32,000 nucleotides of DNA. Origin: Nostoc punctiforme PCC 73102. Its GTDB lineage: Bacteria; Cyanobacteriota; Cyanobacteriia; Cyanobacteriales; Nostocaceae. Positions within the stretch are counted from its first letter, which is position 1, and each line of letters opens with the position of its first letter. The notes under the pieces are model-generated. The model was given only the letters and a program-made list of their open reading frames with translations. It was not told the origin of the DNA and ran no database searches. This document shows positions 1-32,000 of this stretch, in pieces. Both the position numbers and the translations under genes were made by a program. The stretch spans positions 4,260,001-4,292,000 of the forward strand of contig NC_010628.1 in NCBI RefSeq assembly GCF_000020025.1, read 5' to 3'.

Positions 1-71
1 TGTATATTTGTCACAGTCTTGATTTTATGCTCTACCATCTAATGAATTGGCTTTCCCCAGATTCTGAACCT

Positions 72-1043
72 CTAGTCAAGCCCAAAAATGGCACGCGGTT
101 TGTATGGCTGCTCTAGCAAGGTGCGCTCGTCGTTATCCATAACCAAATCTAATGTAGCTACAGCTTCTTCTAGGTGCTCTATCTTTGTGGCACCAATAAT
201 GGGAGCAGTAACACTTGGTTGGTGTAGAAGCCAAGCTAGAGAAATCTGAGCAGCAGATACACCGCGTTGCTTTGCTATATTCATAACTCGGTCAACTATT
301 TCAAAATCAAACTCTTCATAGTCGAGTTGATAATCGGTTCTAGCACGAATAGTCTTAGCAGGACTATGCCGAGGCTGATTACCAGCTAGAAAGCCTCGTG
401 CAATAGGACTCCACGGAATCACCGCGATGCCCTCAGTTTGACACAACGGCAGCATCTCTCGCTCTTCTTCGCGGTAAATCAAGTTGTAAAGATTCTGCAT
501 GGAAACAAAACGAGTCCAACCATGCATATCAGCCAAGTAAAGCGCTTTAGCAAACTGCCAAGCGTACATGCTAGAAGCCCCAATGTAACGAGCCTTACCT
601 GCCTTTACAATATCATGCAGTGCCGCAAGAGTTTCCTCAATCGGTGTCTCGTAGTCCCAGCGATGAATCTGATAAATATCTACATAATCTGTCTGTAATC
701 GTCGTAACGAGGCATCGATACTGTTCATGATGTGCTTACGAGACAAGCCTTTGTCATTTGGACTATCCCCCATCGGATAGTAAACCTTGGTGGCAATAAC
801 AACCTGCTCCCTTTTGGCAAAGTCCTTGAGCGATCGGCCAAGGATTTGTTCGCTAACTCCCTGCGAGTACATATCAGCAGTGTCAAAAAAATTAATTCCC
901 AACTCTAGGGCTTTTTGGATGAACGGACGACTCGTTTCTTCTGGAAGTATCCATTCTTCCCATTGAGGACTACCATAACTCAGAGTGCCGAGGCACAAAC
1001 GCGAAACTTTCAATCCAGTTTTACCAAAATTGACATATTTCAT
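72..1043 (-). CDS. aldo/keto reductase family oxidoreductase
   Basis: The track ORF 72..1082 opens on a TTG. The in-frame ATG at 1041-1043 gives the family-typical N-terminus MKYVNFGKTGLKVSRLCLGT. AKR catalytic tetrad context is visible: FDTADMYS (Asp, Tyr), VIATKV (Lys), IYQIHRWD (His). The start could instead be 1082. Confidence 0.85.
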   Translation of the reverse strand: MKYVNFGKTGLKVSRLCLGTLSYGSPQWEEWILPEETSRPFIQKALELGINFFDTADMYSQGVSEQILGRSLKDFAKREQVVIATKVYYPMGDSPNDKGLSRKHIMNSIDASLRRLQTDYVDIYQIHRWDYETPIEETLAALHDIVKAGKARYIGASSMYAWQFAKALYLADMHGWTRFVSMQNLYNLIYREEEREMLPLCQTEGIAVIPWSPIARGFLAGNQPRHSPAKTIRARTDYQLDYEEFDFEIVDRVMNIAKQRGVSAAQISLAWLLHQPSVTAPIIGATKIEHLEEAVATLDLVMDNDERTLLEQPYKPRAIFGLD

Positions 1044-1153
1044 ACGAGAAAAATGCGGAGTATTTGAGAAGATTTTGTCCAAGCATTGAACATTTATTTT
1101 AAATAGGAATTTACTGATGAATTCATTTAATAAAATAAAGTTATCCTAACTTC

Positions 1154-1918
1154 TTAGCTAGTTTTACGGCAAACAAAGCAGACCATATCTGCTTCTGCGA
1201 TTAATGCTAAGTCAAGTTTAAAATCATATACACTAACTTCTGTGAAACCAACATTTTCTAAAGTTGACTGAACTTCAGCCCTAGAATAACCAATGACTGA
1301 AAAACTAGTATCTAGGCGTTTCCAGCAATCTATTTCTCTTAATTGAAAAGTTGTTACAAAAACTCGGCATTCTTTGGTTTCTGGATAATAAATATTTTTC
1401 ATACCCCAAGCATATTCATCTTTAATATCACCTAATATACGACCGTTCAAAGTAGAATTATATGCCTCTTCTAGACGTAAGTCAAATATAAATATACCGT
1501 TGCTATGAAGTGTACTATATACATTATGGAAAGTAGCTGTTAATTCTGACAAATTCAGAATGTGATTAAAACCCAAACCCATTGAAGAAACTGCATGGAA
1601 AATAGGCGGCAATTCAAAGAAGCGTACATCACCAAGAATCAATTTGCAATTAGGTGCATTCTGATGAGCATATTCCAACATTCTCTGGGAGCGATCAATT
1701 CCAGTTACCTGATAGCCTTTATTTAGCAGCCATTGTGACAGTTCCCCTGTGCCACAACAGAGGTCAAGGATACTCGCTCCTTCTGGAACGTAAGGTAATA
1801 GTAATTTTTCTAGGGTAGGCAAGGCTATTTTGTTGTAACTTGGCCCCAAAGCTTCGTTATATATTCGGGCAAATGGTTCATCAAATTTGTTATAGCTAGT
1901 TGCTGAAGACGAAGACAT
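1154..1918 (-). CDS. class I SAM-dependent methyltransferase
   Basis: 254-aa ORF with an ATG start. SAM-binding motif I is ILDLCCGTGELS, followed by VTGIDRS (acidic loop). Same strand as the synthetase genes and 82 nt downstream of the preceding gene. Confidence 0.85.
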   Translation of the reverse strand: MSSSSATSYNKFDEPFARIYNEALGPSYNKIALPTLEKLLLPYVPEGASILDLCCGTGELSQWLLNKGYQVTGIDRSQRMLEYAHQNAPNCKLILGDVRFFELPPIFHAVSSMGLGFNHILNLSELTATFHNVYSTLHSNGIFIFDLRLEEAYNSTLNGRILGDIKDEYAWGMKNIYYPETKECRVFVTTFQLREIDCWKRLDTSFSVIGYSRAEVQSTLENVGFTEVSVYDFKLDLALIAEADMVCFVCRKTS

Positions 1919-2000
1919 AAAAGGTTTTCCTTTGCTTCATATTTAATGATAAATAATGGTCTACTTGCGTTAATATGCAAGTTAAAGGTGAAACAATTTA

Positions 2001-2882
2001 TCAAAACTTAAGGTTGCTTAAAGTAGTAAAGACTTGCCGTCGGTTATCGGTAAAGGCTCCACGACCGTGTAAAAACCTTGAATTATCCATCATTACCAGA
2101 TCGCCTGCTTTCCAAGGTATCTTTTCTGTTAGCTTATCGAAGATTCTCTCTATTTCATCAGCGACTTCATCAGAAGCTCTTGAACCGTCATCAAAAATTG
2201 CTTCTTCTGTCCTTTTTTGATATACCCAAAAGTGGTTTGCAAATGCATTTTGATGATTATATTTGTTGTTTACTACAGATGAACAAGTATATTCTACAGA
2301 AACAGTTTTATCATCATTAAACTGATAACTTACACCATCAACACTGTCTAACCTTTGCTTGATATCATCTATAGTATTAGCATTTGAACCTATTATTCCT
2401 TTCAATATATCAACCGGAACATTTTTATAAGAAAACTTTAGTTGCTTGGAAAGAAATAACTGTTTCGATTCTTGACTCAGTTCCTCCCACACTCGGATAC
2501 CATCCCAAAATAAAGTTTCGCCTTCTTGTTCGGCTGGTACAGTACAGCAAAACCAAATAACATCAGGTCGAAAGGGAAAACAAGAATTTTCGCAATGAGG
2601 AATAAGACCATCCATCCCGCCATCTACAAAATTGACATACTTGTCAGAATCAATGCTGACTTTTGTAAAATCTATAATATGCTTCCCACTAAATTGTTCT
2701 GAAAAATCTTTCATCTGCTTGGGAGTTACTCCAAAATCTCGAAATAGAATAACTCCAGATGACTTGAATATCTCCATAGTCTCTGCTACAGAGAGGTCAA
2801 GAATATTTTGACAATGACTATTATATAGTATCTTTCCTGTGCTAGTGCCTAGTGGCTCTATTTTACCGATCATATCATTCAT
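2001..2882 (-). CDS. TauD/TfdA-family Fe(II)/2-oxoglutarate dioxygenase
   Basis: 293-aa ORF. HxE facial-triad motif (IPHCEN), distal FLHGRGAF (His/Arg), and the GVILFRDFGV motif shared with the ORF at 17000..18031. Confidence 0.8.
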   Translation of the reverse strand: MNDMIGKIEPLGTSTGKILYNSHCQNILDLSVAETMEIFKSSGVILFRDFGVTPKQMKDFSEQFSGKHIIDFTKVSIDSDKYVNFVDGGMDGLIPHCENSCFPFRPDVIWFCCTVPAEQEGETLFWDGIRVWEELSQESKQLFLSKQLKFSYKNVPVDILKGIIGSNANTIDDIKQRLDSVDGVSYQFNDDKTVSVEYTCSSVVNNKYNHQNAFANHFWVYQKRTEEAIFDDGSRASDEVADEIERIFDKLTEKIPWKAGDLVMMDNSRFLHGRGAFTDNRRQVFTTLSNLKF

Positions 2883-3099
2883 TTCTCCGTTTATTTAGGG
2901 AATTCATCTTCACTTTGCCAATTATAGATATCGCTTCCAGACTAAAATATATTCAATATGTAAAAATCAAATTCTTCAATTTTTGATAAATAATCAACAG
3001 TAGATTGATATGTTTAATAACCATGTTATGAAATATAAGTTAATAATTATTGTTCGCGAGTCAACGAACCTTATTTGTTAACAATTCATTTTGTTTATT

Positions 3100-6000
3100 T
3101 TAAATTTGATTCATAAAAATATTCAAATACTCTAAAATAATCTGAATATGAGGCTTGGTAATGATTGTGTAATGATTGCTAGGGATAGTAATAATCTCTA
3201 TTGGCTTGCCTGAAAGCCCACCCCAAATATAAGTTGGATTAGAAAATTCATTAGATACTTCATCACTAGCTTGAAAGTATAAAATTTTGTTTGGATAAAC
3301 TTGTGGTGTATAACTTTGTAGAGCTAGTACGTTACTCTTAAAAACCTTCAGAAGACAACGAAGCTGTTCTAGTTCAAAATCCAAAGGCAAGAGATTAACT
3401 ATCCTTGCTTGCTCTAAAAAATAGTTCAGTTGCTCGTCTAGGGTCATCAGTGCCTGAAGTTGCTCAACCGAACCCGATAGGTTTTTCCCAGCAGACTGTG
3501 CCATATCTGTGGCAAAATCGACTAATATTTTGACATCGTTGTAGTCATCAATCTCTGCAATTTCTTTGCTGTTAACTGGTGCTGGGCTGTCTAGCATAGC
3601 AAGCATGGCAACTCGATCGCCATTTCTTAGTAACTGAGTTGCCATTTCAAAAGCGACAATACCGCCCATAGACCAACCTCCAAGAAAATATGGGCCATTC
3701 GGCTGAATCTCTCGTAGTGCTTCAATATACTTAGCTGCCATATCTTCTATCCGGGTATAGGGCTGCGATTCCCCATTCAAACCTAGTGCTTGCAGCCCAT
3801 AGAATGGTTGATCTGAATCCAAATGAAGTGACAATTCGTAGTAGCAAAGAATATTCCCACCTACTGGATGCACAAAAAATAGAGGTGGCTTGGAACCATG
3901 AGGTTGAATTGCAACTAAGGGGGATGAGGTGCGATAATCAGCCCGATCGTGCAGAATATTCGCTAACTGTTTGATAGTTGGACTCTGGAAAATAGCAGAT
4001 AATTGAATATTTTTACCAAACTGATTATTAATTTTTGCTATTAAGTGTACAGCTAAAAGCGAGTGTCCCCCAAGCTCAAAAAAGTCGTCGTTGATGCCTA
4101 AGCTCTCAATACAAAGAATTTCTTGCCAGATATTAGCAAGTGTTTGTTCAGTATGAGTGCGAGGAGCCACATAATCATTTCCTAGATTAGGGCGGGGATG
4201 GAGTATCTTAGCAAGACTTGTTGAAGCTAATTTCTTTTTTATGTCTCCAGCAAAAGAGGTCTGCTCAACATCGCTTAAAGATTTGAGCTTTAGCCATTGG
4301 TCGAACCTAGCTTGTAAATCTCCTGCAGAGAGAACAACTTGAGTTATTTTATCACTTGTTAAAATACGTTGAAAAGCTTTTATGCCTTCTTCTGGTGTGA
4401 TAAATAATTCAGCCAATGTTGTTCTACTAGCTGTGTTTTTTTCTTCTCCAAGTTCCCAGCGCTCGCAATTAACACTAATCCAGGGGACAGGATTTATTTG
4501 ATTTTGTTTTTGAGCAAAAATATCCATAAAAATGTTTGCTGCTGAATAAGCAACTGATCTTAACCCTCCCAAAATGGATGATGAAGAAGATATCAACAGA
4601 TAAAAATCAAGTTGTCTCCCCTGCAAAACTTTTTCTAGTACGAATAGTCCATTAGCTTTTGATTGAAAGTGACACTGATAATCAGTTTGAGAAGTTTCTT
4701 GAATAGATTTTAGGGACTTGTCATCCACGATCTCTACTGCGTAAATAACACCATGTATGTCACCAAAATGCTCCGTAACAAAGGCGATCGCTCTTTGCAT
4801 CTGTTCAAGGTTGGTTACATCTGCGCTCAAAACTAAAACCTCGGCTCCTAACTCCTCTAATGCTTGCAATTTCCTGATTTTGCAGCTCACCTCATCCTGG
4901 CGATCGTGAGTGTTCAGCCACCCGAACCACTCATCTTTCTCCGGGAGATTCTTCTGTCCAATCAAGACGAGTTTTGCCTGCACTGTCTGAGCTAGAGACT
5001 CCGCTAGGATCGGTCCAATATTTCCCAGGCCCTCAGTAATTAAGTAGACTCCGCCGTTGCGTAATCTTGATGTTTTTCCCTTAGATTCTGACAATCGTAC
5101 TGGCTCAAAAGTTTGCACCCAACGATTCAGGCCACGGTAGGCTATAACCAACTTCGAGGATTTAGTTTGTAGCTCGTCCAGTAAATAATCTACAAGTTTC
5201 TCCTCTTGCCAACTTCCTGGCTTTGGAAGAGCAATATCAATGCTACGACAGCTGATGTTTGAGTATTCTTGAGGAATGACTTTAACTGGCCCAAGTACAG
5301 TCGCTTTCTCTGGACACAACATTTCTTCTGCTGTGACTGACTGTATGTTGTTGGAGACAACTGTAATTTTAAACTTATCAGTCCAATTCTGTTTTCCAAG
5401 TGCCTGGGTGAGAAACAACAGGCTGTAGAATCCCAAATATTGAGCGCTATCAAACCACTCGAGTTCTGATTCTGCGTGGTAGTCTGGTGTAACACTCCAT
5501 AAATGAATAATTGTCTTGGGGATCTTGTTTTGTACTAAAAGTTCATTGAGTAAGGCATCATAATCATTACTTTGTCGAGGATTGAGGGTATATAAGCACT
5601 CGCTTACTTTGGAGAATTCTGATCCGATCTGAATTGCGATCGCATCTTGTCCCTGCTGTTCGAGTCGTTTTACCATTTGAGAACCCAAGCCGCACTCATC
5701 GGTAAACACAAGGGTACAGAACTTTTGCTCTGCCAAGTCTCCTTTACCGAGCAGTTCTGGAGGTGCAGATTGCTTCCATAAAGGTAGATAAAACCAGTCA
5801 GCGATATCCGGTTTTTTATTCAATGACACTTCCGTAGCGTGGACATCGCGTGGCTGTGCTTGTGGCGAAATCCAGTAACGCTGACGCTCAAATGGATATG
5901 TTGGTAGGGGGATGCGATAACGCTGTTCGTTGGCGTAAAAGCCAGACCAATCTACTTGAAATCCAAAAAGCCAGAGGCGACCCAAAGTATTGAGTAGAAA

Positions 6001-8529
6001 TGCTACATCTGACTGTTGCTCCTGGGGATGGCGGATTGAAGTCAGCACCACAGGTTCCAAATTATAATGCTGTTTGGCGAAGGTACTCAATGTCTGTCCT
6101 GGCCCAACCTCTAGCAAAATTCGCTCTGGTTGCTTCAGCAATTCAGTCATCCCTTCGTCAAAGCGTACAGTTTGCCGTAGATGCCTTGCCCAATAATGAG
6201 GGTCTGTTGCTTCTGCTGTGGTAATCCAAGTGCCAGTGACATTAGAGATAAATGGAATTTGGGGGGGATTGCGCTTGACTTTTTGTAATAACTCGGTAAA
6301 TGGCTCAATGATGGCATCCATCATCTGAGAATGAAAGGCGTGGGATGTATGCAGCTTTCGACAGCTTATATTTTTTTCCAGTAGTTGCTGCTGCAATTTA
6401 TCGATGGCATCCGTCGAACCAGAAACAACACATAAGGAAGGGCTATTGATTCCCGCAAGAGAAAGCTCTTTTGGCAGCAGGGGCTGCACCTCTTGTTCAG
6501 AAAGTTGAACCGAGAGCATAGCACCTGTTGGAACTTGCTGCATCAGTCGTCCTCTAGCAGCTACTAGCGCCAAAGCATCGTTGAGGGAGAAAACCCCGGA
6601 AAGAGTTGCTGCCAAGTATTCCCCAAGGCTGTGACCTATCATCGCTTCTGGTAGCACGCCCCAAGCCATCCACAATTTGGATAAGGCGTACTCAATGACA
6701 AATAGCGCACTTTGGATAATAGAAGTTTGTTTTAATTGCTGTGTAGCTGTTTGAGTTTGTGCTTCGCTGGGATAGAGAATATCTCGTAAATCTAGCCCCA
6801 AGTGAGGTTTTAGAATCAGGCAGCAGCGATTGACTTCCTCAGTAAATTTGGGTTCGCTGTGGTACAACTCCCGACCCATATTCACATACTGCGCTCCCTG
6901 TCCAGGAAACATAAATACAGTGGGTCGATTACAGGGTTGTTGGTAGTGGGTGAAAACTTGTTGAGCTTCCAAAGTATGCAGTGCCTCAACTGCATCATCA
7001 ATATCATGACACACCAGTATCCGGCGATGGTTAAAAGTCTGACGACCAACTTGGAGAGTGTAAGCCACATCAGCCAGGTTTGTATCCGGATGCTGCTTGA
7101 GATGATTTGTTAGATTTACTGTGGCGGTTTCTAAAGCAGAGTTAGTTTTTGCAGACAGCATTAACAACTTATGGGTTTTCCCAACGTTAGATGCTTCGAT
7201 CGGAGGAGCCTCTTCTACAATCAGATGGGCATTGGTTCCACCAAAACCAAGAGAAGTAATTCCAGCCCGGCGAGGAATTCTGTCCGATTTCCATTCCGAG
7301 AGTGCGGTATTAACATAGAAAGGACTATTAGCAAAGTCGATCTGAGGATTGGGCTGCTCACAATGTAAGCTAGGTGGTATTTGTTTGTGTTTGAGAGCCA
7401 GAATCGTCTTAATTAAGCCCGCAATCCCGGCAGCCGCATCTAAATGTCCAACATTGGTTTTCACTGAACCGATCGCACAGAAACCACGCTTGGGTGTACT
7501 GACACGAAAAGCTTTTGTTAGAGCTTTAATTTCTATCGGATCGCCTATTGGTGTTCCTGTGCCGTGTGCCTCTACGTAAGTGATAGTATCAGCTTCTACC
7601 CCAGCAGCAGCTATGGCTTCTGCAATCACCTCCGTTTGACCTTCTACGCTGGGAGTTGTGAATCCAGCTTTCAAAGAGCCGTCATTGTTGACAGCAGAGC
7701 TTTTAATTAGTGCATGAATGCGATCGCCATCAGCAAGAGCATCTTTTAACCTCTTGAGAACTACAATTCCTATACCACTACCGAAAATAGTTCCTTTTGC
7801 TTTAGCATCAAAAGCGCGGCAGTGTCCATCAGGAGATAAAACCCCATCTTCTTGATAGAGATAGCCACCTTTTGGTTGCATATTCAATATCGAAATGCCA
7901 CCCGCCAAGGCCATATCACATTCGTAATTGAGCAAGCTTTGGCAGGCAACGTGAACGGCAACTAAAGAAGTAGAACAGGAAGTTTGAATTGCATAACTTG
8001 GCCCAGTTAGATTTAATTTGAAAGAGACACGCATGGGAAGATAATCGGGATGATTTCCCAGACTAATTTCCACATCGCTTGCTAATTCTCTAATGTTGGG
8101 GTTTGAATAAAGATTGAACAAATAGTTACTTATAGTTGAACCAGCATAAACCCCTATTGAACCAGAGTAGGTTTGGGGATTATAGCCAGCATTTTCAAGT
8201 GCGGCACACGCACACTCCAAAAAAATGCGGTGTTGGGGGTCCATTATTTCAGCGTCTCTGGGGTTATAGCCGAAGAATGACGCATCAAACAAATCTATAT
8301 CTTCTAGTGGAACTGCTGCTTTTACATAGTTGGGGTGACTAACCGTAACAGAGTCTATACCCGCAGATTCTAATTCTTGAGCAGAAAAAAATGAAATTGA
8401 TTCTACTCCGTCTCGTATATTTTGCCAAAACTGTTCAATATTCTCTGCTTTAGGAAATCGCCCAGATAGACCAATAATAGCTATATCTGCCTCATCTACG
8501 TTATTAATTTTATCTAATTTGTTCATCAT
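3100..8529 (-). CDS. type I PKS, KS-AT-KR-ACP-TE (terminal module)
   Basis: 1809 aa. KS nt ~7207-8490 (TSCSTSL, EAHGTGT, KTNVGHL). AT nt ~6010-6921 (GHSLGE, HAFH, malonyl type; YPFERQRYW post-AT linker). Structural plus catalytic KR nt ~4330-5817 (TEGLGNIG, YSAAN). ACP nt ~3940-4158 (ELGGHS, Ser1490). TE nt ~3115-3897 (FFVHPVGG, GGWSMGG). No DH or ER motifs. Confidence 0.95.
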   Translation of the reverse strand: MMNKLDKINNVDEADIAIIGLSGRFPKAENIEQFWQNIRDGVESISFFSAQELESAGIDSVTVSHPNYVKAAVPLEDIDLFDASFFGYNPRDAEIMDPQHRIFLECACAALENAGYNPQTYSGSIGVYAGSTISNYLFNLYSNPNIRELASDVEISLGNHPDYLPMRVSFKLNLTGPSYAIQTSCSTSLVAVHVACQSLLNYECDMALAGGISILNMQPKGGYLYQEDGVLSPDGHCRAFDAKAKGTIFGSGIGIVVLKRLKDALADGDRIHALIKSSAVNNDGSLKAGFTTPSVEGQTEVIAEAIAAAGVEADTITYVEAHGTGTPIGDPIEIKALTKAFRVSTPKRGFCAIGSVKTNVGHLDAAAGIAGLIKTILALKHKQIPPSLHCEQPNPQIDFANSPFYVNTALSEWKSDRIPRRAGITSLGFGGTNAHLIVEEAPPIEASNVGKTHKLLMLSAKTNSALETATVNLTNHLKQHPDTNLADVAYTLQVGRQTFNHRRILVCHDIDDAVEALHTLEAQQVFTHYQQPCNRPTVFMFPGQGAQYVNMGRELYHSEPKFTEEVNRCCLILKPHLGLDLRDILYPSEAQTQTATQQLKQTSIIQSALFVIEYALSKLWMAWGVLPEAMIGHSLGEYLAATLSGVFSLNDALALVAARGRLMQQVPTGAMLSVQLSEQEVQPLLPKELSLAGINSPSLCVVSGSTDAIDKLQQQLLEKNISCRKLHTSHAFHSQMMDAIIEPFTELLQKVKRNPPQIPFISNVTGTWITTAEATDPHYWARHLRQTVRFDEGMTELLKQPERILLEVGPGQTLSTFAKQHYNLEPVVLTSIRHPQEQQSDVAFLLNTLGRLWLFGFQVDWSGFYANEQRYRIPLPTYPFERQRYWISPQAQPRDVHATEVSLNKKPDIADWFYLPLWKQSAPPELLGKGDLAEQKFCTLVFTDECGLGSQMVKRLEQQGQDAIAIQIGSEFSKVSECLYTLNPRQSNDYDALLNELLVQNKIPKTIIHLWSVTPDYHAESELEWFDSAQYLGFYSLLFLTQALGKQNWTDKFKITVVSNNIQSVTAEEMLCPEKATVLGPVKVIPQEYSNISCRSIDIALPKPGSWQEEKLVDYLLDELQTKSSKLVIAYRGLNRWVQTFEPVRLSESKGKTSRLRNGGVYLITEGLGNIGPILAESLAQTVQAKLVLIGQKNLPEKDEWFGWLNTHDRQDEVSCKIRKLQALEELGAEVLVLSADVTNLEQMQRAIAFVTEHFGDIHGVIYAVEIVDDKSLKSIQETSQTDYQCHFQSKANGLFVLEKVLQGRQLDFYLLISSSSSILGGLRSVAYSAANIFMDIFAQKQNQINPVPWISVNCERWELGEEKNTASRTTLAELFITPEEGIKAFQRILTSDKITQVVLSAGDLQARFDQWLKLKSLSDVEQTSFAGDIKKKLASTSLAKILHPRPNLGNDYVAPRTHTEQTLANIWQEILCIESLGINDDFFELGGHSLLAVHLIAKINNQFGKNIQLSAIFQSPTIKQLANILHDRADYRTSSPLVAIQPHGSKPPLFFVHPVGGNILCYYELSLHLDSDQPFYGLQALGLNGESQPYTRIEDMAAKYIEALREIQPNGPYFLGGWSMGGIVAFEMATQLLRNGDRVAMLAMLDSPAPVNSKEIAEIDDYNDVKILVDFATDMAQSAGKNLSGSVEQLQALMTLDEQLNYFLEQARIVNLLPLDFELEQLRCLLKVFKSNVLALQSYTPQVYPNKILYFQASDEVSNEFSNPTYIWGGLSGKPIEIITIPSNHYTIITKPHIQIILEYLNIFMNQI
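3115..3897 (-). other. thioesterase domain (chain release)
   Basis: PLFFVHPVGGN, GxSxG as GGWSMGG (Ser1620), and a C-terminal PSNHYTII His region. Confidence 0.85.
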
Positions 8530-8548
8530 AATTTCTATTTTTTTTAAT

Positions 8549-8622
8549 CGAACTACAGAGACGCAGAGAACGCGGAGAGAGAAGAAATAGAGATTTTCAC
8601 AAATGATTTAGGACTGCTATAT
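8549..8622 (-). repeat. MITE-like small dispersed repeat (copy A, inverted relative to copy C)
   Basis: The reverse complement reads tatagcagtcctaaatcatttgtgaaaatctctatttcttctctctccgcgttctctgcgtctctgtagttcgatt. It aligns with copy C except for a ~29-nt block present only in C. Confidence 0.75.
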
Positions 8623-8624
8623 TA

Positions 8625-11600
8625 CTATCGTTGATTTCTTTTTTCTCTTCGTCTTTGACCACGAGAAATACTTTGTTTCGCAGAAAGTATTTCATTCTGT
8701 TCAGGGCAGACAATATTAGTAAGGGAGTTTATGGTTGGTGCTTCGTAAATACTCTCTATAGGAATGTCAAGGTCTAATTTTTTGTTTAACAAAGAAATAG
8801 CTTGAAGGGCTGTTAGCGAATCACCTCCTAACTCAAAAAAATTGTCGTGGATGTTAACGTTGTCAAAACCAAAAAGTTCTTGCCAAATGTCAGCAATAGT
8901 TTTCTCAATCTTTTTACGGGAAGCGGCATAAGTATTTCCCAAAGCATTAGGTATTTGCTCAATCAGGTTTTCAAACAACTCATCAGCAGACTTTACATTT
9001 GAAGTAACCGAGAGCGATTCAGTAGCTAAGTTTAAAGATGAGCCAGTCAAAGTTTGATTGGCGCTCGTCTGTCCGCTATTTTTTGAAGTCTGCTCAGATG
9101 TAAAAAATCCCCCTGCTTGCATTTCAACTACGCTTTCTTTGACCGCAGAAATTACTTGTTCAACGTCTTTATCAGTGTGAGCTGTAGATAGATAAAGAGT
9201 GCGTCCTTCCCAGACATAAATCCCTTTTGCAAGCAAGTGATAGAAAAATAAATTACCAAGTTGAGTCTGGCAATTAAAACGGAAGAGAGAACCAAAATTA
9301 ACGACTCGAATTGGTACTTGCTTTTGTTCAAAGTAACTATTGAGAGTCTCGGCTAATTGGGTTGTCCGTTGATTTAACTCCTCCTGAAGTTTGGAACCAC
9401 TGTTCTTAATGTGATTGAGTGTAGCCCAGGCGACACCCATGATGAGAGGATGCTTGAAAAAAGTACCAGCGAAAAAAGTTGTTTTCACCTGGGGGTAAGA
9501 CTCATCTCCATAGTTCCACATACCTCCGTCTAATGCATCCATAAAAACAGCTTTGCCAGCCACTACCCCAATAGGGATACCAGCAGCAACAGCTTTACCA
9601 TAAGTTGTGATATCTGCTTGAATACCCCATAAAGCCTGAACGCCACCTGGGTGCATCCGAAAGCCAGTAACCACCTCATCGAAAATTAAAACAGTTCCAG
9701 TTTCTTGAGTTAATTGTCTGAGTTGAAATAGAAACTCTTTAGGCTGAAAATCTGGGCGACTGCTTTGTATCGGCTCAACTAAAATTGCTGCTAAGTTATG
9801 AGCATTGTCTTTAAGAATATTGAGAGATTCGGGAGTACCATACTCCAGCACCATCACATCCTCAGCTAAGGATGATGGAATACCTGAAGTCATCGGGACA
9901 GAACGTAGCGTTCCGTCGTTGGTTCTTACTCCTTTGACCAAAACTCCATCAGAACCACCGTGATAAGAACCAGCAAATAAAGCAATTTTTGAACGTCCTG
10001 TAACAGAACGTGCTATGCGTACAGCCGCCATCACTGCTTCTGTGCCATCGTTACAAAAAGCTGTCCGTTCCGCACCGGTTAACTCACAAATTAACTCAGC
10101 TAATTGACCTGCAAAACGCGATTGTGGGCCGTTTAGTATACCTTGCTTGCTTTGCTCTTGGATGGCTGCGATCGCAAAAGATGGCGAATGACCAAATAAA
10201 AGCGTACCAAACCCCATTGAAATGTCTACATATTCGTTGCCATCGACATCCCAGAGTCTAGCACCCTCTCCACGCTCTGCATGGATTGGATATATCATCT
10301 CCTTGATAAAGGGAAAGAACCCTGATACTGCCCTGCTATTGGCATGACAAGAACGATAAGCTTGGGTAAGCCTTTTAGATTCTTGGGTACGCTTGACAAA
10401 ATGTGCAATTAAAGAGTCTAGATGTCTCTGCTGGCGGGGACTCAACATCATCGATTCTTTCTCGATCTGTTGGGAAGCAGCTTTGGGTGTAGGATTAATT
10501 TTCCGGTCTTTGATTTGTTGCTCAGACTCTGCCTTAGTAAATGTAGACTGATTTCCACTAAACGCAGAGCCATTGGTTGAGGTTTGAGCAATTTGCCCAT
10601 CTTGATGAATAGCTCCCAATGAAGGCAAAACTTCTCTGGCTAAACTTCCCTGTGGTAATAAGTCTACCAGTTTAGACATAACCTGAAGATGCTGTGAAAT
10701 TATCTGTTCAATGGCTGTATTTGCTATAGGTTGGTTAACGATTTGCGTATCTGGAACTTTGATTGAGTTGGTTATGATATCTTCTGGTTGAGAAACAAGA
10801 ATTTCATTTTTGGGCGATAGATTGTCATCATTAGCTAAGATAGGTTCAATCCAGTATCTTTTTCGCTCAAAAGGATACGTTGGCAAGGGAATACGATGAC
10901 GTTCTTCATCGGCATAAAATTCTGACCAATCCACATTTATTCCCTCCAGCCAGAGTCTACCCAATGTATTTAGTAAAAACGCCACATCTGATTGTTGGTT
11001 CTGTGGATGTCTTAGTGAAGAAAGAATTACCTGCTGGGCCGCTTTTTGCTTGTTAGCTAAGGTACTTAATGTTCGCCCTGGGCCAACCTCTAAAAGAATT
11101 CGCTTTGGCTGTTGCAGTAATTCGGCGATCGCTTCGCTAAAACGTACTGTTTGGCGTAAATGCCTTGCCCAGTATTTCGGATCTGTTGCTTGTGCTGGGG
11201 TTATCCAAGTGCCGGTGACGTTAGATACAAAAGGAATTTTTGGAGAATTAAGGCTAATTTTGCTAACCTGTTCCTGGAATGGTAACAGAATCGAGTCCAT
11301 CATTGAGGAATGAAAAGCATGGGAAGTATGTAGACGATGACAGTCTACACCTTGGTCAATCAATCGTTTTTGTAAATCATCAACCGCTTCCTCCAATCCA
11401 GAAACTACGCACATATCTGGTGCATTGATTGCAGCCAAAGAGAGTTTTTTTCCTAGCATGGGTTGGATTTTTTTCTCTGGTAGTGAAACAGCCATCATTG
11501 TTCCCGATGGAAGCTGCTGCATCAGTTGTCCTCGGTTGGCTACGAGTATCAATGCTTCTTCTAAGGAGAACACACCAGCAATGCAGGCTGCGACATATTC

Positions 11601-13505
11601 TCCAATGCTGTGACCAATCATTGCATTCGGACGTACACCCCAAGCCATCCACAACTGAGCCAAGGCGTACTCAACTACAAATACTGCGCTTTGGGTAATA
11701 TGAGTTTGTTGTAGTTGCTGTGTTAACGCTTCCGTTTGCTGATGCGGATACAATAATGTCCGCAGGTCTAACTTCAGATAAGATTTGAGAAATTCACAAC
11801 AGTAGTCAACCTGTTTGCGGAAAATTATCTCAGTCTCGTATAATTCTCTACCCATATTCACATACTGGGTACCCTGTCCGGGGAACATAAATGCAATCTG
11901 TTGCCCCGATGGTTCGGTGAATTTGGTGAAAACCCTTTCTGAAACAGGCGTTTCTAAAACTGTGACTGCATCGTTAAGGTTTTGACAAACTAATATTCGG
12001 CGATCGCTAAAACCCCTTCGACCTACCCCCAGAGTATAAGCAATATCGGCTAAGTTGAGTTCAAGATGTTGTTTGAGGTGATTAGCCAAATTTGCTGTAG
12101 CTGTTTCTAATGCAGATTTCGTTTTCGCAGAAATAACTAACAAATGATATTTCCTCCCTTGTCTCCTCTGCCTCCCCTGCTCCCACACCGGGGCTTCTTC
12201 AAGAATCACATGGGCATTAGTCCCACCAATCCCAAAGGAACTAACCCCCGCACGGCGAGGAGTACCATTTGACTTCCATTCTGAAAGCTTGTCGTTAACA
12301 TAAAAGGGGCTGTTAGCAAAATCAATCTGGGGATTGGGTTGCTCAAAGTGTAAGCTGGGCGGTATCTGCTGGTGTTTGAGTGCGAGAACAGTCTTGATTA
12401 AACCAGCAACACCAGCCGCAGCATCTAAGTGTCCGATATTGGTTTTTACTGAAGCGATCGCACAAAAGTTTTTTTTATCTGTGGGGCGAAAAGCTTGTGT
12501 CAGCGAGGCGATTTCAATCGGATCGCCTAAAACTGTACCGGTGCCATGAGTCTCTACATAACTAATCGTCTCAGATTCAACTCTAGCCATTGCCAGTGCC
12601 TCGGCAATTACTTTTGCTTGCCCATCTACACTAGGAGCCGTAAAACCAACTTTTAAAGACCCATCATTATTAATAGCTGAACCTTTAATCACAGCATGAA
12701 TACAATCTCCATCAGCTAAAGCATCTTCTAACCGCTTGAGAACTACAATACCCACCCCGTTGCCGCTAATAATTCCTTGGGCTTTGGCATCAAAAGCCCG
12801 GCAGTGTCCATCGGGAGACATAATTCCCCCTTGTTGATAGCGATAACCAGTTTTGTGCGGCACTTGGATCGAAACACCACCTGCCAAAGCGATGTCACTT
12901 TCGCCATTTAGTAAGCTTTGGCAAGCTAAATGAACTGCAACTAATGAAGTCGAACAGGCGGTTTGGACGTTAAGGCTTGGCCCCTTAAGATTTAATTTAT
13001 ATGAGACATAAGTAGGCAGAAAATTTGGACTATTGCCAATGGAAATTCGGTAACTGCCGACTGATTCTATAATTTTTGGTTGTGTATAAAGGTTTGTCAA
13101 AAAGTAAGTATTTAAACTGGCACCAGCATAAACACCAATCCGACCTGCATATATTTCAGAATTGTAGCCAGCGCTTTCCAGAGCTTCCCAAGCACACTCC
13201 AGGAATAAACGGTGTTGTGGATCGGTGATTTGGGCTTCTTTCGCAGAAAAATCAAAAAATGAAGCATCAAATAACTCAATATCTTCTAATACAGATCCTG
13301 CTTTTACATACTGAGGTTGACTCAGCGTCGCTGGATCAATCCTAGAAGACAACAATTCTTCATCACTGAAAAAAGAAATTGACTCAACACCATCTCGGAG
13401 ATTTTGCCAAAACTGTTCAATATTTTTAGCTCTAGGAAAACGACCATTCATCCCAACGATCGCTATTTCATCGAGGCTATCAAATGCATTTGGTTGATTC
13501 ATCAT
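8625..13505 (-). CDS. type I PKS with embedded aminotransferase, KS-AT-AMT-CP
   Basis: 1626 aa. KS nt ~12192-13472 (TACSTSL, ETHGTGT, KTNIGHL). AT nt ~11001-11894 (GHSIGE, HAFH). Low-complexity linker. Class-III PLP aminotransferase (GSA-aminomutase-like) nt ~9120-10445 with TTYGKAVAAG (Lys1304). Carrier protein nt ~8706-8918 (ELGGDS, Ser1563). AGGAGG lies 5 nt before the ATG and the gap to the upstream stop is 9 nt. Confidence 0.95.
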   Translation of the reverse strand: MMNQPNAFDSLDEIAIVGMNGRFPRAKNIEQFWQNLRDGVESISFFSDEELLSSRIDPATLSQPQYVKAGSVLEDIELFDASFFDFSAKEAQITDPQHRLFLECAWEALESAGYNSEIYAGRIGVYAGASLNTYFLTNLYTQPKIIESVGSYRISIGNSPNFLPTYVSYKLNLKGPSLNVQTACSTSLVAVHLACQSLLNGESDIALAGGVSIQVPHKTGYRYQQGGIMSPDGHCRAFDAKAQGIISGNGVGIVVLKRLEDALADGDCIHAVIKGSAINNDGSLKVGFTAPSVDGQAKVIAEALAMARVESETISYVETHGTGTVLGDPIEIASLTQAFRPTDKKNFCAIASVKTNIGHLDAAAGVAGLIKTVLALKHQQIPPSLHFEQPNPQIDFANSPFYVNDKLSEWKSNGTPRRAGVSSFGIGGTNAHVILEEAPVWEQGRQRRQGRKYHLLVISAKTKSALETATANLANHLKQHLELNLADIAYTLGVGRRGFSDRRILVCQNLNDAVTVLETPVSERVFTKFTEPSGQQIAFMFPGQGTQYVNMGRELYETEIIFRKQVDYCCEFLKSYLKLDLRTLLYPHQQTEALTQQLQQTHITQSAVFVVEYALAQLWMAWGVRPNAMIGHSIGEYVAACIAGVFSLEEALILVANRGQLMQQLPSGTMMAVSLPEKKIQPMLGKKLSLAAINAPDMCVVSGLEEAVDDLQKRLIDQGVDCHRLHTSHAFHSSMMDSILLPFQEQVSKISLNSPKIPFVSNVTGTWITPAQATDPKYWARHLRQTVRFSEAIAELLQQPKRILLEVGPGRTLSTLANKQKAAQQVILSSLRHPQNQQSDVAFLLNTLGRLWLEGINVDWSEFYADEERHRIPLPTYPFERKRYWIEPILANDDNLSPKNEILVSQPEDIITNSIKVPDTQIVNQPIANTAIEQIISQHLQVMSKLVDLLPQGSLAREVLPSLGAIHQDGQIAQTSTNGSAFSGNQSTFTKAESEQQIKDRKINPTPKAASQQIEKESMMLSPRQQRHLDSLIAHFVKRTQESKRLTQAYRSCHANSRAVSGFFPFIKEMIYPIHAERGEGARLWDVDGNEYVDISMGFGTLLFGHSPSFAIAAIQEQSKQGILNGPQSRFAGQLAELICELTGAERTAFCNDGTEAVMAAVRIARSVTGRSKIALFAGSYHGGSDGVLVKGVRTNDGTLRSVPMTSGIPSSLAEDVMVLEYGTPESLNILKDNAHNLAAILVEPIQSSRPDFQPKEFLFQLRQLTQETGTVLIFDEVVTGFRMHPGGVQALWGIQADITTYGKAVAAGIPIGVVAGKAVFMDALDGGMWNYGDESYPQVKTTFFAGTFFKHPLIMGVAWATLNHIKNSGSKLQEELNQRTTQLAETLNSYFEQKQVPIRVVNFGSLFRFNCQTQLGNLFFYHLLAKGIYVWEGRTLYLSTAHTDKDVEQVISAVKESVVEMQAGGFFTSEQTSKNSGQTSANQTLTGSSLNLATESLSVTSNVKSADELFENLIEQIPNALGNTYAASRKKIEKTIADIWQELFGFDNVNIHDNFFELGGDSLTALQAISLLNKKLDLDIPIESIYEAPTINSLTNIVCPEQNEILSAKQSISRGQRRREKRNQR
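9120..10445 (-). other. PLP-dependent aminotransferase (AMT) domain within the KS-AT-AMT-CP protein
   Basis: The region from LWDVDGNEYVDISMGFG to YGKAVAAGIPIG to VWEGRTLYLSTAHT is co-linear with the AMT at 29241-30575. A hand-aligned stretch gave roughly 85% nt identity. Confidence 0.85.
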
Positions 13506-13514
13506 AGCCTCCTC

Positions 13515-16500
13515 CTACTGGCTTTTTTCTTGATGTTTTTGTCGGAGTTGTCTTTGTTGTTTCTTTGATTCTCTCCGAGTATTAACTAAATCATGGCTTG
13601 GTTGCAAATCAGGTTTTTCTGCTAATTGTTGACTTAAATGTTTCGCCAAGGCACTAATAGTTGGATATTGAAACATTTCAACAATTGATATCTCTTTATT
13701 AAGAGTTTGATACAGTTTGCTGTGTACCTGAACCATCAGTAATGAATGACCGCCAAGATCGAAGAAATTGTGATGAATACCTACTTTCTTGATGTGGAGT
13801 ACTTCTTGCCAAATTATAGCAATAGTTTGCTCAAGTTCAGTCTCAGGAGCAACGAGATTTTCTTCCAGATTCAGCTGTGGCTGATCGGGTAGCACTCGGC
13901 GATCTACTTTGCCGTTAGGCAACAGTGGCATTTCCTTGAGCAGAACAAAGGCTGACGGGATCATATATTCAGGCAGACGATCTAACAAATAGCGACGAAG
14001 TTCACTAATGAGAGAAACTGGCTGTTGGTTAGCAACCAAATATGCCACTAGGCGCATATCCTGAAGTTCCTGCTTTTGGGCTATAACTACAACCTCCCGC
14101 ACCTCTGGATGTTGATCCAATACCGCCTCAATCTCCCCCAGTTCAATACGATAACCCCGGATTTTAACCTGCTGATCGAGCCTTCCGAGAAATTCAATGT
14201 TGCGATCGCTCAGATAACGAGCTAAATCTCCCGTTTTGTAAAGGCGCATTCCTGGGCGATCGCTAAATGGGTTAGGAATGAACTTTTCGCTAGTTAAGGC
14301 GGCTTGATTGAGATAGCCTCTAGCTAAACTATCACCACTGATATAAACTTCACCGATAACTCCAATAGGAACAGGTTGTAAATGAGAGTTAAGTAGATAA
14401 ATCTGCGTATTAGCAATGGGTTGACCAATCGATACTTGCTCTTTGATTTGTTGAGAGCGACAATGATATACACTGCTCCAAACCGTACCTTCTGTTGGCC
14501 CATACTCATTAAATAAAGATGGTTTTGATGGCAATTGGTGATGACGTTGTACTAACTCTGCTGGACAAGATTCACCAGCAACAATGACGGTGCGAAGTGA
14601 TGTTAATTGTTCGGGTTTGGACTCCTGCAATAAAATAGTATACAGAGATGGAAGGCTTAATAAATGGGAGACATGATTTTGGACGATTAACTCTAATAGT
14701 TTTGGGATGTCCAATTGCAACCCTTCTTGGGGAAGACAAAGAATTCCTCCAGAACAAAGAGTCCAAAAAATACCCGCCACAGAACTATCGAAAGCAAAGG
14801 AAGAAAGTAATAAGAAGCTACTAACAGGTTCTTGATAGTAAGTAATCCGAGCAGTTGTAGAGTTTACTAAATGGCGATGTGCAATCTGCACTCCTTTAGG
14901 TTTACCTGTAGAACCAGAGGTATAAATGACATAAGCTAAGTTTTCGCTATGCGTTTTAACCGGGGAATTTTCTTGACTCTCCTGAGCAATAATTGCCCAA
15001 GCTGTATCCAAGCAAATAGTTTGGGCACTATGGGCTGGTAAACCCGAAAGCAGTCGTTGCTGAGTCAATAATACTGGCGTTTTGGTATCTTCTAATATGA
15101 AAGCTAAACGCTCTGATGGATAATTTGGATCGAGTGGAATATAAGCTCCACCAGCTTTAAGAATGCCCAAAATCCCAACAATCATTTCGAGCGAACGCTC
15201 GACACAAATTCCCACCAGTACCTCTTTTTCAACTCCTAACCTTTGGAGGTAGTGAGCCATTTGATTGGCACGAGTATTTAATTCATGGTAAGTAACTTTC
15301 TGTCCAGAAAATGTAACGGCAATATTGTTTGGTGTTTGCTCTGCTTGTTCTTCAAATAAATGGTGAATACACTTGTCTTGGGGATAATCAGCCTGTGTTT
15401 GGTTGAACTCAAATAGAATTTGATTTCGGGTGCGATCGCTTAAAATTTCTAGTTCACTGATTGTAGCTTCTGGATGAGCCGTGGCACTTTTTAATAACTT
15501 ATGAAATTGCTCTGCTAAATCAGCAACATCATGTTCATAAAATAAATTAGAGTCATAATGAAATTCTGCACTTAAAAAATCATCCTTGCGTCTACAAGAG
15601 AATTTGATATTGAAACGCTCTGTGCAGCTATAAAGCTTGTGAATGCAAAACGATAGATTACCTGCACAATGCTTTGTATTTTCTTCAGCAAAATCAAAGC
15701 CCACAGGTACAAAAGGCAAAATATCTGATTTAGTATCTACTCCTAATATTTGTTCCCAACTAAAACATTCTTGCCATTTAGAGATAGATTCTACAGATTC
15801 ATGAATTTGCTGCAAAATTTGACTGAATCGAAAGTTATCTTCTAAATGACAATGAAGTGGTAAATATTTGGCAAAAAGTCCTAATGCTCCTTTGAGTTCT
15901 TCATATTTTCTGCCATCAACTCCCGTACCAACGATCATCTCTGATTGTCCGCTCAGTCTCTGGAGCAGAACCAGCCAGCAAGTTAGATAAAATATAGAAG
16001 CAGAAGTATTATATTTCTCGGCTAATATTTCAATATTAGATATCAATTCCGGGGCAATAATTGTATTTATTAATTTCGGTTGAAATTTGTGATTTTTAGA
16101 TATCTGTTTTTCATAAGGCAACTTGGGATGTGTAACACCAGATAAATCTTGCTGTTGCCAATATTTTCTTCCTATTTGCGTTTCTTCTGCTTCCAGTATT
16201 TGATTTTGCCATTCCGAAAAATCTGCATATTGTAGTGGAGCTTCATATAATTCTTCATCTAAATTTCCTAAGTAAGAAATAGTCAGTTGTTGTAATAAAG
16301 AATTGAGACTGACACTATCTGCACAGAGAGCAGGCAAACTGATAAATAATAAATATTTTTCTGGCGAAATCTTTACTAGGGATGTATGTAAAATTAAACC
16401 TTGTTCAAAGTCGAAATTTTGTTGGTTAGATTTTTGAAAAATTGCTTCAATCTCTGCCTCCTGTTCTTGAGTATTTAAATTACTAAGATCGTGATTTTCC

Positions 16501-16754
16501 AAAACTATTTTGCTATCTGTAATTACCTGCACTGGAATCGTCATTTCAGGTAGACAAATAAAACTGGTGCGAAGAATCTCATGGCGATTGACAACATCTT
16601 GCAATGCTAATTCTAAATTATTGATGTTAACATTACCTTCAATCAGAATTGTACAATCGCTACGATAAGCCCAACTTTGATCGATTTGTTTTAGTAACCA
16701 TAGATGCTCTTGTTGAGGTGAAAGTCTAAACCCCTCCATATTTTCTACTTGCAT
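13515..16754 (-). CDS. NRPS module: His-less C-like domain, A, PCP
   Basis: 1079 aa. The N-terminal C-fold domain (nt ~15435-16733) has SLPALCADSVS where HHxxxDG is expected. A domain nt ~13890-15371 (LAYVIYTSGSTGKPKG, NEYGPTE, YKTGDLARY, GRLDQQVKIRGYRIELGEIE, NGKVDRR). PCP nt ~13635-13841 (DLGGHS, Ser1004). Confidence 0.95.
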   Translation of the reverse strand: MQVENMEGFRLSPQQEHLWLLKQIDQSWAYRSDCTILIEGNVNINNLELALQDVVNRHEILRTSFICLPEMTIPVQVITDSKIVLENHDLSNLNTQEQEAEIEAIFQKSNQQNFDFEQGLILHTSLVKISPEKYLLFISLPALCADSVSLNSLLQQLTISYLGNLDEELYEAPLQYADFSEWQNQILEAEETQIGRKYWQQQDLSGVTHPKLPYEKQISKNHKFQPKLINTIIAPELISNIEILAEKYNTSASIFYLTCWLVLLQRLSGQSEMIVGTGVDGRKYEELKGALGLFAKYLPLHCHLEDNFRFSQILQQIHESVESISKWQECFSWEQILGVDTKSDILPFVPVGFDFAEENTKHCAGNLSFCIHKLYSCTERFNIKFSCRRKDDFLSAEFHYDSNLFYEHDVADLAEQFHKLLKSATAHPEATISELEILSDRTRNQILFEFNQTQADYPQDKCIHHLFEEQAEQTPNNIAVTFSGQKVTYHELNTRANQMAHYLQRLGVEKEVLVGICVERSLEMIVGILGILKAGGAYIPLDPNYPSERLAFILEDTKTPVLLTQQRLLSGLPAHSAQTICLDTAWAIIAQESQENSPVKTHSENLAYVIYTSGSTGKPKGVQIAHRHLVNSTTARITYYQEPVSSFLLLSSFAFDSSVAGIFWTLCSGGILCLPQEGLQLDIPKLLELIVQNHVSHLLSLPSLYTILLQESKPEQLTSLRTVIVAGESCPAELVQRHHQLPSKPSLFNEYGPTEGTVWSSVYHCRSQQIKEQVSIGQPIANTQIYLLNSHLQPVPIGVIGEVYISGDSLARGYLNQAALTSEKFIPNPFSDRPGMRLYKTGDLARYLSDRNIEFLGRLDQQVKIRGYRIELGEIEAVLDQHPEVREVVVIAQKQELQDMRLVAYLVANQQPVSLISELRRYLLDRLPEYMIPSAFVLLKEMPLLPNGKVDRRVLPDQPQLNLEENLVAPETELEQTIAIIWQEVLHIKKVGIHHNFFDLGGHSLLMVQVHSKLYQTLNKEISIVEMFQYPTISALAKHLSQQLAEKPDLQPSHDLVNTRRESKKQQRQLRQKHQEKSQ
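15435..16733 (-). other. condensation-fold domain lacking the catalytic histidines (possible interface/scaffold domain)
   Basis: Alignment to the two canonical C domains in the window puts I-S-L-P-A-L-C-A-D-S-V-S (nt 16308-16340) opposite T-M-H-H-I-I-A-D-G-W-A. Both His are replaced (Pro, Ala) and Gly becomes Ser. The C1 motif is also atypical (LSPQQEHLWLL). Confidence 0.75.
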
Positions 16755-16789
16755 ATTTATACCTCAGTGTTATAAGACTTTAGATTTTA

Positions 16790-16857
16790 TAGGACTTACG
16801 CAAAAACCCTCTTAAACTCTCATTCCTCAGTGACCTCAGTGTCCTCTGTGGTTCGTT
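16790..16857 (+). repeat. diverged member of the same repeat family (copy B1)
   Basis: tataggacttacgcaaaaaccctcttaaactctcattcctcagtgacctcagtgtcctctgtggttcgtt. It shares the tatag start and the ctcNgNgNcNtctgNNgttcgNtt end with copies A and C. Confidence 0.55.
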
Positions 16858-16934
16858 TTCCGTAATAATGCTTAATGGTGTATGAGGCAATACGGTTCAG
16901 TTAAGGCTAAAACTCTTTAACAAAGTCAATTTTT

Positions 16935-16990
16935 TAACGTAGACGCGGAGCGGCTTGCCGCAGGCTACCGCAGAGGAAACAGAGAGAAGA
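16935..16990 (-). repeat. repeat copy B2 (inverted; matches the GC-rich half of copy C)
   Basis: The reverse complement cttctctctgtttcctctgcggtagcctgcggcaagccgctccgcgtctacgtta aligns with copy C 31250-31312, with a few mismatches and one short indel. Confidence 0.75.
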
Positions 16991-16999
16991 AAAAAATGC

Positions 17000-18031
17000 T
17001 TAACCCAAGGGTATTGGTGTATGAGCTTCAGCCATTCCGACTAAAATTTTTCTGGGAGGGACAAATGGCTGACGGGCATGGATTGATAACATATTGTCCA
17101 GCATCAATACATGTCCTTTTTCCCAAGAAAAAGTGACCATTTCCTGTTGATAAGCTGCTCGTAGTTCAGCTAAGACTGATGGCTCAATTGCAGAACCATC
17201 CCCATAATATGTGTTAGTTGGTAGGTCTTCTTCTGGCAAATTTGTCAATAATGAATCGCGGATTGTTGATTCTAATGTGGAGACATGGAAAAAAGTTGCG
17301 TGATTGAACCAGACCATTTCACCTGTTTGAGGATGTTTGAGAACAACTGGCCCAACTTGACGAGTTCTTAAGCGATTATCTGCTTTCCATTCAACCTCAA
17401 TTCCATTGATTTTGCAGTACTCTTCTACCTTAGTTTTGTCTGTTGTTTGAAATACAGTTTGCCAAGGAAGACCAAATCCATCACCAAAGTTACGCATATA
17501 CATGACTTTCTTTTGAATGAAGCGATCGCGTATATCTGGATGAATCCGCTCAAACACTTTCCGACAACTACCAATTGGAGTTTCTCCTCCCTGCGCTGCT
17601 GGACTCATACAAAAAAAGAAGATTTTCAACGGAAAGGTAGGAGAGTAAGCGTGTTCATTGTGAGGAAAGATACTTTGCTCGGCAGGATAGTCTGTTGAAG
17701 TATAAATTCTCCCACCTACTTGAGTTCGTGGAGATGCCCGATAACGATACTCCATCGCCTCTCCACAAATCGCAGCGATGATTTGCTCAAATTCTTCTAT
17801 TGACTTGACTTTAAAATCCCGAAACAGTATTGCTCCATATTTTAATAATTCGGCTTTCAAAAATTCCCGATTATTCTTTGCCCAGTTTTGCAGATCCACT
17901 CCCTTCACATTGGGCTTAATCACCAAAGGAAAATTATTTCCTGGCTGGAGAAACTCAGTTTTTATTAAGTCTTCTGGAGATATATTGACAGCTTTACGCT
18001 TCACAGAACCTAGAGATTCAATTTTTGTCAT
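17000..18031 (-). CDS. SyrP/TauD-like Fe(II)/2-oxoglutarate dioxygenase (probable hydroxylase of a carrier-bound amino acid)
   Basis: 343 aa. GAILFRDF motif, HxE triad (FPHNEHAY, His124/Glu126), distal LSIHARQPF. The ATG at 18029-18031 overlaps the stop of the upstream C-domain gene by 14 nt. Confidence 0.85.
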   Translation of the reverse strand: MTKIESLGSVKRKAVNISPEDLIKTEFLQPGNNFPLVIKPNVKGVDLQNWAKNNREFLKAELLKYGAILFRDFKVKSIEEFEQIIAAICGEAMEYRYRASPRTQVGGRIYTSTDYPAEQSIFPHNEHAYSPTFPLKIFFFCMSPAAQGGETPIGSCRKVFERIHPDIRDRFIQKKVMYMRNFGDGFGLPWQTVFQTTDKTKVEEYCKINGIEVEWKADNRLRTRQVGPVVLKHPQTGEMVWFNHATFFHVSTLESTIRDSLLTNLPEEDLPTNTYYGDGSAIEPSVLAELRAAYQQEMVTFSWEKGHVLMLDNMLSIHARQPFVPPRKILVGMAEAHTPIPLG

Positions 18032-19595
18032 GATTTGTATTTCCTGATGTTGATTGTCTACTATTAGCTCTGCGCTTAACGTTCATTAATTTCTGCTGGA
18101 TAGTATTTTGATAAACTTGTTCTTTAGCTAGATGCTGTTGCTTGTCTACTTGATTGAGAACTGCTTTTAACTCGCTCAATTTAGCTTCTGGGTGTGTCGC
18201 AACCTCGGCTAGAAGTGTTGCAAAATTTTTCGATAACCGCACAATACTGTCCCGTTCAAATAAGTCAGTGCTATATTCCCAGATACCAAATAGTCCTTGC
18301 TCTGTCTCGTTTAACTCCAACAGCAAGTCAAACTGCACTGTCTTGTTTTCGATTTTCAATGAACTGATAGTTAAACCTGGAAGTTCTAAAGATGGAGTTT
18401 GGGTATTTTCCAAAACAAGTTTGACTTGAAATAGCGGTGTGCGGTTCAATTCCCGTTTTGGATTTAAAGCATCTACCAGTTTGTCGAAGGGCAAATCTTG
18501 GTGAGCATAAGCTTCTAGAGTCATTTCGCGGACTCGTTCTAATAATTCTAGAAAAGTAGGATTTTTAGATAAATTTGTACGTAATACTAACTGATTAGCA
18601 AAGAAGCCGATCAATGCTTTAGTCTCTGCTTGATTGCGATTAGCAATATCGGTACCAACAACAATATCTTCTCGATCGGTGTACCAGTTTAGCAAAGCCC
18701 CAAATGCTGCCAGCAGTACCATAAATAATGTGATGCCTTGCCTCTGATTCAGAGTCTTGAGCCGATCGCATAAGGTTTTGGGTAATACTAGGGCTTCCCT
18801 TGCTCCAGAGAAAGTCTGGGTAGTTGATCGGGGGAAATCGCTAGGGAGTTCCACAACAGGTATACTGCCTAGTTGCTGCTGCCAGTAAGCAAGTTGAGTT
18901 TCTAATTGCCCCTGTAACCACTGTTGTTGCCAAACTGCAAAATCTACATACTGAATGGATAGTTCCGAAAGCGGTGATGGTTTACCAACAGAGAAAGCTT
19001 TGTACAAATCTGCAATCTCACGAATCAGCACACCTATAGCCCAGCCATCTGCGATAATGTGATGCATCGTCAATAATAATGCATATTCTGCCGCCGCCAG
19101 CTGCAATAGAGTAGCTCGCAACAAAGGGCCTTGGGCTAGGTCAAATGGCTGTTGGGCTTCTTCACTCGCCAATCGCAAAACTTCAGCCTCTCTCTGATTT
19201 TGAGGGAGTTTTTGTAAATCTACCACTGGTAATGTGAAGCTCAAACTCGAAGCAATAACTTGAAGGGGTTGTCCATCAACCACTGTGAATGTAGTTCTTA
19301 AAACTTCGTGACGTTTCACAACCTCTTTGAAGCTTTGCTCCAGCGCCGCCACATTTAGCCATCCTCCAAGACGCATGGGTACAGAGATGTTGTAGGCGCT
19401 ATTCCCAGGTTGTAACTGGTCGATGAACCACAACCTCTGCTGGGCAGAGGATAGAGGAAATGAGTTTAATTCTCGACTCTGAGGAACTATTGGCGATCGC
19501 AATAAGATTTCCCCTTGTTTATTATTAAGCCGTTGTACCAGAAGTTTTAGTTTTTCTGGTGAAAGTTCAGCAATCCGTTGCGAGAGGTCACTCAT
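18018..19595 (-). CDS. stand-alone NRPS condensation domain protein
   Basis: 525 aa. N-terminal LSPEKLKLLVQRL docking-like helix, C1 LSSAQQRLWFIDQL, intact C3 MHHIIADGWAIG (nt 19044-19064). No A domain or carrier domain follows. Confidence 0.9.
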   Translation of the reverse strand: MSDLSQRIAELSPEKLKLLVQRLNNKQGEILLRSPIVPQSRELNSFPLSSAQQRLWFIDQLQPGNSAYNISVPMRLGGWLNVAALEQSFKEVVKRHEVLRTTFTVVDGQPLQVIASSLSFTLPVVDLQKLPQNQREAEVLRLASEEAQQPFDLAQGPLLRATLLQLAAAEYALLLTMHHIIADGWAIGVLIREIADLYKAFSVGKPSPLSELSIQYVDFAVWQQQWLQGQLETQLAYWQQQLGSIPVVELPSDFPRSTTQTFSGAREALVLPKTLCDRLKTLNQRQGITLFMVLLAAFGALLNWYTDREDIVVGTDIANRNQAETKALIGFFANQLVLRTNLSKNPTFLELLERVREMTLEAYAHQDLPFDKLVDALNPKRELNRTPLFQVKLVLENTQTPSLELPGLTISSLKIENKTVQFDLLLELNETEQGLFGIWEYSTDLFERDSIVRLSKNFATLLAEVATHPEAKLSELKAVLNQVDKQQHLAKEQVYQNTIQQKLMNVKRRANSRQSTSGNTNHDKN

Positions 19596-19949
19596 TTTAA
19601 TTCCCTGCCTCTACCTTTGATGAGATACAAGACGGTCTTCTGACAAGCTTATCATTCTATCAGGAAATTTTCTCAACAAAATTATATCTAAAAAGTCCAT
19701 TTCAACGTCTATCCGTTTAGGTTTGTAAAAAATCGATAGCAGAGTTAAGTAAGTCGGTGAGAATAATTCAAATTATGTTAACTAATGTAAAAAATCTTGA
19801 AATTAGTTTCTGGTGGGCGGTTCCCGCCCTGTTTCTGAGATCCTACATGAACAAACTAGGGCTTTAGCCCTCACCACTAACCTTTAATTATTTACGCAGT
19901 TATACATATTTAACAAGTATTTATTAATTCAGAGAAACCAAAACACTAC

Positions 19950-22900
19950 TTAATTTTGCGAAGTAATTATTGCATATACCTCATTTTCTGATAGTTGTTC
20001 AATATCTGCTAGGGCTTTAGCTAATTCCTCTGAGTTTGTTTGCTCGGCCATTTTTTGGACAATAACTTCAGCCAAATCAGCTACAGTCGGGCCGTTAAAG
20101 AAGCCTTTGTAAGAAAGTTCTATTTGGAAAACTTTGCACAGTTGAGAAACTAATTGAGTAGCAAATAAAGAGTCTCCTCCTAACTCAAAGAAGTTGTCAT
20201 GAATGCCTACTTTTTCAATACCTAAAATTTGTTGCCAAATGTCGGCAAGGTTTCGCTCGATTTCGTTATTAGGAGCAACATAAGTATTCGCCAAATTAGG
20301 GCGGGGGTGAGTTGATTTATATTGGCTCAACTGGGCTAATTTTTCCTCCAAGGACTCAACAGATTCCTTTGGCTTAATCAAGCTGAGAAAATCTTGTGTT
20401 GAGATAATAACTTGAGGAACTGTACTACTGCACAAAATACGTTTAAATGCCTCTATACCCTCAAAAGCGGTCATTCCTGCTATCAACTCTTTTCCTGTGA
20501 TTTGCTGATGCCGTGCTTCGACAGGAACCGCCATTCCTACGTTGTTCCATCTATCCCAGTTAATAGACTTAATGAATTTCCATGTTCCATATTTAGCAGC
20601 ACTGTATTGAGCAAATGAGTCAAGGAAGGCATTTGCAGCAGTATAATCTACCATTCCAGATGTGCCAGCAAAGGAACTTAGGGATGAACACAGTACAAAG
20701 AAATCTAGCTTGCTTTCTTGGAATAAAGTTTCAAGTACTCGTGTTCCTTGTACTTTTGGTGCTATGGCACTTGCTACAGTTTCTTTTGTGGCGAGTTGCA
20801 TCATTCCTCCGCCGTAAACTGCGGCTGCATGAATTACTCCATGAATCTCACCAAATCGCTGATTGGCTTTTTTAAGCACTGCTGACATCTGTTCAAGGTT
20901 GGTAACATCTGTGCTGACTACCATTACCTCTGCACCTAATGTTTTCATCGCCTGCAATTTTTGGATCTTTTGGCTGATGCTGTCGTGCCGATCGTGAGTA
21001 GATAACCACTCAGACCACTTATCTTGGTCAGGAAAGGCTGAACGACCTAGTAAGATCAGTTTTGCTTGTACGGTTTGGGCTAGATATTCTGCCAGCAGTA
21101 GACCAACACCTCCTAATCCGCCAGTGATTAAATATACACCTTGTTCTCGGAGGAGATTTCCCGCAACGGTTCCATGTAATTGAACAGGTTCAAAATCTTG
21201 TACCCAGCGATTACGTCCACGATAAGCAATAACTTGGTCAGATGTATAGGTTGTAAGTTCTGCTATTAGCGCTTTGATGAGTTGTTCTTCTCCACTTTCT
21301 GATTCAGGAATTACAACATCAATACTGCGACAGTTTATATTTGCATACTCTAATGGCATAACCTTGCAAGCTCCAAGAACTAATGCCTTTTCTGGACACA
21401 GCATTTCTGAACCTGTAACTTCCTGCAAATTGTTGGAGACAATGGCAATTTCTACAGCATCTGTTTGATTATTTTCTGCGTAGACGCGCAGCGCCTTGTC
21501 GTCAGACATCGCCTGTCCCAAAAACAATAAGCTCGACCAGCCTAAAGCTTCAATTGCTGAGTTGGTGTAACTATTTGATGTCACACTCCACAGATGAACA
21601 ATCCTTCTTGGGATTTTACCCAAAGTCCGAAGTCCTTTGAGTAAGGTGTTGTAGTCATCCTCTTTTTCAGGGTTAATCGTATATGTGTATTGAGAATATT
21701 CGCTACTCTGTTGAAATTGCTCTCCAACTTTAACGGTAATAACATCTTGGTTCTCAAGCACTAGTTGTTTTACCAACCTTTCACCCAAGCCAAACTCATC
21801 CACAAACACTAACCAGCATCCTGGTTGAGTTATCCCAAATCCGGGTTGAAAAGGCTGTGGCGGCATGGTGCGTTTCCAAGAAGGGATGTAAAACCAGTCA
21901 GCAATATCTGGCTTTTTACTTAATAAGTCTTGGTATTGCTCTTTAGGGGCTTTTTGCTTTGTGACTGTAAATGCTGTAGGTGCTGAGTCAGTTACCGATA
22001 CAGCAGTCTGAGCCACTAAAATTTGTTCGCCGAAAGCTTCAGTTTCAGAGACAGCTGCTACCTCAACAAACCCATGAGAACGTAGTGCATCCTGCCATTG
22101 CTCCTGTGACAAAAATGGATTACCACGGTTGCGTCCTTCATCCTCTAAGGGATTCATCAACAGACCATCAGTGATATCAAAGTTTAATTGTGGTTGAGTT
22201 ATCTCCCACAATAGCAGGAATCCTCCAGGAGCCAATAGCGATCGCACATGCTCTAGGGTTTTTGTTATGTTCTGGGTTACGTGCAACACATTAACAGCTA
22301 CCACCACATCAAAGCTGTGGCTGTTGAACCCTTGTGCAGTTGGCGGTTTTTCGATATCTAAAAAATGATATTCAACAAATGGATAAGCGCTAAACTGCTG
22401 TTTAGCTTGATTCAAAAACAAACCACCGACATCTGTAAAAGTGTAGTTAGTTCGTTCCGATGGCAACACAGGTAGCAATTCTGCCGTGGCAATACCCTGT
22501 CCACCACCAATTTCTAGAATTCTCAGGTTAACGTCAGATGGTAATGACTTTACCACCTGTTCCATACCTGTTCGTATAATCCCTTGTAAATGGGTATTCA
22601 GAGGCAATTCTGAATTTGCTTCTGGTTTTGGTTTGTGGTCTTTGACCGCAAAGAACAACTCTAAGGGTTCTTTTTCACCAATGAGTACATTTGGTAGATT
22701 CTCGCCACATTCCCGGACTATATTTAGCTCATGAAGTGTATCTACGTATCTGATTTTGACTTCTTCTACCAGAGTATTAATAGAGTCGATGGAACAGGGA
22801 ACAAGATTTGTAAATAAATCCTTTTCTTGTTTTAAGTGGCCTTGCTCTACTAGTACATCTAAAAAGCGATACAACAATTGTCGATAGCGAGGAATAATCT

Positions 22901-25829
22901 GAAATTGCTCACACAACTCTTTAGAAGAATACTGTTCATTAGAGTTGTTAAAAGCACCTAAACGCTGGAGAGCAAGGTTTATGTAAGCAGTACACAAACG
23001 ATCCAAATACTGTTTGTTCAGCAAATAAGTTGGCGCGTCTAGTGTAGCGATGCTAGCACGAGCCTTTACTCTACAAACTTCTACAAGAGATTTACCTAAC
23101 TCAGTTGCGGTTGCTTTTGGTTGAGATTGTCCTCCTAGATGTGGCTGTTTTTGTAGTTCAATCCAATAACGTTGGCGTTCAAATGGATAAGTCGGCAAAG
23201 GAATATGATGGCGTTGCTCGTTAGCATAAAAACCAGACCAGTCTACTTTGACACCAAAAAGCCAGAGTTGCCCCAAAGAGTTGAGTAAAAATGCGACATC
23301 TGACTGTTGCTCCTGTGGATGCCGGATTGAGGTTAATACCACCAGTTTTTCCTGGTGATGTTGCTTGGCAAAGGTACTTAAAGTCCTTCCAGGCCCAACC
23401 TCTAAAAAGATGCGCTCCTGTATTTTGAACAACTCAGTCATCCCTTCACTAAAGCGCACTGTCTGCCGTAAGTGCTTTACCCAATAGTTGGGGTCTGTTG
23501 CTTGGGCTACAGTAATCCAAGTGCCACTGACGTTAGACACAAACTCAATTGTTGGGGGATGAAGTTGGAGTTTTTGTAACTGCTGTGTAAATGGCTGGAG
23601 AATTGGCTCCATCATCTGAGAATGAAAGGCATGAGAAGTGTGCAACTTTCGACAAGCTACACCTTTGGCCTCTAGTTGTTGTTGCAATCTATTAATTGCT
23701 TCAGTTGCACCAGAAACCACGCAGTAAGAAGGCCCATTGCTTGCGGCTAAAGATAGTTGGCTATCTAGCAGAGGTTGTACTTCTTGTTCGGGAAGTTGGA
23801 CAGAGAGCATTTCACCAGTAGGAAGTTGCTGTATCAGTCGTCCTCGAATGGCAACTAGCATTAGGGCATCTTCCAGAGAGAAAACTCCTGCTAAAGTGGC
23901 AGCTACATACTCGCCGATACTGTGACCAATCATTGCCTCTGGCTGTACACCCCATGCCATCCACAATTGAGCTAGGGCGTATTCAATGACAAATAGTGCT
24001 GGCTGGGCAACAGATGTTTGTTGGAGTTCCAGCGTTGCTTTTGCGTTCTGTGCCTCGTCTGGATACAATACATGGCGTAGATCAAAACCTAGATGTGGTT
24101 GCAGCAGTTCACAGCAACTATCAACTGTAAGTGTAAAAATTGGCTCACTCCCGTAGAGTTCTCTAGCCATATTCACGTACTGTGTTCCTTGCCCGGAAAA
24201 CATAAACACCACAGGACGATGGCAAGGTTGCTGGTAGTGGGTGAAAACTCTTTGTGAATCTGAAGTAGACAGCACCTTTACCGCATCGTTCATATCTTGG
24301 CATACTACTATCCGGCGATGGTCGAAAGCTCGACGACCGATACCAAGGGTATGAGCCACATCAGCTAAGTTGAGATTGGGATGCTGTTTAAGGTGATTAG
24401 CCAGGTTCGCCGTAGCTGTTTCTAATGCAGATTCTGTTTTCGCTGAAAGAACCAACAGATGATATTTTCTCCCCTGCTCCCCTGCTCCCCTGCTCCCCTG
24501 CTCCTTTGCAGGCGCTTCTTCCAAAATCACATGGGCATTAGTCCCACCAATTCCAAAAGAACTAACTCCGGCACGGCGAGGAATGCCGTTTGTTGTCCAT
24601 TCGGTAAGCGTGGTATTAACGTAAAAAGGACTATTGGCAAAATCAATTTGCGGATTAGGTTGCTGAAAGTGCAGACTAGGTGGTATTTGTTGATGTTTCA
24701 GGGCTAGGACGGTTTTGATCAGACCTGTTACCCCAGCAGCAGCGTCTAAATGTCCAATGTTGGTTTTCACCGAACCAATGGCGCAAAAGCCTTTTTTCTC
24801 AGTGGTAGCTCGAAAAGCTTGTGTTAACGCCGCGATTTCAATGGGATCTCCTAGTGATGTTCCTGTACCATGAGCTTCAATGTAGGTAATCGTTTCAGGT
24901 TCAACCTCGGCAACAACTTGAGCAGTTCTAATCACCTTGGCTTGACCATCTATACGCGGTGCTGTGTAACTAACTTTGAAAGATCCATCGTTATTGACAG
25001 CCGAACCTTTAATGATGGCATGGATGGTATCTCCATCTGCTAGAGCATCGTCTAATCTCTTCAAAACCACAATGCCTACACCTTCACCACCAACAGTTCC
25101 CTGTGCTTGAGCATCAAAGGCGCGGCAATGTCCGTCGGGAGAACCAATTCCCCCTTCTTTGTAAAGATAGCCAGTTTTTCCAGAAGAATTTATGGAAACG
25201 CCACCTGCCAAAGCCATATCACATTCTCCATTGAGTAAGCTTTGAGCAGCTAAATGCACAGCCACCAATGAAGTTGAGCAGGCGGTTTGAACAGTGTAAC
25301 TTGGCCCCTCTAAATTAAGTTTGTAAGAAACGCGGGTAGTTAAATAGTCTTTGTCACCTGCGATCGCTAGTTGGTGATAATCTATAGATTTAATAATATC
25401 TTCGTTTAAATAAACATTGAGTAAGTAGCCACTGAAGCTAGCTCCGGCGTAAACTCCAATAGAACCTTGATAATTTTCTGAGTCATAGCCAGCATCTTCA
25501 AGGGCAATATATGCACATTCTAAAAATAGACGATGTTGTGGATCGGTAATGTCCGCTTCTCTAGGATTGAAGCCAAAGAATGAAGCATCAAAAAGTTCTA
25601 CATCTTCTAATACAGCTCGTGCTTTGACAAACTTTGGGTTCTTGAGTGTTGCTGCATCTATCCCAGAAGCTAATAGTTCTTCATCAGTAAAAACAGATAT
25701 TGACTCTACACCTCTTTGGAGATTTTGCCAAAACTCATCAGTATTTTTGGCTCCAGGAAATTTTCCTGCTATACCAATAATCGCTATTTCTGAACCTGTT
25801 TTAGGAGTAGATGCTATTGAATCATTCAT
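19950..25829 (-). CDS. type I PKS, KS-AT-cMT-KR-ACP
   Basis: 1959 aa. KS nt ~24513-25793 (TACSTSL, EAHGTGT, KTNIGHL). AT nt ~23316-24209 (GHSIGE, HAFH). C-methyltransferase nt ~22020-22712 (LRILEIGGGQGIATAELL). KR nt ~20460-21917 (TGGLGGVG, YTAAN). ACP nt ~20055-20282 (ELGGDS, Ser1887). No DH motif. Confidence 0.95.
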   Translation of the reverse strand: MNDSIASTPKTGSEIAIIGIAGKFPGAKNTDEFWQNLQRGVESISVFTDEELLASGIDAATLKNPKFVKARAVLEDVELFDASFFGFNPREADITDPQHRLFLECAYIALEDAGYDSENYQGSIGVYAGASFSGYLLNVYLNEDIIKSIDYHQLAIAGDKDYLTTRVSYKLNLEGPSYTVQTACSTSLVAVHLAAQSLLNGECDMALAGGVSINSSGKTGYLYKEGGIGSPDGHCRAFDAQAQGTVGGEGVGIVVLKRLDDALADGDTIHAIIKGSAVNNDGSFKVSYTAPRIDGQAKVIRTAQVVAEVEPETITYIEAHGTGTSLGDPIEIAALTQAFRATTEKKGFCAIGSVKTNIGHLDAAAGVTGLIKTVLALKHQQIPPSLHFQQPNPQIDFANSPFYVNTTLTEWTTNGIPRRAGVSSFGIGGTNAHVILEEAPAKEQGSRGAGEQGRKYHLLVLSAKTESALETATANLANHLKQHPNLNLADVAHTLGIGRRAFDHRRIVVCQDMNDAVKVLSTSDSQRVFTHYQQPCHRPVVFMFSGQGTQYVNMARELYGSEPIFTLTVDSCCELLQPHLGFDLRHVLYPDEAQNAKATLELQQTSVAQPALFVIEYALAQLWMAWGVQPEAMIGHSIGEYVAATLAGVFSLEDALMLVAIRGRLIQQLPTGEMLSVQLPEQEVQPLLDSQLSLAASNGPSYCVVSGATEAINRLQQQLEAKGVACRKLHTSHAFHSQMMEPILQPFTQQLQKLQLHPPTIEFVSNVSGTWITVAQATDPNYWVKHLRQTVRFSEGMTELFKIQERIFLEVGPGRTLSTFAKQHHQEKLVVLTSIRHPQEQQSDVAFLLNSLGQLWLFGVKVDWSGFYANEQRHHIPLPTYPFERQRYWIELQKQPHLGGQSQPKATATELGKSLVEVCRVKARASIATLDAPTYLLNKQYLDRLCTAYINLALQRLGAFNNSNEQYSSKELCEQFQIIPRYRQLLYRFLDVLVEQGHLKQEKDLFTNLVPCSIDSINTLVEEVKIRYVDTLHELNIVRECGENLPNVLIGEKEPLELFFAVKDHKPKPEANSELPLNTHLQGIIRTGMEQVVKSLPSDVNLRILEIGGGQGIATAELLPVLPSERTNYTFTDVGGLFLNQAKQQFSAYPFVEYHFLDIEKPPTAQGFNSHSFDVVVAVNVLHVTQNITKTLEHVRSLLAPGGFLLLWEITQPQLNFDITDGLLMNPLEDEGRNRGNPFLSQEQWQDALRSHGFVEVAAVSETEAFGEQILVAQTAVSVTDSAPTAFTVTKQKAPKEQYQDLLSKKPDIADWFYIPSWKRTMPPQPFQPGFGITQPGCWLVFVDEFGLGERLVKQLVLENQDVITVKVGEQFQQSSEYSQYTYTINPEKEDDYNTLLKGLRTLGKIPRRIVHLWSVTSNSYTNSAIEALGWSSLLFLGQAMSDDKALRVYAENNQTDAVEIAIVSNNLQEVTGSEMLCPEKALVLGACKVMPLEYANINCRSIDVVIPESESGEEQLIKALIAELTTYTSDQVIAYRGRNRWVQDFEPVQLHGTVAGNLLREQGVYLITGGLGGVGLLLAEYLAQTVQAKLILLGRSAFPDQDKWSEWLSTHDRHDSISQKIQKLQAMKTLGAEVMVVSTDVTNLEQMSAVLKKANQRFGEIHGVIHAAAVYGGGMMQLATKETVASAIAPKVQGTRVLETLFQESKLDFFVLCSSLSSFAGTSGMVDYTAANAFLDSFAQYSAAKYGTWKFIKSINWDRWNNVGMAVPVEARHQQITGKELIAGMTAFEGIEAFKRILCSSTVPQVIISTQDFLSLIKPKESVESLEEKLAQLSQYKSTHPRPNLANTYVAPNNEIERNLADIWQQILGIEKVGIHDNFFELGGDSLFATQLVSQLCKVFQIELSYKGFFNGPTVADLAEVIVQKMAEQTNSEELAKALADIEQLSENEVYAIITSQN
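21477..21503 (-). repeat. 27-nt in-frame copy of the repeat core inside the KS-AT-cMT-KR-ACP coding sequence
   Basis: The sense strand gacgacaaggcgctgcgcgtctacgca encodes DDKALRVYA. Its core caaggcgctgcgcgtctacg matches intergenic 31290-31309 (caaggcgctctgcgtctacg) in 18 of 20 positions. The paralogous KR region at ~5380-5410 lacks these 9 codons. Confidence 0.7.
22020..22712 (-). other. C-methyltransferase domain
   Basis: SAM motif LEIGGGQGIATAELL, followed by FTDVGG and FDVVVAVNVLH. It lies between AT and KR. Confidence 0.8.
24469..24504. repeat. tandem octanucleotide repeat (cccctgct, about 4.5 units) inside a coding sequence
   Basis: ct-cccctgct-cccctgct-cccctgct-cccctgct-cc on the plus strand. 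It is translated as EQGSRGAGEQGR in the KS-AT linker. A decayed version occupies the same linker position of the paralog at 12153-12185. Confidence 0.9.
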
Positions 25830-25895
25830 GATTCTTTAAATCCTTTAGTATTTGCGAATAAACTTAAGCTAGTATTTGCTGGAGTTTATGAAGGA

Positions 25896-28800
25896 TTATT
25901 CCTTAACTCCTAGACTTTTAGTAATTGACTTTAGTTTTTGCAGACGTTTTTGCTGTTGAGCTTTTCCATCTTTAATCTTCTCAATTTTTACATCAGTTTT
26001 CTGAAGAGATAATGTGTGATTTTTGATTGTGGTAAAGCATTCTGCTAAAGAGCTTATGGTTGGATATCTAAACATATCGATCATCGATAAATCTGTTTGA
26101 AATATTTCACGTAACTTGCTATGAACCTTAACCATAAGTAATGAATGACCACCCAGTTCAAAGAAGTTGTCGTGAATGCCTATCTTCTCGATATTGAGAG
26201 CCTTTTGCCAAATAGTAGCGATAGTTTGTTCCATCTCAGTTTGGGGCATGACATAAGCATCTGACAAATTTGGGCGGATAGTTTCTGGTGCAGGTAGCGA
26301 TCGCCGATCCAACTTGCCGTTGGGCGTTAGCGGCAGAGCAGGGAGGAAGATAAAGGCAGAAGGCACCATATATTCTGGTAGCTTTTCTTTCAGGAATCGC
26401 TGTAAATCACCGATGGTAACAGCCTGTTTATCATCCAGGACTACATAGCCTACTAAACGCTTCTCACCATGACTTTCTTCAACAGCCTGGACTATTACTT
26501 CTCGGACTGCCTGATGTTTTCTCAGTGCCGTCTCAATCTCTCCTAACTCAATGCGGAAACCTCGAATTTTAACTTGGTGGTCAATGCGTCCTAAGTACTC
26601 AAGTTCGCCATTGGGCAAGTAACGGGCCAGATCGCCAGATTTGTATAAATAAGCATCAGTTACTTCGCTAAAGGGGTTGACAATGAACCGTTCAGCAGTT
26701 AATTCTGGGCGATTGAGATAACCACGAGTTACACCCGCACCACCAATGTAAAGTTCACCAGCAACCCCAATTGGAACTGGTTGCCGTTGTGAATCTAATA
26801 AGTATATTTGCAAGTCAGGAATACGATGCCCAATTAGGCTACCATTTCTTTGATTTAAATCCGCTATATTTATGGGGCGATAGGTTACGTGTACAGTCGT
26901 TTCTGTAATACCGTACATATTGACTAGTTGTGAGCCATCGCCGTGGCGCTCAAACCAAGGCTGCAAGCTATCAAGTTCCAGGGTCTCACCCCCAAAAATC
27001 ACAAGACGCAGAGCCAGCGTTCCAGTTTTACCTGCCGCTTCCTCCTCTGCATTCATTAGTTGCCGGAAGGCCGATGGAGTTTGATTGAGTACCGTTACCT
27101 GCTGAGTGCATAACAAGTTGTAGAAAGCCTCTGGCGACCTGCTAATCCAGTAAGGAACAACTACCAGCCGTCCCCCATAGAGAAGAGATCCCCAAATTTC
27201 CCAAACTGAGAAGTCAAATCCATAAGAGTGAAAATTTGTCCACACATCGCGATCGCTAAAGTTAAACCATGACTGTGTGGCGGTAAAGAGCCGAATAACG
27301 TTCTGATGATTGACTAAAACGCCTTTGGGTTTACCAGTAGAGCCGGAGGTGTAAATTACATAAGCTAAATTATTTGTAGTTACCTCCCTAACCGGATTAT
27401 CTACCCTTTCTTGACACCAAGCCTCACTGTTTTGGTTTAAGCAAACCACCTGCGCCTGATGCTCAGGTAAACCTTCGAGAAATTTATCCTCGGTTAACAA
27501 TACCGAAACCTGGGCATCTGACAGCATGAAGGCTAGACGCTCCTTGGGATAGGTAGGATCTAGAGGGACGTAAGCCCCACCAGCTTTGAGAATTCCCAAG
27601 ATACTCACAACCATATCTATTGAGCGATCCATAAAAATTCCCACCAGTACTTCTGGGCCTACGCCGAGCGAATTGCTACGCGACAGCTTCGCTGAACGCA
27701 AATAATGCGCCAGCTGATTAGCTCGCTGGTTCAGTTCCCGGTATGTTAACTGTTGGTCTTCAAAGATTACGGCAATGGCATCGGGCGATCGCTCCACTTG
27801 AACTTCAAATAACTCATGGATACAATACTCCCCAGAATAGTCAGTTTGAGTATTATTCCATTCCACCAACAACTGTTGTTGTTCTGTTTTCGTCAACACA
27901 GGCAATTGTGCAAGGGGCTGCTCTGGATTAGCAACAATACCTTCTAGTAAAGTTACGTAATGTTTGCTCCAACGCTGAATTGTCTGGCAGTCAAATAGAT
28001 CGGTATTATATTCCAGTTCTATTAGTAGTTCATTATCTGTCTGAAAAATATTTAAATTAAGATCAAACTTAGTAGCACTGGTAGAATTTTTAGCAACCTC
28101 AAATTCTTGCTTTAACGACTTTGACTCAAATTGAGCTTTGTCCAGATTAAACCCGGTGGTAAAGAGAGGGGTACGGCTAGGATCTCGCGGTAACTTTAAA
28201 TTTTCAATTAGTTTAATAAATGGATAAATTTGATACTCGTAAGCATCTAGCAATACCTGCTGGATTGCGCTCAAATACTCTGTGAATCCTGGGTTGCCAA
28301 TAACTTGGCTACGTATAGGCAATAGATTAACACAGTGACCAACAAGAGATTCTCCTGCGATCGCAGATTGTCCGGCTGAAGCAATACCAACAACGATATC
28401 TTGTTGATTCGTCAATCTTTGCAATAAAGTTATAAATGCTGTTAAAAGAATCGTAAATAAAGTATAACCACGTTGTCCGCTTAAATTTTTTAGAGCGTTA
28501 TACAATGTTGGATCAAGGATGAGATTTTCTCGCGCACCAGTGTAAGAAAAGATTGGTGGTCGAGGACGGTCAGTTGGCAATTCCAACACAGGCACTGAAC
28601 TCGAAAATTGACCTAACCAATAAGCTTCAGCTTTTGCCATCTCTGGACTCTGCTGCCTTTCTACTTGCCACAGAGCATACTCACTCCATTTCATCGGTTG
28701 CAGAAGTTGACTAGCAATACCTTGGCACTGTGCTGAATAAATTGCTGCTAGTTCTTGTAACAAAATACCAATCGACCAACCATCAGCAACAATGTGATGA

Positions 28801-31205
28801 TTCGTCAGAACCACAAGATGATAATTTTCCTCCAGCTTAACTATGTGGCAGCCTAGTAATGGCCCTTTTTCCAGATGGAAAATTTGTTGAGCTTCTCGTG
28901 CTAACAATTCCGATAGCTGTGCTTCTCGTTGACTTTTATCTAAAGTTGAAAAGTCGCTCACAGGAATGTCTATAGTTAAAGTGGAATGAATCAATTGCTC
29001 ATCCCCCTCTGGGCTAAAAGTAGTTCGCAGCGCTTCGTGACGATTGATAATTTCCTGAACCGCTTTACGTACTGCCAATAAATTGCAAGTTCCCCGTAGG
29101 TGGATAGTTCTCGATTCGTTATAGGCGCGGGAAACCTCATCTCCCATTTGTGCTAAAAACCACAATTCTTTTTGTGCTGCCGTCAGAGGAATTTTGAGCG
29201 TTGTTAAAATTGGGGCAGATGGTAATAATTCCCCTTGTTGCATTTCTACTACGCTTTCTTTAACTGCTCGAATTATATGTTCAATATCTGCATCAGTATG
29301 AGCCGTAGAAAGATAAAAGGTGCGTCCTTCCCAGACATAAACGCCTTTTTCTAGCAGATGGTAGAAAAACAACTGATTAAACTTGAGAGGAGATGAGCCT
29401 ATAAAACGAAACAACGAACCAAAATGAACTACTTGAATAGGAACTTGTCTTTTTTCGAAGTAACTATTAATAGTTTGGGCTAATTTCGCTGTTTTTTGAG
29501 ATAACTCTTGCTGTAACTTCGGGCCACTATTCTTAATATGGTTGAGTGCAGCCCAAGCCGCAGCCATTACCAAAGGATGTTTGAAAAAAGTACCCGCAAA
29601 CATGGTGGTTTCTGCTTGAGGATAAGATTCATCTCCATAGTTCCACATCCCACCATCAAGCGTATCCATCAAAGCTGCTTTGCCAGCTATCACCCCAATT
29701 GGCATCCCAGCAGCAACAGTTTTCCCATAAGTAGTCAAATCTGCTTGAATATCCCATAATCCTTGAATTCCACCTGGGTGCATCCGAAAGCCGGTAATCA
29801 CTTCATCAAAAATTAATACGGTTCCTGTTGCTTGAGTTAGTTGTCTGAGCTGGAGCAAAAACTCTTTGGGTTGCAAATCTGGCCGACTACTTTGTATCGG
29901 CTCTACCAATACTGCTGCCAGTTCGTGAGCATGAGTTTTGAGAATCTCTAAGGATTCAGGTTGGCCATAGTCGAGTACAATAACATCATCAGCAATGTAA
30001 GATGGAATACCTATAGCTCTAGGGATAGAACGCCGCGTTCCTTCGCTAGTTGTGACTCCTCGCACCAATATCCCATCATAGATACCGTGATAAGAGCCAG
30101 TAAATAAAGCAATCTTGGAGCGTCCTGTAGTAGCGCGTGCTAGGCGTATTGCTCCCATCACGGCTTCTGAACCATCGTTACAAAAAGCTGCCCGTTCTGC
30201 GCCTGTTAGTTGACAAATTAACTCCGCAACCTGACCGGCAAGACGCGATTGTGGGCCGTGCAGTATACCTTGGTTTATTTGTTCTTGAATCGCATCAATG
30301 ACAAACGAAGGCGAATGACCAAATAAAAGCGCACCAAACCCCATAGAAATGTCTACGTATTCGTTGCCATCAACATCCCAAAGCGTGGCTCCCTCTCCAC
30401 GCTGTCCGTGGATGGGATATAACATCTCTTTAATTGAGGGCAGGAACCCTGTTACCGCCCTGCTATTAGCATGGTAAGAACGGTAAGTTTGCGAGAGTCG
30501 CTTAGATTCTGAAGTACGCTTAACAAAACGTGCAATTAAATAATCTAAATGTTTTTGTTGATGAGGAGTTAACAGAGTCTTTGATTCTGAGTCAAGCTGT
30601 TGGATATTTGCCGGAATTTGAGGCTCAATTATTTGGTTTATGAGTTGTTGATTAAACTTAGCTTGAATCGATGATGGACTTTCTTGAAAACCAGATTTAT
30701 CCTGAACAGGAGCAGATGGTATTGCTGCTTGTAAAGGTAATCTTTTCTTAGATGAACCTGCTTTTTGCAAAATATCTAGCTGTTTAGACATTAGCTGAAG
30801 CTGCTGTTCTATTACCTGTTCCAGTATTGTACCTGTTACAGATTTTTCATTTTCTTGCTCAAACTCTTGTGTATCTGAAGCCTTAACAGCTAGCCTTGAT
30901 TCCTTGATATCTTCTGGAGGTATTTCTTGCACTATGTGCGTTACTAAGGCATGAATTGTTGATAAATCTTCAAGTAATAAACGAAAAGGAATATTAATAC
31001 TTAACTGTTTTTGAATGGCACGGTTTATTTGCAGCAATATCAGAGAGTCAACACCCATTTCTAGAAAACGAGTATGAATATCTATTGCAGATGACTTGAC
31101 TCCCAATGACTCACTAACAATGTCCTTGAGGCTTAATACTAATTTCTGATATTGCAAATCTTTCTTCATAATATTTTTCAAAAACTTATTTATTACTGAA
31201 TGCAT
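25896..31205 (-). CDS. hybrid PKS/NRPS: ACP-AMT-C-A(Thr)-PCP
   Basis: 1769 aa. ACP nt ~30921-31163 (EMGVDS, Ser54). PLP aminotransferase nt ~29241-30575 (TTYGKTVAAG, Lys495). C nt ~27906-29192 (NHHIVADGWSIG). A nt ~26301-27833 (YTSGSTGKPKG, hand-extracted code DFWNIGMVHK). PCP nt ~26031-26243 (ELGGHS, Ser1688). Confidence 0.95.
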   Translation of the reverse strand: MHSVINKFLKNIMKKDLQYQKLVLSLKDIVSESLGVKSSAIDIHTRFLEMGVDSLILLQINRAIQKQLSINIPFRLLLEDLSTIHALVTHIVQEIPPEDIKESRLAVKASDTQEFEQENEKSVTGTILEQVIEQQLQLMSKQLDILQKAGSSKKRLPLQAAIPSAPVQDKSGFQESPSSIQAKFNQQLINQIIEPQIPANIQQLDSESKTLLTPHQQKHLDYLIARFVKRTSESKRLSQTYRSYHANSRAVTGFLPSIKEMLYPIHGQRGEGATLWDVDGNEYVDISMGFGALLFGHSPSFVIDAIQEQINQGILHGPQSRLAGQVAELICQLTGAERAAFCNDGSEAVMGAIRLARATTGRSKIALFTGSYHGIYDGILVRGVTTSEGTRRSIPRAIGIPSYIADDVIVLDYGQPESLEILKTHAHELAAVLVEPIQSSRPDLQPKEFLLQLRQLTQATGTVLIFDEVITGFRMHPGGIQGLWDIQADLTTYGKTVAAGMPIGVIAGKAALMDTLDGGMWNYGDESYPQAETTMFAGTFFKHPLVMAAAWAALNHIKNSGPKLQQELSQKTAKLAQTINSYFEKRQVPIQVVHFGSLFRFIGSSPLKFNQLFFYHLLEKGVYVWEGRTFYLSTAHTDADIEHIIRAVKESVVEMQQGELLPSAPILTTLKIPLTAAQKELWFLAQMGDEVSRAYNESRTIHLRGTCNLLAVRKAVQEIINRHEALRTTFSPEGDEQLIHSTLTIDIPVSDFSTLDKSQREAQLSELLAREAQQIFHLEKGPLLGCHIVKLEENYHLVVLTNHHIVADGWSIGILLQELAAIYSAQCQGIASQLLQPMKWSEYALWQVERQQSPEMAKAEAYWLGQFSSSVPVLELPTDRPRPPIFSYTGARENLILDPTLYNALKNLSGQRGYTLFTILLTAFITLLQRLTNQQDIVVGIASAGQSAIAGESLVGHCVNLLPIRSQVIGNPGFTEYLSAIQQVLLDAYEYQIYPFIKLIENLKLPRDPSRTPLFTTGFNLDKAQFESKSLKQEFEVAKNSTSATKFDLNLNIFQTDNELLIELEYNTDLFDCQTIQRWSKHYVTLLEGIVANPEQPLAQLPVLTKTEQQQLLVEWNNTQTDYSGEYCIHELFEVQVERSPDAIAVIFEDQQLTYRELNQRANQLAHYLRSAKLSRSNSLGVGPEVLVGIFMDRSIDMVVSILGILKAGGAYVPLDPTYPKERLAFMLSDAQVSVLLTEDKFLEGLPEHQAQVVCLNQNSEAWCQERVDNPVREVTTNNLAYVIYTSGSTGKPKGVLVNHQNVIRLFTATQSWFNFSDRDVWTNFHSYGFDFSVWEIWGSLLYGGRLVVVPYWISRSPEAFYNLLCTQQVTVLNQTPSAFRQLMNAEEEAAGKTGTLALRLVIFGGETLELDSLQPWFERHGDGSQLVNMYGITETTVHVTYRPINIADLNQRNGSLIGHRIPDLQIYLLDSQRQPVPIGVAGELYIGGAGVTRGYLNRPELTAERFIVNPFSEVTDAYLYKSGDLARYLPNGELEYLGRIDHQVKIRGFRIELGEIETALRKHQAVREVIVQAVEESHGEKRLVGYVVLDDKQAVTIGDLQRFLKEKLPEYMVPSAFIFLPALPLTPNGKLDRRSLPAPETIRPNLSDAYVMPQTEMEQTIATIWQKALNIEKIGIHDNFFELGGHSLLMVKVHSKLREIFQTDLSMIDMFRYPTISSLAECFTTIKNHTLSLQKTDVKIEKIKDGKAQQQKRLQKLKSITKSLGVKE
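27669..27692 (-). repeat. 24-nt in-frame, hairpin-capable insertion in the Thr A domain
   Basis: The sense strand gcgaagctgtcgcgtagcaattcg encodes AKLSRSNS, interrupting the usual HYLxxLGVxxE spacing (compare HYLQRLGVEKE in the other A domain). The flanks give an agcgaa/ttcgct 6-bp stem. GC-rich relative to its surroundings. Confidence 0.45.
29241..30575 (-). other. PLP-dependent aminotransferase (AMT) domain within the ACP-AMT-C-A-PCP protein
   Basis: The region from LWDVDGNEYVDISMGFG to YGKTVAAGMPIG to VWEGRTFYLSTAHT. Class-III aminotransferase fold with the PLP lysine retained. Confidence 0.85.
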
Positions 31206-31210
31206 TTATA

Positions 31211-31312
31211 TATAGCAGTTCTAAATCATTCGTGAAACCTCTCGTTATTCTTCTCTCTGTGTACTCTGCGTCTCTGCGGTAGCCTGCGGCAAGGCGCTCT
31301 GCGTCTACGTTA
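31211..31312 (+). repeat. MITE-like small dispersed repeat, longest copy (copy C)
   Basis: tatagcagttctaaatcattcgtgaaacctctcgttattcttctctctgtgtactctgcgtctctgcggtagcctgcggcaaggcgctctgcgtctacgtta. It is related to 8549-8622 (inverted), 16790-16857 (direct) and 16935-16990 (inverted). Confidence 0.75.
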
Positions 31313-31344
31313 AAAAATAATTTCTATAAATAAGATAATATTGC

Positions 31345-31360
31345 TATAGCAGTCCTAAAT
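31345..31360 (+). repeat. 16-nt direct repeat of the copy-C terminus
   Basis: tatagcagtcctaaat matches tatagcagttctaaat at 31211-31226 in 15 of 16 positions. The two bracket the GC-rich core. Confidence 0.6.
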
Positions 31361-31413
31361 AAATTTATAAAATATTTGCTTTTTTCTTGATGCTATTAGC
31401 ATATATATAATTG

Positions 31414-32000
31414 CTACATATCTTTTTCTAAGATATCTAACTGCTGAAACATAACAGCAATTTGTTTGTTGACGATCTTTTGAAGAAAATTATCATATTT
31501 TTCACCTCTACTACCTAGTTTAAGGATGTTGTTTTGATGAGAATCAAAAAATAAATCTTGTGATTCATCTTCCAGATGATTAATCTGTTTATTCTGTAAT
31601 TGATTCAACTCATTAACTTTAGTAGACTCAACCCAGTATCTTTTACGCTCAAATGGGTAAGTTGGTAAAGGTAGCCGATAACGTTTTTCATGAGCATACA
31701 AACTTGACCAATCAACTTGTATACCGTACAACCACAAATTTCCCAAAGTATTCAGCAAGAATGCAACATCAGATTGTTGATTATGAGGATGACCTATGGA
31801 GCAAAGCACCAATTGTCCCTGCGACTGTTGCTTAGTTAAAGTACTTAAAGTGCAACCAAACCCAACTTCTAAAAAAATCCGATTTGGCTGTTTGCACAAT
31901 TCACTAATGCCATCGGCAAAGCGTACTGATGACCGCAAATGTTTAACCCAATAACTGTTATCTGTTGCTTCTTTTGTAGTAATCCAAGTGCCAGTTACGT
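31414..32000 (-). CDS. type I PKS, 3' end only (C-terminal part of AT plus post-AT linker); 5' end lies outside the window
   Basis: The reading frame stays open to nt 32000 and translates as VTGTWITTKEATDNSYWVKHLRSSVRFADG..., so the track start at 31938 is a TTG artefact. It is homologous to the AT C-termini of the other PKS genes (SDVAFLLNTLGNLWL, LPTYPFERKRYW). It ends 208 nt upstream of the gene that starts with the ACP. Confidence 0.85.
   Translation of the reverse strand, partial: VTGTWITTKEATDNSYWVKHLRSSVRFADGISELCKQPNRIFLEVGFGCTLSTLTKQQSQGQLVLCSIGHPHNQQSDVAFLLNTLGNLWLYGIQVDWSSLYAHEKRYRLPLPTYPFERKRYWVESTKVNELNQLQNKQINHLEDESQDLFFDSHQNNILKLGSRGEKYDNFLQKIVNKQIAVMFQQLDILEKDM

What the first reader, a model, noticed from the sequence alone, without database searches (positions are those of the whole stretch)
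72..32000. Co-linear hybrid PKS/NRPS assembly line that I cannot assign to a characterised pathway
Eleven same-strand genes are separated by gaps of 9-354 nt, plus one 14-nt overlap. Reading them co-linearly predicts the following chain. A beta-amino acyl starter portion comes from KS-AT / ACP-AMT. It is condensed to Thr, then extended by KS-AT-cMT-KR-ACP to a 4-amino-3-hydroxy-2-methyl unit. An amino acid that is probably side-chain hydroxylated is added next. The chain is extended and transaminated again by KS-AT-AMT-CP, extended and ketoreduced by KS-AT-KR-ACP, and released by the TE. All three complete ATs carry GHSxGE and HAFH (malonyl type), and all KS domains retain Cys/His/His. Individual pieces recall MycA (iturin family), McyE and BlmVIII logic, but I do not recognise the combination. 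The loading end lies beyond nt 32000.
Basis: partly seen in the sequence, partly recalled or inferred. Interest (0 to 1): 0.75.

Follow-up and report, generated by a model that had tools for sequence, protein, structure and literature searches.

The report
Known orphan Nostoc siderophore gene cluster
The window is the last 32 kb of "pks4", a roughly 70-kb peptide/polyketide gene cluster of the model cyanobacterium Nostoc punctiforme PCC 73102 that is already published as a cryptic iron-carrier (siderophore) cluster but whose product has never been determined.

Summary
Eleven minus-strand genes have the stated gaps and domain strings, and every catalytic motif I checked is intact.

The source is identified. 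Three window proteins are residue-for-residue GenBank proteins of Nostoc punctiforme PCC 73102. The genes are Npun_R3422 to Npun_R3432, part of the published "pks4" cluster (Npun_R3414-3453). The literature calls pks4 a cryptic siderophore cluster with an adjacent TonB-dependent receptor. It is induced under iron competition, and its product is unknown.

- KS-AT/ACP-AMT is not a starter. About 38 kb of assembly line lies upstream: a fatty acyl-AMP ligase (FAAL) start and three further hydroxylase cassettes.
- The stand-alone C, the TauD and the C*-A-T protein form the beta-hydroxylase/interface-domain cassette of peptide siderophores. They are 43-49% identical to their counterparts in the cyanochelin B cluster.
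- The hydroxylated residue is predicted to be histidine (code DSASIAEVWK, 9 of 10 to a His code).

A PvdQ/CcsQ-like acylase, an MbtH protein and a type II thioesterase lie just past the window's low end.

No characterised pathway has this module order. The unusual feature is a unit repeated three times: a beta-hydroxy amino acid, a malonyl extension, then transamination.

The locus is already known and its chemistry is open. Interest is moderate to low.

The parts
31414..32000 (-). 3' end (last 194 codons plus stop) of the KS-AT gene Npun_R3432. The full gene encodes 968 aa.
   Evidence: The ORF runs off the window. The full gene is seen in L001, which differs from the window at 1 of 7497 nt. 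There it has KS Cys/His/His, GHSIGE and HAFH.
25896..31205 (-). Npun_R3431 (ACC81842.1), 1769 aa: ACP (aa 28-98) - AMT (265-626) - C (671-1113, HHIVADG) - A (1133-1631, code DFWNIGMVHK = Thr) - T (1660-1723).
   Evidence: Pfam; A-domain code; motifs; exact match to the GenBank protein.
19950..25829 (-). Npun_R3430, 1959 aa: KS-AT-cMT-KR-ACP. It extends Thr with malonate, C-methylates and ketoreduces.
   Evidence: Pfam; motifs TACSTS, HGTGT, NIGHL, GHSIGE, HAFH, LEIGGGQG and LGGDSL.
18018..19595 (-). Npun_R3429, 525 aa: stand-alone catalytic condensation domain (HHIIADG). It is the split form of the C-TauD fusion seen in Npun_R3435.
   Evidence: Pfam E=2e-116; translation; 47% identical to the C part of the C-TauD fusion; 49% identical to C domains of the cyanochelin B cluster.
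17000..18031 (-). Npun_R3428 (ACC81839.1), 343 aa: Fe(II)/2-oxoglutarate TauD-family beta-hydroxylase. It overlaps the C gene by 14 nt.
   Evidence: Pfam E=5e-44; HNEH...H..R motif; 48% identical to the stand-alone TauD of the cyanochelin B cluster; exact GenBank match.
13515..16754 (-). Npun_R3427, 1079 aa: interface (non-catalytic C-like, LPALCADS) - A (code DSASIAEVWK, His-like) - T.
   Evidence: Pfam; translation; A-domain code, conserved in the UO1 and Tolypothrix orthologues; 9 of 10 to the His code DSALIAEVWK.
8625..13505 (-). Npun_R3426 (ACC81837.1), 1626 aa: KS-AT-AMT-ACP. It extends beta-OH-His with malonate and transaminates the beta-keto group.
   Evidence: Pfam. The AMT matches the MycA aminotransferase domain structure 6KFM at E=6e-144. 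Exact GenBank match. Orthologues at 71-97% identity in Nostocales.
3100..8529 (-). Npun_R3425, 1809 aa: KS-AT-KR-ACP-TE, the last extension, ketoreduction and release.
   Evidence: Pfam; motifs including GWSMGG and the KR Lys/Tyr/Asn. The orthologue in N. punctiforme UO1 is split by a transposase.
2001..2882 (-). Npun_R3424, 293 aa: divergent TauD-family dioxygenase, a tailoring enzyme of unknown substrate.
   Evidence: Pfam E=1e-33. Only 21% identical to R3428 but 48% identical to a second copy near the start of the cluster. HxE...H...R motif present.
1154..1918 (-). Npun_R3423, 254 aa: class I SAM methyltransferase, paralogous to Npun_R3434.
   Evidence: Pfam; 44% identical to the methyltransferase between C-TauD and the Asp module; no NCBIfam model above its cut-off.
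72..1082 (-). Npun_R3422: aldo/keto reductase. The mechanical ORF is 336 aa from TTG, but other records call a 323-aa product from a downstream ATG.
   Evidence: Pfam E=1e-80; the 323-aa call is seen in L172.

Best explanation
The window is Npun_R3422 to Npun_R3432 of Nostoc punctiforme PCC 73102. This is the last six modules and the tailoring end of the ~70-kb 'pks4' NRPS/PKS cluster (Npun_R3414-3453), an orphan cluster most likely making an N-acylated peptide-polyketide siderophore.

Proposed course (order inferred from co-linearity):
1. A chain built upstream arrives at KS-AT (R3432) and ACP-AMT (R3431). The upstream line is FAAL-ACP-C, three C/TauD/interface-A-T cassettes for beta-hydroxy-Asn-like and beta-hydroxy-Asp residues, one PKS-plus-aminotransferase step, and an A-less C-T module. 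The Asp-derived thioester is extended by malonate and its beta-keto group is transaminated, as in MycA.
2. C-A-T of R3431 adds Thr.
3. R3430 extends Thr to a 4-amino-3,5-dihydroxy-2-methylhexanoyl unit.
4. The stand-alone C (R3429) condenses this onto His loaded on R3427. The non-catalytic interface domain of R3427 recruits the TauD hydroxylase R3428, giving beta-hydroxy-His.
5. R3426 extends and transaminates again. R3425 extends and ketoreduces, and its TE releases the chain by hydrolysis or possibly delta-lactam formation.
6. R3424 (dioxygenase), R3423 (methyltransferase) and R3422 (reductase) tailor the product at unknown positions.
7. Just downstream, MbtH, a type II TE and a PvdQ/CcsQ-like acylase follow. 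The acylase would remove the fatty acyl group during maturation.

Iron is expected to be bound by alpha-hydroxy-carboxylate and hydroxy-imidazole groups.
For: Identity of the locus.
- Exact-sequence hits of three window proteins to ACC81837.1, ACC81839.1 and ACC81842.1 of N. punctiforme PCC 73102. Flanking proteins run in consecutive accession order.
- The gene-by-gene product list for Npun_R3425-3452 in PMC7660261 matches my domain map.

Function from the literature.
[quoted passage not shown] Both were up-regulated together with the iron-limitation marker flavodoxin.
- PMC7660261 reports the genes up 2-13 fold in an alkane-overproducing strain and states that the product is unknown.

Sequence evidence.
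- Domains and intact motifs.
- A-domain codes are Thr, His-like and Asp. The Asp code is identical to both Asp modules of the cyanochelin B cluster, whose beta-OH-Asp residues were shown by NMR.
- The interface motif LP(A/S)LCAD is shared with the cyanochelin B modules.
- Cassette proteins are 43-57% identical to the cyanochelin B cluster.
- The AMT matches the MycA AMT structure at E=6e-144.

Cluster ends.
- Start: FAAL-ACP-C.
- End: MbtH, type II TE and an Ntn acylase with a sub-threshold PvdQ match. Such acylases sit in 22 of 31 cyanochelin-like clusters.

Conservation. The 3' half is conserved in Nostoc, Tolypothrix, Brasilonema, Hassallia, Rhizonema and Iphinoe.
Against: - No product has been isolated. 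Every chemical step is inferred from domain order and homology.
- The His call rests on a 9-of-10 code match only.
- The hydroxylase R3428 is not closer to a known His-specific clade. Its nearest paralogue (63%) serves an Asn-like module.
- Methyltransferases next to the cassettes could cap hydroxyl, carboxyl or amine groups and weaken chelation.
- Published induction at very high cell density and by signalling lactones is not typical siderophore regulation.
- One upstream module (C-T in R3435) has no A domain, so strict co-linearity may fail.
- I did not see the TonB receptor sequence myself.
Confidence: 0.72

Rival explanations
1. The product is not an iron carrier. It is a bioactive or signalling lipopeptide-polyketide, for example a protease inhibitor built on the statine-like Thr unit. 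The acylase would then act as a prodrug-activating or resistance enzyme.
For: - The 4-amino-3-hydroxy-2-methyl acid unit resembles statine-type inhibitors (my own knowledge).
- pks4 is induced at ultra-high cell density in a patterned subset of cells and by nostoclide plus nostovalerolactone.
- Three or four methyltransferases could mask the chelating groups.
Against: - Four beta-hydroxylase/interface cassettes are homologous to those of a proven siderophore cluster.
- Asp and His codes sit at those cassettes.
- The literature places a TonB-dependent receptor next to the cluster and reports co-induction with flavodoxin under iron competition.
- The acylase belongs to a type mostly associated with siderophore clusters.
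Confidence: 0.15
2. The assembly line is not read co-linearly as one chain. It either yields two products from sub-clusters or uses modules out of order or iteratively, so the predicted backbone is wrong.
For: - An A-less C-T module in R3435.
- A stand-alone aminotransferase and hydroxymalonyl-type extender genes upstream.
- Related clusters swap modules freely. Tolypothrix has KS-AT-KR-ACP where this cluster has KS-AT/ACP-AMT, and other strains have a KS-AT-AMT-ACP-TE ending.
Against: - All genes are on one strand with short gaps.
- There is one FAAL start and one TE end.
- Each C domain follows a carrier domain in gene order.
- Characterised cyanochelin clusters are reported to be co-linear.
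Confidence: 0.1
3. The cluster is a silent or decaying relic that makes nothing in this strain.
For: - It is classed as cryptic or orphan.
- The orthologue of the TE gene in N. punctiforme UO1 is split by a transposase.
- Locus tags R3443 and R3444 carry no protein accession. Two small ORFs without Pfam hits lie there.
- A transposase flanks the acylase.
Against: - Every ORF in the window is intact, with all catalytic residues.
- Transcripts of 19 genes and proteins of the cluster were detected and regulated.
Confidence: 0.05

Closest known systems
Cyanochelin biosynthetic clusters (cyanochelin B, Leptolyngbya sp. NIES-3755 plasmid 2, AP017310.1; cyanochelin C, Myxacorys)
   Same: - FAAL start, one-direction co-linear NRPS/PKS genes, and an Ntn acylase in many members.
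- C + TauD + interface-A-T cassettes for beta-hydroxy-Asp.
- C-TauD is 57% identical, I-A(Asp)-T 48-49%, TauD 48%.
- The Asp code DLTKIGHVGK and the LP(A/S)LCAD interface motif are identical.
   Different: - Characterised cyanochelins have no transaminating PKS modules, no His cassette and no Thr + cMT/KR unit. They have heterocycle-forming modules that I did not see here.
- Cyanochelin B carries a thioester-reductase (TD) domain and a C-terminal ethanolamine. pks4 ends in a PKS KR-ACP-TE.
- pks4 has four cassettes, three of them followed by PKS plus aminotransferase.
Mycosubtilin/iturin synthase subunit A (MycA) beta-keto transamination module
   Same: A KS-AT...ACP-AMT arrangement followed by C-A-T. 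The AMT domain of R3426 matches the MycA AMT structure 6KFM at E=6e-144 over its full length, with the PLP lysine conserved.
   Different: - MycA aminates a beta-keto fatty acyl starter once, and the amine later closes the ring.
- Here the two window AMT modules act in mid-chain on amino-acid-derived beta-keto thioesters. The predicted result is 3,4-diamino acid units.
Integrated beta-hydroxylase/interface-domain systems of proteobacterial siderophores (IBH_Asp, IBH_His, TBH_Asp; Reitz et al. 2019, cited in PMC12971057)
   Same: A TauD-family hydroxylase is fused to or next to a C domain. It is followed by an NRPS that starts with a non-catalytic C-like domain and an Asp- or His-specific A domain.
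   Different: - The enzymes are cyanobacterial. The 2026 paper places the cyanochelin hydroxylases in separate clades (CyanoBH_Asp1 and CyanoBH_Asp2).
- I could not run those profile models.
- Beta-hydroxy-His has not been reported from a cyanobacterial siderophore in the papers I could search.
Pyoverdine maturation acylase PvdQ / cyanochelin C acylase CcsQ
   Same: A 707-aa penicillin-amidase-family protein sits at the end of a FAAL-initiated siderophore-type cluster.
   Different: - It scores only 261 bits against the PvdQ model, whose cut-off is 950.
- Its activity is untested.
- It lies outside the window.
Bleomycin BlmVIII module and beta-hydroxy-His (recalled, not compared by sequence)
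   Same: A KS-AT-cMT-KR-ACP module acts on an amino acid thioester, and a beta-hydroxy-His residue lies next to amine-rich ligands.
   Different: - The order differs: here it is Thr, then the PKS module, then His.
- No sequence comparison was possible with the tools.

Membership tests
Modular cis-AT type I PKS / NRPS hybrid assembly line | KS Cys-His-His, AT GHSxGE, carrier-domain Ser, C HHxxxDG, A-domain core motifs, TE GxSxG | tested here: met
   Pfam domains; motif scan.
Beta-hydroxylase/interface-domain cassette of peptide siderophores | A TauD-family Fe(II)/2-oxoglutarate enzyme fused to or adjoining a catalytic C domain | tested here: met
   R3429 (HHIIADG) overlaps R3428 (TauD, HxE...H...R) by 14 nt. 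The fused form is seen in R3435.
Beta-hydroxylase/interface-domain cassette of peptide siderophores | The next NRPS begins with a C-like domain that lacks the HHxxxDG catalytic motif | tested here: met
   R3427 has LPALCADS and R3433 has LPSLCADA. The same motif occurs in both Asp modules of the cyanochelin B cluster.
Beta-hydroxylase/interface-domain cassette of peptide siderophores | The A domain of that NRPS is specific for Asp or His | tested here: met
   R3433 has DLTKIGHVGK, identical to the cyanochelin B Asp modules. R3427 has DSASIAEVWK, 9 of 10 to the His code DSALIAEVWK. The His call is a prediction.
Beta-hydroxylase/interface-domain cassette of peptide siderophores | Hydroxylase falls in a siderophore-specific clade (IBH_Asp, IBH_His, TBH_Asp, CyanoBH_Asp1/2 profile models) | not testable with these tools
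   Those models are not in the libraries offered. I have only pairwise identity to the cyanochelin B TauDs, 45-48% for R3428 and 57% for the fused R3435 C-TauD.
Cyanochelin-like siderophore cluster | FAAL loading module | tested here: met
   A FAAL-ACP-C gene of 1178 aa lies at the start of the cluster in a strain ~99% identical at the nucleotide level. It appears as 'AMP-dependent synthetase and ligase' Npun_R3452.
Cyanochelin-like siderophore cluster | Siderophore-associated Ntn acylase in the cluster | tested here: inconclusive
   A penicillin-amidase-family gene lies four genes past the window's low end (ACC81829.1). Its PvdQ model score is below the cut-off, and it was not placed in the published acylase tree.
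Cyanochelin-like siderophore cluster | Adjacent TonB-dependent siderophore receptor and induction by iron limitation | not tested
   Taken from PMC11890772. I did not fetch the sequence of Npun_R3454.
Cyanochelin-like siderophore cluster | Product with two beta-OH-Asp residues that binds and photoreduces Fe(III) | not testable with these tools
   No product is known. Predicted residues are one Asp, two Asn-like and one His at hydroxylase cassettes.
MycA-type transaminating PKS module | Class III aminotransferase domain homologous to the MycA AMT, with the PLP lysine, inside a KS-AT module | tested here: met
   6KFM at E=6e-144; YGK lysine in both AMT domains; Pfam order.
MycA-type transaminating PKS module | Acts on the beta-keto fatty acyl starter of a lipopeptide | tested here: not met
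   Both window AMT modules follow NRPS modules (Asp, His) in mid-chain. A separate stand-alone AMT plus KS-AT-ACP pair lies nearer the FAAL start, after the first NRPS module in gene order.

The most novel reading that the evidence does not exclude
pks4 makes a structurally new metallophore class. Three beta-hydroxy amino acids (Asn-like, Asp, His) are each extended by malonate and transaminated, giving 3,4-diamino-5-hydroxy acid units. The resulting vicinal-diamine, imidazole and alpha-hydroxy-acid ligand set recalls the metal-binding end of bleomycin. It might bind Cu, Zn or Fe(II) as well as Fe(III). The molecule would be made as an N-acyl precursor and trimmed by the acylase.
Probability: 0.35. 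Interest if true: 0.65.

Novelty: already known. Interest (0 to 1): 0.33.

Why it matters
Very few cyanobacterial siderophores have solved structures, and recent genome mining flags the phylum as under-explored. pks4 sits in a genetically tractable model symbiont. It is conserved across several Nostocales genera and responds to iron competition with a heterotrophic partner.

If the predicted chemistry holds, solving the product would add a new chelating scaffold made of beta-hydroxy-His and repeated diamino-acid units. It would also supply a test case for the interface-domain hydroxylation model with a His substrate.

As a sequence finding, however, it re-discovers a published orphan cluster.

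Tried and rejected
- **Known products with AMT modules.** I considered puwainaphycin, microginin, nostophycin, anabaenolysin and anachelin. I rejected them from memory because none has Thr + cMT/KR, His or this module order. No sequence comparison was run.
- **Genome-collection scan with the upstream C-TauD fragment.** The best hit, Tolypothrix sp. VBCCA 56010 at 81%, is a related but different variant.
- **Homologue search with the same fragment.** It did not return the true 1356-aa protein. The best hits (76%) come from other cyanochelin-like clusters.
- **Metagenome scan with the upstream TauD.** Only hits of 68% identity or lower, which did not help extend the locus.
- **Plasmid collection search with the KS-AT-AMT-ACP protein.** No orthologue; the best was 44% in a Nostoc flagelliforme plasmid and 46% in Ralstonia.
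- **Galica et al. 2021, the primary cyanochelin paper.** It is not in the library, so I could not check whether pks4 is among its listed clusters.
- **Rfam scan of the window.** Nothing found.
- **Promoter/terminator scan of the 354-nt and 245-nt gaps.** Nothing above the shuffled background that I would interpret.
- **NCBIfam on the methyltransferases, the divergent TauD and the reductase.** No specific family above its cut-off, so their substrates stay open.
- **KR stereochemistry.** The first KR has neither the LDD motif nor the Trp motif, and the second has VDD. I make no stereochemical call.

Full report
**1. Observation**

All ORFs of at least 150 aa in the window are on the minus strand.

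In transcription order, Pfam assigns:
- the tail of a gene running off at nt 32000;
- ACP-AMT-C-A-T (31205-25896);
- KS-AT-cMT-KR-ACP (25829-19950);
- a stand-alone C (19595-18018);
- TauD (18031-17000);
- C-A-T (16754-13515);
- KS-AT-AMT-ACP (13505-8625);
- KS-AT-KR-ACP-TE (8529-3100);
- a second, divergent TauD (2882-2001);
- a class I methyltransferase (1918-1154);
- an aldo/keto reductase (1082-72).

Motif checks confirm:
- the KS Cys/His/His, GHSxGE and HAFH in the three complete ATs;
- all carrier serines, and the PLP lysine (YGK) in both AMT domains;
- the KR Lys/Tyr/Asn and the TE GWSMGG and His;
- the HxE...H...R iron/2-oxoglutarate motif in all three TauD proteins.

Nothing is frameshifted.

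**2. Where the window comes from**

Exact-sequence look-up shows three window proteins are identical to GenBank proteins of Nostoc punctiforme PCC 73102 (ATCC 29133). These are ACC81837.1 (KS-AT-AMT-ACP), ACC81839.1 (TauD) and ACC81842.1 (ACP-AMT-C-A-T). Flanking proteins recovered from near-identical contigs are ACC81829.1 and ACC81845-81848 and ACC81854.1. The accessions run in consecutive order, consistent with the gene order I see.

A published table of products for Npun_R3425-R3452 (PMC7660261) matches my domain map gene for gene. The window is therefore Npun_R3422 (reductase) to the 3' end of Npun_R3432 (KS-AT).

That paper calls the set the 'pks4' cluster and reports three things:
- 19 of its genes rose 2-13 fold in an alkane-overproducing strain;
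- a Npun_R3452-GFP reporter showed patterned expression and strong induction at very high density;
[quoted passage not shown] Both were up-regulated together with flavodoxin when a heterotroph competed for iron. PMC9324945 counts 16 orphan clusters in this strain and shows pks4 responding to nostoclide plus nostovalerolactone. A last search for pks4 with punctiforme found only these papers. Within the library I could search, the cluster is named and functionally predicted, but its chemistry is unsolved.

**3. What lies beyond the window**

Contigs carrying the exact window proteins, and a JGI genome about 99% identical at the nucleotide level, give the rest of the line. Upstream of nt 32000, in order:
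- FAAL-ACP-C (1178 aa, R3452);
- TauD, then interface-A-T (code DLTKIGEVGK, Asn-like by my reading of position 322);
- a glycosyltransferase;
- a divergent TauD (48% identical to R3424) and a methyltransferase;
- a stand-alone class III aminotransferase (55-56% identical to the window AMT domains) and KS-AT-ACP;
- two small ORFs without Pfam hits, at tags that carry no protein accession;
- 3-hydroxyacyl-CoA dehydrogenase, ACP, acyl-CoA dehydrogenase and a HAD/FkbH-like protein. This is a hydroxymalonyl/methoxymalonyl-ACP type set (my reading);
- C, TauD and interface-A-T-E (code DLTKIGEVCK);
- C-T-C-TauD, in which the C-T module has no A domain;
- a methyltransferase;
- interface-A-T (code DLTKIGHVGK, Asp);
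- KS-AT.

Past the low end of the window lie a 105-aa ORF, an MbtH protein, a type II thioesterase and a 707-aa penicillin-amidase-family acylase, then a transposase.

By gene positions in L180/L090, the real loading module lies about 38 kb beyond nt 32000.

**4. The hydroxylation cassette and the identity of the residue**

The stand-alone C (R3429) keeps HHIIADG. The C-like domain at the start of R3427 has LPALCADS in that position.

The same arrangement, a catalytic C, a TauD enzyme (fused or separate) and then an NRPS with a dead C-like domain, occurs four times in pks4. It is the arrangement described for siderophore beta-hydroxylases and their 'interface' domain (Reitz et al. 2019, as summarised in PMC12971057). 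In the cyanochelin clusters it corresponds to ccsH1/2, ccsH2/2 and ccsI.

I fetched the cyanochelin B cluster (AP017310.1) and compared it directly:
- the C-TauD fusion is 57% identical;
- I-A(Asp)-T is 48-49% identical;
- R3428 is 48% identical to the stand-alone TauD;
- R3427 is 43% identical to the Asp modules;
- the interface motif and the Asp code DLTKIGHVGK are the same in both clusters.

The R3427 A domain has the code DSASIAEVWK. This code is conserved in the orthologues of N. punctiforme UO1 and Tolypothrix sp. VBCCA 56010. [quoted passage not shown]

I therefore predict beta-hydroxy-His. This is a prediction from the code only. R3428's closest paralogue (63%) serves the Asn-like first module, so the hydroxylase itself does not single out His.

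**5. The PKS parts**

The R3426 AMT domain matches the solved aminotransferase domain of mycosubtilin synthase MycA (6KFM) at E=6e-144 over its full length. The two window AMT domains are 66% identical to each other. The four KS-AT units are 63-69% identical and show up as the long direct repeats. The modules therefore arose by duplication within the cluster.

The repeated unit is: a beta-hydroxy amino acid cassette, then malonyl extension, then transamination. It occurs after the first module and after the Asp and His modules.

Read co-linearly, the window part of the chain is:
- (Asp-derived 3,4-diamino acid) - Thr;
- extension to 4-amino-3,5-dihydroxy-2-methylhexanoate;
- beta-OH-His, extended and aminated;
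- a further extension and ketoreduction;
- release by the TE.

A delta-lactam with the new amine is chemically possible, but that is speculation. I make no stereochemical call for the KR domains.

**6. Mechanism and function**

Shown by sequence and literature:
- domain content and intact catalytic residues;
- A-domain codes;
- homology of the cassettes to a proven siderophore cluster;
- homology of the AMT to MycA;
- a FAAL start and an acylase at the end;
- published expression and iron-related regulation.

Inferred:
- co-linear use of the modules;
- hydroxylation on the carrier-bound residue;
- transamination of the beta-keto intermediates;
- the product backbone;
- removal of the acyl chain by the acylase, as for pyoverdine (PvdQ) and cyanochelin C (CcsQ);
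- iron binding through alpha-hydroxy-carboxylate and hydroxy-imidazole groups.

Open points:
- the substrates of R3424, R3423 and R3422;
- the methyltransferase next to the Asp cassette. It could make a methoxy-Asp, as recalled for the lipopeptide A54145, and that would weaken chelation;
- how the A-less module is loaded.

**7. Distribution**

KS-AT-AMT-ACP orthologues of 71-97% identity and the same length occur in Nostoc, Brasilonema, Tolypothrix, Hassallia, Rhizonema and Iphinoe.

The 3' half, from C through TauD, I-A(His)-T, KS-AT-AMT-ACP and KS-AT-KR-ACP-TE to the divergent TauD, is syntenic in N. punctiforme UO1. There a transposase splits the TE gene. It is also syntenic in Tolypothrix sp. 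VBCCA 56010, which carries extra JmjC/cupin, Asp/Arg-hydroxylase-family and methyltransferase genes and has a KR module in place of the first window AMT module.

Other strains end with KS-AT-AMT-ACP-TE. C-TauD homologues of 45-60% identity also occur in Acidobacteriota.

**8. Verdict**

The locus is not new. It is the published orphan pks4 cluster, already predicted to make a siderophore.

The feature of some interest is the thrice-repeated hydroxy-amino-acid / malonyl / transamination unit together with a His cassette. Neither occurs in the characterised cyanochelins.

Noticed in passing
window 16929-16975 and 31272-31318; also 8556-8628 and 31245-31384: Short dispersed repeats sit in three intergenic gaps: R3428/R3427, R3432/R3431 and R3426/R3425. 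A 47-nt stretch is 96% complementary between two of the gaps, and a TATAGCAGTCCTAAA-type motif recurs. They look like the very small mobile repeats reported for Nostoc genomes (recalled, not checked).
   Followed up: partly
window about 16774-17013 (gap between R3428 and R3427): This gap is 245 nt here but only 15 nt in N. punctiforme UO1. The alignment of the two strains breaks exactly there (L088 genes). The extra ~240 nt carries one of the dispersed repeats, so it is probably an insertion.
   Followed up: partly
L088 14983-22513 (N. punctiforme UO1): The orthologue of the KS-AT-KR-ACP-TE gene is split into KS-AT-KR (1436 aa) and ACP-TE (355 aa). A 473-aa DDE transposase and a 133-aa ORF lie between them. 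In that strain the last module is probably inactive.
   Followed up: no
L090 5915-9985 (Npun_R3435, upstream of the window): This 1356-aa protein reads C-T-C-TauD. Its first module has a catalytic C (HHILMDG) and a carrier Ser but no adenylation domain, and it follows an epimerisation domain. How this carrier is loaded is unexplained. The Tolypothrix counterpart has an A domain there.
   Followed up: partly
L180 13295-13932 (between KS-AT-ACP and the 3-hydroxyacyl-CoA dehydrogenase gene): Two small ORFs (78 and 85 aa) have no Pfam hit. They lie where locus tags Npun_R3443 and R3444 have no protein accession. By eye the first resembles the N-terminus of an FkbM-type methyltransferase. It may be a decayed O-methyltransferase of a methoxymalonyl-ACP gene set.
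   Followed up: partly
window 2001-2882 and 1154-1918; L180 6547-8404: The divergent TauD plus methyltransferase pair at the 3' end has a paralogous pair (48% and 42% identical) near the start of the cluster, next to a glycosyltransferase. The pair also follows the TE gene in Tolypothrix. Its substrate is unknown.
   Followed up: partly
window 3100-8529 (KR of Npun_R3425, aa ~1160-1175): The NADPH-binding loop reads ITEGLGNIG, where the sister KR of R3430 has ITGGLGGVG. GxGxxG is kept and the Lys/Tyr/Asn residues are present, so the KR is probably active, though the loop is unusual.
   Followed up: no
window 72-1082: The mechanical ORF of the aldo/keto reductase starts at a TTG (336 aa). Gene calls in other records give 323 aa from the ATG 13 codons downstream, which would widen the gap to the methyltransferase gene to 110 nt.
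   Followed up: no
loci L013, L016, L020-L023, L028, L030 and others: C-TauD fusion homologues of 45-60% identity occur in Acidobacteriota (Pyrinomonadaceae, Blastocatellia) and a few other phyla. The cyanochelin C preprint notes likewise that the nearest non-cyanobacterial acylases are acidobacterial. This may reflect exchange of such clusters between the phyla.
   Followed up: no
proteins P0143-P0151 and P0163: A variant with the thioesterase fused directly after the transaminating module (KS-AT-AMT-ACP-TE, 1849-1953 aa) occurs in Nostoc sp. NIES-4103, Tolypothrix, Anabaenopsis circularis NIES-21 and a Nostocales strain. These relatives would release a beta-amino acid terminus.
   Followed up: no

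Follow-up and report, generated by a model that had tools for sequence, protein, structure and literature searches.

To our knowledge, all characterised aminotransferases (AMT) embedded in polyketide synthases (PKS) are located downstream of their ACP, and the beta-amino chain moves on to an NRPS or TE domain. In MycA, the AMT lies between the ACP and a C domain, and its substrate is a fatty-acid-derived beta-keto chain. McyE-, NdaF- and PuwE-type proteins of cyanobacterial hybrid assembly lines also combine a cis-AT KS-AT with an embedded class III AMT, and we take McyE, NdaF and PuwE to have the architecture KS-AT-ACP-AMT-C. In a published survey, PLP domains were mostly found downstream of a CP.

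The window analyzed here, namely the whole stretch of 32,000 nucleotides from Nostoc punctiforme PCC 73102, contains an AMT-bearing gene, ORF 8625..13505, that is organized differently. Its AMT belongs to the same family as those of MycA and ItuA (mycosubtilin and iturin), and the proposed chemistry, amination of a beta-ketoacyl thioester, is the same. In contrast to MycA, however, the AMT precedes the sole ACP, the next domain is a KS, and the predicted substrate stems from an aminoacyl (His) unit. Compared with the ACP-AMT-C proteins of the McyE/NdaF/PuwE type, the clade of ORF 8625..13505 has lost the internal ACP, and its AMT is instead followed by an ACP of the KR type. McyE, NdaF and PuwE were not identified by name among the homologue matches.

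Architecture and active sites of ORF 8625..13505

ORF 8625..13505 lies on the minus strand and has an intact reading frame of 1626 aa. Pfam annotation of the protein revealed a KS (12-388), an AT (539-836), an Aminotran_3 domain (1073-1433) and a single PP-binding domain (1536-1597). The features of the gene are the following:

8625..13505, minus strand: whole gene, cis-AT type I PKS module KS-AT-AMT-ACP; orthologues of identical architecture share 65-97% identity
12342..13472, minus strand: KS, aa 12-388; Cys in TACSTS (aa 182-187), HGTGT (320), NIGH (356)
10998..11891, minus strand: AT, aa 539-836; GHSIGE (aa 631) and HAFH
10446..10850, minus strand: AT-to-AMT interval, aa 886-1020; mostly low-complexity linker, without carrier domain
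10656..10712, minus strand: pre-AMT helix motif IEQIISQHLQVMSKLVDLL, aa 932-950; conserved, located after the ACP in canonical relatives
9099..10442, minus strand: AMT, aa 1022-1469, MycA-type class III aminotransferase; full-length PDB match
8715..8900, minus strand: ACP, aa 1536-1597; sole carrier domain, Ser1563 in GGDSL, of the type found after KR domains
8628..8714, minus strand: basic C-terminal tail, ..SISRGQRRREKRNQR; a similar basic tail ends the His-module protein

The residues expected of a cis-AT type I PKS extension module are present, namely the Cys, His and His of the KS, the GHSxG and specificity motifs of the AT, and the Ser of the ACP. By an established rule, HAFH in an AT denotes malonyl specificity, and this motif predicts malonyl-CoA as the extender unit. 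As stated in the earlier note, the sole phosphopantetheine site (FFELGGDSL, Ser1563) is located downstream of the AMT. The tail SISRGQRRREKRNQR may represent a docking element towards the next KS. An AlphaFold model of aa 841-1626 had a mean pLDDT of 39.8, was confident in the ACP only and lends no structural support.

The AMT matched the MycA AMT structures (PDB 6KFM, 6KFR and 6KFU) with an E value of 1.5e-154 over residues 8-456 of 461, and Pfam PF00202 with an E value of 7e-51. The PLP site proved intact on alignment with MycA: the PLP-binding Lys1304 (in TTYGK) and Asp1276 (in FDEVVTGFR), which binds the pyridine nitrogen, align with the MycA residues and are kept in 24/24 clade members. 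The AMT is 76% identical to the other AMT of the cluster. It is not placed directly downstream of a substrate-carrying ACP, and neither a C domain nor a TE comes after it; the AMT is followed by the ACP and the end of the protein, and the next gene opens with a KS. In this architecture, the MycA-type AMT takes the usual place of KR, DH and ER domains, between the AT and the ACP.

The earlier note had described the interval between AT and AMT as a low-complexity linker devoid of a carrier domain. The interval is indeed mostly of low complexity, and no carrier domain was detected in it by Pfam even at E ≤ 1. A profile built for aa 886-1020 from 20 orthologues was set against 184 carrier domains; hhalign returned a probability of 0.3%, and hmmsearch --max with a custom carrier HMM returned 0-1.7 bits. 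A cryptic ACP between AT and AMT is ruled out by Pfam, the custom HMM and the profile-profile comparison.

Distribution and origin of the AMT-ACP order

The domain order and all catalytic motifs are conserved at 65-97% identity in 23 independent database clusters of Nostocales from several genera, drawn from NCBI, JGI, ENA and Logan assemblies. Carrier strains include Nostoc punctiforme UO1, with an orthologue of 97% identity, and Tolypothrix sp. VBCCA 56010. The Cys/His/His of the KS, GHSxG and HAFH of the AT, Lys and Asp of the AMT and Ser of the ACP were found in 24/24 clade members, which cover six named Nostocales genera. PKS and NRPS genes contain repeats that are easily misassembled, and an internal ACP could in this way have been lost from the window through misassembly or a collapsed repeat. 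However, since the same architecture and length recur in the 23 clusters from these collections and different genera, and the reading frame is intact, the probability of such an artefact is negligible. Loss of the AMT-adjacent ACP could in principle also reflect degeneration; the AMT or the whole module would then be non-functional or skipped, for example as a decaying remnant, and there would be no second amination. We regard this as very improbable, given the retention of the catalytic residues of KS, AT, AMT and ACP throughout the clade, the presence of a conserved replacement ACP, and the co-occurrence of a dedicated downstream KS lineage (see below). ORF 8625..13505 is, in our judgement, likely to be a working beta-aminating PKS extension module.

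The domain order had been called unusual in the earlier note, and the comparison with relatives bears this out. The AMT-CP order was found in none of 55 other AMT-bearing homologues and in 0/147 closest AMT relatives (among the best 150 matches) in a library of 1.84 billion proteins. Among the same best 150 matches, a CP directly preceded the AMT in 139 of the 147 relatives, and 128 had the order CP-AMT-C. The representative library was clustered at 50% identity and its best 150 matches were inspected; further AMT-ACP proteins could be hidden inside these clusters or lie beyond these matches. Searches of the literature retrieved no published example of a KS-AT-AMT-ACP or AT-AMT order, no described product of a KS-AT-AMT-ACP cluster, and nothing relevant on vicinal diamine or diamino units tied to an aminotransferase domain.

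The domain that comes next tracks the order, in that AMT-ACP is followed by a KS and ACP-AMT by a C domain or a TE. The AMT-ACP order probably goes with a beta-amino chain that is handed to a KS and not to a C domain or TE. A cassette composed of [interface-A(His or Asp)-PCP], [KS-AT-AMT-ACP] and [KS-AT-KR-ACP] is present in the window and in three related loci, L085, L086 and L087. The AMT module is directly followed by KS-AT-KR-ACP-TE in the window, L086 and L087, and in L085 the cassette is internal, lacks a TE and leads into a C-A-PCP module. Genes for an ABC transporter and MbtH lie nearby in L087. Identity among the KSs located after AMT-ACP modules is 77-90%, against 64-70% between these and the other KSs compared. 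Judged by these identities, the downstream KS (3100..8529) belongs to a lineage that, among the KSs compared, always follows AMT-ACP modules.

When the clade was aligned by MAFFT to relatives of the canonical KS-AT-ACP-AMT order, a gap of ~100 aa appeared in it that spans exactly the ACP of the latter. Both flanks of the gap are conserved, with YPFERKRYWIEP as the post-AT linker and IEQIISQHLQVMSKLVDLL as the pre-AMT helix. The ACP of the clade is closest to carriers of the KR-ACP type, whereas the ACP of the other AMT groups with AT-ACP-AMT carriers. In a neighbor-joining tree of 80 AMT domains, calculated without bootstrap support, the clade is nested among ACP-AMT lineages. Taken together, these comparisons show that the AMT-ACP order was, at the level of sequence, derived from canonical KS-AT-ACP-AMT by deletion of the internal ACP and gain of a KR-type C-terminal ACP.

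Assembly line and proposed biosynthesis

The other genes of the assembly line in the window are listed here in the direction of transcription:

31414..32000, minus strand: C-terminal part of a KS-AT protein cut off by the window edge; the pre-AMT helix motif lies at its C-terminus
25896..31205, minus strand: ACP-AMT-C-A(Thr)-PCP with the canonical-order AMT; A code DFWNIGMVHK
19950..25829, minus strand: KS-AT-cMT-KR-ACP, a PKS module for extension of the Thr unit (domain annotation)
18018..19595, minus strand: condensation domain encoded on its own, HHIIADG intact; probable catalytic C domain for the His module
17000..18031, minus strand: TauD-family dioxygenase, putative beta-hydroxylase of PCP-bound His, between the true C and interface domains (assigned from the literature)
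13515..16754, minus strand: preceding NRPS module, interface-type C-like domain, A(His) and PCP; LPALCADS replaces HHxxxDG, A code DSALIAEVWK
3100..8529, minus strand: terminal PKS module KS-AT-KR-ACP-TE, with a KS of the lineage following AMT-ACP modules
2001..2882, minus strand: third TauD-family dioxygenase (domain and family searches)
1154..1918, minus strand: SAM methyltransferase whose nearest solved relatives are amine N,N-dimethyltransferases

The KS-AT protein at 31414..32000 is the first half of a split first AMT module, and ORF 25896..31205 continues it with an ACP (aa 28-98) ahead of the AMT (aa 265-626), in agreement with the previous statement that the other AMT of the window sits after its ACP. 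This first AMT module was earlier read as preceded by a fatty-acyl or polyketide starter, which has to be corrected, as it follows an NRPS (Asp) module. The A code of the latter is DLTKIGHVGK, which we take to match an Asp-type code.

For ORF 8625..13505, the predicted C*-A-PCP predecessor was found: its A-domain code DSALIAEVWK is a listed His code and accepts beta-OH, and its C-like domain lacks HHxxxDG. The interface domains carry LPALCADS (His module) and LPSLCADA (Asp module), and the true C domains HHIIADG and HHIVADG. The TauD gene 17000..18031 and the stand-alone C gene overlap at the end of the latter, and a C-TauD fusion is encoded upstream of the window, where Logan contigs reach 8.9 kb further. 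Protein matches to the partial C-TauD had identities of ≤76% and came from related but non-identical clusters, and the best genome-collection match, with 81% identity, lay in a variant cluster of Tolypothrix. Related clusters start with FAAL-ACP or PLP-decarboxylase-A-PCP.

The hallmarks of beta-hydroxy-Asp/His metallophores are thus present, namely an interface domain, a TauD next to or fused after a C domain, and an Asp/His code. A beta-hydroxylase and interface-domain system has been described by Reitz and co-workers, and beta-hydroxylases and interface domains are treated as metallophore markers in the literature. No TonB-type or other siderophore transport genes are found within the 32-kb window; a metallophore role is therefore founded on the beta-OH-Asp/beta-OH-His hallmarks, and these suggest an uncharacterised metallophore as the product of the cluster. 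The natural product is probably metal-binding. Cyanochelin-type clusters share the arrangement of C-TauD (fused or separate), followed by a C-like domain without HHxxxDG and A(Asp/His)-PCP, and the upstream C-TauD is 61% identical to that in contig JAHHHP010000001.1 of Myxacorys chilensis, which carries the cyanochelin C cluster. However, the published descriptions of cyanochelins B and C contain neither an AMT-bearing PKS module nor a His-derived unit. We do not assign the locus as a cyanochelin cluster, because of this difference in architecture and the lack of transporter genes in the window; only the C-TauD and interface elements are common to both. A cyanochelin-like hybrid NRPS-PKS is nonetheless a likely description of the cluster.

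From colinearity and the intact active sites, we infer the following substrate, amination step, hand-off and product. The AT would load malonate onto the single C-terminal ACP. The KS would accept the peptidyl-(beta-hydroxy)histidyl chain from interface-A(His)-PCP and condense it to a 4-amido-3-oxoacyl-ACP, the 3-oxo group of which would be converted by the AMT to a 3-amine, resulting in a vicinal amido/amino pair. The ACP, with its putative C-terminal docking tail, would then deliver the chain to the KS of the terminal KS-AT-KR-ACP-TE module, which would add C2 and reduce the new keto group, yielding a 6-amido-5-amino-3-hydroxy-7-imidazolyl heptanoyl chain terminus. The module with the relocated carrier would thus probably place a second nitrogen next to the histidine-derived unit. 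As an NRPS (Asp) module likewise precedes the first AMT module, the logic of the vicinal diamine is independent of the unusual domain order, and the prediction would apply equally to that module.

The proposed KS and AMT steps have a counterpart in the BioF and BioA reactions, in which a Claisen-type condensation gives an alpha-amino ketone that a class III aminotransferase converts to a vicinal diamine (8-amino-7-oxononanoate to 7,8-diaminopelargonate). Whereas BioF and BioA are free-standing and act on free acids, the proposed reaction is carrier-bound, takes place inside a PKS module and involves an aminotransferase of the MycA type and not of the BioA type. Against the proposed pathway, colinearity does not always hold, since modules may be skipped, may stutter or may rely on partners acting in trans. 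In addition, a thioester-bound chain with a free beta or delta amine tends to lactamise.

Possible fate of the amine and biological meaning

The earlier note had considered it conceivable that the free amine, located delta to the thioester after the last extension, allows the TE to release a six-membered lactam or a macrolactam; the attack could also be spontaneous. This geometry would be chemically favourable, the amines introduced by AMTs in iturins and microcystins take part in the amide bond that closes the ring, and in the window as in L086 and L087 a KS-AT-KR-ACP-TE module stands directly after the AMT module. In L085, however, the delta-amino thioester must survive, because the cassette there lacks a TE and feeds a C-A-PCP module. 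The proposal loses further support because methyltransferases related to amine N,N-dimethyltransferases, which could block the amine, accompany the cassette, and we now consider release as a lactam unlikely.

These small SAM methyltransferases could alternatively methylate the AMT amine, possibly to a dimethylamino or trimethylammonium group, and the amine would then be a charged or metal-binding group and not a nucleophile. In L085, L086 and L087, the cassette is flanked by methyltransferase genes, and in the cluster studied two paralogues with 44% identity (1154..1918 and one adjoining the first AMT module) occur alongside the two AMT modules. Among solved structures, they are closest to TylM1/DesVI-type N,N-dimethyltransferases of sugar amines (E ~1e-10), and there are weak NCBIfam matches to glycine/sarcosine and daptide N-methyltransferases. 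The adjacent third TauD (2001..2882) has a faint NCBIfam similarity, far below the cut-offs, to trimethylammonium-recognising dioxygenases; a PDB search added no support for a gamma-butyrobetaine-like dioxygenase. On the other hand, all these matches are far below the family cut-offs and largely confined to the generic Rossmann region, and the methyltransferases could equally O-methylate the carboxylate or hydroxyl of beta-OH-Asp or N-methylate the imidazole. N-methylation of the amine is thus a possibility of rather low probability, though a better one than lactam release.

Returning to the beta-aminating module, a wider reading, which we put forward tentatively, is that the cassette is a portable beta-amination loop with a co-evolved KS that accepts beta-amino chains, and that it makes 3,4-diamino units from beta-OH-His and beta-OH-Asp as a new chelating motif of undescribed Nostocales metallophores. 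Equally tentative is the notion that this motif is reminiscent of the metal-binding region of bleomycin and that the metallophore family includes those of lichen cyanobionts.

With an AMT in the position of a processing domain and hand-off to a KS, beta-amination would be able to work as a step resembling those of the reductive loop, purely from PKS to PKS. The module and its cognate downstream KS may serve in engineering as a template for introducing amines into polyketide backbones. If the amine is introduced beside a carbon that stems from an amino acid, vicinal diamines bound to a carrier would result, for which we found no description as an assembly-line building block. Metallophores of terrestrial and lichen-associated Nostocales are poorly known, and metal-binding compounds of these bacteria are the likely setting of this chemistry.

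Domain organization of the aminating protein

All large open reading frames of the window lie on the minus strand and together form one hybrid NRPS-PKS assembly line.

Genes of the window; ordinals give the order of transcription (AMT, aminotransferase domain)
31414..32000, minus, first: C-terminal end of a KS-AT protein extending beyond the window
25896..31205, minus, second: ACP-AMT-C-A-PCP
19950..25829, minus, third: KS-AT-cMT-KR-ACP
18018..19595, minus, fourth: stand-alone C domain
17000..18031, minus, fifth: TauD-family dioxygenase
13515..16754, minus, sixth: C*-A-PCP (His module)
8625..13505, minus, seventh: KS-AT-AMT-ACP, the protein under study
3100..8529, minus, eighth: KS-AT-KR-ACP-TE
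2001..2882, minus, ninth: further TauD-family dioxygenase, after the TE gene
1154..1918, minus, tenth: SAM methyltransferase (MT)
72..1082, minus, eleventh: aldo-keto reductase

Upstream, on Logan contig L001, a C-TauD fusion, an MT, an interface-A(Asp, DLTKIGHVGK)-PCP protein and KS-AT precede the window's ACP-AMT-C-A(Thr, DFWNIGMVHK)-PCP protein; related clusters start with FAAL-ACP or PLP-decarboxylase-A-PCP. Both AMT modules are preceded by NRPS modules, so the contrast that the earlier note drew between them holds for domain order only: a position after an NRPS module is not distinctive, as the first AMT module also follows one (Asp).

In the protein under study, Pfam domains comprise KS (aa 12-388), AT (539-836), Aminotran_3 (1073-1433) and a single PP-binding domain (1536-1597); even at E<=1, the stretch from AT to AMT gave no carrier-like match. 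A profile built from 184 ACP/PCP domains was compared with aa 886-1020, the AT-AMT interval, in 20 orthologues, and neither hhalign (probability 0.3%) nor hmmsearch with filters off (0-1.7 bits) found a carrier domain there. A MAFFT alignment with canonical relatives was decisive: between the post-AT linker (..YPFERKRYWIEP..) and a conserved helix motif (IEQIISQHLQVMSKLVDLL, aa 932-950), which are both kept, the ~100 residues that form a GVDSL-type ACP in canonical proteins are cleanly missing. Canonical proteins continue directly from the AMT end (..VKESVVEMQAGGFF) into a C or TE domain, whereas in the orthologous clade a linker of ~50 aa leads to an ACP (FFELGGDSL, Ser1563), and the protein ends in a basic tail. 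Structure prediction for aa 841-1626 with AlphaFold was of low quality (pLDDT 39.8), with confidence in the ACP only, and gave no further information. The KS-AT-AMT-ACP order reported in the earlier note, with a single carrier after the AMT and no cryptic ACP before it, is thus confirmed.

Conservation, rarity and origin of the AMT-ACP order

The clade comprises 24 members, the window protein and 23 database clusters, at 65-97% identity, from Nostoc, Brasilonema, Tolypothrix, Hassallia, Rhizonema, Iphinoe and unnamed metagenomic sequences; the nearest orthologue is from Nostoc punctiforme UO1 (97%). All 24 retain the KS Cys/His/His triad, the AT motifs GHSxG and HAFH, the PLP-binding AMT residues Lys (K1304, TTYGK) and Asp (D1276, FDEVVTGFR), and the ACP Ser. 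The AMT aligns along its full length with the MycA AMT of known structure (6KFM/6KFR/6KFU; E 1.5e-154) and is 76% identical to the window's other AMT. Together, these data exclude an assembly artefact, given 23 database clusters with the same order and catalytic motifs, as well as a decayed module.

The clade alone had the KS-AT-AMT-CP order (CP, carrier domain) among the 120 best homologues; in the 55 other AMT-bearing proteins the order was KS-AT-CP-AMT, after which came C, TE or the protein end. We also compared the AMT+ACP segment with a library of 1.84 billion cluster representatives, inspecting the best 150 and calling domains on the best 147. A CP directly preceded the AMT in 139 of these, 128 had the order CP>AMT>C, and none had AMT>CP, although clustering at 50% can hide variants. 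This agrees with the earlier note, which called the order unusual. In a published survey, assembly-line PLP domains lay mostly downstream of a CP, and our literature search found no description of KS-AT-AMT-ACP.

In a neighbor-joining tree of 80 AMT domains, built without bootstrap, the clade was nested among ACP-AMT lineages; its neighbors were KS-AT-ACP-AMT-TE proteins, the window's first AMT and P0028-type KS-AT-ACP-AMT-C-A-PCP proteins. Its C-terminal ACP was closest to ACPs that follow KR domains, with the window's KS-AT-cMT-KR-ACP as top match, whereas the ACP of the first AMT grouped with AT>ACP>AMT carriers. By these sequence relationships, the module is a chimera: a canonical AMT module from which the ACP was lost and to which a "reducing-module" ACP was added, so that the AMT now occupies the position of a reductive loop.

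The terminal KS-AT-ACP-AMT-TE proteins of a sister group (P0023-P0026, P0029-P0031 and P0043; for example, in Nostoc sp. NIES-4103 and Anabaenopsis circularis NIES-21), in which TE directly follows the AMT, are another, little-described architecture. The upstream KS-AT protein (window 31414..31938, minus; L001 5809-8715) ends, ~50 aa past the post-AT linker, with the helix motif found ahead of every AMT (IVNKQIAVMFQQLDIL), followed by EKDM and a stop. Because the next gene begins ACP-helix-AMT, this split module has two copies of the motif, an arrangement suggestive either of a docking element or of a joint formed by recombination between the two module types. The KS of the upstream protein shares 85-86% identity with the KSs of P0027 (KS-AT-AMT-ACP) and P0028.

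A conserved cassette with a dedicated downstream KS

The neighborhood is shared with three distant orthologues. In L086 (Iphinoe; preceding A code His) and L087 (Asp), KS-AT-AMT-ACP is followed by KS-AT-KR-ACP-TE; two MT genes lie between the two PKS genes in L086, and several MTs, a JmjC protein, MbtH and an ABC transporter lie nearby in L087. In L085 (P0027; Asp), the cassette is internal, continuing with KS-AT-KR-ACP lacking a TE and then C-A-PCP. Domain order tracks the partner: modules with AMT-ACP pass the chain to a KS, those with ACP-AMT to C or TE. The KSs downstream of AMT-ACP modules form their own group (77-90% mutual identity versus 64-70% to the other KSs compared), which suggests adaptation of this lineage to beta-amino acyl donors.

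Both proteins that pass the chain to a KS-initiated protein have strongly basic C-terminal tails (..TRRESKKQQRQLRQKHQEKSQ and ..SISRGQRRREKRNQR; 8628..8714 and 13518..13600), and the tail of the one preceding the stand-alone C is acidic; the tails may represent two docking-element classes. The TauD gene at 2001..2882 holds the same position in L086 and L087, and its NCBIfam matches, all far below cut-off, are solely to gamma-butyrobetaine, trimethyllysine and trimethylaminoethylphosphonate dioxygenases. Loading chemistry evidently differs within the cluster family: in L087 (1-3406), the first protein is PLP-decarboxylase-A-PCP-C-TauD, and the locus has genes for MbtH, an ABC transporter and a free-standing class III aminotransferase. 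The related cluster L083 (a Nostoc MAG; 6506-9962) has, beside its C-TauD gene, genes for 3-hydroxyacyl-CoA and acyl-CoA dehydrogenases, a free ACP and a 356-aa protein without a Pfam match; the dehydrogenases and ACP resemble a hydroxy/methoxymalonyl-ACP extender-unit cassette, and an FkbH-like role for the 356-aa protein is a guess from its position.

Predicted product and fate of the amine

As the earlier note stated, the module follows a C*-A-PCP protein (13515..16754). Its A domain carries the code DSALIAEVWK, listed in a 2025 compilation as a His code accepting beta-OH modification, and its N-terminal C-like domain has LPALCADS in place of HHxxxDG. The motif is intact (HHIIADG) in the stand-alone upstream C (18018..19595), and a TauD gene (17000..18031) sits between the two. 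This combination of beta-hydroxylase and interface domain, a literature marker of beta-OH-Asp/His metallophores, recurs on L001; in the window, together with the His code, it predicts a beta-hydroxy-His residue.

The module would probably work like MycA/McyE-type aminating modules, to whose domain family its AMT belongs, but it lacks that family's ACP directly upstream of the AMT and C or TE downstream. Malonyl, the extender predicted by the HAFH motif, would be loaded onto the single ACP and condensed by the KS with the peptidyl-(beta-OH)His chain to a 4-amido-3-oxoacyl-ACP, on which the AMT would form a 3-amine and thus a vicinal amido/amino pair. Vicinal amination is the chemistry of BioA following BioF. 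The terminal module would then add a C2 unit and reduce the new keto group before TE release. For the window and the part immediately upstream of it, the backbone is predicted to read ..(beta-OH)Asp-[CH(NH2)CH2CO]-Thr-[CH(OH)CH(CH3)CO]-(beta-OH)His-[CH(NH2)CH2]-[CH(OH)CH2CO]-.

Release as a delta-lactam or macrolactam, on which the earlier note speculated, is chemically plausible but weakened, since the cassette's internal position in L085 means that such release is not obligatory. Alternatively, the cluster's MTs may N-methylate the installed amines. The two AMT modules are accompanied by two paralogous small SAM MTs (44% identity; window 1154..1918 and L001 1781-2542). Among solved structures, these are closest to sugar-amine N,N-dimethyltransferases of the TylM1/DesVI type (E ~1e-10), and in NCBIfam they weakly match glycine/sarcosine and daptide N-methyltransferases, but all of this similarity is weak and in part generic.

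The upstream C-TauD shares 61% identity with that on the Myxacorys chilensis contig bearing the cyanochelin C cluster. The hydroxylase/interface elements are what the two have in common; identity with a cyanochelin cluster was rejected, as the cyanochelin B and C clusters as published contain neither AMT modules nor a His module. Overall, the earlier interpretation appears largely sound, and its interest rests on a module architecture that is conserved and had not been described before, and on a predicted vicinal-diamine building block in probable metallophores.

What the first reader, a model, noticed from the sequence alone, without database searches (positions are those of the whole stretch)
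13515..19595. Stand-alone active C domain, overlapping TauD/SyrP-like hydroxylase, and a His-less C-like domain fused to A-PCP
The three consecutive genes encode the following. (i) A free-standing C domain with intact MHHIIADG but no A or PCP. (ii) A SyrP-like Fe/2OG dioxygenase whose ATG overlaps the C-domain stop by 14 nt, implying translational coupling. (iii) A module whose own N-terminal C-fold domain reads SLPALCADSVS in place of HHxxxDG. Established knowledge: SyrP-type enzymes hydroxylate PCP-tethered amino acids. In siderophore NRPSs, stand-alone TauD-type beta-hydroxylases co-occur with catalytically dead C-like 'interface' domains thought to recruit them. Inference: the dead domain here may dock the hydroxylase while the separate C domain makes the amide bond in trans. 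I have not seen this split arrangement described in a cyanobacterial PKS/NRPS hybrid.
Basis: partly seen in the sequence, partly recalled or inferred. Interest (0 to 1): 0.8.

Follow-up and report, generated by a model that had tools for sequence, protein, structure and literature searches.

The report
Split histidine β-hydroxylation cassette in NRPS/PKS
Three neighbouring genes in a Nostoc-type PKS/NRPS cluster form an already described kind of module, in which an active condensation enzyme, an iron/2-oxoglutarate hydroxylase and a catalytically dead "interface" domain act together, here probably to install β-hydroxy-histidine; it is a new member of that kind, not a new arrangement.

Summary
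On the minus strand lie three genes:
- a 525-aa free-standing C domain (MHHIIADG intact);
- a 343-aa TauD-family dioxygenase whose ATG overlaps the C stop by 14 nt;
- a C*-A-PCP protein whose C-fold domain reads LPALCAD in place of HHxxxDG.

C* is an interface (I) domain. It groups with the N-terminal domains of cyanochelin CcsI/CcsL (47/50 bootstrap), away from all His-bearing C domains, and shares their LPxL(C/Y)xD motif.

The cassette C(HHxxxDG)–TauD–I-A-PCP recurs in about 75 of 88 TauD copies in 80 related loci. These come from cyanobacteria, Acidobacteriota and one Chloroflexia MAG.

The partner A domain code is DSASIAEVWK, 9/10 identical to a published His/β-OH-His code. The TauD sequences cluster by partner code.

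The split is not new:
- Cyanochelin C has C, TauD and I-A-PCP as three ORFs.
- Glidomide pairs a stand-alone His hydroxylase with an I domain.
- In myxoglucamide the I domain was dispensable, and hydroxylation was coupled to condensation.

What is specific here:
- a PKS ACP is the donor;
- the ACP and the free C appear to carry a matching docking pair;
- the product is unknown, and the His-type cassette is common in Nostocales.

Verdict: new member of a known kind; interest about 0.3.

The parts
19953..20249 (-). ACP (aa 1861-1923) and 36-aa C-terminal tail (…EELAKALADIEQLSENEVYAIITSQN) of the upstream KS-AT-cMT-KR-ACP protein. This is the donor carrier for the free C. The tail is a putative docking element.
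   Evidence: Pfam PP-binding at aa 1861-1923. The tail is conserved in all loci with a free-standing C. It is absent where ACP/PCP and C are fused.
18018..19595 (-). Free-standing condensation protein, 525 aa. It has an N-terminal head MSDLSQRIAELSPEKLKLL… (putative docking partner, 19464-19595). The C domain spans 18147-19463, with the HHIIADG motif at 19044-19064. A C-terminal tail lies at 18021-18146.
   Evidence: Pfam Condensation E 2.2e-116, no other domain. Best solved relatives are the elongation C domains Txo2, Txo1 and TycC (345-296 bits). It belongs to a subclade made almost only of C domains that sit directly upstream of a TauD.
17000..18031 (-). Stand-alone Fe(II)/2-oxoglutarate dioxygenase of the TauD/TfdA family, 343 aa. 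Predicted β-hydroxylase of PCP-bound histidine. Its start overlaps the C gene by 14 nt (18018-18031). Iron ligands are H124 and E126 (17654-17662) and H318 (17078-17080).
   Evidence: Pfam TauD E 4.7e-44. 45-48% identical to the cyanochelin Asp β-hydroxylases CcsK and CcsH. It lies within the group of TauDs whose partner A domain has the His-like code. It is the most conserved of the four cassette parts compared (C, TauD, I, A) (median 85%).
16755..16999 (-). 245-nt spacer between the TauD gene and the I-A-PCP gene. It contains a copy of a short dispersed repeat.
   Evidence: In one search, spacer positions 6-71 (window about 16929-16994) match window 31245-31318 at 82%. Two further parts of the spacer match other Nostoc loci. 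Close relatives have only 8-20 nt here, or a methyltransferase gene.
15405..16754 (-). Interface (I) domain. It has the C fold, with LPALCAD (16317-16337) in place of HHxxxDG. Predicted to be non-catalytic.
   Evidence: Pfam Condensation aa 10-447, E 7.8e-67. The motif is conserved family-wide as LPxL(C/Y)xD and is shared with CcsI and CcsL. 34-41% identity and 247-325 bits to CcsI/CcsL N-termini, against 83-143 bits for the window's active C domains against the same regions. Monophyletic clade, 47/50 bootstrap.
13908..15356 (-). Adenylation domain with specificity code DSASIAEVWK (predicted L-histidine).
   Evidence: The code was extracted by alignment. It is 9/10 identical to DSALIAEVWK, which PMC12283262 lists as a His code that accepts the β-OH modification. 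The identical code occurs in 33 related modules.
13635..13826 (-). PCP (Ser1004 in GGHS). It carries His / β-OH-His and is the acceptor for the free C.
   Evidence: Pfam PP-binding aa 977-1040.
8625..13505 (-). Downstream KS-AT-aminotransferase-ACP protein. It would take the β-OH-His-terminated chain from the PCP.
   Evidence: Pfam architecture. The same gene follows the cassette in L001, L003, L004, L007 and others.

Best explanation
The three genes are one functional unit of a known type: a β-hydroxylation/condensation cassette built around an NRPS interface domain.

Proposed steps:
1. The A domain of the 1079-aa protein loads L-histidine onto its own PCP.
2. The stand-alone TauD-family enzyme hydroxylates the tethered histidine at Cβ.
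3. The free-standing C protein is the only domain here with an intact HHxxxDG. It joins the polyketide-peptide chain on the ACP of the upstream KS-AT-cMT-KR-ACP protein to the amine of β-OH-His-S-PCP.
4. The chain then passes to the KS-AT-aminotransferase-ACP protein.

The His-less N-terminal domain does no chemistry. It serves as a scaffold or modulator for the hydroxylase/C/PCP encounter. How essential it is remains open.

Because C is a separate polypeptide, it is probably recruited by a docking pair: the tail on the PKS and the head on C.

Shown here:
- the domain identities;
- the loss of the catalytic motif;
- clade membership with the cyanochelin I domains;
- conservation of the cassette;
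- the link between TauD clade and partner A code.

Inferred:
- histidine as substrate;
- β-regiochemistry;
- action on the PCP-bound substrate;
- the docking function;
- the order of hydroxylation and condensation.
For: Domain calls and motifs.

I-domain identity:
- C* matches the cyanochelin B CcsI/CcsL N-terminal domains (34-41% identity, 247-325 bits) far better than the window's active C domains match the same regions (83-143 bits).
- 51 non-redundant LPxL(C/Y)xD domains form one clade, 47/50 NJ bootstrap. The clade excludes 117 His-bearing C, E and Cy domains.

Cassette conservation:
- Every upstream C keeps HH, and all but four (L031, L044, L054, L080) the full HHxxxDG.
- About 75 of the 88 TauD copies have an I-A partner. 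The upstream C is free, at the end of an NRPS or PKS, or fused to TauD.
- Each junction therefore offers exactly one active C for one condensation.

Substrate:
- Code DSASIAEVWK against the His/β-OH-His code DSALIAEVWK.
- TauD sequences group by partner code: His-, Asn-, Asp- and Gln/Glu-like.

Hydroxylase competence: H124/E126/H318 triad.

Docking: the head and tail are conserved only in free-C loci.

Biochemical precedent, from PMC13638107:
- The fused dioxygenase domain hydroxylates PCP-bound Glu at Cβ.
- The HHxxxDG-bearing C performs the condensation.
- The two steps are coupled.
- The same paper cites glidomide GlmF as hydroxylating PCP-bound His in an I-domain-dependent way.
Against: - No experiment exists on this system.
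- The His assignment rests on a 9/10 code match to a code taken from one survey paper.
- I could not compare the TauD or the I domain with the original proteobacterial reference sets or with the antiSMASH profiles. Reitz 2019 and Galica 2021 are not held. No proteobacterial His-type reference was found on plasmids.
- The role of the I domain is contradictory in the two systems tested.
- The I domain is the least conserved of the four cassette parts compared (C, TauD, I, A) (median 66% against 85% for TauD). That fits a loose scaffold. It also fits a domain of little importance.
- The trees are NJ on p-distances from loci found through the TauD itself, so the sampling is biased toward this cassette.
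Confidence: 0.8

Rival explanations
1. The His-less domain is still a condensation catalyst that uses other residues. The free-standing C would then do something else, such as a second acylation, chain release or proofreading.
For: - C* keeps the full C fold and several core motifs: RHEILRTSF and YADFSEW.
- Its Asp of the xxxD position is conserved.
- Some active C-superfamily members lack a canonical motif (general knowledge).
Against: - In about 45 related cases the HH-bearing C is the last condensation-type domain of the upstream synthetase (at its C-terminus, or followed only by a fused TauD). It has no acceptor module of its own other than the I-A-PCP that follows.
- If I were active there would be two catalysts for one bond.
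- The I clade is separate and fast-evolving.
- In myxoglucamide the HH-bearing C alone sufficed, and removing I did not stop condensation.
Confidence: 0.04
2. The dioxygenase acts on the free amino acid before loading, or on a different substrate or position. Its position next to the I domain would then be only genomic linkage.
For: - Free-amino-acid β-hydroxylases of the Fe/2OG class exist, including one acting on free His (AEP14369; review PMC11611013).
- A second TauD-family gene lies in the cluster at 2001-2882.
Against: - The TauD is fused in-frame to the C domain in 21 related copies (17 with an Asn-like partner code). That places it physically on the assembly line.
- TauD clades track the code of the adjacent A domain.
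- Tested relatives of this cassette act on PCP-bound substrates.
Confidence: 0.07
3. The cassette is as described, but the amino acid is not histidine.
For: - The code differs at one of ten positions from the published His code.
- Code-based prediction is fallible.
Against: - The DSxxIAEVWK pattern is distinctive.
- It is kept in 41 partner modules across cyanobacteria, a Chloroflexia MAG and a Thermoanaerobaculia (Acidobacteriota) MAG.
- The other cassette types carry clearly different Asp-, Asn- and Gln/Glu-like codes.
Confidence: 0.12

Closest known systems
Cyanochelin biosynthesis. Cyanochelin B: Leptolyngbya sp. NIES-3755 plasmid 2, AP017310.1, with CcsFGH/CcsI and CcsJ/CcsK/CcsL. Cyanochelin C: ccsH_1/2, ccsH_2/2, ccsI.
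   Same: - It is a cyanobacterial hybrid PKS/NRPS.
- It has the same order: active C, then TauD-type hydroxylase (fused or stand-alone), then a protein starting with a His-less C-like domain followed by A-PCP.
- The I domains share the LPxLCAD motif and are 34-41% identical to the window's.
- In cyanochelin C the C and the TauD are separate ORFs, as here.
   Different: - The substrate is Asp (code DLTIIGHVGK), not the His-like code.
- The TauD is only 45-48% identical.
- The donor carrier is an NRPS PCP rather than a PKS ACP.
- Siderophore transporter genes lie next to the cyanochelin cluster. None is seen in this window.
Glidomide pathway of Schlegelella brevitalea: stand-alone Fe/2OG dioxygenase GlmF plus interface domain (Chen et al. 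2022, as cited in PMC13638107)
   Same: A stand-alone dioxygenase β-hydroxylates PCP-bound histidine in a module with an I domain. This is the same predicted chemistry and the same stand-alone state of the hydroxylase.
   Different: - It is a Burkholderiales NRPS.
- No PKS donor or free-standing C is known to me from that system.
Myxoglucamide MxgA (…ACP-C-Ox) / MxgB (I-A-PCP…), PMC13638107
   Same: - An ACP-bound acyl donor.
- An HHxxxDG C of the LCL type.
- A dioxygenase followed by I-A-PCP on the next protein.
- A hybrid NRPS/PKS.
This is the direct biochemical model for how C, hydroxylase and PCP cooperate.
   Different: - C and Ox are fused to the ACP protein.
- The substrate is Glu.
- The hydroxyl is cryptic.
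- The I domain is dispensable in vitro.
Siderophore interface-associated β-hydroxylases IβH_Asp and IβH_His, and the interface domain (Reitz et al. 2019 PNAS; antiSMASH 8 profiles)
   Same: The concept and the naming. A non-canonical C-superfamily member is proposed to position the hydroxylase and the NRPS-bound amino acid. The His-specific subtype exists.
   Different: - Those families were defined on siderophore clusters. Cyanobacterial hydroxylases needed separate profiles (CyanoBH_Asp1 and CyanoBH_Asp2).
- No cyanobacterial His subtype is mentioned in the papers I could read.
SyrP (syringomycin) type, T-domain-associated hydroxylases
   Same: The same Pfam family (TauD/TfdA). They act on carrier-bound amino acids (own knowledge).
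   Different: As I recall it, SyrP works with an ordinary C-A-T module without an interface domain. Here an I domain is present, so 'SyrP-like' is only a family-level label.

Membership tests
NRPS interface (I) domain | Condensation-superfamily fold | tested here: met
   Pfam PF00668 covers aa 10-447 against profile positions 6-456 of 456, E 7.8e-67. Solved C domains match at E 1e-32 to 1e-20.
NRPS interface (I) domain | Catalytic HHxxxDG motif absent | tested here: met
   The position reads SLPALCADSVS. The whole clade has LPxL(C/Y)xD with no His.
NRPS interface (I) domain | Position: N-terminal to the A domain of the hydroxylated residue, next to a TauD-type hydroxylase, with an intact C upstream | tested here: met
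   Gene order C, TauD, I-A-PCP in the window and in about 75 of 88 related TauD copies.
NRPS interface (I) domain | Clusters with recognised I domains, apart from active C subtypes | tested here: met
   Monophyletic with the CcsI and CcsL N-terminal domains of cyanochelin B, 47/50 bootstrap. The cyanochelin C preprint uses a 'β-OH-Asp-specific interface domain' as a genome-mining marker for cyanochelin-like clusters. Limits: the tree is NJ, and the Reitz reference set and the antiSMASH 'interface' profile were not available.
NRPS interface (I) domain | Needed for, or modulates, β-hydroxylation | not testable with these tools
   Published results conflict: indispensable in glidomide, dispensable in myxoglucamide.
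Interface-associated histidyl β-hydroxylase (IβH_His / GlmF-like) | TauD/TfdA Fe(II)/2OG fold with HxD/E…H ligands | tested here: met
   Pfam TauD E 4.7e-44. H124, E126 and H318 align with the corresponding region of At3g21360, PDB 1Y0Z.
Interface-associated histidyl β-hydroxylase (IβH_His / GlmF-like) | Stand-alone gene paired with an I-A(His)-T module | tested here: met
   It is a separate ORF. The partner code DSASIAEVWK is 9/10 identical to the His/β-OH-His code. All 41 His-coupled relatives are stand-alone; none is fused.
Interface-associated histidyl β-hydroxylase (IβH_His / GlmF-like) | Falls in the IBH_His clade or passes its profile | not testable with these tools
   No reference sequence or profile was reachable. 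Reitz 2019 is not held. No NCBIfam model matched. The plasmid searches gave no proteobacterial His-type example.
Interface-associated histidyl β-hydroxylase (IβH_His / GlmF-like) | Hydroxylates PCP-bound L-His at Cβ | not testable with these tools
   Needs an enzyme assay.
SyrP-type (T-domain-associated) β-hydroxylase | Partner module is an ordinary C-A-T without an interface domain | tested here: not met
   The partner starts with an I domain. The defining feature itself comes from my own knowledge of SyrP/SyrE.
Elongation-type (LCL-like) condensation domain, free-standing | Intact HHxxxDG and closest to elongation C domains | tested here: met
   MHHIIADG. The best solved matches are Txo2, Txo1 and TycC C domains at 345-296 bits. 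In the tree it lies among His-bearing C domains. A formal LCL versus DCL assignment was not made.

The most novel reading that the evidence does not exclude
This is the most taken-apart natural form of the hydroxylation/condensation checkpoint. Four separate polypeptides are involved: a PKS ending in ACP, the C protein, the TauD enzyme and I-A-PCP. They would be held together by dedicated docking elements.

The cassette would place β-hydroxy-histidine between two PKS modules. The pathway is common in Nostocales, including lichen-symbiont Nostoc. Its product, possibly a new imidazole-based metal binder, has not been described.
Probability: 0.35. Interest if true: 0.5.

Novelty: new member of a known kind. 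Interest (0 to 1): 0.3.

Why it matters
Annotation: the His-less domain should be called an interface domain. The module should be read as 'β-OH-His', with the free C as its condensation catalyst.

Enzymology: published tests disagree on whether the I domain is needed. This lineage offers C, hydroxylase and I-A-PCP as separate natural proteins. Close relatives have the same parts fused in different ways. That makes a convenient comparative set for reconstitution.

Natural products: I found no β-OH-His-containing cyanobacterial PKS/NRPS product in the searchable literature. The His-type cassette occurs in about 40 species-level genomes. The products are therefore worth looking for. This is a lead, not a discovery.

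Tried and rejected
- Reading the founding papers: Reitz et al. 2019 (by DOI and by PMC6778253) and Galica et al. 2021 (PMC8357277) are not held. I relied on later papers that describe them.
- NCBIfam: no model matches the TauD. C and C* match only generic NRPS models, far below their cut-offs.
- Solved structures: no interface domain is solved. C* matches ordinary C domains only weakly.
- Looking for a proteobacterial His-type reference:
  - The top 120 of 7457 homologues of the TauD are all at least 59% identical. Every one that carries an organism name is cyanobacterial.
  - tblastn of the TauD and of I-A against 72,556 plasmids gave Asp- or other-type cassettes but no clear His-type one outside cyanobacteria.
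- Supplement of the A-code survey: it does not contain the His code table as text.
- Dmaq/anachelin idea for the relatives with R domain, methyltransferase and aminotransferase: rejected. Their A code is the His-like one. Dmaq synthesis starts with the FbnL/FbnM heme peroxidase, not a TauD.
- Promoter/terminator scan of 16600-20100: fewer promoter-like sites than in shuffles, so nothing usable.
- Structure prediction was not run. The tool returns no coordinates and no complexes. A monomer model would only restate 'C fold'.


Full report
**What is in the window**

All long ORFs are on the minus strand. Pfam gives the following assembly line in the direction of transcription.
- The 3' end of a KS-AT gene that runs off the window and ends at 31414.
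- 31205-25896: ACP-aminotransferase-C-A-PCP. The A code is DFWQIGMVHK, which I read as Thr-like from memory of the usual Thr code.
- 25829-19950: KS-AT-cMT-KR-ACP.
- 19595-18018: a 525-aa protein that is only a C domain.
- 18031-17000: a 343-aa TauD/TfdA dioxygenase.
- 16754-13515: C*-A-PCP.
- 13505-8625: KS-AT-aminotransferase-ACP.
- 8529-3100: KS-AT-KR-ACP-TE.
- Then a second TauD-family gene, a methyltransferase and an aldo-keto reductase.

**Checking the observation**

- The free C has MHHIIADG and no A or PCP.
- The TauD ATG lies 14 nt inside the C gene (…AATCATGACAAAAATTGA).
- The N-terminal domain of the third protein is a full-length Condensation match (E 7.8e-67). It reads SLPALCADSVS where HHxxxDG should be.
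- The TauD has its iron ligands H124, E126 and H318.
- A 245-nt spacer, not an overlap, separates the TauD gene from C*-A-PCP.

**What the His-less domain is**

I fetched 80 loci that encode relatives of the TauD. They come from one genome per species across bacteria. I annotated them by BLAST against the window's domains.

In nearly all of them the TauD is followed by a protein that starts with a C*-like domain and an A domain. It is preceded by a C domain.

I aligned 77 downstream and 76 upstream domains.
- All upstream domains keep the HH pair, and all but four the full HHxxxDG.
- All but two aligned downstream domains (L058, L078) have LPxL(C/Y)xD instead (a few carry substitutions at the Leu or Pro); one fragment did not align.
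- The same motif, LPALCADT and LPSLCADA, opens CcsI and CcsL of the cyanochelin B cluster. I read that cluster from plasmid AP017310.1.
- The authors of the cyanochelin papers treat these modules as the β-OH-Asp modules. Each is preceded by a fused or a stand-alone hydroxylase. They use a 'β-OH-Asp-specific interface domain' as a marker.

C* is 34-41% identical to the CcsI/CcsL N-termini, at 247-325 bits. The window's active C domains score 83-143 bits against the same regions.

In an NJ tree of 168 non-redundant C-type domains, the 51 motif-less domains form one clade. They include the window's C*, CcsI and CcsL. Support is 47/50 bootstraps. The clade is sister to the His-bearing elongation C domains and distant from E and Cy domains.

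That condition was clustering with active subtypes.

**The cassette is a unit, and the split is ordinary**

I examined 88 TauD copies. About 75 have an I-A partner. The upstream C takes one of four forms.
- Free-standing: 29 copies.
- At the C-terminus of an NRPS: 24 copies.
- At the C-terminus of a PKS: 3 copies.
- Fused in-frame to the TauD: 21 copies.

Most C domains that sit before a TauD form their own subclade.

The layout 'active C on one protein, I-A-PCP on the next' is therefore the rule. A separate C protein is one of its common states.

This is already in the literature for cyanobacteria. [quoted passage not shown]

The claim of an undescribed arrangement in a cyanobacterial PKS/NRPS hybrid therefore fails.

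**Which amino acid**

The ten specificity positions of the A domain read DSASIAEVWK. A 2025 survey of A-domain codes gives DSALIAEVWK as a His code that 'can accept the β-OH modification'. That is a 9/10 match.

The window's exact code occurs in 33 related modules. Near variants occur in 8 more.

More distant TauDs pair with other codes. I read these classes from memory of the usual codes.
- DLTIIGEVGK: Asn-like.
- DLTI(I/V)GHVGK: Asp, as in cyanochelin.
- DAWxxGLIDK: Gln/Glu-like.

The TauD tree follows the partner code.
- The His-coupled enzymes form a near-clade: 41 members, plus 2 with a truncated partner and 2 basal Gln-like.
- All His-coupled enzymes are stand-alone.
- The Asn-coupled enzymes are all fused.

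I conclude that the cassette installs β-hydroxy-histidine. This is an inference.

**How it most likely works**

Direct biochemistry exists for a sister system. In myxoglucamide the proteins are MxgA (…ACP-C-Ox) and MxgB (I-A-PCP…).
- The dioxygenase domain β-hydroxylates PCP-bound Glu.
- The HHxxxDG C performs the acyl transfer.
- Neither step completes without the other.
- Leaving out the I domain did not stop either step.

Transferred to this window, the model has four steps.
1. His is loaded on the PCP.
2. It is hydroxylated in trans.
3. It is acylated by the free C, using the ACP-bound chain of the preceding PKS.
4. The product is handed to the next KS.

The I domain acts as a scaffold or modulator of uncertain necessity.

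Two observations of mine fit a non-catalytic I domain.
- It is the least conserved of the four cassette parts compared: C, TauD, I and A. Median identity to the window is 66%. The values for A, C and TauD are 70%, 75% and 85%.
- In L020, L023 and L024 the I domain is 64-65% identical while the A domain in the same protein is 90-95% identical.

**What is particular to this lineage**

The donor is a PKS ACP. The C is a protein of its own.

In every free-C locus where the two ends could be read:
- the C protein starts with a conserved head (MSDLSQRIAxLSPEKLKLLxQRL…);
- the upstream PKS ends with a conserved tail (…EELAxALADIEQLSExE…).

Where carrier and C are fused, a plain linker of about 30 residues joins them. 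The free-C loci from Acidobacteriota show similar elements. I read this as a docking pair that arose with the gene fission. It is an inference.

Tight linkage of C and TauD is conserved. The 14-nt overlap itself is limited to the nearest relatives. Translational coupling is plausible but unproven.

**Known or new**

The kind of system is known.
- It has been named: interface domain, interface-associated hydroxylases.
- Profiles for it are in antiSMASH 8.
- It has been tested biochemically twice.

This window adds a cyanobacterial His-type member inside a PKS-rich hybrid.

I found no cyanobacterial β-OH-His product in the searchable library. The metallophore survey mentions only Asp-type cyanobacterial hydroxylase clades. 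The product is probably undescribed, but absence from this library is weak evidence. No transporter genes are in the window, so a metallophore role is only a guess.

I could not test whether the TauD belongs to the published IBH_His clade.

**Verdict**

This is a new member of a known kind. Interest is about 0.3.

Noticed in passing
window 16755-16999 and 31245-31318; also L053 11026-11078, L008 17769-17818, L020 20490-20541: The unusually long TauD/I-A-PCP spacer carries a short dispersed repeat of about 70 nt (…CTCTGCGGTAGCCTGCGGCAAGCCGCTCCGCGTCTACG…). A second copy lies in the intergenic region upstream of the ACP-AMT-C-A-PCP gene, and further copies lie in other Nostoc loci. Close relatives have only 8-20 nt at this junction, or a methyltransferase gene (L003, L012, L020).
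   Followed up: partly
window 2001-2882, 1154-1918, 72-1082 (minus strand): A second, distinct TauD/TfdA-family dioxygenase (293 aa) lies downstream of the TE. It has weak similarity to γ-butyrobetaine and trimethyllysine dioxygenases. It is followed by a SAM methyltransferase and an aldo-keto reductase. These are probably tailoring genes. Their substrates are unknown.
   Followed up: no
window 25896-31205 (aa 265-626) and 8625-13505 (aa 1073-1433): Two class-III aminotransferase domains are embedded in the assembly line (ACP-AMT-C-A-PCP and KS-AT-AMT-ACP). The product should therefore carry two β-amino groups derived from β-keto intermediates, one on either side of the β-OH-His unit.
   Followed up: no
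L006, L008-L011, L013, L016, L017, L021, L022, L025 and others (e.g. L006 11040-17717): A sister cluster type keeps a C, TauD (85-89% identical) and I-A(His-like)-PCP. It ends there with a thioester reductase domain (NAD_binding_4). A methyltransferase and a stand-alone class-III aminotransferase follow. That suggests reductive release of β-OH-His, then amination and methylation. The window type instead has PKS-AMT and PKS-KR-TE.
   Followed up: partly
L020, L023, L024 (I-A-PCP genes at about 11025-15330): There is an apparent recombination boundary between the I and A domains. The I domain is 64-65% identical to the window. The A, PCP and downstream KS-AT-AMT parts are 89-96% identical. The upstream PKS and C are 63-83% identical.
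   Followed up: no
window 18021-18146 (C tail) and 17960-18031 (TauD head): The C tail (…QQKLMNVKRRANS…) and the TauD head (…GSVKRKAVNISPEDLI…) both contain a VKR(R/K)A segment. In C-TauD fusions this segment occurs once in the linker, for example L073 …LLSVKPKAVKLSERNIV…. It looks like a trace of how the two genes were separated or joined.
   Followed up: partly
window 31414-32000 (minus strand): The ORF listed as 174 aa is the C-terminal end of a KS-AT protein whose reading frame continues past the window edge. In L021 the matching protein is 976 aa, KS-AT only, and its ACP sits at the start of the next protein. The first PKS module is thus split between AT and ACP.
   Followed up: partly
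L045 6596-9250 and 9288-17114; L035-L037; L068: Several loci carry two or more hydroxylation cassettes in a row with different partner codes. Examples are SSRIVAMGIK or Asp-like followed by His-like. In L045, TauD domains are fused at the ends of two successive proteins.
   Followed up: no

What the first reader, a model, noticed from the sequence alone, without database searches (positions are those of the whole stretch)
21477..21503. The repeat core is inserted in-frame inside the PKS coding sequence (adds DDKALRVYA to the KR structural region)
The sense strand reads gacgacaaggcgctgcgcgtctacgca. Its 20-nt core matches the intergenic copies at 31290-31309 and (inverted) 16939-16958 in 18 of 20 positions each. 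Alignment with the paralogous protein (QALGKQNWTDKFKITVVSNN versus QAMSDDKALRVYAENNQTDAVEIAIVSNN) shows exactly 9 extra codons here. The block is also conspicuously GC/CpG-rich in an AT-rich gene. This is direct evidence that a tiny mobile or recombinogenic element entered a megasynthase ORF without breaking the frame.
Basis: seen in the sequence. Interest (0 to 1): 0.65.

Follow-up and report, generated by a model that had tools for sequence, protein, structure and literature searches.

The report
27-base repeat inserted in PKS gene
A 27-base copy of a tiny dispersed repeat typical of Nostoc genomes sits in frame inside a polyketide synthase gene, exactly splitting the 8-base cyanobacterial HIP1 palindrome that related strains still carry intact; it is a clean example of an already described kind of mini-element, not a new kind.

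Summary
The PKS gene (19950-25829, minus strand) carries 27 extra bases, 9 codons, that none of 120 homologous KR regions has.

Four orthologous loci, 73 to 94% identical in DNA, have an intact HIP1 octamer GCGATCGC at exactly this site. The window, and two strains 98-99% identical to it, read GCGAT|GTCTGACGACAAGGCGCTGCGCGTCTA|CGC. Nothing is duplicated and nothing is lost at the target. The peptide change is Ile to MSDDKALRVY.

The same element, about 50 copies in about 0.95 Mb of Nostocales DNA, splits HIP1 at unrelated sites. About 40% of copies lie inside long ORFs, in five of six frames, and several of those ORFs are confirmed real genes.

This matches the HIP1-splitting small dispersed repeat SDR5 of Elhai et al. 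2008. The window is probably from Nostoc punctiforme, the genome in which SDRs were defined. The element here is 27 nt, whereas SDR5 is cited as 21 nt.

The two intergenic look-alikes in the window belong to a different subfamily. One of them rides inside a MITE, and neither is the likely donor.

Moderate-low interest.

The parts
21481..21507 (-). The inserted 27-nt element. The sense strand reads GTCTGACGACAAGGCGCTGCGCGTCTA. This is a small dispersed repeat of the HIP1-splitting type.
   Evidence: It is absent from orthologous loci L141, L142, L140, L139 and L001 and present and identical in L136 and L138. The same element occurs at 45 unrelated sites in other Nostocales loci, or 51 by the looser left-arm criterion.
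21508..21512 (-). Left half of the split HIP1 octamer (sense GCGAT).
   Evidence: Orthologues read CAGGCGAT|CGCAGAA with an intact GCGATCGC. Of 46 copies, 39 are flanked by a perfect split HIP1.
21478..21480 (-). Right half of the split HIP1 octamer (sense CGC).
   Evidence: As for the left half. Position 35 of the 35-mer, the only right-flank base not fixed by the scan pattern, is C in 50 of 51 copies.
19950..25829 (-). Host gene: a type I PKS module of 1959 aa with KS-AT-cMT-KR-ACP architecture. The insert falls in the N-terminal (structural) part of the KR region, at residues 1441-1450.
   Evidence: Translation and Pfam domains. The PF21394 match stops at residue 1443, where the insert lies. 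In the AlphaFold model the residue block covering most of the insert has pLDDT about 60, while neighbouring blocks are 86-97.
16929..16975 (-). Intergenic relative of the other subfamily ('class A': ...GGTAGCCTGCGG-CAAGCCGCTCCGCGTCTACG-TTAAAAAA). It lies inside a MITE (16889-17014).
   Evidence: I1; 38 class-A copies in other genomes with the same constant flanks; the MITE is absent from L138 and L141.
31272..31318 (+). Second intergenic class-A copy, upstream of the NRPS gene 25896-31205. It is 96% identical to the first and in inverted orientation.
   Evidence: I1, I7.

Best explanation
The 27 nt at 21481-21507 are one copy of a HIP1-splitting small dispersed repeat (SDR5 type, 27-nt variant) that is spread through Nostocales genomes.

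Shown: the ancestral gene had a HIP1 octamer here (GCG ATC GCA, coding Ala-Ile-Ala). The element was inserted exactly between GCGAT and CGC, which is between nucleotides 3 and 4 of HIP1 on the other strand. There is no target duplication and no loss of target bases. The insertion happened after the split from the Nostoc sp. ChiQUE01b lineage (94% DNA identity) and before the divergence of three N. punctiforme-like strains (98-99%).

The gene stays open because the element is 27 nt long and has no stop codon in this frame. One Ile becomes MSDDKALRVY at the end of a helix in the structural half of the KR region. This is most likely a tolerated, neutral passenger.

Inferred: the copy came from another HIP1-type copy, not from the neighbouring intergenic copies. 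It was placed by a HIP1-directed, orientation-specific cut-and-join process that leaves no duplication. That is the signature of site-specific or single-strand (HUH-type) insertion, or of retrohoming-like insertion, not of a DDE transposase. The process probably recognises the element as a folded single strand: two mini-hairpins with conserved stems and hypervariable loops, closed by the HIP1 halves. The enzyme is unknown.
For: (1) None of 120 homologues has the 9 residues.
(2) Empty sites with intact GCGATCGC occur at the homologous position in L141 (93.7% identical over 3 kb), L142 (85.6%), L140 (84.6%, found by scanning for the predicted empty-site sequence) and L139 (73%). Filled, identical sites occur in L136 (99.2%) and L138 (97.8%).
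(3) The genome scan returned 120 loci. Among them 45 further copies read GCGAT|GTCTRRCGACAAGCCGCTNNGCGTCTA|CGC with unrelated flanks, and with the window copy 39 of 46 have a perfect split HIP1.
(4) 18 of those 45 copies lie in ORFs of at least 200 codons, in five of six frames. Five tested ORFs are real genes by Pfam: a disulphide oxidoreductase, an acyl-CoA dehydrogenase, a GAF histidine kinase, a glucodextranase and an AAA ATPase. In annotated plasmids the 35-mer lies under CDSs for an ArsR regulator, a CHAT protein, DUF2254, an iron uptake porin and an NRPS.
(6) Structure: only positions 10-11 and 24-25 of the 35-mer vary. Both pairs fall in the loops of the two predicted hairpins. The middle pair of stem 1 covaries: T/A 62 and C/G 11 against 3 other combinations.
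(7) The left arm of the coding copy (GTCTGACGA) is the HIP1-type arm, not the GCCTGCGG arm of the window's intergenic copies.
Against: No enzyme or intermediate is identified, so the mechanism is inference from the junctions only. The insertion is not recent enough to be caught in the act, because three strains share it unchanged. Hairpin energies for such short sequences are not better than shuffled controls (z from -0.2 to -1.3). The stems are invariant within the subfamily, and part of that invariance was fixed by my scan pattern. The covariation is therefore between subfamilies and may rest on few events. The right-flank CG of the other copies was part of the scan pattern, so only one right-flank base is an independent test. 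SDR5 is cited as 21 nt and this element is 27 nt. The original paper (PMC2527708) could not be read, so the family number is not verified.
Confidence: 0.9

Rival explanations
1. The 9 codons are ancestral KR sequence that was lost in other lineages, and the resemblance to the repeats is chance.
For: Loops in this part of the KR vary in length among homologues (alignment).
Against: None of 120 homologues has it. Five orthologous loci lack exactly these 27 nt, and four of them have an intact HIP1 across the junction. About 50 copies of the same 35-mer exist at unrelated loci. No match within 3 mismatches was expected by chance in the window.
Confidence: 0.01
2. The patch was copied locally from one of the two intergenic copies in the same gene cluster (16938-16957 or 31290-31309), by ectopic gene conversion or template switching during replication or repair.
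Against: The coding copy carries the HIP1-type left arm GTCTGACGA. The neighbours carry GCCTGCGG and constant non-HIP1 flanks (GGTA...CGTTAAAAAA). The copy at 16938 arrived inside a MITE that is absent from strain UO1 (L138), yet UO1 already has the PKS insert. An identical 27-mer, including the rare GG variant, occurs in HIP1 context at an unrelated locus of another Nostoc (L074).
Confidence: 0.03
3. The family is the same, but the mechanism is not transposition. A break at HIP1, for example made by a HIP1-specific nuclease, was repaired using another occupied HIP1 site as template. This would be homology-independent or micro-homology gene conversion between HIP1 sites. The element would then spread passively by repair and have no machinery of its own.
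For: HIP1 is hyper-abundant, with 18 sites in this window and 665 in 0.95 Mb of loci. The junctions are exact and symmetric with respect to HIP1. Elhai 2015 notes that directed cutting at HIP1 could partly explain SDR5 insertion (PMC4390886).
Against: The HIP1 halves offer only 5 and 3 nt of homology, far below what RecA-type conversion needs. The element always has the same orientation relative to the asymmetric split. Conserved stems with variable loops suggest recognition of the element itself.
Confidence: 0.2
4. The insert was retained because it is adaptive for the synthase, for example as a new KR surface loop that changes docking or stereocontrol.
For: It is conserved without change in three strains that differ at 1-2% of sites.
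Against: 27 nt unchanged at 1-2% divergence is what neutrality predicts. The same peptide (AMSDDKPLRVYA) appears in unrelated proteins. It lies in the non-catalytic structural part, and the model block covering most of it has low confidence. The closest empty orthologue keeps the same cluster architecture.
Confidence: 0.05

Closest known systems
SDR5, a small dispersed repeat inserted in HIP1 (Elhai, Kato, Cousins, Lindblad, Costa 2008, Genome Res 18:1484; cited in PMC4390886, PMC5861425 and bioRxiv 10.64898/2026.06.24.733823)
   Same: It is a tiny dispersed repeat of heterocystous cyanobacteria. It is inserted precisely between nucleotides 3 and 4 of GCGATCGC. It has a predicted hairpin structure with compensatory changes. 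The probable source organism is the one in which SDRs were defined.
   Different: SDR5 is cited as 21 nt, whereas this element is 27 nt. A 21-nt HIP1-splitting relative (GTCTACGACGGGCTACGCCTA) with similar ends co-occurs in the same genomes. The window copy is therefore either a longer SDR5 subfamily or a sister family. The original consensus could not be checked.
HIP1 (highly iterated palindrome 1, GCGATCGC)
   Same: HIP1 is the target site. It is conserved at this codon position (Ala-Ile-Ala) in four orthologues.
   Different: HIP1 itself spreads by substitution and does not create indels (bioRxiv 2026). Here it serves as the landing site for an insertion.
MITEs (miniature inverted-repeat transposable elements)
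   Same: Both are small, non-autonomous and dispersed. A true MITE (16889-17014, with an 11-bp target duplication) in this window carries a related repeat copy.
   Different: The coding insert has no terminal inverted repeats and no target duplication, and it is 4-10 times shorter than MITEs.
REP/REPIN elements mobilised by RAYT (IS200/IS605-like HUH) transposases (Bertels & Rainey 2011, PMC3116915; Di Nocera et al. 2013, PMC3733652)
   Same: Both are 20-40 nt, hairpin-forming and inserted without target duplication. The junction on the plus strand forms G|TAG. N. punctiforme encodes RAYTs, and that paper suggests SDRs might be explained the same way.
   Different: REPs are extragenic and usually occur as inverted doublets. 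This element is single, often lies inside genes, and is tied to a palindromic 8-mer target. No RAYT link was tested here.
Rickettsia palindromic elements (in-frame selfish repeats inside protein-coding genes; Ogata et al. 2000, from my own knowledge)
   Same: These are selfish repeats that survive inside ORFs because their length and reading frames keep the host protein intact. The inserted peptide sits at the protein surface.
   Different: RPEs are about 100-150 bp, are unrelated in sequence and have no HIP1-like target.

Membership tests
SDR5-type HIP1-splitting small dispersed repeat | A very short (21-27 nt) sequence repeated at many unrelated loci of Nostocaceae genomes | tested here: met
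   45-51 copies depending on criterion, in 120 loci (about 0.95 Mb), each with unrelated flanks. 24 plasmid records hold the full 35-mer.
SDR5-type HIP1-splitting small dispersed repeat | Inserted precisely between the 3rd and 4th nucleotides of HIP1 (GCG^ATCGC) | tested here: met
   The plus strand reads GCG|27 nt|ATCGC. Four orthologues have intact GCGATCGC at the site. 39 of 46 copies have a perfect split HIP1.
SDR5-type HIP1-splitting small dispersed repeat | Matches the published SDR5 consensus and length (cited as 21 nt) | tested here: inconclusive
   The element is 27 nt. A 21-nt HIP1-splitting relative with similar ends exists in the same loci. The original paper is not held, so the consensus was not compared.
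SDR5-type HIP1-splitting small dispersed repeat | Predicted secondary structure supported by compensatory changes | tested here: met
   Two mini-hairpins are predicted. Variation is confined to the loop positions. Stem 1 covaries, T/A against C/G. Folding energies alone are not significant.
SDR5-type HIP1-splitting small dispersed repeat | Confined to heterocystous cyanobacteria and close kin | tested here: met
   HIP1-type copies occur in Nostoc, Tolypothrix, Rhizonema, Halotia, Iningainema, Trichormus, Fischerella, Calothrix and Aulosira. One occurs in Chroococcidiopsis, and a few in MAGs labelled otherwise. Hits in GC-rich non-cyanobacteria lack the left arm.
MITE | Terminal inverted repeats and a target-site duplication | tested here: not met
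   Nothing is duplicated at the junctions and the 27-mer has no inverted termini. By contrast, the 126-nt element at 16889-17014 has an 11-bp duplication, TGGTGTATGAG.
REP/REPIN (RAYT-mobilised) | Extragenic palindromic units, typically inverted doublets, next to a RAYT gene | tested here: not met
   About 40% of copies are inside ORFs. The copies occur singly. No RAYT gene was looked for, so the RAYT association is not tested.
Type I PKS ketoreductase region (host domain) | KR catalytic domain preceded by the structural beta-ketoacyl-synthase-like N-terminal subdomain | tested here: met
   PF08659 matches residues 1564-1761 and PF21394 matches 1354-1443. The AlphaFold model has pLDDT 88.6 and pTM 0.90.

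The most novel reading that the evidence does not exclude
The 27-nt HIP1-splitting element may be a currently active mobile unit, distinct from the 21-nt SDR5. It may be recognised as a two-hairpin single strand by a dedicated HIP1-directed insertion enzyme that has not been found. All the HIP1-splitting elements seen here are 18, 21 or 27 nt long. These multiple-of-three lengths may reflect selection for survival inside genes. Filled and empty pairs at 94% identity, such as this PKS site, would then give a direct handle on two open questions: what HIP1 is for, and how sub-30-nt elements move.
Probability: 0.2. Interest if true: 0.6.

Novelty: new member of a known kind. Interest (0 to 1): 0.3.

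Why it matters
For repeat biology, this is an unusually clean before-and-after pair. The same codon position holds an intact HIP1 in four orthologues and a split HIP1 with a 27-nt insert in three strains. That documents exact, duplication-free, HIP1-targeted insertion of a sub-30-nt element into an essential-looking coding region.

For natural-product genomics, it shows that 9-residue indels in megasynthase domains of Nostoc can be selfish-repeat scars and need not be functional adaptations. It also shows that the structural KR subdomain tolerates such a scar.

It does not reveal a new kind of element. Elements that split HIP1 in this way were described in 2008, probably in this very genome. 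The open question, which machinery moves them, is not answered here.

Tried and rejected
- The original SDR paper (PMC2527708) is not held. Four literature searches found only secondary citations, and one search call failed on term length.
- I expected the two hypervariable dinucleotides (positions 10-11 and 24-25) to pair with each other. Inspection of the copies shows no such covariation. They are loop positions instead.
- Folding energies of the 35-mer, the 29-mer and the 54-nt intergenic form are not better than shuffled controls, so structure rests on the variation pattern only.
- The contig look-up for P0002 found nothing on record.
- The closest homologue found first (L001, about 80% identical) has a decayed HIP1 (GCTATTAC) and could not define the borders by itself. 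Closer relatives were reached through the neighbouring TauD and condensation proteins.
- The local donor idea, that the neighbouring intergenic copies supplied the insert, was rejected on the left-arm sequence and on MITE presence and absence.
The source genome itself was not among the rows returned.
Full report
**1. The observation**

The gene at 19950-25829 (minus strand) encodes a 1959-aa type I PKS module with KS, AT, C-methyltransferase, KR and ACP domains. Its sense strand at 21477-21503 reads GACGACAAGGCGCTGCGCGTCTACGCA.

The 20-mer core has two 2-mismatch relatives in the window. One is at 31290-31309 (+) and one at 16938-16957 (minus). None was expected in dinucleotide-preserving shuffles. 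These two intergenic copies are parts of a 47-nt pair that is 96% identical and extends to about 75 nt (I1 and I7).

**2. It is a true insertion**

A protein search with the cMT-KR-ACP part returned 1043 homologues. I aligned the region around the site for the best 120. None has the 9 residues. The closest (P0001 and P0008, about 80% identical) read QAIT|ENNQTDA where the window reads QAMS-DDKALRVYA-ENNQTDA. DNA of the P0001 contig (L001) lacks exactly 27 nt.

**3. What the element really is**

Most were Nostocales. A minority were GC-rich bacteria with obvious chance matches in coding DNA.

The cyanobacterial copies fall into two classes.
- **Class A** has constant flanks (...GCGGTAGCCTGCGG-core-TTAAAAAA...). 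It is the form of the two intergenic copies in the window.
- **Class B** reads GCGAT-GTCTRRCGA-core-C and has unrelated flanks at every locus. The PKS copy is class B: GCGAT|GTCTGACGACAAGGCGCTGCGCGTCTA|CGC.

Removing the 27 nt restores GCGATCGC, the cyanobacterial HIP1 octamer. Of 46 class-B copies, counting the window's, 39 are flanked by a perfect split HIP1 and the rest by one-mismatch versions.

**4. The decisive test**

I predicted the empty site (…CAG GCG ATC GCA GAA AAT AAT…) and scanned metagenome contigs for it with degenerate third positions. One contig matched (L140, 84.6% identical over 3 kb).

I reached closer relatives through the neighbouring genes' protein clusters. The orthologous sites then sort as follows.

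| Locus | Source | DNA identity over 3 kb | State of the site |
|---|---|---|---|
| L136 | 8.33-Mb JGI contig | 99.2% | filled, insert identical |
| L138 | N. punctiforme UO1 | 97.8% | filled, insert identical |
| L141 | Nostoc sp. ChiQUE01b | 93.7% | empty, intact GCGATCGC |
| L142 | Logan contig (SRR15568737) | 85.6% | empty, intact GCGATCGC |
| L140 | metagenome contig | 84.6% | empty, intact GCGATCGC |
| L139 | P0004 contig | 73% | empty, intact GCGATCGC |
| L001 | P0001 contig | 85.6% | empty, decayed HIP1 (GCTATTAC) |

HIP1 is therefore ancestral at this codon position (Ala-Ile-Ala). The 27 nt entered between GCGAT and CGC with no duplication and no loss. This happened after the split from the ChiQUE01b lineage and before the three N. 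punctiforme-like strains diverged.

In window coordinates the insert is 21481-21507. The HIP1 halves are at 21508-21512 and 21478-21480. The ATC codon is split, so Ile becomes MSDDKALRVY.

**5. Comparison with the literature**

[quoted passage not shown] On the window's plus strand the junction is GCG|…|ATCGC, which is exactly that.
- Xu et al. (2018, PMC5861425) summarise that SDR5 uses HIP1 as its insertion site in the Nostocaceae.
- A 2026 preprint gives the length of SDR5 as 21 nt.

In the fetched loci I also found a 21-nt HIP1-splitting element (GCGAT|GTCTACGACGGGCTACGCCTA|CGC, 11 copies) and an 18-nt one (3 copies). The 21-nt element shares its ends with the 27-mer. The window's element is thus an SDR5-type element of the longer, 27-nt form. 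I could not read the 2008 paper, so I cannot say whether it was numbered SDR5 or otherwise.

The window's own proteins lie on a contig of 8,234,322 bp and recur in dozens of public sequencing runs at 100% identity. From memory, that length is the N. punctiforme PCC 73102 chromosome, the genome in which SDRs were defined. This identification is an inference.

**6. Coding versus intergenic sites, and insertion phase**

Of 45 class-B copies outside the window, 18 lie in stop-free frames of at least 200 codons.

| Reading | Copies | Peptide |
|---|---|---|
| sense frame 0 | 5 (6 with the window) | AMSDDKPLRVYA |
| sense frame 2 | 6 | RCLTTSRxAST |
| sense frame 1 | 1 | only a variant without the TGA or TAA that the usual GA and AA loop variants create in this frame |
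| antisense frames | 6 | VDAxRLVxRHR or RRREAACRQTS |
| antisense frame starting GCG TAG | 0 | always has a stop |

Pfam confirms that five of these ORFs are ordinary genes. In annotated plasmid records the 35-mer lies under CDSs that include another NRPS.

In-frame survival inside genes is therefore a general property of the family. The PKS case is one of many.

**7. Structure of the element**

Single-strand folding gives two mini-hairpins (TGTC-loop-GACA and AGCCGC-loop-GCGTCT) closed by the HIP1 halves. The energies are not better than shuffled controls for such short sequences.

Among 51 copies, the only variable positions are 10-11 and 24-25. These are exactly the two loops. Many stem positions were fixed by my scan pattern, so their invariance is not independent evidence.

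The middle pair of stem 1 covaries between subfamilies. After GCGAT the combinations are T/A 62, C/G 11 and other 3. In front of the core they are T/A 49 (class B), C/G 42 (class A) and 1 wobble. This agrees with the published claim, recalled from the 2008 abstract, of a shared structure supported by compensatory changes.

**8. Effect on the protein**

An AlphaFold2 model of residues 1325-1860, built with 86 homologues, has pLDDT 88.6 and pTM 0.90. The insert corresponds to model residues 117-126.

It is predicted as a low-confidence extension of helix 101-119 before strand 135-142. Block 121-130, which covers most of the insert, has pLDDT 60, the lowest value inside the KR fold (only the disordered N-terminal residues and the C-terminal linker score lower). 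The Pfam match to the structural subdomain stops at the insert.

The catalytic KR half (residues 1564-1761) is untouched. A tolerated surface scar is the likeliest reading. Solvent exposure could not be computed.

**9. The intergenic relatives**

The copy at 16938-16957 lies inside a 126-nt element (16889-17014) flanked by an 11-bp duplication, TGGTGTATGAG. That element is absent from UO1 and ChiQUE01b. This copy therefore travelled as a passenger of a MITE, by another mechanism, and after the PKS insertion, since UO1 already has the PKS insert.

Its left arm also differs from that of the coding copy. These copies are family relatives, not donors.

**10. Mechanism**

The following is shown: the target is HIP1, the join is exact, there is no duplication, and the orientation is fixed relative to the asymmetric split.

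The following is inferred. The element is copied from another class-B copy by a site-specific or single-strand (HUH-like) process, or by a retrohoming-like process, that recognises the folded element. A DDE transposase is unlikely because nothing is duplicated at the target. The main mechanistic rival is passive spread by repair of HIP1-directed breaks. Nothing here identifies the enzyme.

**11. Verdict**

It is a new, well-documented member of a known kind, of moderate-low interest.

Noticed in passing
window 16889-17014 (target duplications at 16877-16887 and 17015-17025): A 126-nt MITE-like element with imperfect inverted ends (CAATACGGTTCAGTTAAGG...) and an 11-bp target duplication, TGGTGTATGAG. 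It is present in the window and L136 but absent from N. punctiforme UO1 (L138) and ChiQUE01b (L141). It landed in the last codons of the TauD-like gene (17000-18031) and replaces the C-terminal KAFK with IPLG at unchanged length. Logan assemblies of the same strain break at this repeat (contigs end at window 16940).
   Followed up: partly
window about 16770-16876: A second insertion of about 100 nt next to the MITE, also absent from L138 and L141. It contains the motif TAGGACTTACGCAAAAACCCTCT, and the core GCGTAAGTCCT recurs in several of the fetched Nostoc loci.
   Followed up: no
window 24469-24504: A perfect tandem array of 4.5 copies of an 8-nt unit (sense GGAGCAGG) lies inside the KS-AT linker of the PKS gene and encodes ...EQGSRGAGEQGR.... 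The 99%-identical strain L136 has three more units (+24 nt, +8 aa). This is an in-frame copy-number polymorphism in steps of three units.
   Followed up: partly
L010, L025, L033, L055, L079, L084, L092 and others; L009, L026, L114: Other HIP1-splitting mini-elements occur in the same genomes: a 21-nt one (GTCTACGACGGGCTACGCCTA, 11 copies, probably canonical SDR5) and an 18-nt one (GCCTACGGCGGTAAACTA, 3 copies). Lengths of 18, 21 and 27 are all multiples of three.
   Followed up: partly
L002 (Gloeocapsa sp. PCC 7428 plasmid, NC_019746.1, about 186,700-186,770): A class-A copy carries a further 24 nt (ACTCTGCGAGAAGGCTTCGCCAAT) exactly at its variable loop dinucleotide. This is a nested insertion of one mini-repeat in another. 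It lies within the annotated start region of an NRPS gene.
   Followed up: no
window 8595-8622, 31210-31237, 31338-31384: Another short repeat (ATATAGCAGTYCTAAATCATTYGTGAAA) lies just upstream of two megasynthase genes (3100-8529 and 25896-31205), in opposite orientations. It may be a regulatory or dispersed-repeat motif.
   Followed up: no
L004 (Aphanizomenonaceae plasmid CP150887.1, 52,884-52,929): An annotated DEAD/DEAH helicase CDS reads through a stretch made of several different dispersed repeats, including a diverged class-A copy. The peptide there looks like translated repeat DNA.
   Followed up: no
L074 (Nostoc sp. P12588, NZ_JBALCY010000009.1), locus 7966-7985: This is the only other copy with the window's rare core variant (CAAGGCGCTGCGCG). 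Its 27-mer is identical to the PKS insert but sits at an unrelated site with flank CGT instead of CGC. It may point to a shared source subfamily.
   Followed up: no
window 1-32000: The cluster encodes two aminotransferase-containing megasynthases (8625-13505 and 25896-31205), several TauD-type dioxygenases and a terminal KS-AT-KR-ACP-TE module. The window's own proteins sit on a contig of 8,234,322 bp, consistent with the N. punctiforme PCC 73102 chromosome. The window holds 18 intact HIP1 sites.
   Followed up: partly

What the first reader, a model, noticed from the sequence alone, without database searches (positions are those of the whole stretch)
31206..32000. Module split between AT and ACP, with the pre-AMT helix motif left at the C-terminus of the upstream protein
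The upstream PKS ends shortly after YPFERKRYW with ...NFLQKIVNKQIAVMFQQLDILEKDM-stop (nt 31417-31485). The next gene starts with the ACP. The same amphipathic motif recurs twice. One copy, ILEQVIEQQLQLMSKQLDIL, lies after that ACP and before the AMT (nt 30768-30827). The other, AIEQIISQHLQVMSKLVDLL, lies directly after the AT and before the other AMT (nt 10656-10715). The layouts are therefore AT-helix-stop / ACP-helix-AMT in one place and AT-helix-AMT in the other. The 208-nt gap carries a MITE-like repeat. Possible readings: the helix is a docking or dimerisation element reused as an inter-protein docking domain, or it is a recombination scar (deletion between two helix copies would turn AT-helix-ACP-helix-AMT into the AT-helix-AMT form seen at 8625-13505).
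Basis: partly seen in the sequence, partly recalled or inferred. Interest (0 to 1): 0.65.

Follow-up and report, generated by a model that had tools for sequence, protein, structure and literature searches.

The report
Shared docking helix in a split PKS module
A short conserved helix that precedes almost every aminotransferase domain in polyketide/peptide assembly lines is also found at the very end of the separate KS-AT protein whenever the module is split. It is therefore probably the element that holds the two halves together, a kind of docking not yet described for this junction.

Summary
The upstream gene encodes a 968-aa KS-AT-only protein that ends 72 aa after YPFERKRYW in ...NFLQKIVNKQIAVMFQQLDILEKDM-stop. 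The next gene is ACP-helix-AMT-C-A-PCP, and gene 8625-13505 is KS-AT-helix-AMT-carrier.

The motif, consensus xLERIxxQQLQLMSQQLELLR, is nearly universal. It lies between the carrier and the AMT in at least 120 of 149 representative AMT synthases from many phyla. It is absent from 146 AT-to-ACP linkers of fused modules.

In every split module examined, the KS-AT subunit ends in a copy of the helix. These come from Nostocales, Microcoleus, an Acidobacteria MAG, a deltaproteobacterial MAG and Calothrix. The copy follows a 30-74 aa unconserved linker, and the stop codon comes 0-12 aa later.

AlphaFold2 predicts both window copies as isolated helices flanked by disorder. In one Blastocatellia pair, both helices share a rare extra heptad although their synonymous sites have diverged.

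Best reading: a self-associating docking or oligomerisation helix that tethers KS-AT to the ACP-AMT subunit. This is inferred, not shown.

The repeat element in the gap is real but did not cause the split. The "recombination scar" reading gets only side support, from one syntenic fused homolog with a tandem hybrid helix.

The parts
31414..32000 (-). 3' end of the gene for a 968-aa KS-AT-only PKS subunit (the gene continues beyond the window). It covers the AT C-terminal part, the post-AT motif, a disordered linker, the C-terminal helix and the stop codon.
   Evidence: The full protein comes from L001:5809-8715.
31633..31659 (-). Post-AT linker motif YPFERKRYW, marking the end of the KS-AT didomain.
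   Evidence: The motif is conserved in all homologs.
31417..31500 (-). C-terminal amphipathic helix of the KS-AT subunit (...KYDNFLQKIVNKQIAVMFQQLDILEKDM), the proposed docking helix. The stop codon follows directly.
   Evidence: AF2 predicts a helix at residues 441-467 of the last 468 aa, pLDDT 55-67, preceded by about 45 aa with pLDDT below 40. Across 34 KS-AT-only proteins, mean pairwise identity is 55% in the helix and 16% in the 20 aa before it. Q, M, Q and L are invariant.
31206..31413 (.). 208-nt intergenic gap. No terminator-like site on the coding strand and no unusual RNA fold.
   Evidence: (z = 0.83).
31211..31360 (.). Short dispersed repeat element: 16-nt flanking direct repeats TATAGCAGTYCTAAAT around a GC-rich core (31264-31309). 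Related copies lie in the gaps near 8545-8621 and 16930-17000.
   Evidence: The 16-mer is absent from the orthologous loci.
25896..31205 (-). Gene for the ACP-helix-AMT-C-A-PCP subunit (1769 aa). An alternative start at Met13 gives the 1757-aa form that is in the database.
   Evidence: P0283.
30912..31154 (-). N-terminal ACP of the split module (aa about 18-98).
   Evidence: Pfam PP-binding/ACP_SdgA_C. Aligns to the MycA ACP in 6KFU. AF2 pLDDT 81-90.
30753..30827 (-). Internal pre-AMT helix (aa 127-151, ILEQVIEQQLQLMSKQLDILQKAGS).
   Evidence: AF2 predicts a helix at 127-151, flanked by segments with pLDDT below 50 (99-126 and 150-210). HMM score 16 bits.
29250..30575 (-). Class-III aminotransferase (AMT) domain, MycA type.
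   Evidence: Pfam Aminotran_3. PDB 6KFM/6KFU MycA, E = 1e-148.
8625..13505 (-). Gene for KS-AT-helix-AMT-carrier (1626 aa). The carrier follows the AMT and is PCP-like.
10656..10715 (-). Divergent subtype of the helix (AIEQIISQHLQVMSKLVDLL), lying directly between AT and AMT.
   Evidence: Near-invariant in 22/22 KS-AT-AMT-carrier homologs.

Best explanation
The about 20-25-residue amphipathic helix is a free-standing association element. Its consensus is xLERI(M/V)xQQLQ(L/V)MSQQLE(L/V)LR, which contains two QQLxxMx heptads. It is tethered by disordered linkers upstream of PKS/NRPS-embedded aminotransferase domains.

In modules split between AT and ACP, the KS-AT subunit carries its own copy at the extreme C-terminus. 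I propose that the copies associate with each other in a small helical bundle on the dimer axis. Such a bundle would contain two helices from the KS-AT dimer and two from the ACP-AMT dimer. It would dock KS-AT onto the ACP-AMT subunit so that the ACP, encoded on the second protein, can reach the KS and AT of the first.

Shown here: the motif's distribution, its position, its conservation, and its predicted helical and isolated character.

Inferred: that it mediates subunit association, and that the association is helix-to-helix.
For: (1) Universality. The motif lies between carrier and AMT in 120/149 top representatives of AMT synthases. By eye, more carry variants with an inserted heptad, including Bacillus MycA-like proteins.

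(2) Context specificity. In the pooled set, HMM hits occur only at carrier-to-AMT (239/259), AT-to-C-terminus (36/45), N-terminus-to-AMT (3/9), one AT-to-C junction and one carrier-to-C-terminus hit (the Calothrix ACP-helix-oxygenase ORF, whose oxygenase was not in my domain set). Of the nine AT-to-C-terminus misses, five carry the helix by eye and four are fragments or other architectures. There were no hits in 146 AT-to-carrier junctions of fused modules. The extra copy therefore appears exactly when the module is split.

(3) Split partners. Seven of the eight adjacent gene pairs examined are KS-AT (936-968 aa) ending in the helix, followed by carrier-helix-AMT. They come from Nostoc (this window), Anabaenopsis, Nostoc carneum, Tolypothrix, Microcoleus, a JGI genome and an Acidobacteria MAG. 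The eighth pair is the Blastocatellia case in point (7). A deltaproteobacterial MAG has non-colinear gene order. In Calothrix HK-06, three subunits each carry one helix: A-CP-KS-AT-helix, ACP-helix-luciferase-like oxygenase, and helix-AMT-C-A-CP-C.

(4) Selection. Mean pairwise identity is 55% in the helix, 16% in the 20 aa before it and 71% in the post-AT region. Linker length ranges from 30 to 74 aa. The stop codon follows 0-12 aa after the helix, mostly 2-3.

(5) Structure. AF2 predicts both window copies as helices of moderate pLDDT (41-67) flanked by segments below 50. They are not packed in cis.

(6) The downstream N-terminus before the ACP is unconserved, so no classical N-terminal docking partner is evident.

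(7) Matched variants. In Blastocatellia, the KS-AT-side helix (LLQQLDLMNRQFDIMARQLSLFN) and the partner's internal helix (VAQQLDVMNRQFDIMARQLSLLN) share a rare extra heptad. They are identical at 19/23 residues, yet only 7 of those 19 codons are identical. The match is therefore kept by selection, not by recent gene conversion.

(8) Charge trends. Tail helices have mean net charge -2.0, against -0.2 for internal helices of split proteins. Some lineages show reciprocal charge swaps, for example Nostoc KK/EQ against Microcoleus EE/KR.
Against: No interaction was measured or modelled. The structure tool folds single chains only and returns no contacts. The helix also occurs in fused modules, so docking cannot be its only role. 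Three heptads is short for a stable coiled coil. The charge and covariation signals rest on about 6 independent lineages and are not corrected for phylogeny. The motif HMM was seeded from the tails and iterated on linkers, so the counts are not fully independent, although the copies are visible by eye. The representative set is the top 150 hits to a Nostoc query, not a random sample.
Confidence: 0.55

Rival explanations
1. The helices do not bind each other. Each binds a common receptor surface, most likely on the AMT dimer. The KS-AT tail docks onto the AMT domain of the partner subunit.
For: The one domain that always accompanies the helix is the AMT, in cis or in the partner. A common receptor would also explain why partner helices are kept alike.
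Against: In split systems the AMT subunit keeps its own cis helix, so the copies would compete. The Calothrix system has three helices for one AMT, and one of them precedes an oxygenase rather than an AMT. AF2 does not pack the cis helix on the AMT: helix pLDDT is 41-62 and the flanks are below 50.
Confidence: 0.2
2. The helix is only a homodimerisation element acting within each subunit. It stabilises the KS-AT dimer and, separately, the ACP-AMT dimer. The two subunits are held together by other means, such as ACP-KS/AT contacts.
For: The helix is present in fused modules where no docking is needed (57/75 by HMM). PKS modules are known to use separate dimerisation elements (established knowledge; review PMC9113145 for dimeric docking bundles).
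Against: KS domains already dimerise. Fused KS-AT-ACP modules carry no helix after the AT (0/146), so the KS-AT does not need it as such. The copy appears only when the module is split. Partner helices share lineage-specific variants.
Confidence: 0.15
3. The C-terminal helix is a non-functional vestige or recombination scar left when an AT-helix-AMT gene was broken, or when the repeat element inserted.
For: P0020 shows a fused KS-AT-[IISQQLDVLQK-IMSQQLDLLRQ]-AMT-carrier at the syntenic position. Its KS-AT is 78.5% identical to the split KS-AT, against 68.8% to the window's KS-AT-AMT gene. Recombination at the helix therefore does occur. A repeat element sits in the gap.
Against: The helix is far better conserved than its flanks across genera and phyla, and always lies 0-12 aa from the stop. 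The split exists with gaps of 31-159 nt in orthologs that lack the element's 16-nt flanking repeat. No fused AT-helix-ACP-helix-AMT protein was found.
Confidence: 0.05

Closest known systems
Class 1 (DEBS-type) and class 2 (curacin-type) docking domains of cis-AT modular PKSs
   Same: Short terminal helices that assemble dimeric subunits through four- or eight-helix bundles built around a coiled coil (review PMC9113145).
   Different: Those sit at intermodular ACP//KS junctions, with partners at the C-terminus of one subunit and the N-terminus of the next. Here the junction is intramodular (AT//ACP). The upstream element follows an AT. The presumed partner is internal, after the ACP and before the AMT, and is a paralogous copy of the same motif. 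There is no Pfam docking-domain hit.
Four-helix-bundle docking domains at split modules of trans-AT PKSs (VirA/VirFG, macrolactin MlnD/MlnE)
   Same: They serve intramodular 'split module' junctions with elements of about 25 residues (PMC9113145).
   Different: Those are in trans-AT systems at KS//KR, KS//DH or DH//KR junctions, with two helices contributed by each terminus. Here the system is cis-AT, each subunit contributes a single helix, the partner is not N-terminal, and the same motif is also present in unsplit proteins.
MycA (mycosubtilin/iturin) ACP-AMT unit, PDB 6KFM/6KFR/6KFU
   Same: Homologous AMT domain (E = 1e-148) and homologous ACP. A Bacillus MycA-like protein has a divergent version of the helix in the ACP-AMT linker.
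   Different: MycA is fused (A-CP-KS-AT-ACP-AMT-C...). The solved constructs start after the linker, and 6KFU joins the ACP directly to the AMT. The helix has therefore not been seen structurally.
PuwE-type modules with AMT and oxygenase (puwainaphycin synthetase)
   Same: A PKS module followed by aminotransferase and monooxygenase tailoring domains that make beta-amino acyl units (PMC4219810). The Calothrix HK-06 locus is a split version of this arrangement.
   Different: PuwE is described as one polypeptide. No linker helix or docking element is mentioned in that paper.

Membership tests
Class 1 cis-AT PKS docking domain (DEBS2/3 type) | Located at an intermodular ACP C-terminus / KS N-terminus junction | tested here: not met
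   The junction is AT (C-terminus) // ACP (N-terminus) within one module.
Class 1 cis-AT PKS docking domain (DEBS2/3 type) | Sequence match to the curated docking-domain profile | tested here: not met
   Pfam scan of the 72-aa tail and of both pre-AMT linkers at E up to 10 gave no docking family. The only hit on the 194-aa C-terminal fragment was Acyl_transf_1.
Class 2 cis-AT PKS docking domain (CurG/H type) | Two helices at the C-terminus after an ACP, pairing with two N-terminal helices before a KS | tested here: not met
   AF2 predicts a single C-terminal helix after the AT (H441-467). The downstream subunit starts with an ACP, and its first about 17 residues are unconserved.
Trans-AT PKS four-helix-bundle split-module docking domains | Intramodular (split-module) subunit junction | tested here: met
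   KS-AT and ACP of one module lie on separate proteins, here and in all orthologs examined.
Trans-AT PKS four-helix-bundle split-module docking domains | Trans-AT system, with about 25-aa two-helix elements at both the C- and N-termini of the partners | tested here: not met
   The AT is in cis (Acyl_transf_1). The tail is one helix. The matching element in the partner is internal (aa 127-151), not N-terminal.
PKS/NRPS-embedded class-III aminotransferase module (MycA type) | AMT domain homologous to MycA AMT, including the N-terminal extension LTPxQQxxLxxLI..RT..SK | tested here: met
   6KFM/6KFU E = 1e-148, aligned from query residue 104-107. Pfam Aminotran_3.
Parallel coiled coil / helical bundle | Heptad periodicity of hydrophobic residues and demonstrated self-association | tested here: inconclusive
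   The sequence shows two QQLxxMx heptads and an i, i+3/4, i+7 hydrophobic stripe, and the segment is predicted helical. It spans only about 3 heptads. Oligomerisation could not be tested with single-chain prediction.
MITE (miniature inverted-repeat transposable element) for the gap repeat | Terminal inverted repeats, target-site duplication and multiple dispersed copies | tested here: inconclusive
   Three related copies lie in intergenic gaps of the window, and a 16-nt flanking direct repeat is present. No convincing terminal inverted repeat and no stable fold were found. Genome-wide copy number was not measured.

The most novel reading that the evidence does not exclude
The helix defines a previously unrecognised class of assembly-line docking element that spans several phyla. 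It would be a self-associating heptad helix that normally sits in the linker before tailoring domains (AMT, and in Calothrix a luciferase-like oxygenase). Evolution copies it onto the end of any subunit that has to join. KS-AT, ACP-tailoring and AMT subunits would then assemble around one helical hub at an intramodular AT//ACP junction of cis-AT PKS-NRPS hybrids. If so, it would be a portable tag for splitting or re-joining modules.
Probability: 0.4. Interest if true: 0.7.

Novelty: new variant of a known kind. Interest (0 to 1): 0.6.

Why it matters
Docking domains decide which megasynthase subunits assemble, and they are key tools for engineering assembly lines. The 2021 docking-domain review I read describes cis-AT junctions as predominantly ACP//KS, and it mentions neither aminotransferase domains nor an AT//ACP class.

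In this survey, 67 of 150 representative AMT synthases start with the carrier domain, so the AT//ACP split is common. The only conserved candidate for holding the halves together is this helix.

If it is a homotypic docking helix, three things follow. It explains how an ACP on one protein serves the KS and AT on another. It gives a simple sequence rule for pairing orphan KS-AT and ACP-AMT genes in genome mining. It also offers a minimal tag of about 25 aa for splitting or fusing beta-amino-acid-forming modules. Finally, it flags a conserved element that was left out of the only solved ACP-AMT constructs.

Tried and rejected
- Rfam scan of the whole window: no RNA family.
- RNA fold of the gap: no better than shuffles, z = 0.83.
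- Promoter/terminator scan: nothing on the coding strand.
- Pfam on the tail and linkers: no family.
- The idea that the repeat element created the split: rejected. The same split occurs, with 31-159 nt gaps, in other genera and phyla whose loci lack the element's 16-nt flanking repeat.
- Recent gene conversion as the reason why partner helices look alike: rejected for Blastocatellia (7/19 identical codons among identical residues). It is not indicated in the window either (40/72 nt identical).
- A fused AT-helix-ACP-helix-AMT ancestor: searched for and not found (0/146).
- The iterated HMM misses the divergent KS-AT-AMT subtype (SKLVDLL) and some Brasilonema tails. These were confirmed by eye.
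- A regex search for further three-heptad variants among the named homologs: found none.
- Literature searches for the MycA AMT structure paper by PDB code, and for 'ACP-AMT'/'KS-AT' descriptions: nothing on this helix. The library lacks most subscription journals, so prior description cannot be excluded.
- The product of the cluster was not identified.

Full report
**1. What is in the window**

All large ORFs are on the minus strand. They form one PKS/NRPS cluster. The gene that runs off the window end (31414..>32000) was completed from identical public contigs. It encodes a 968-aa protein with KS and AT domains only. It is preceded by genes for a methyltransferase and a C-A-PCP module.

After the post-AT motif YPFERKRYW (nt 31633-31659) come 72 residues ending ...NFLQKIVNKQIAVMFQQLDILEKDM. 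The stop codon is at 31414-31416. After a 208-nt gap, the next gene (25896-31205) encodes ACP (aa about 18-98), ILEQVIEQQLQLMSKQLDIL (aa 127-146, nt 30768-30827), a class-III aminotransferase domain, then C, A and PCP.

Gene 8625-13505 encodes KS-AT, then AIEQIISQHLQVMSKLVDLL (nt 10656-10715), then AMT and a PCP-like carrier.

The similarity is not a chance match. Tail against internal helix gives 9/21 identities and 18/21 positives (E = 5e-5 in that small search space). A motif HMM derived from other organisms picks exactly these three sites as its three best hits in a six-frame scan of the 32 kb.

**2. The motif is a general feature of AMT-containing synthases**

I ran an exhaustive search with helix + AMT against 1.84 billion cluster representatives. 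In most of the top 150, the alignment already starts at the helix.

An iterated HMM on the carrier-to-AMT linkers finds the motif in 120 of 149. Most of the remainder carry, by eye, a version with an inserted heptad. Loci from many phyla show it too: Paenibacillus, Myxococcales, Acidobacteria, Chitinophaga, Pedobacter, Lysobacteraceae and Bdellovibrio. A Bacillus MycA-like protein has a divergent version.

The consensus is xLERI(M/V)xQQLQ(L/V)MSQQLE(L/V)LR. It lies 30-110 aa after the carrier and 45-110 aa before the conserved start of the AMT, with low-complexity sequence on both sides.

No Pfam family covers it. The solved MycA AMT structures begin after it, and the ACP-AMT fusion construct 6KFU skips the linker.

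**3. The split and the extra copy**

Of the 150 representatives, 67 begin with the carrier domain at a consistent distance from the N-terminus. The AT//ACP split is therefore common and is not an artefact of truncated gene calls.

For eight such proteins I recovered the neighbouring genes. They come from this window, Anabaenopsis circularis, Nostoc carneum, Tolypothrix, Microcoleus, a JGI genome, an Acidobacteria MAG and a Blastocatellia MAG. In seven, the preceding gene encodes a KS-AT protein of 936-968 aa that ends in the helix. Intergenic gaps range from 31 to 208 nt. The Blastocatellia case is KS-AT-helix-C followed by ACP-helix-AMT-C.

Two further arrangements turned up:
- A deltaproteobacterial MAG has an AT-helix-stop protein and a carrier-helix-AMT protein in non-colinear gene order.
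- Calothrix sp. HK-06 has three subunits, each with one helix: A-CP-KS-AT-helix, ACP-helix-luciferase-like monooxygenase, and helix-AMT-C-A-CP-C.

In the pooled set of about 380 proteins, the motif HMM hits only these contexts:
- carrier-to-AMT: 239 of 259
- AT-to-C-terminus: 36 of 45
- N-terminus-to-AMT: 3 of 9
- AT-to-C: 1
- carrier-to-C-terminus: 1 (the Calothrix ACP-helix-oxygenase ORF, whose oxygenase was not in my domain set)

Of the nine AT-to-C-terminus misses, five have the helix by eye and four are fragments or other architectures. None of the 146 AT-to-carrier junctions of fused modules has the motif. The AT-proximal copy therefore exists only when the polypeptide ends there, or when the AMT or a C domain follows directly.

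**4. Selection and structure**

I compared 34 KS-AT-only proteins:
- Mean pairwise identity is 71% in the post-AT region.
- It is 29% in the first 20 linker residues.
- It is 16% in the 20 residues before the helix.
- It is 55% in the helix.
- The linker varies from 30 to 74 aa.
- The stop codon follows 0-12 residues after the helix, usually 2-3.

In the alignment, Q, M, Q and L of the helix are invariant, while nothing between the post-AT W and the helix is conserved.

AlphaFold2 on AT + tail predicts a disordered linker (pLDDT 27-43) followed by one helix at residues 441-467 of 468 (pLDDT 55-67). For ACP-helix-AMT it gives a confident ACP, a segment below 50, a helix at 127-151 (pLDDT 41-62), 60 residues below 50, and then a confident AMT. 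Both copies thus look like isolated, tethered helices that are not packed in cis.

**5. Evidence that the copies are coupled**

In the Blastocatellia pair, both helices carry the same rare three-heptad variant: LLQQLDLMNRQFDIMARQLSLFN and VAQQLDVMNRQFDIMARQLSLLN. They are identical at 19/23 residues, but only 7 of those 19 codons are identical, and the flanks are unrelated. Recent gene conversion is therefore excluded, and the likeness is maintained at the protein level.

Tail helices are on average more acidic than the internal helices of split proteins (net -2.0 against -0.2). Some lineages show reciprocal charges, for example Nostoc tail KK against internal EQ, and Microcoleus tail EE against internal KR. 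These trends rest on few independent lineages and I treat them as weak.

**6. Mechanism**

The most economical reading is that the helix is a self-associating element. In fused modules it would pair along the dimer axis between the dimeric KS-AT and the dimeric AMT. When the module is split, the KS-AT subunit retains or acquires a copy that joins the same bundle and so docks onto the ACP-AMT subunit. In Calothrix, three subunits would meet at one helical hub.

The rivals are:
- binding of every copy to a common receptor, for example the AMT;
- purely intra-subunit dimerisation;
- a neutral scar.

The first is disfavoured by stoichiometry and by the oxygenase-preceding copy. The second is disfavoured by the absence of the helix after the AT in fused modules. 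The third is contradicted by the conservation. None of the binding steps has been tested. The structure tool here folds single chains only and returns no contacts.

**7. The recombination idea and the repeat**

One homolog, however, is a KS-AT-helix-AMT-carrier protein that sits after the same methyltransferase and C-A-PCP genes as the split KS-AT does here (P0020, locus L093). Its KS-AT is 78.5% identical to the split KS-AT, against 68.8% to the window's KS-AT-AMT gene. Its AMT is 81% identical to the AMT of the ACP-AMT subunit (25896-31205), against 78% to the AMT of the window's KS-AT-AMT gene. Its helix region reads IISQQLDVLQK-IMSQQLDLLRQ, like two helices joined. Recombination at the helix has thus probably produced fused forms, but this is a side effect rather than the reason the tail exists.

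The KS-AT-AMT-carrier architecture of gene 8625-13505 is itself widespread in Nostocales. Its helix subtype is nearly invariant (22/22). That subtype also occurs after an ACP in a KS-AT-ACP-helix-AMT-TE protein (P0122).

The element in the 208-nt gap is a genuine dispersed repeat with relatives in two other gaps of the window. Its 16-mer is absent from the orthologous loci, which are split all the same.

**8. Comparison with known systems, and novelty**

The element works like a PKS docking domain. It fails the defining features of the classes described in the review I read: class 1 and class 2 cis-AT ACP//KS pairs, and the trans-AT four-helix bundles at KS//KR-type junctions. The junction here is AT//ACP in a cis-AT module. 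One helix is contributed per subunit. The partner copy is internal rather than N-terminal, and the two partners are paralogous copies of one motif.

I found no description of it in the accessible literature. That library omits most subscription journals, so prior description cannot be ruled out.

I rate it a new variant of a known kind. It is of clear interest to assembly-line enzymology and engineering, but the mechanism is still inferential.

Noticed in passing
window 8545-8621, 16930-17000, 31211-31360: A family of short intergenic repeats. Each has a GC-rich core like CTCTGCGTCTCTGCGGTAGCCTGCGGCAAGSCGCTCYGCGTCTACG next to an A/T run. Two of the three copies have the 16-mer TATAGCAGTYCTAAAT. 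The copies lie in both orientations. No Rfam match and no stable fold.
   Followed up: partly
window 8625-13505: Unusual module order KS-AT-helix-AMT-carrier. There is no ACP between AT and AMT, and the only carrier follows the AMT and is PCP-like (FFELGGDSL; 34% identical to the PCP of the ACP-AMT subunit and 32% to its ACP). The order is conserved in 22 homologs from several Nostocales genera.
   Followed up: partly
L093:10001-14896 (protein P0020): A fused KS-AT-AMT-carrier protein at the position syntenic to the split KS-AT. It has a tandem or hybrid helix, IISQQLDVLQK-IMSQQLDLLRQ, and looks like a natural recombinant between the split type and the KS-AT-AMT type.
   Followed up: partly
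L009:2-12291 (Calothrix sp. HK-06): Three consecutive subunits each carry one copy of the helix: A-CP-KS-AT-helix, ACP-helix-luciferase-like monooxygenase, and helix-AMT-C-A-CP-C. The second and third ORFs are in the same frame, separated by a single stop codon. I did not check whether that stop is genuine.
   Followed up: partly
L089:4668-12594 (Blastocatellia MAG): KS-AT-helix followed by a full condensation domain on the same protein, then ACP-helix-AMT-C. The two genes overlap by 8 nt. Both helices share a rare third heptad.
   Followed up: yes
window 31167-31205: Two possible starts for the ACP-AMT gene: ATG at 31205 (1769 aa) or Met13 at 31169 (1757 aa, the form in the protein database as P0283). 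With the second start the gap would be 244 nt.
   Followed up: no
window 17000-19595: A stand-alone condensation-domain protein (525 aa) overlaps by 14 nt the start of a TauD-family dioxygenase gene. A second TauD-like protein, a methyltransferase and an aldo/keto reductase follow the terminal KS-AT-KR-ACP-TE gene. The product of the cluster was not identified.
   Followed up: no
protein P0122: A KS-AT-ACP-helix-AMT-TE protein whose helix is of the divergent SKLVDLL subtype. That subtype is therefore not restricted to the AT-adjacent position.
   Followed up: no
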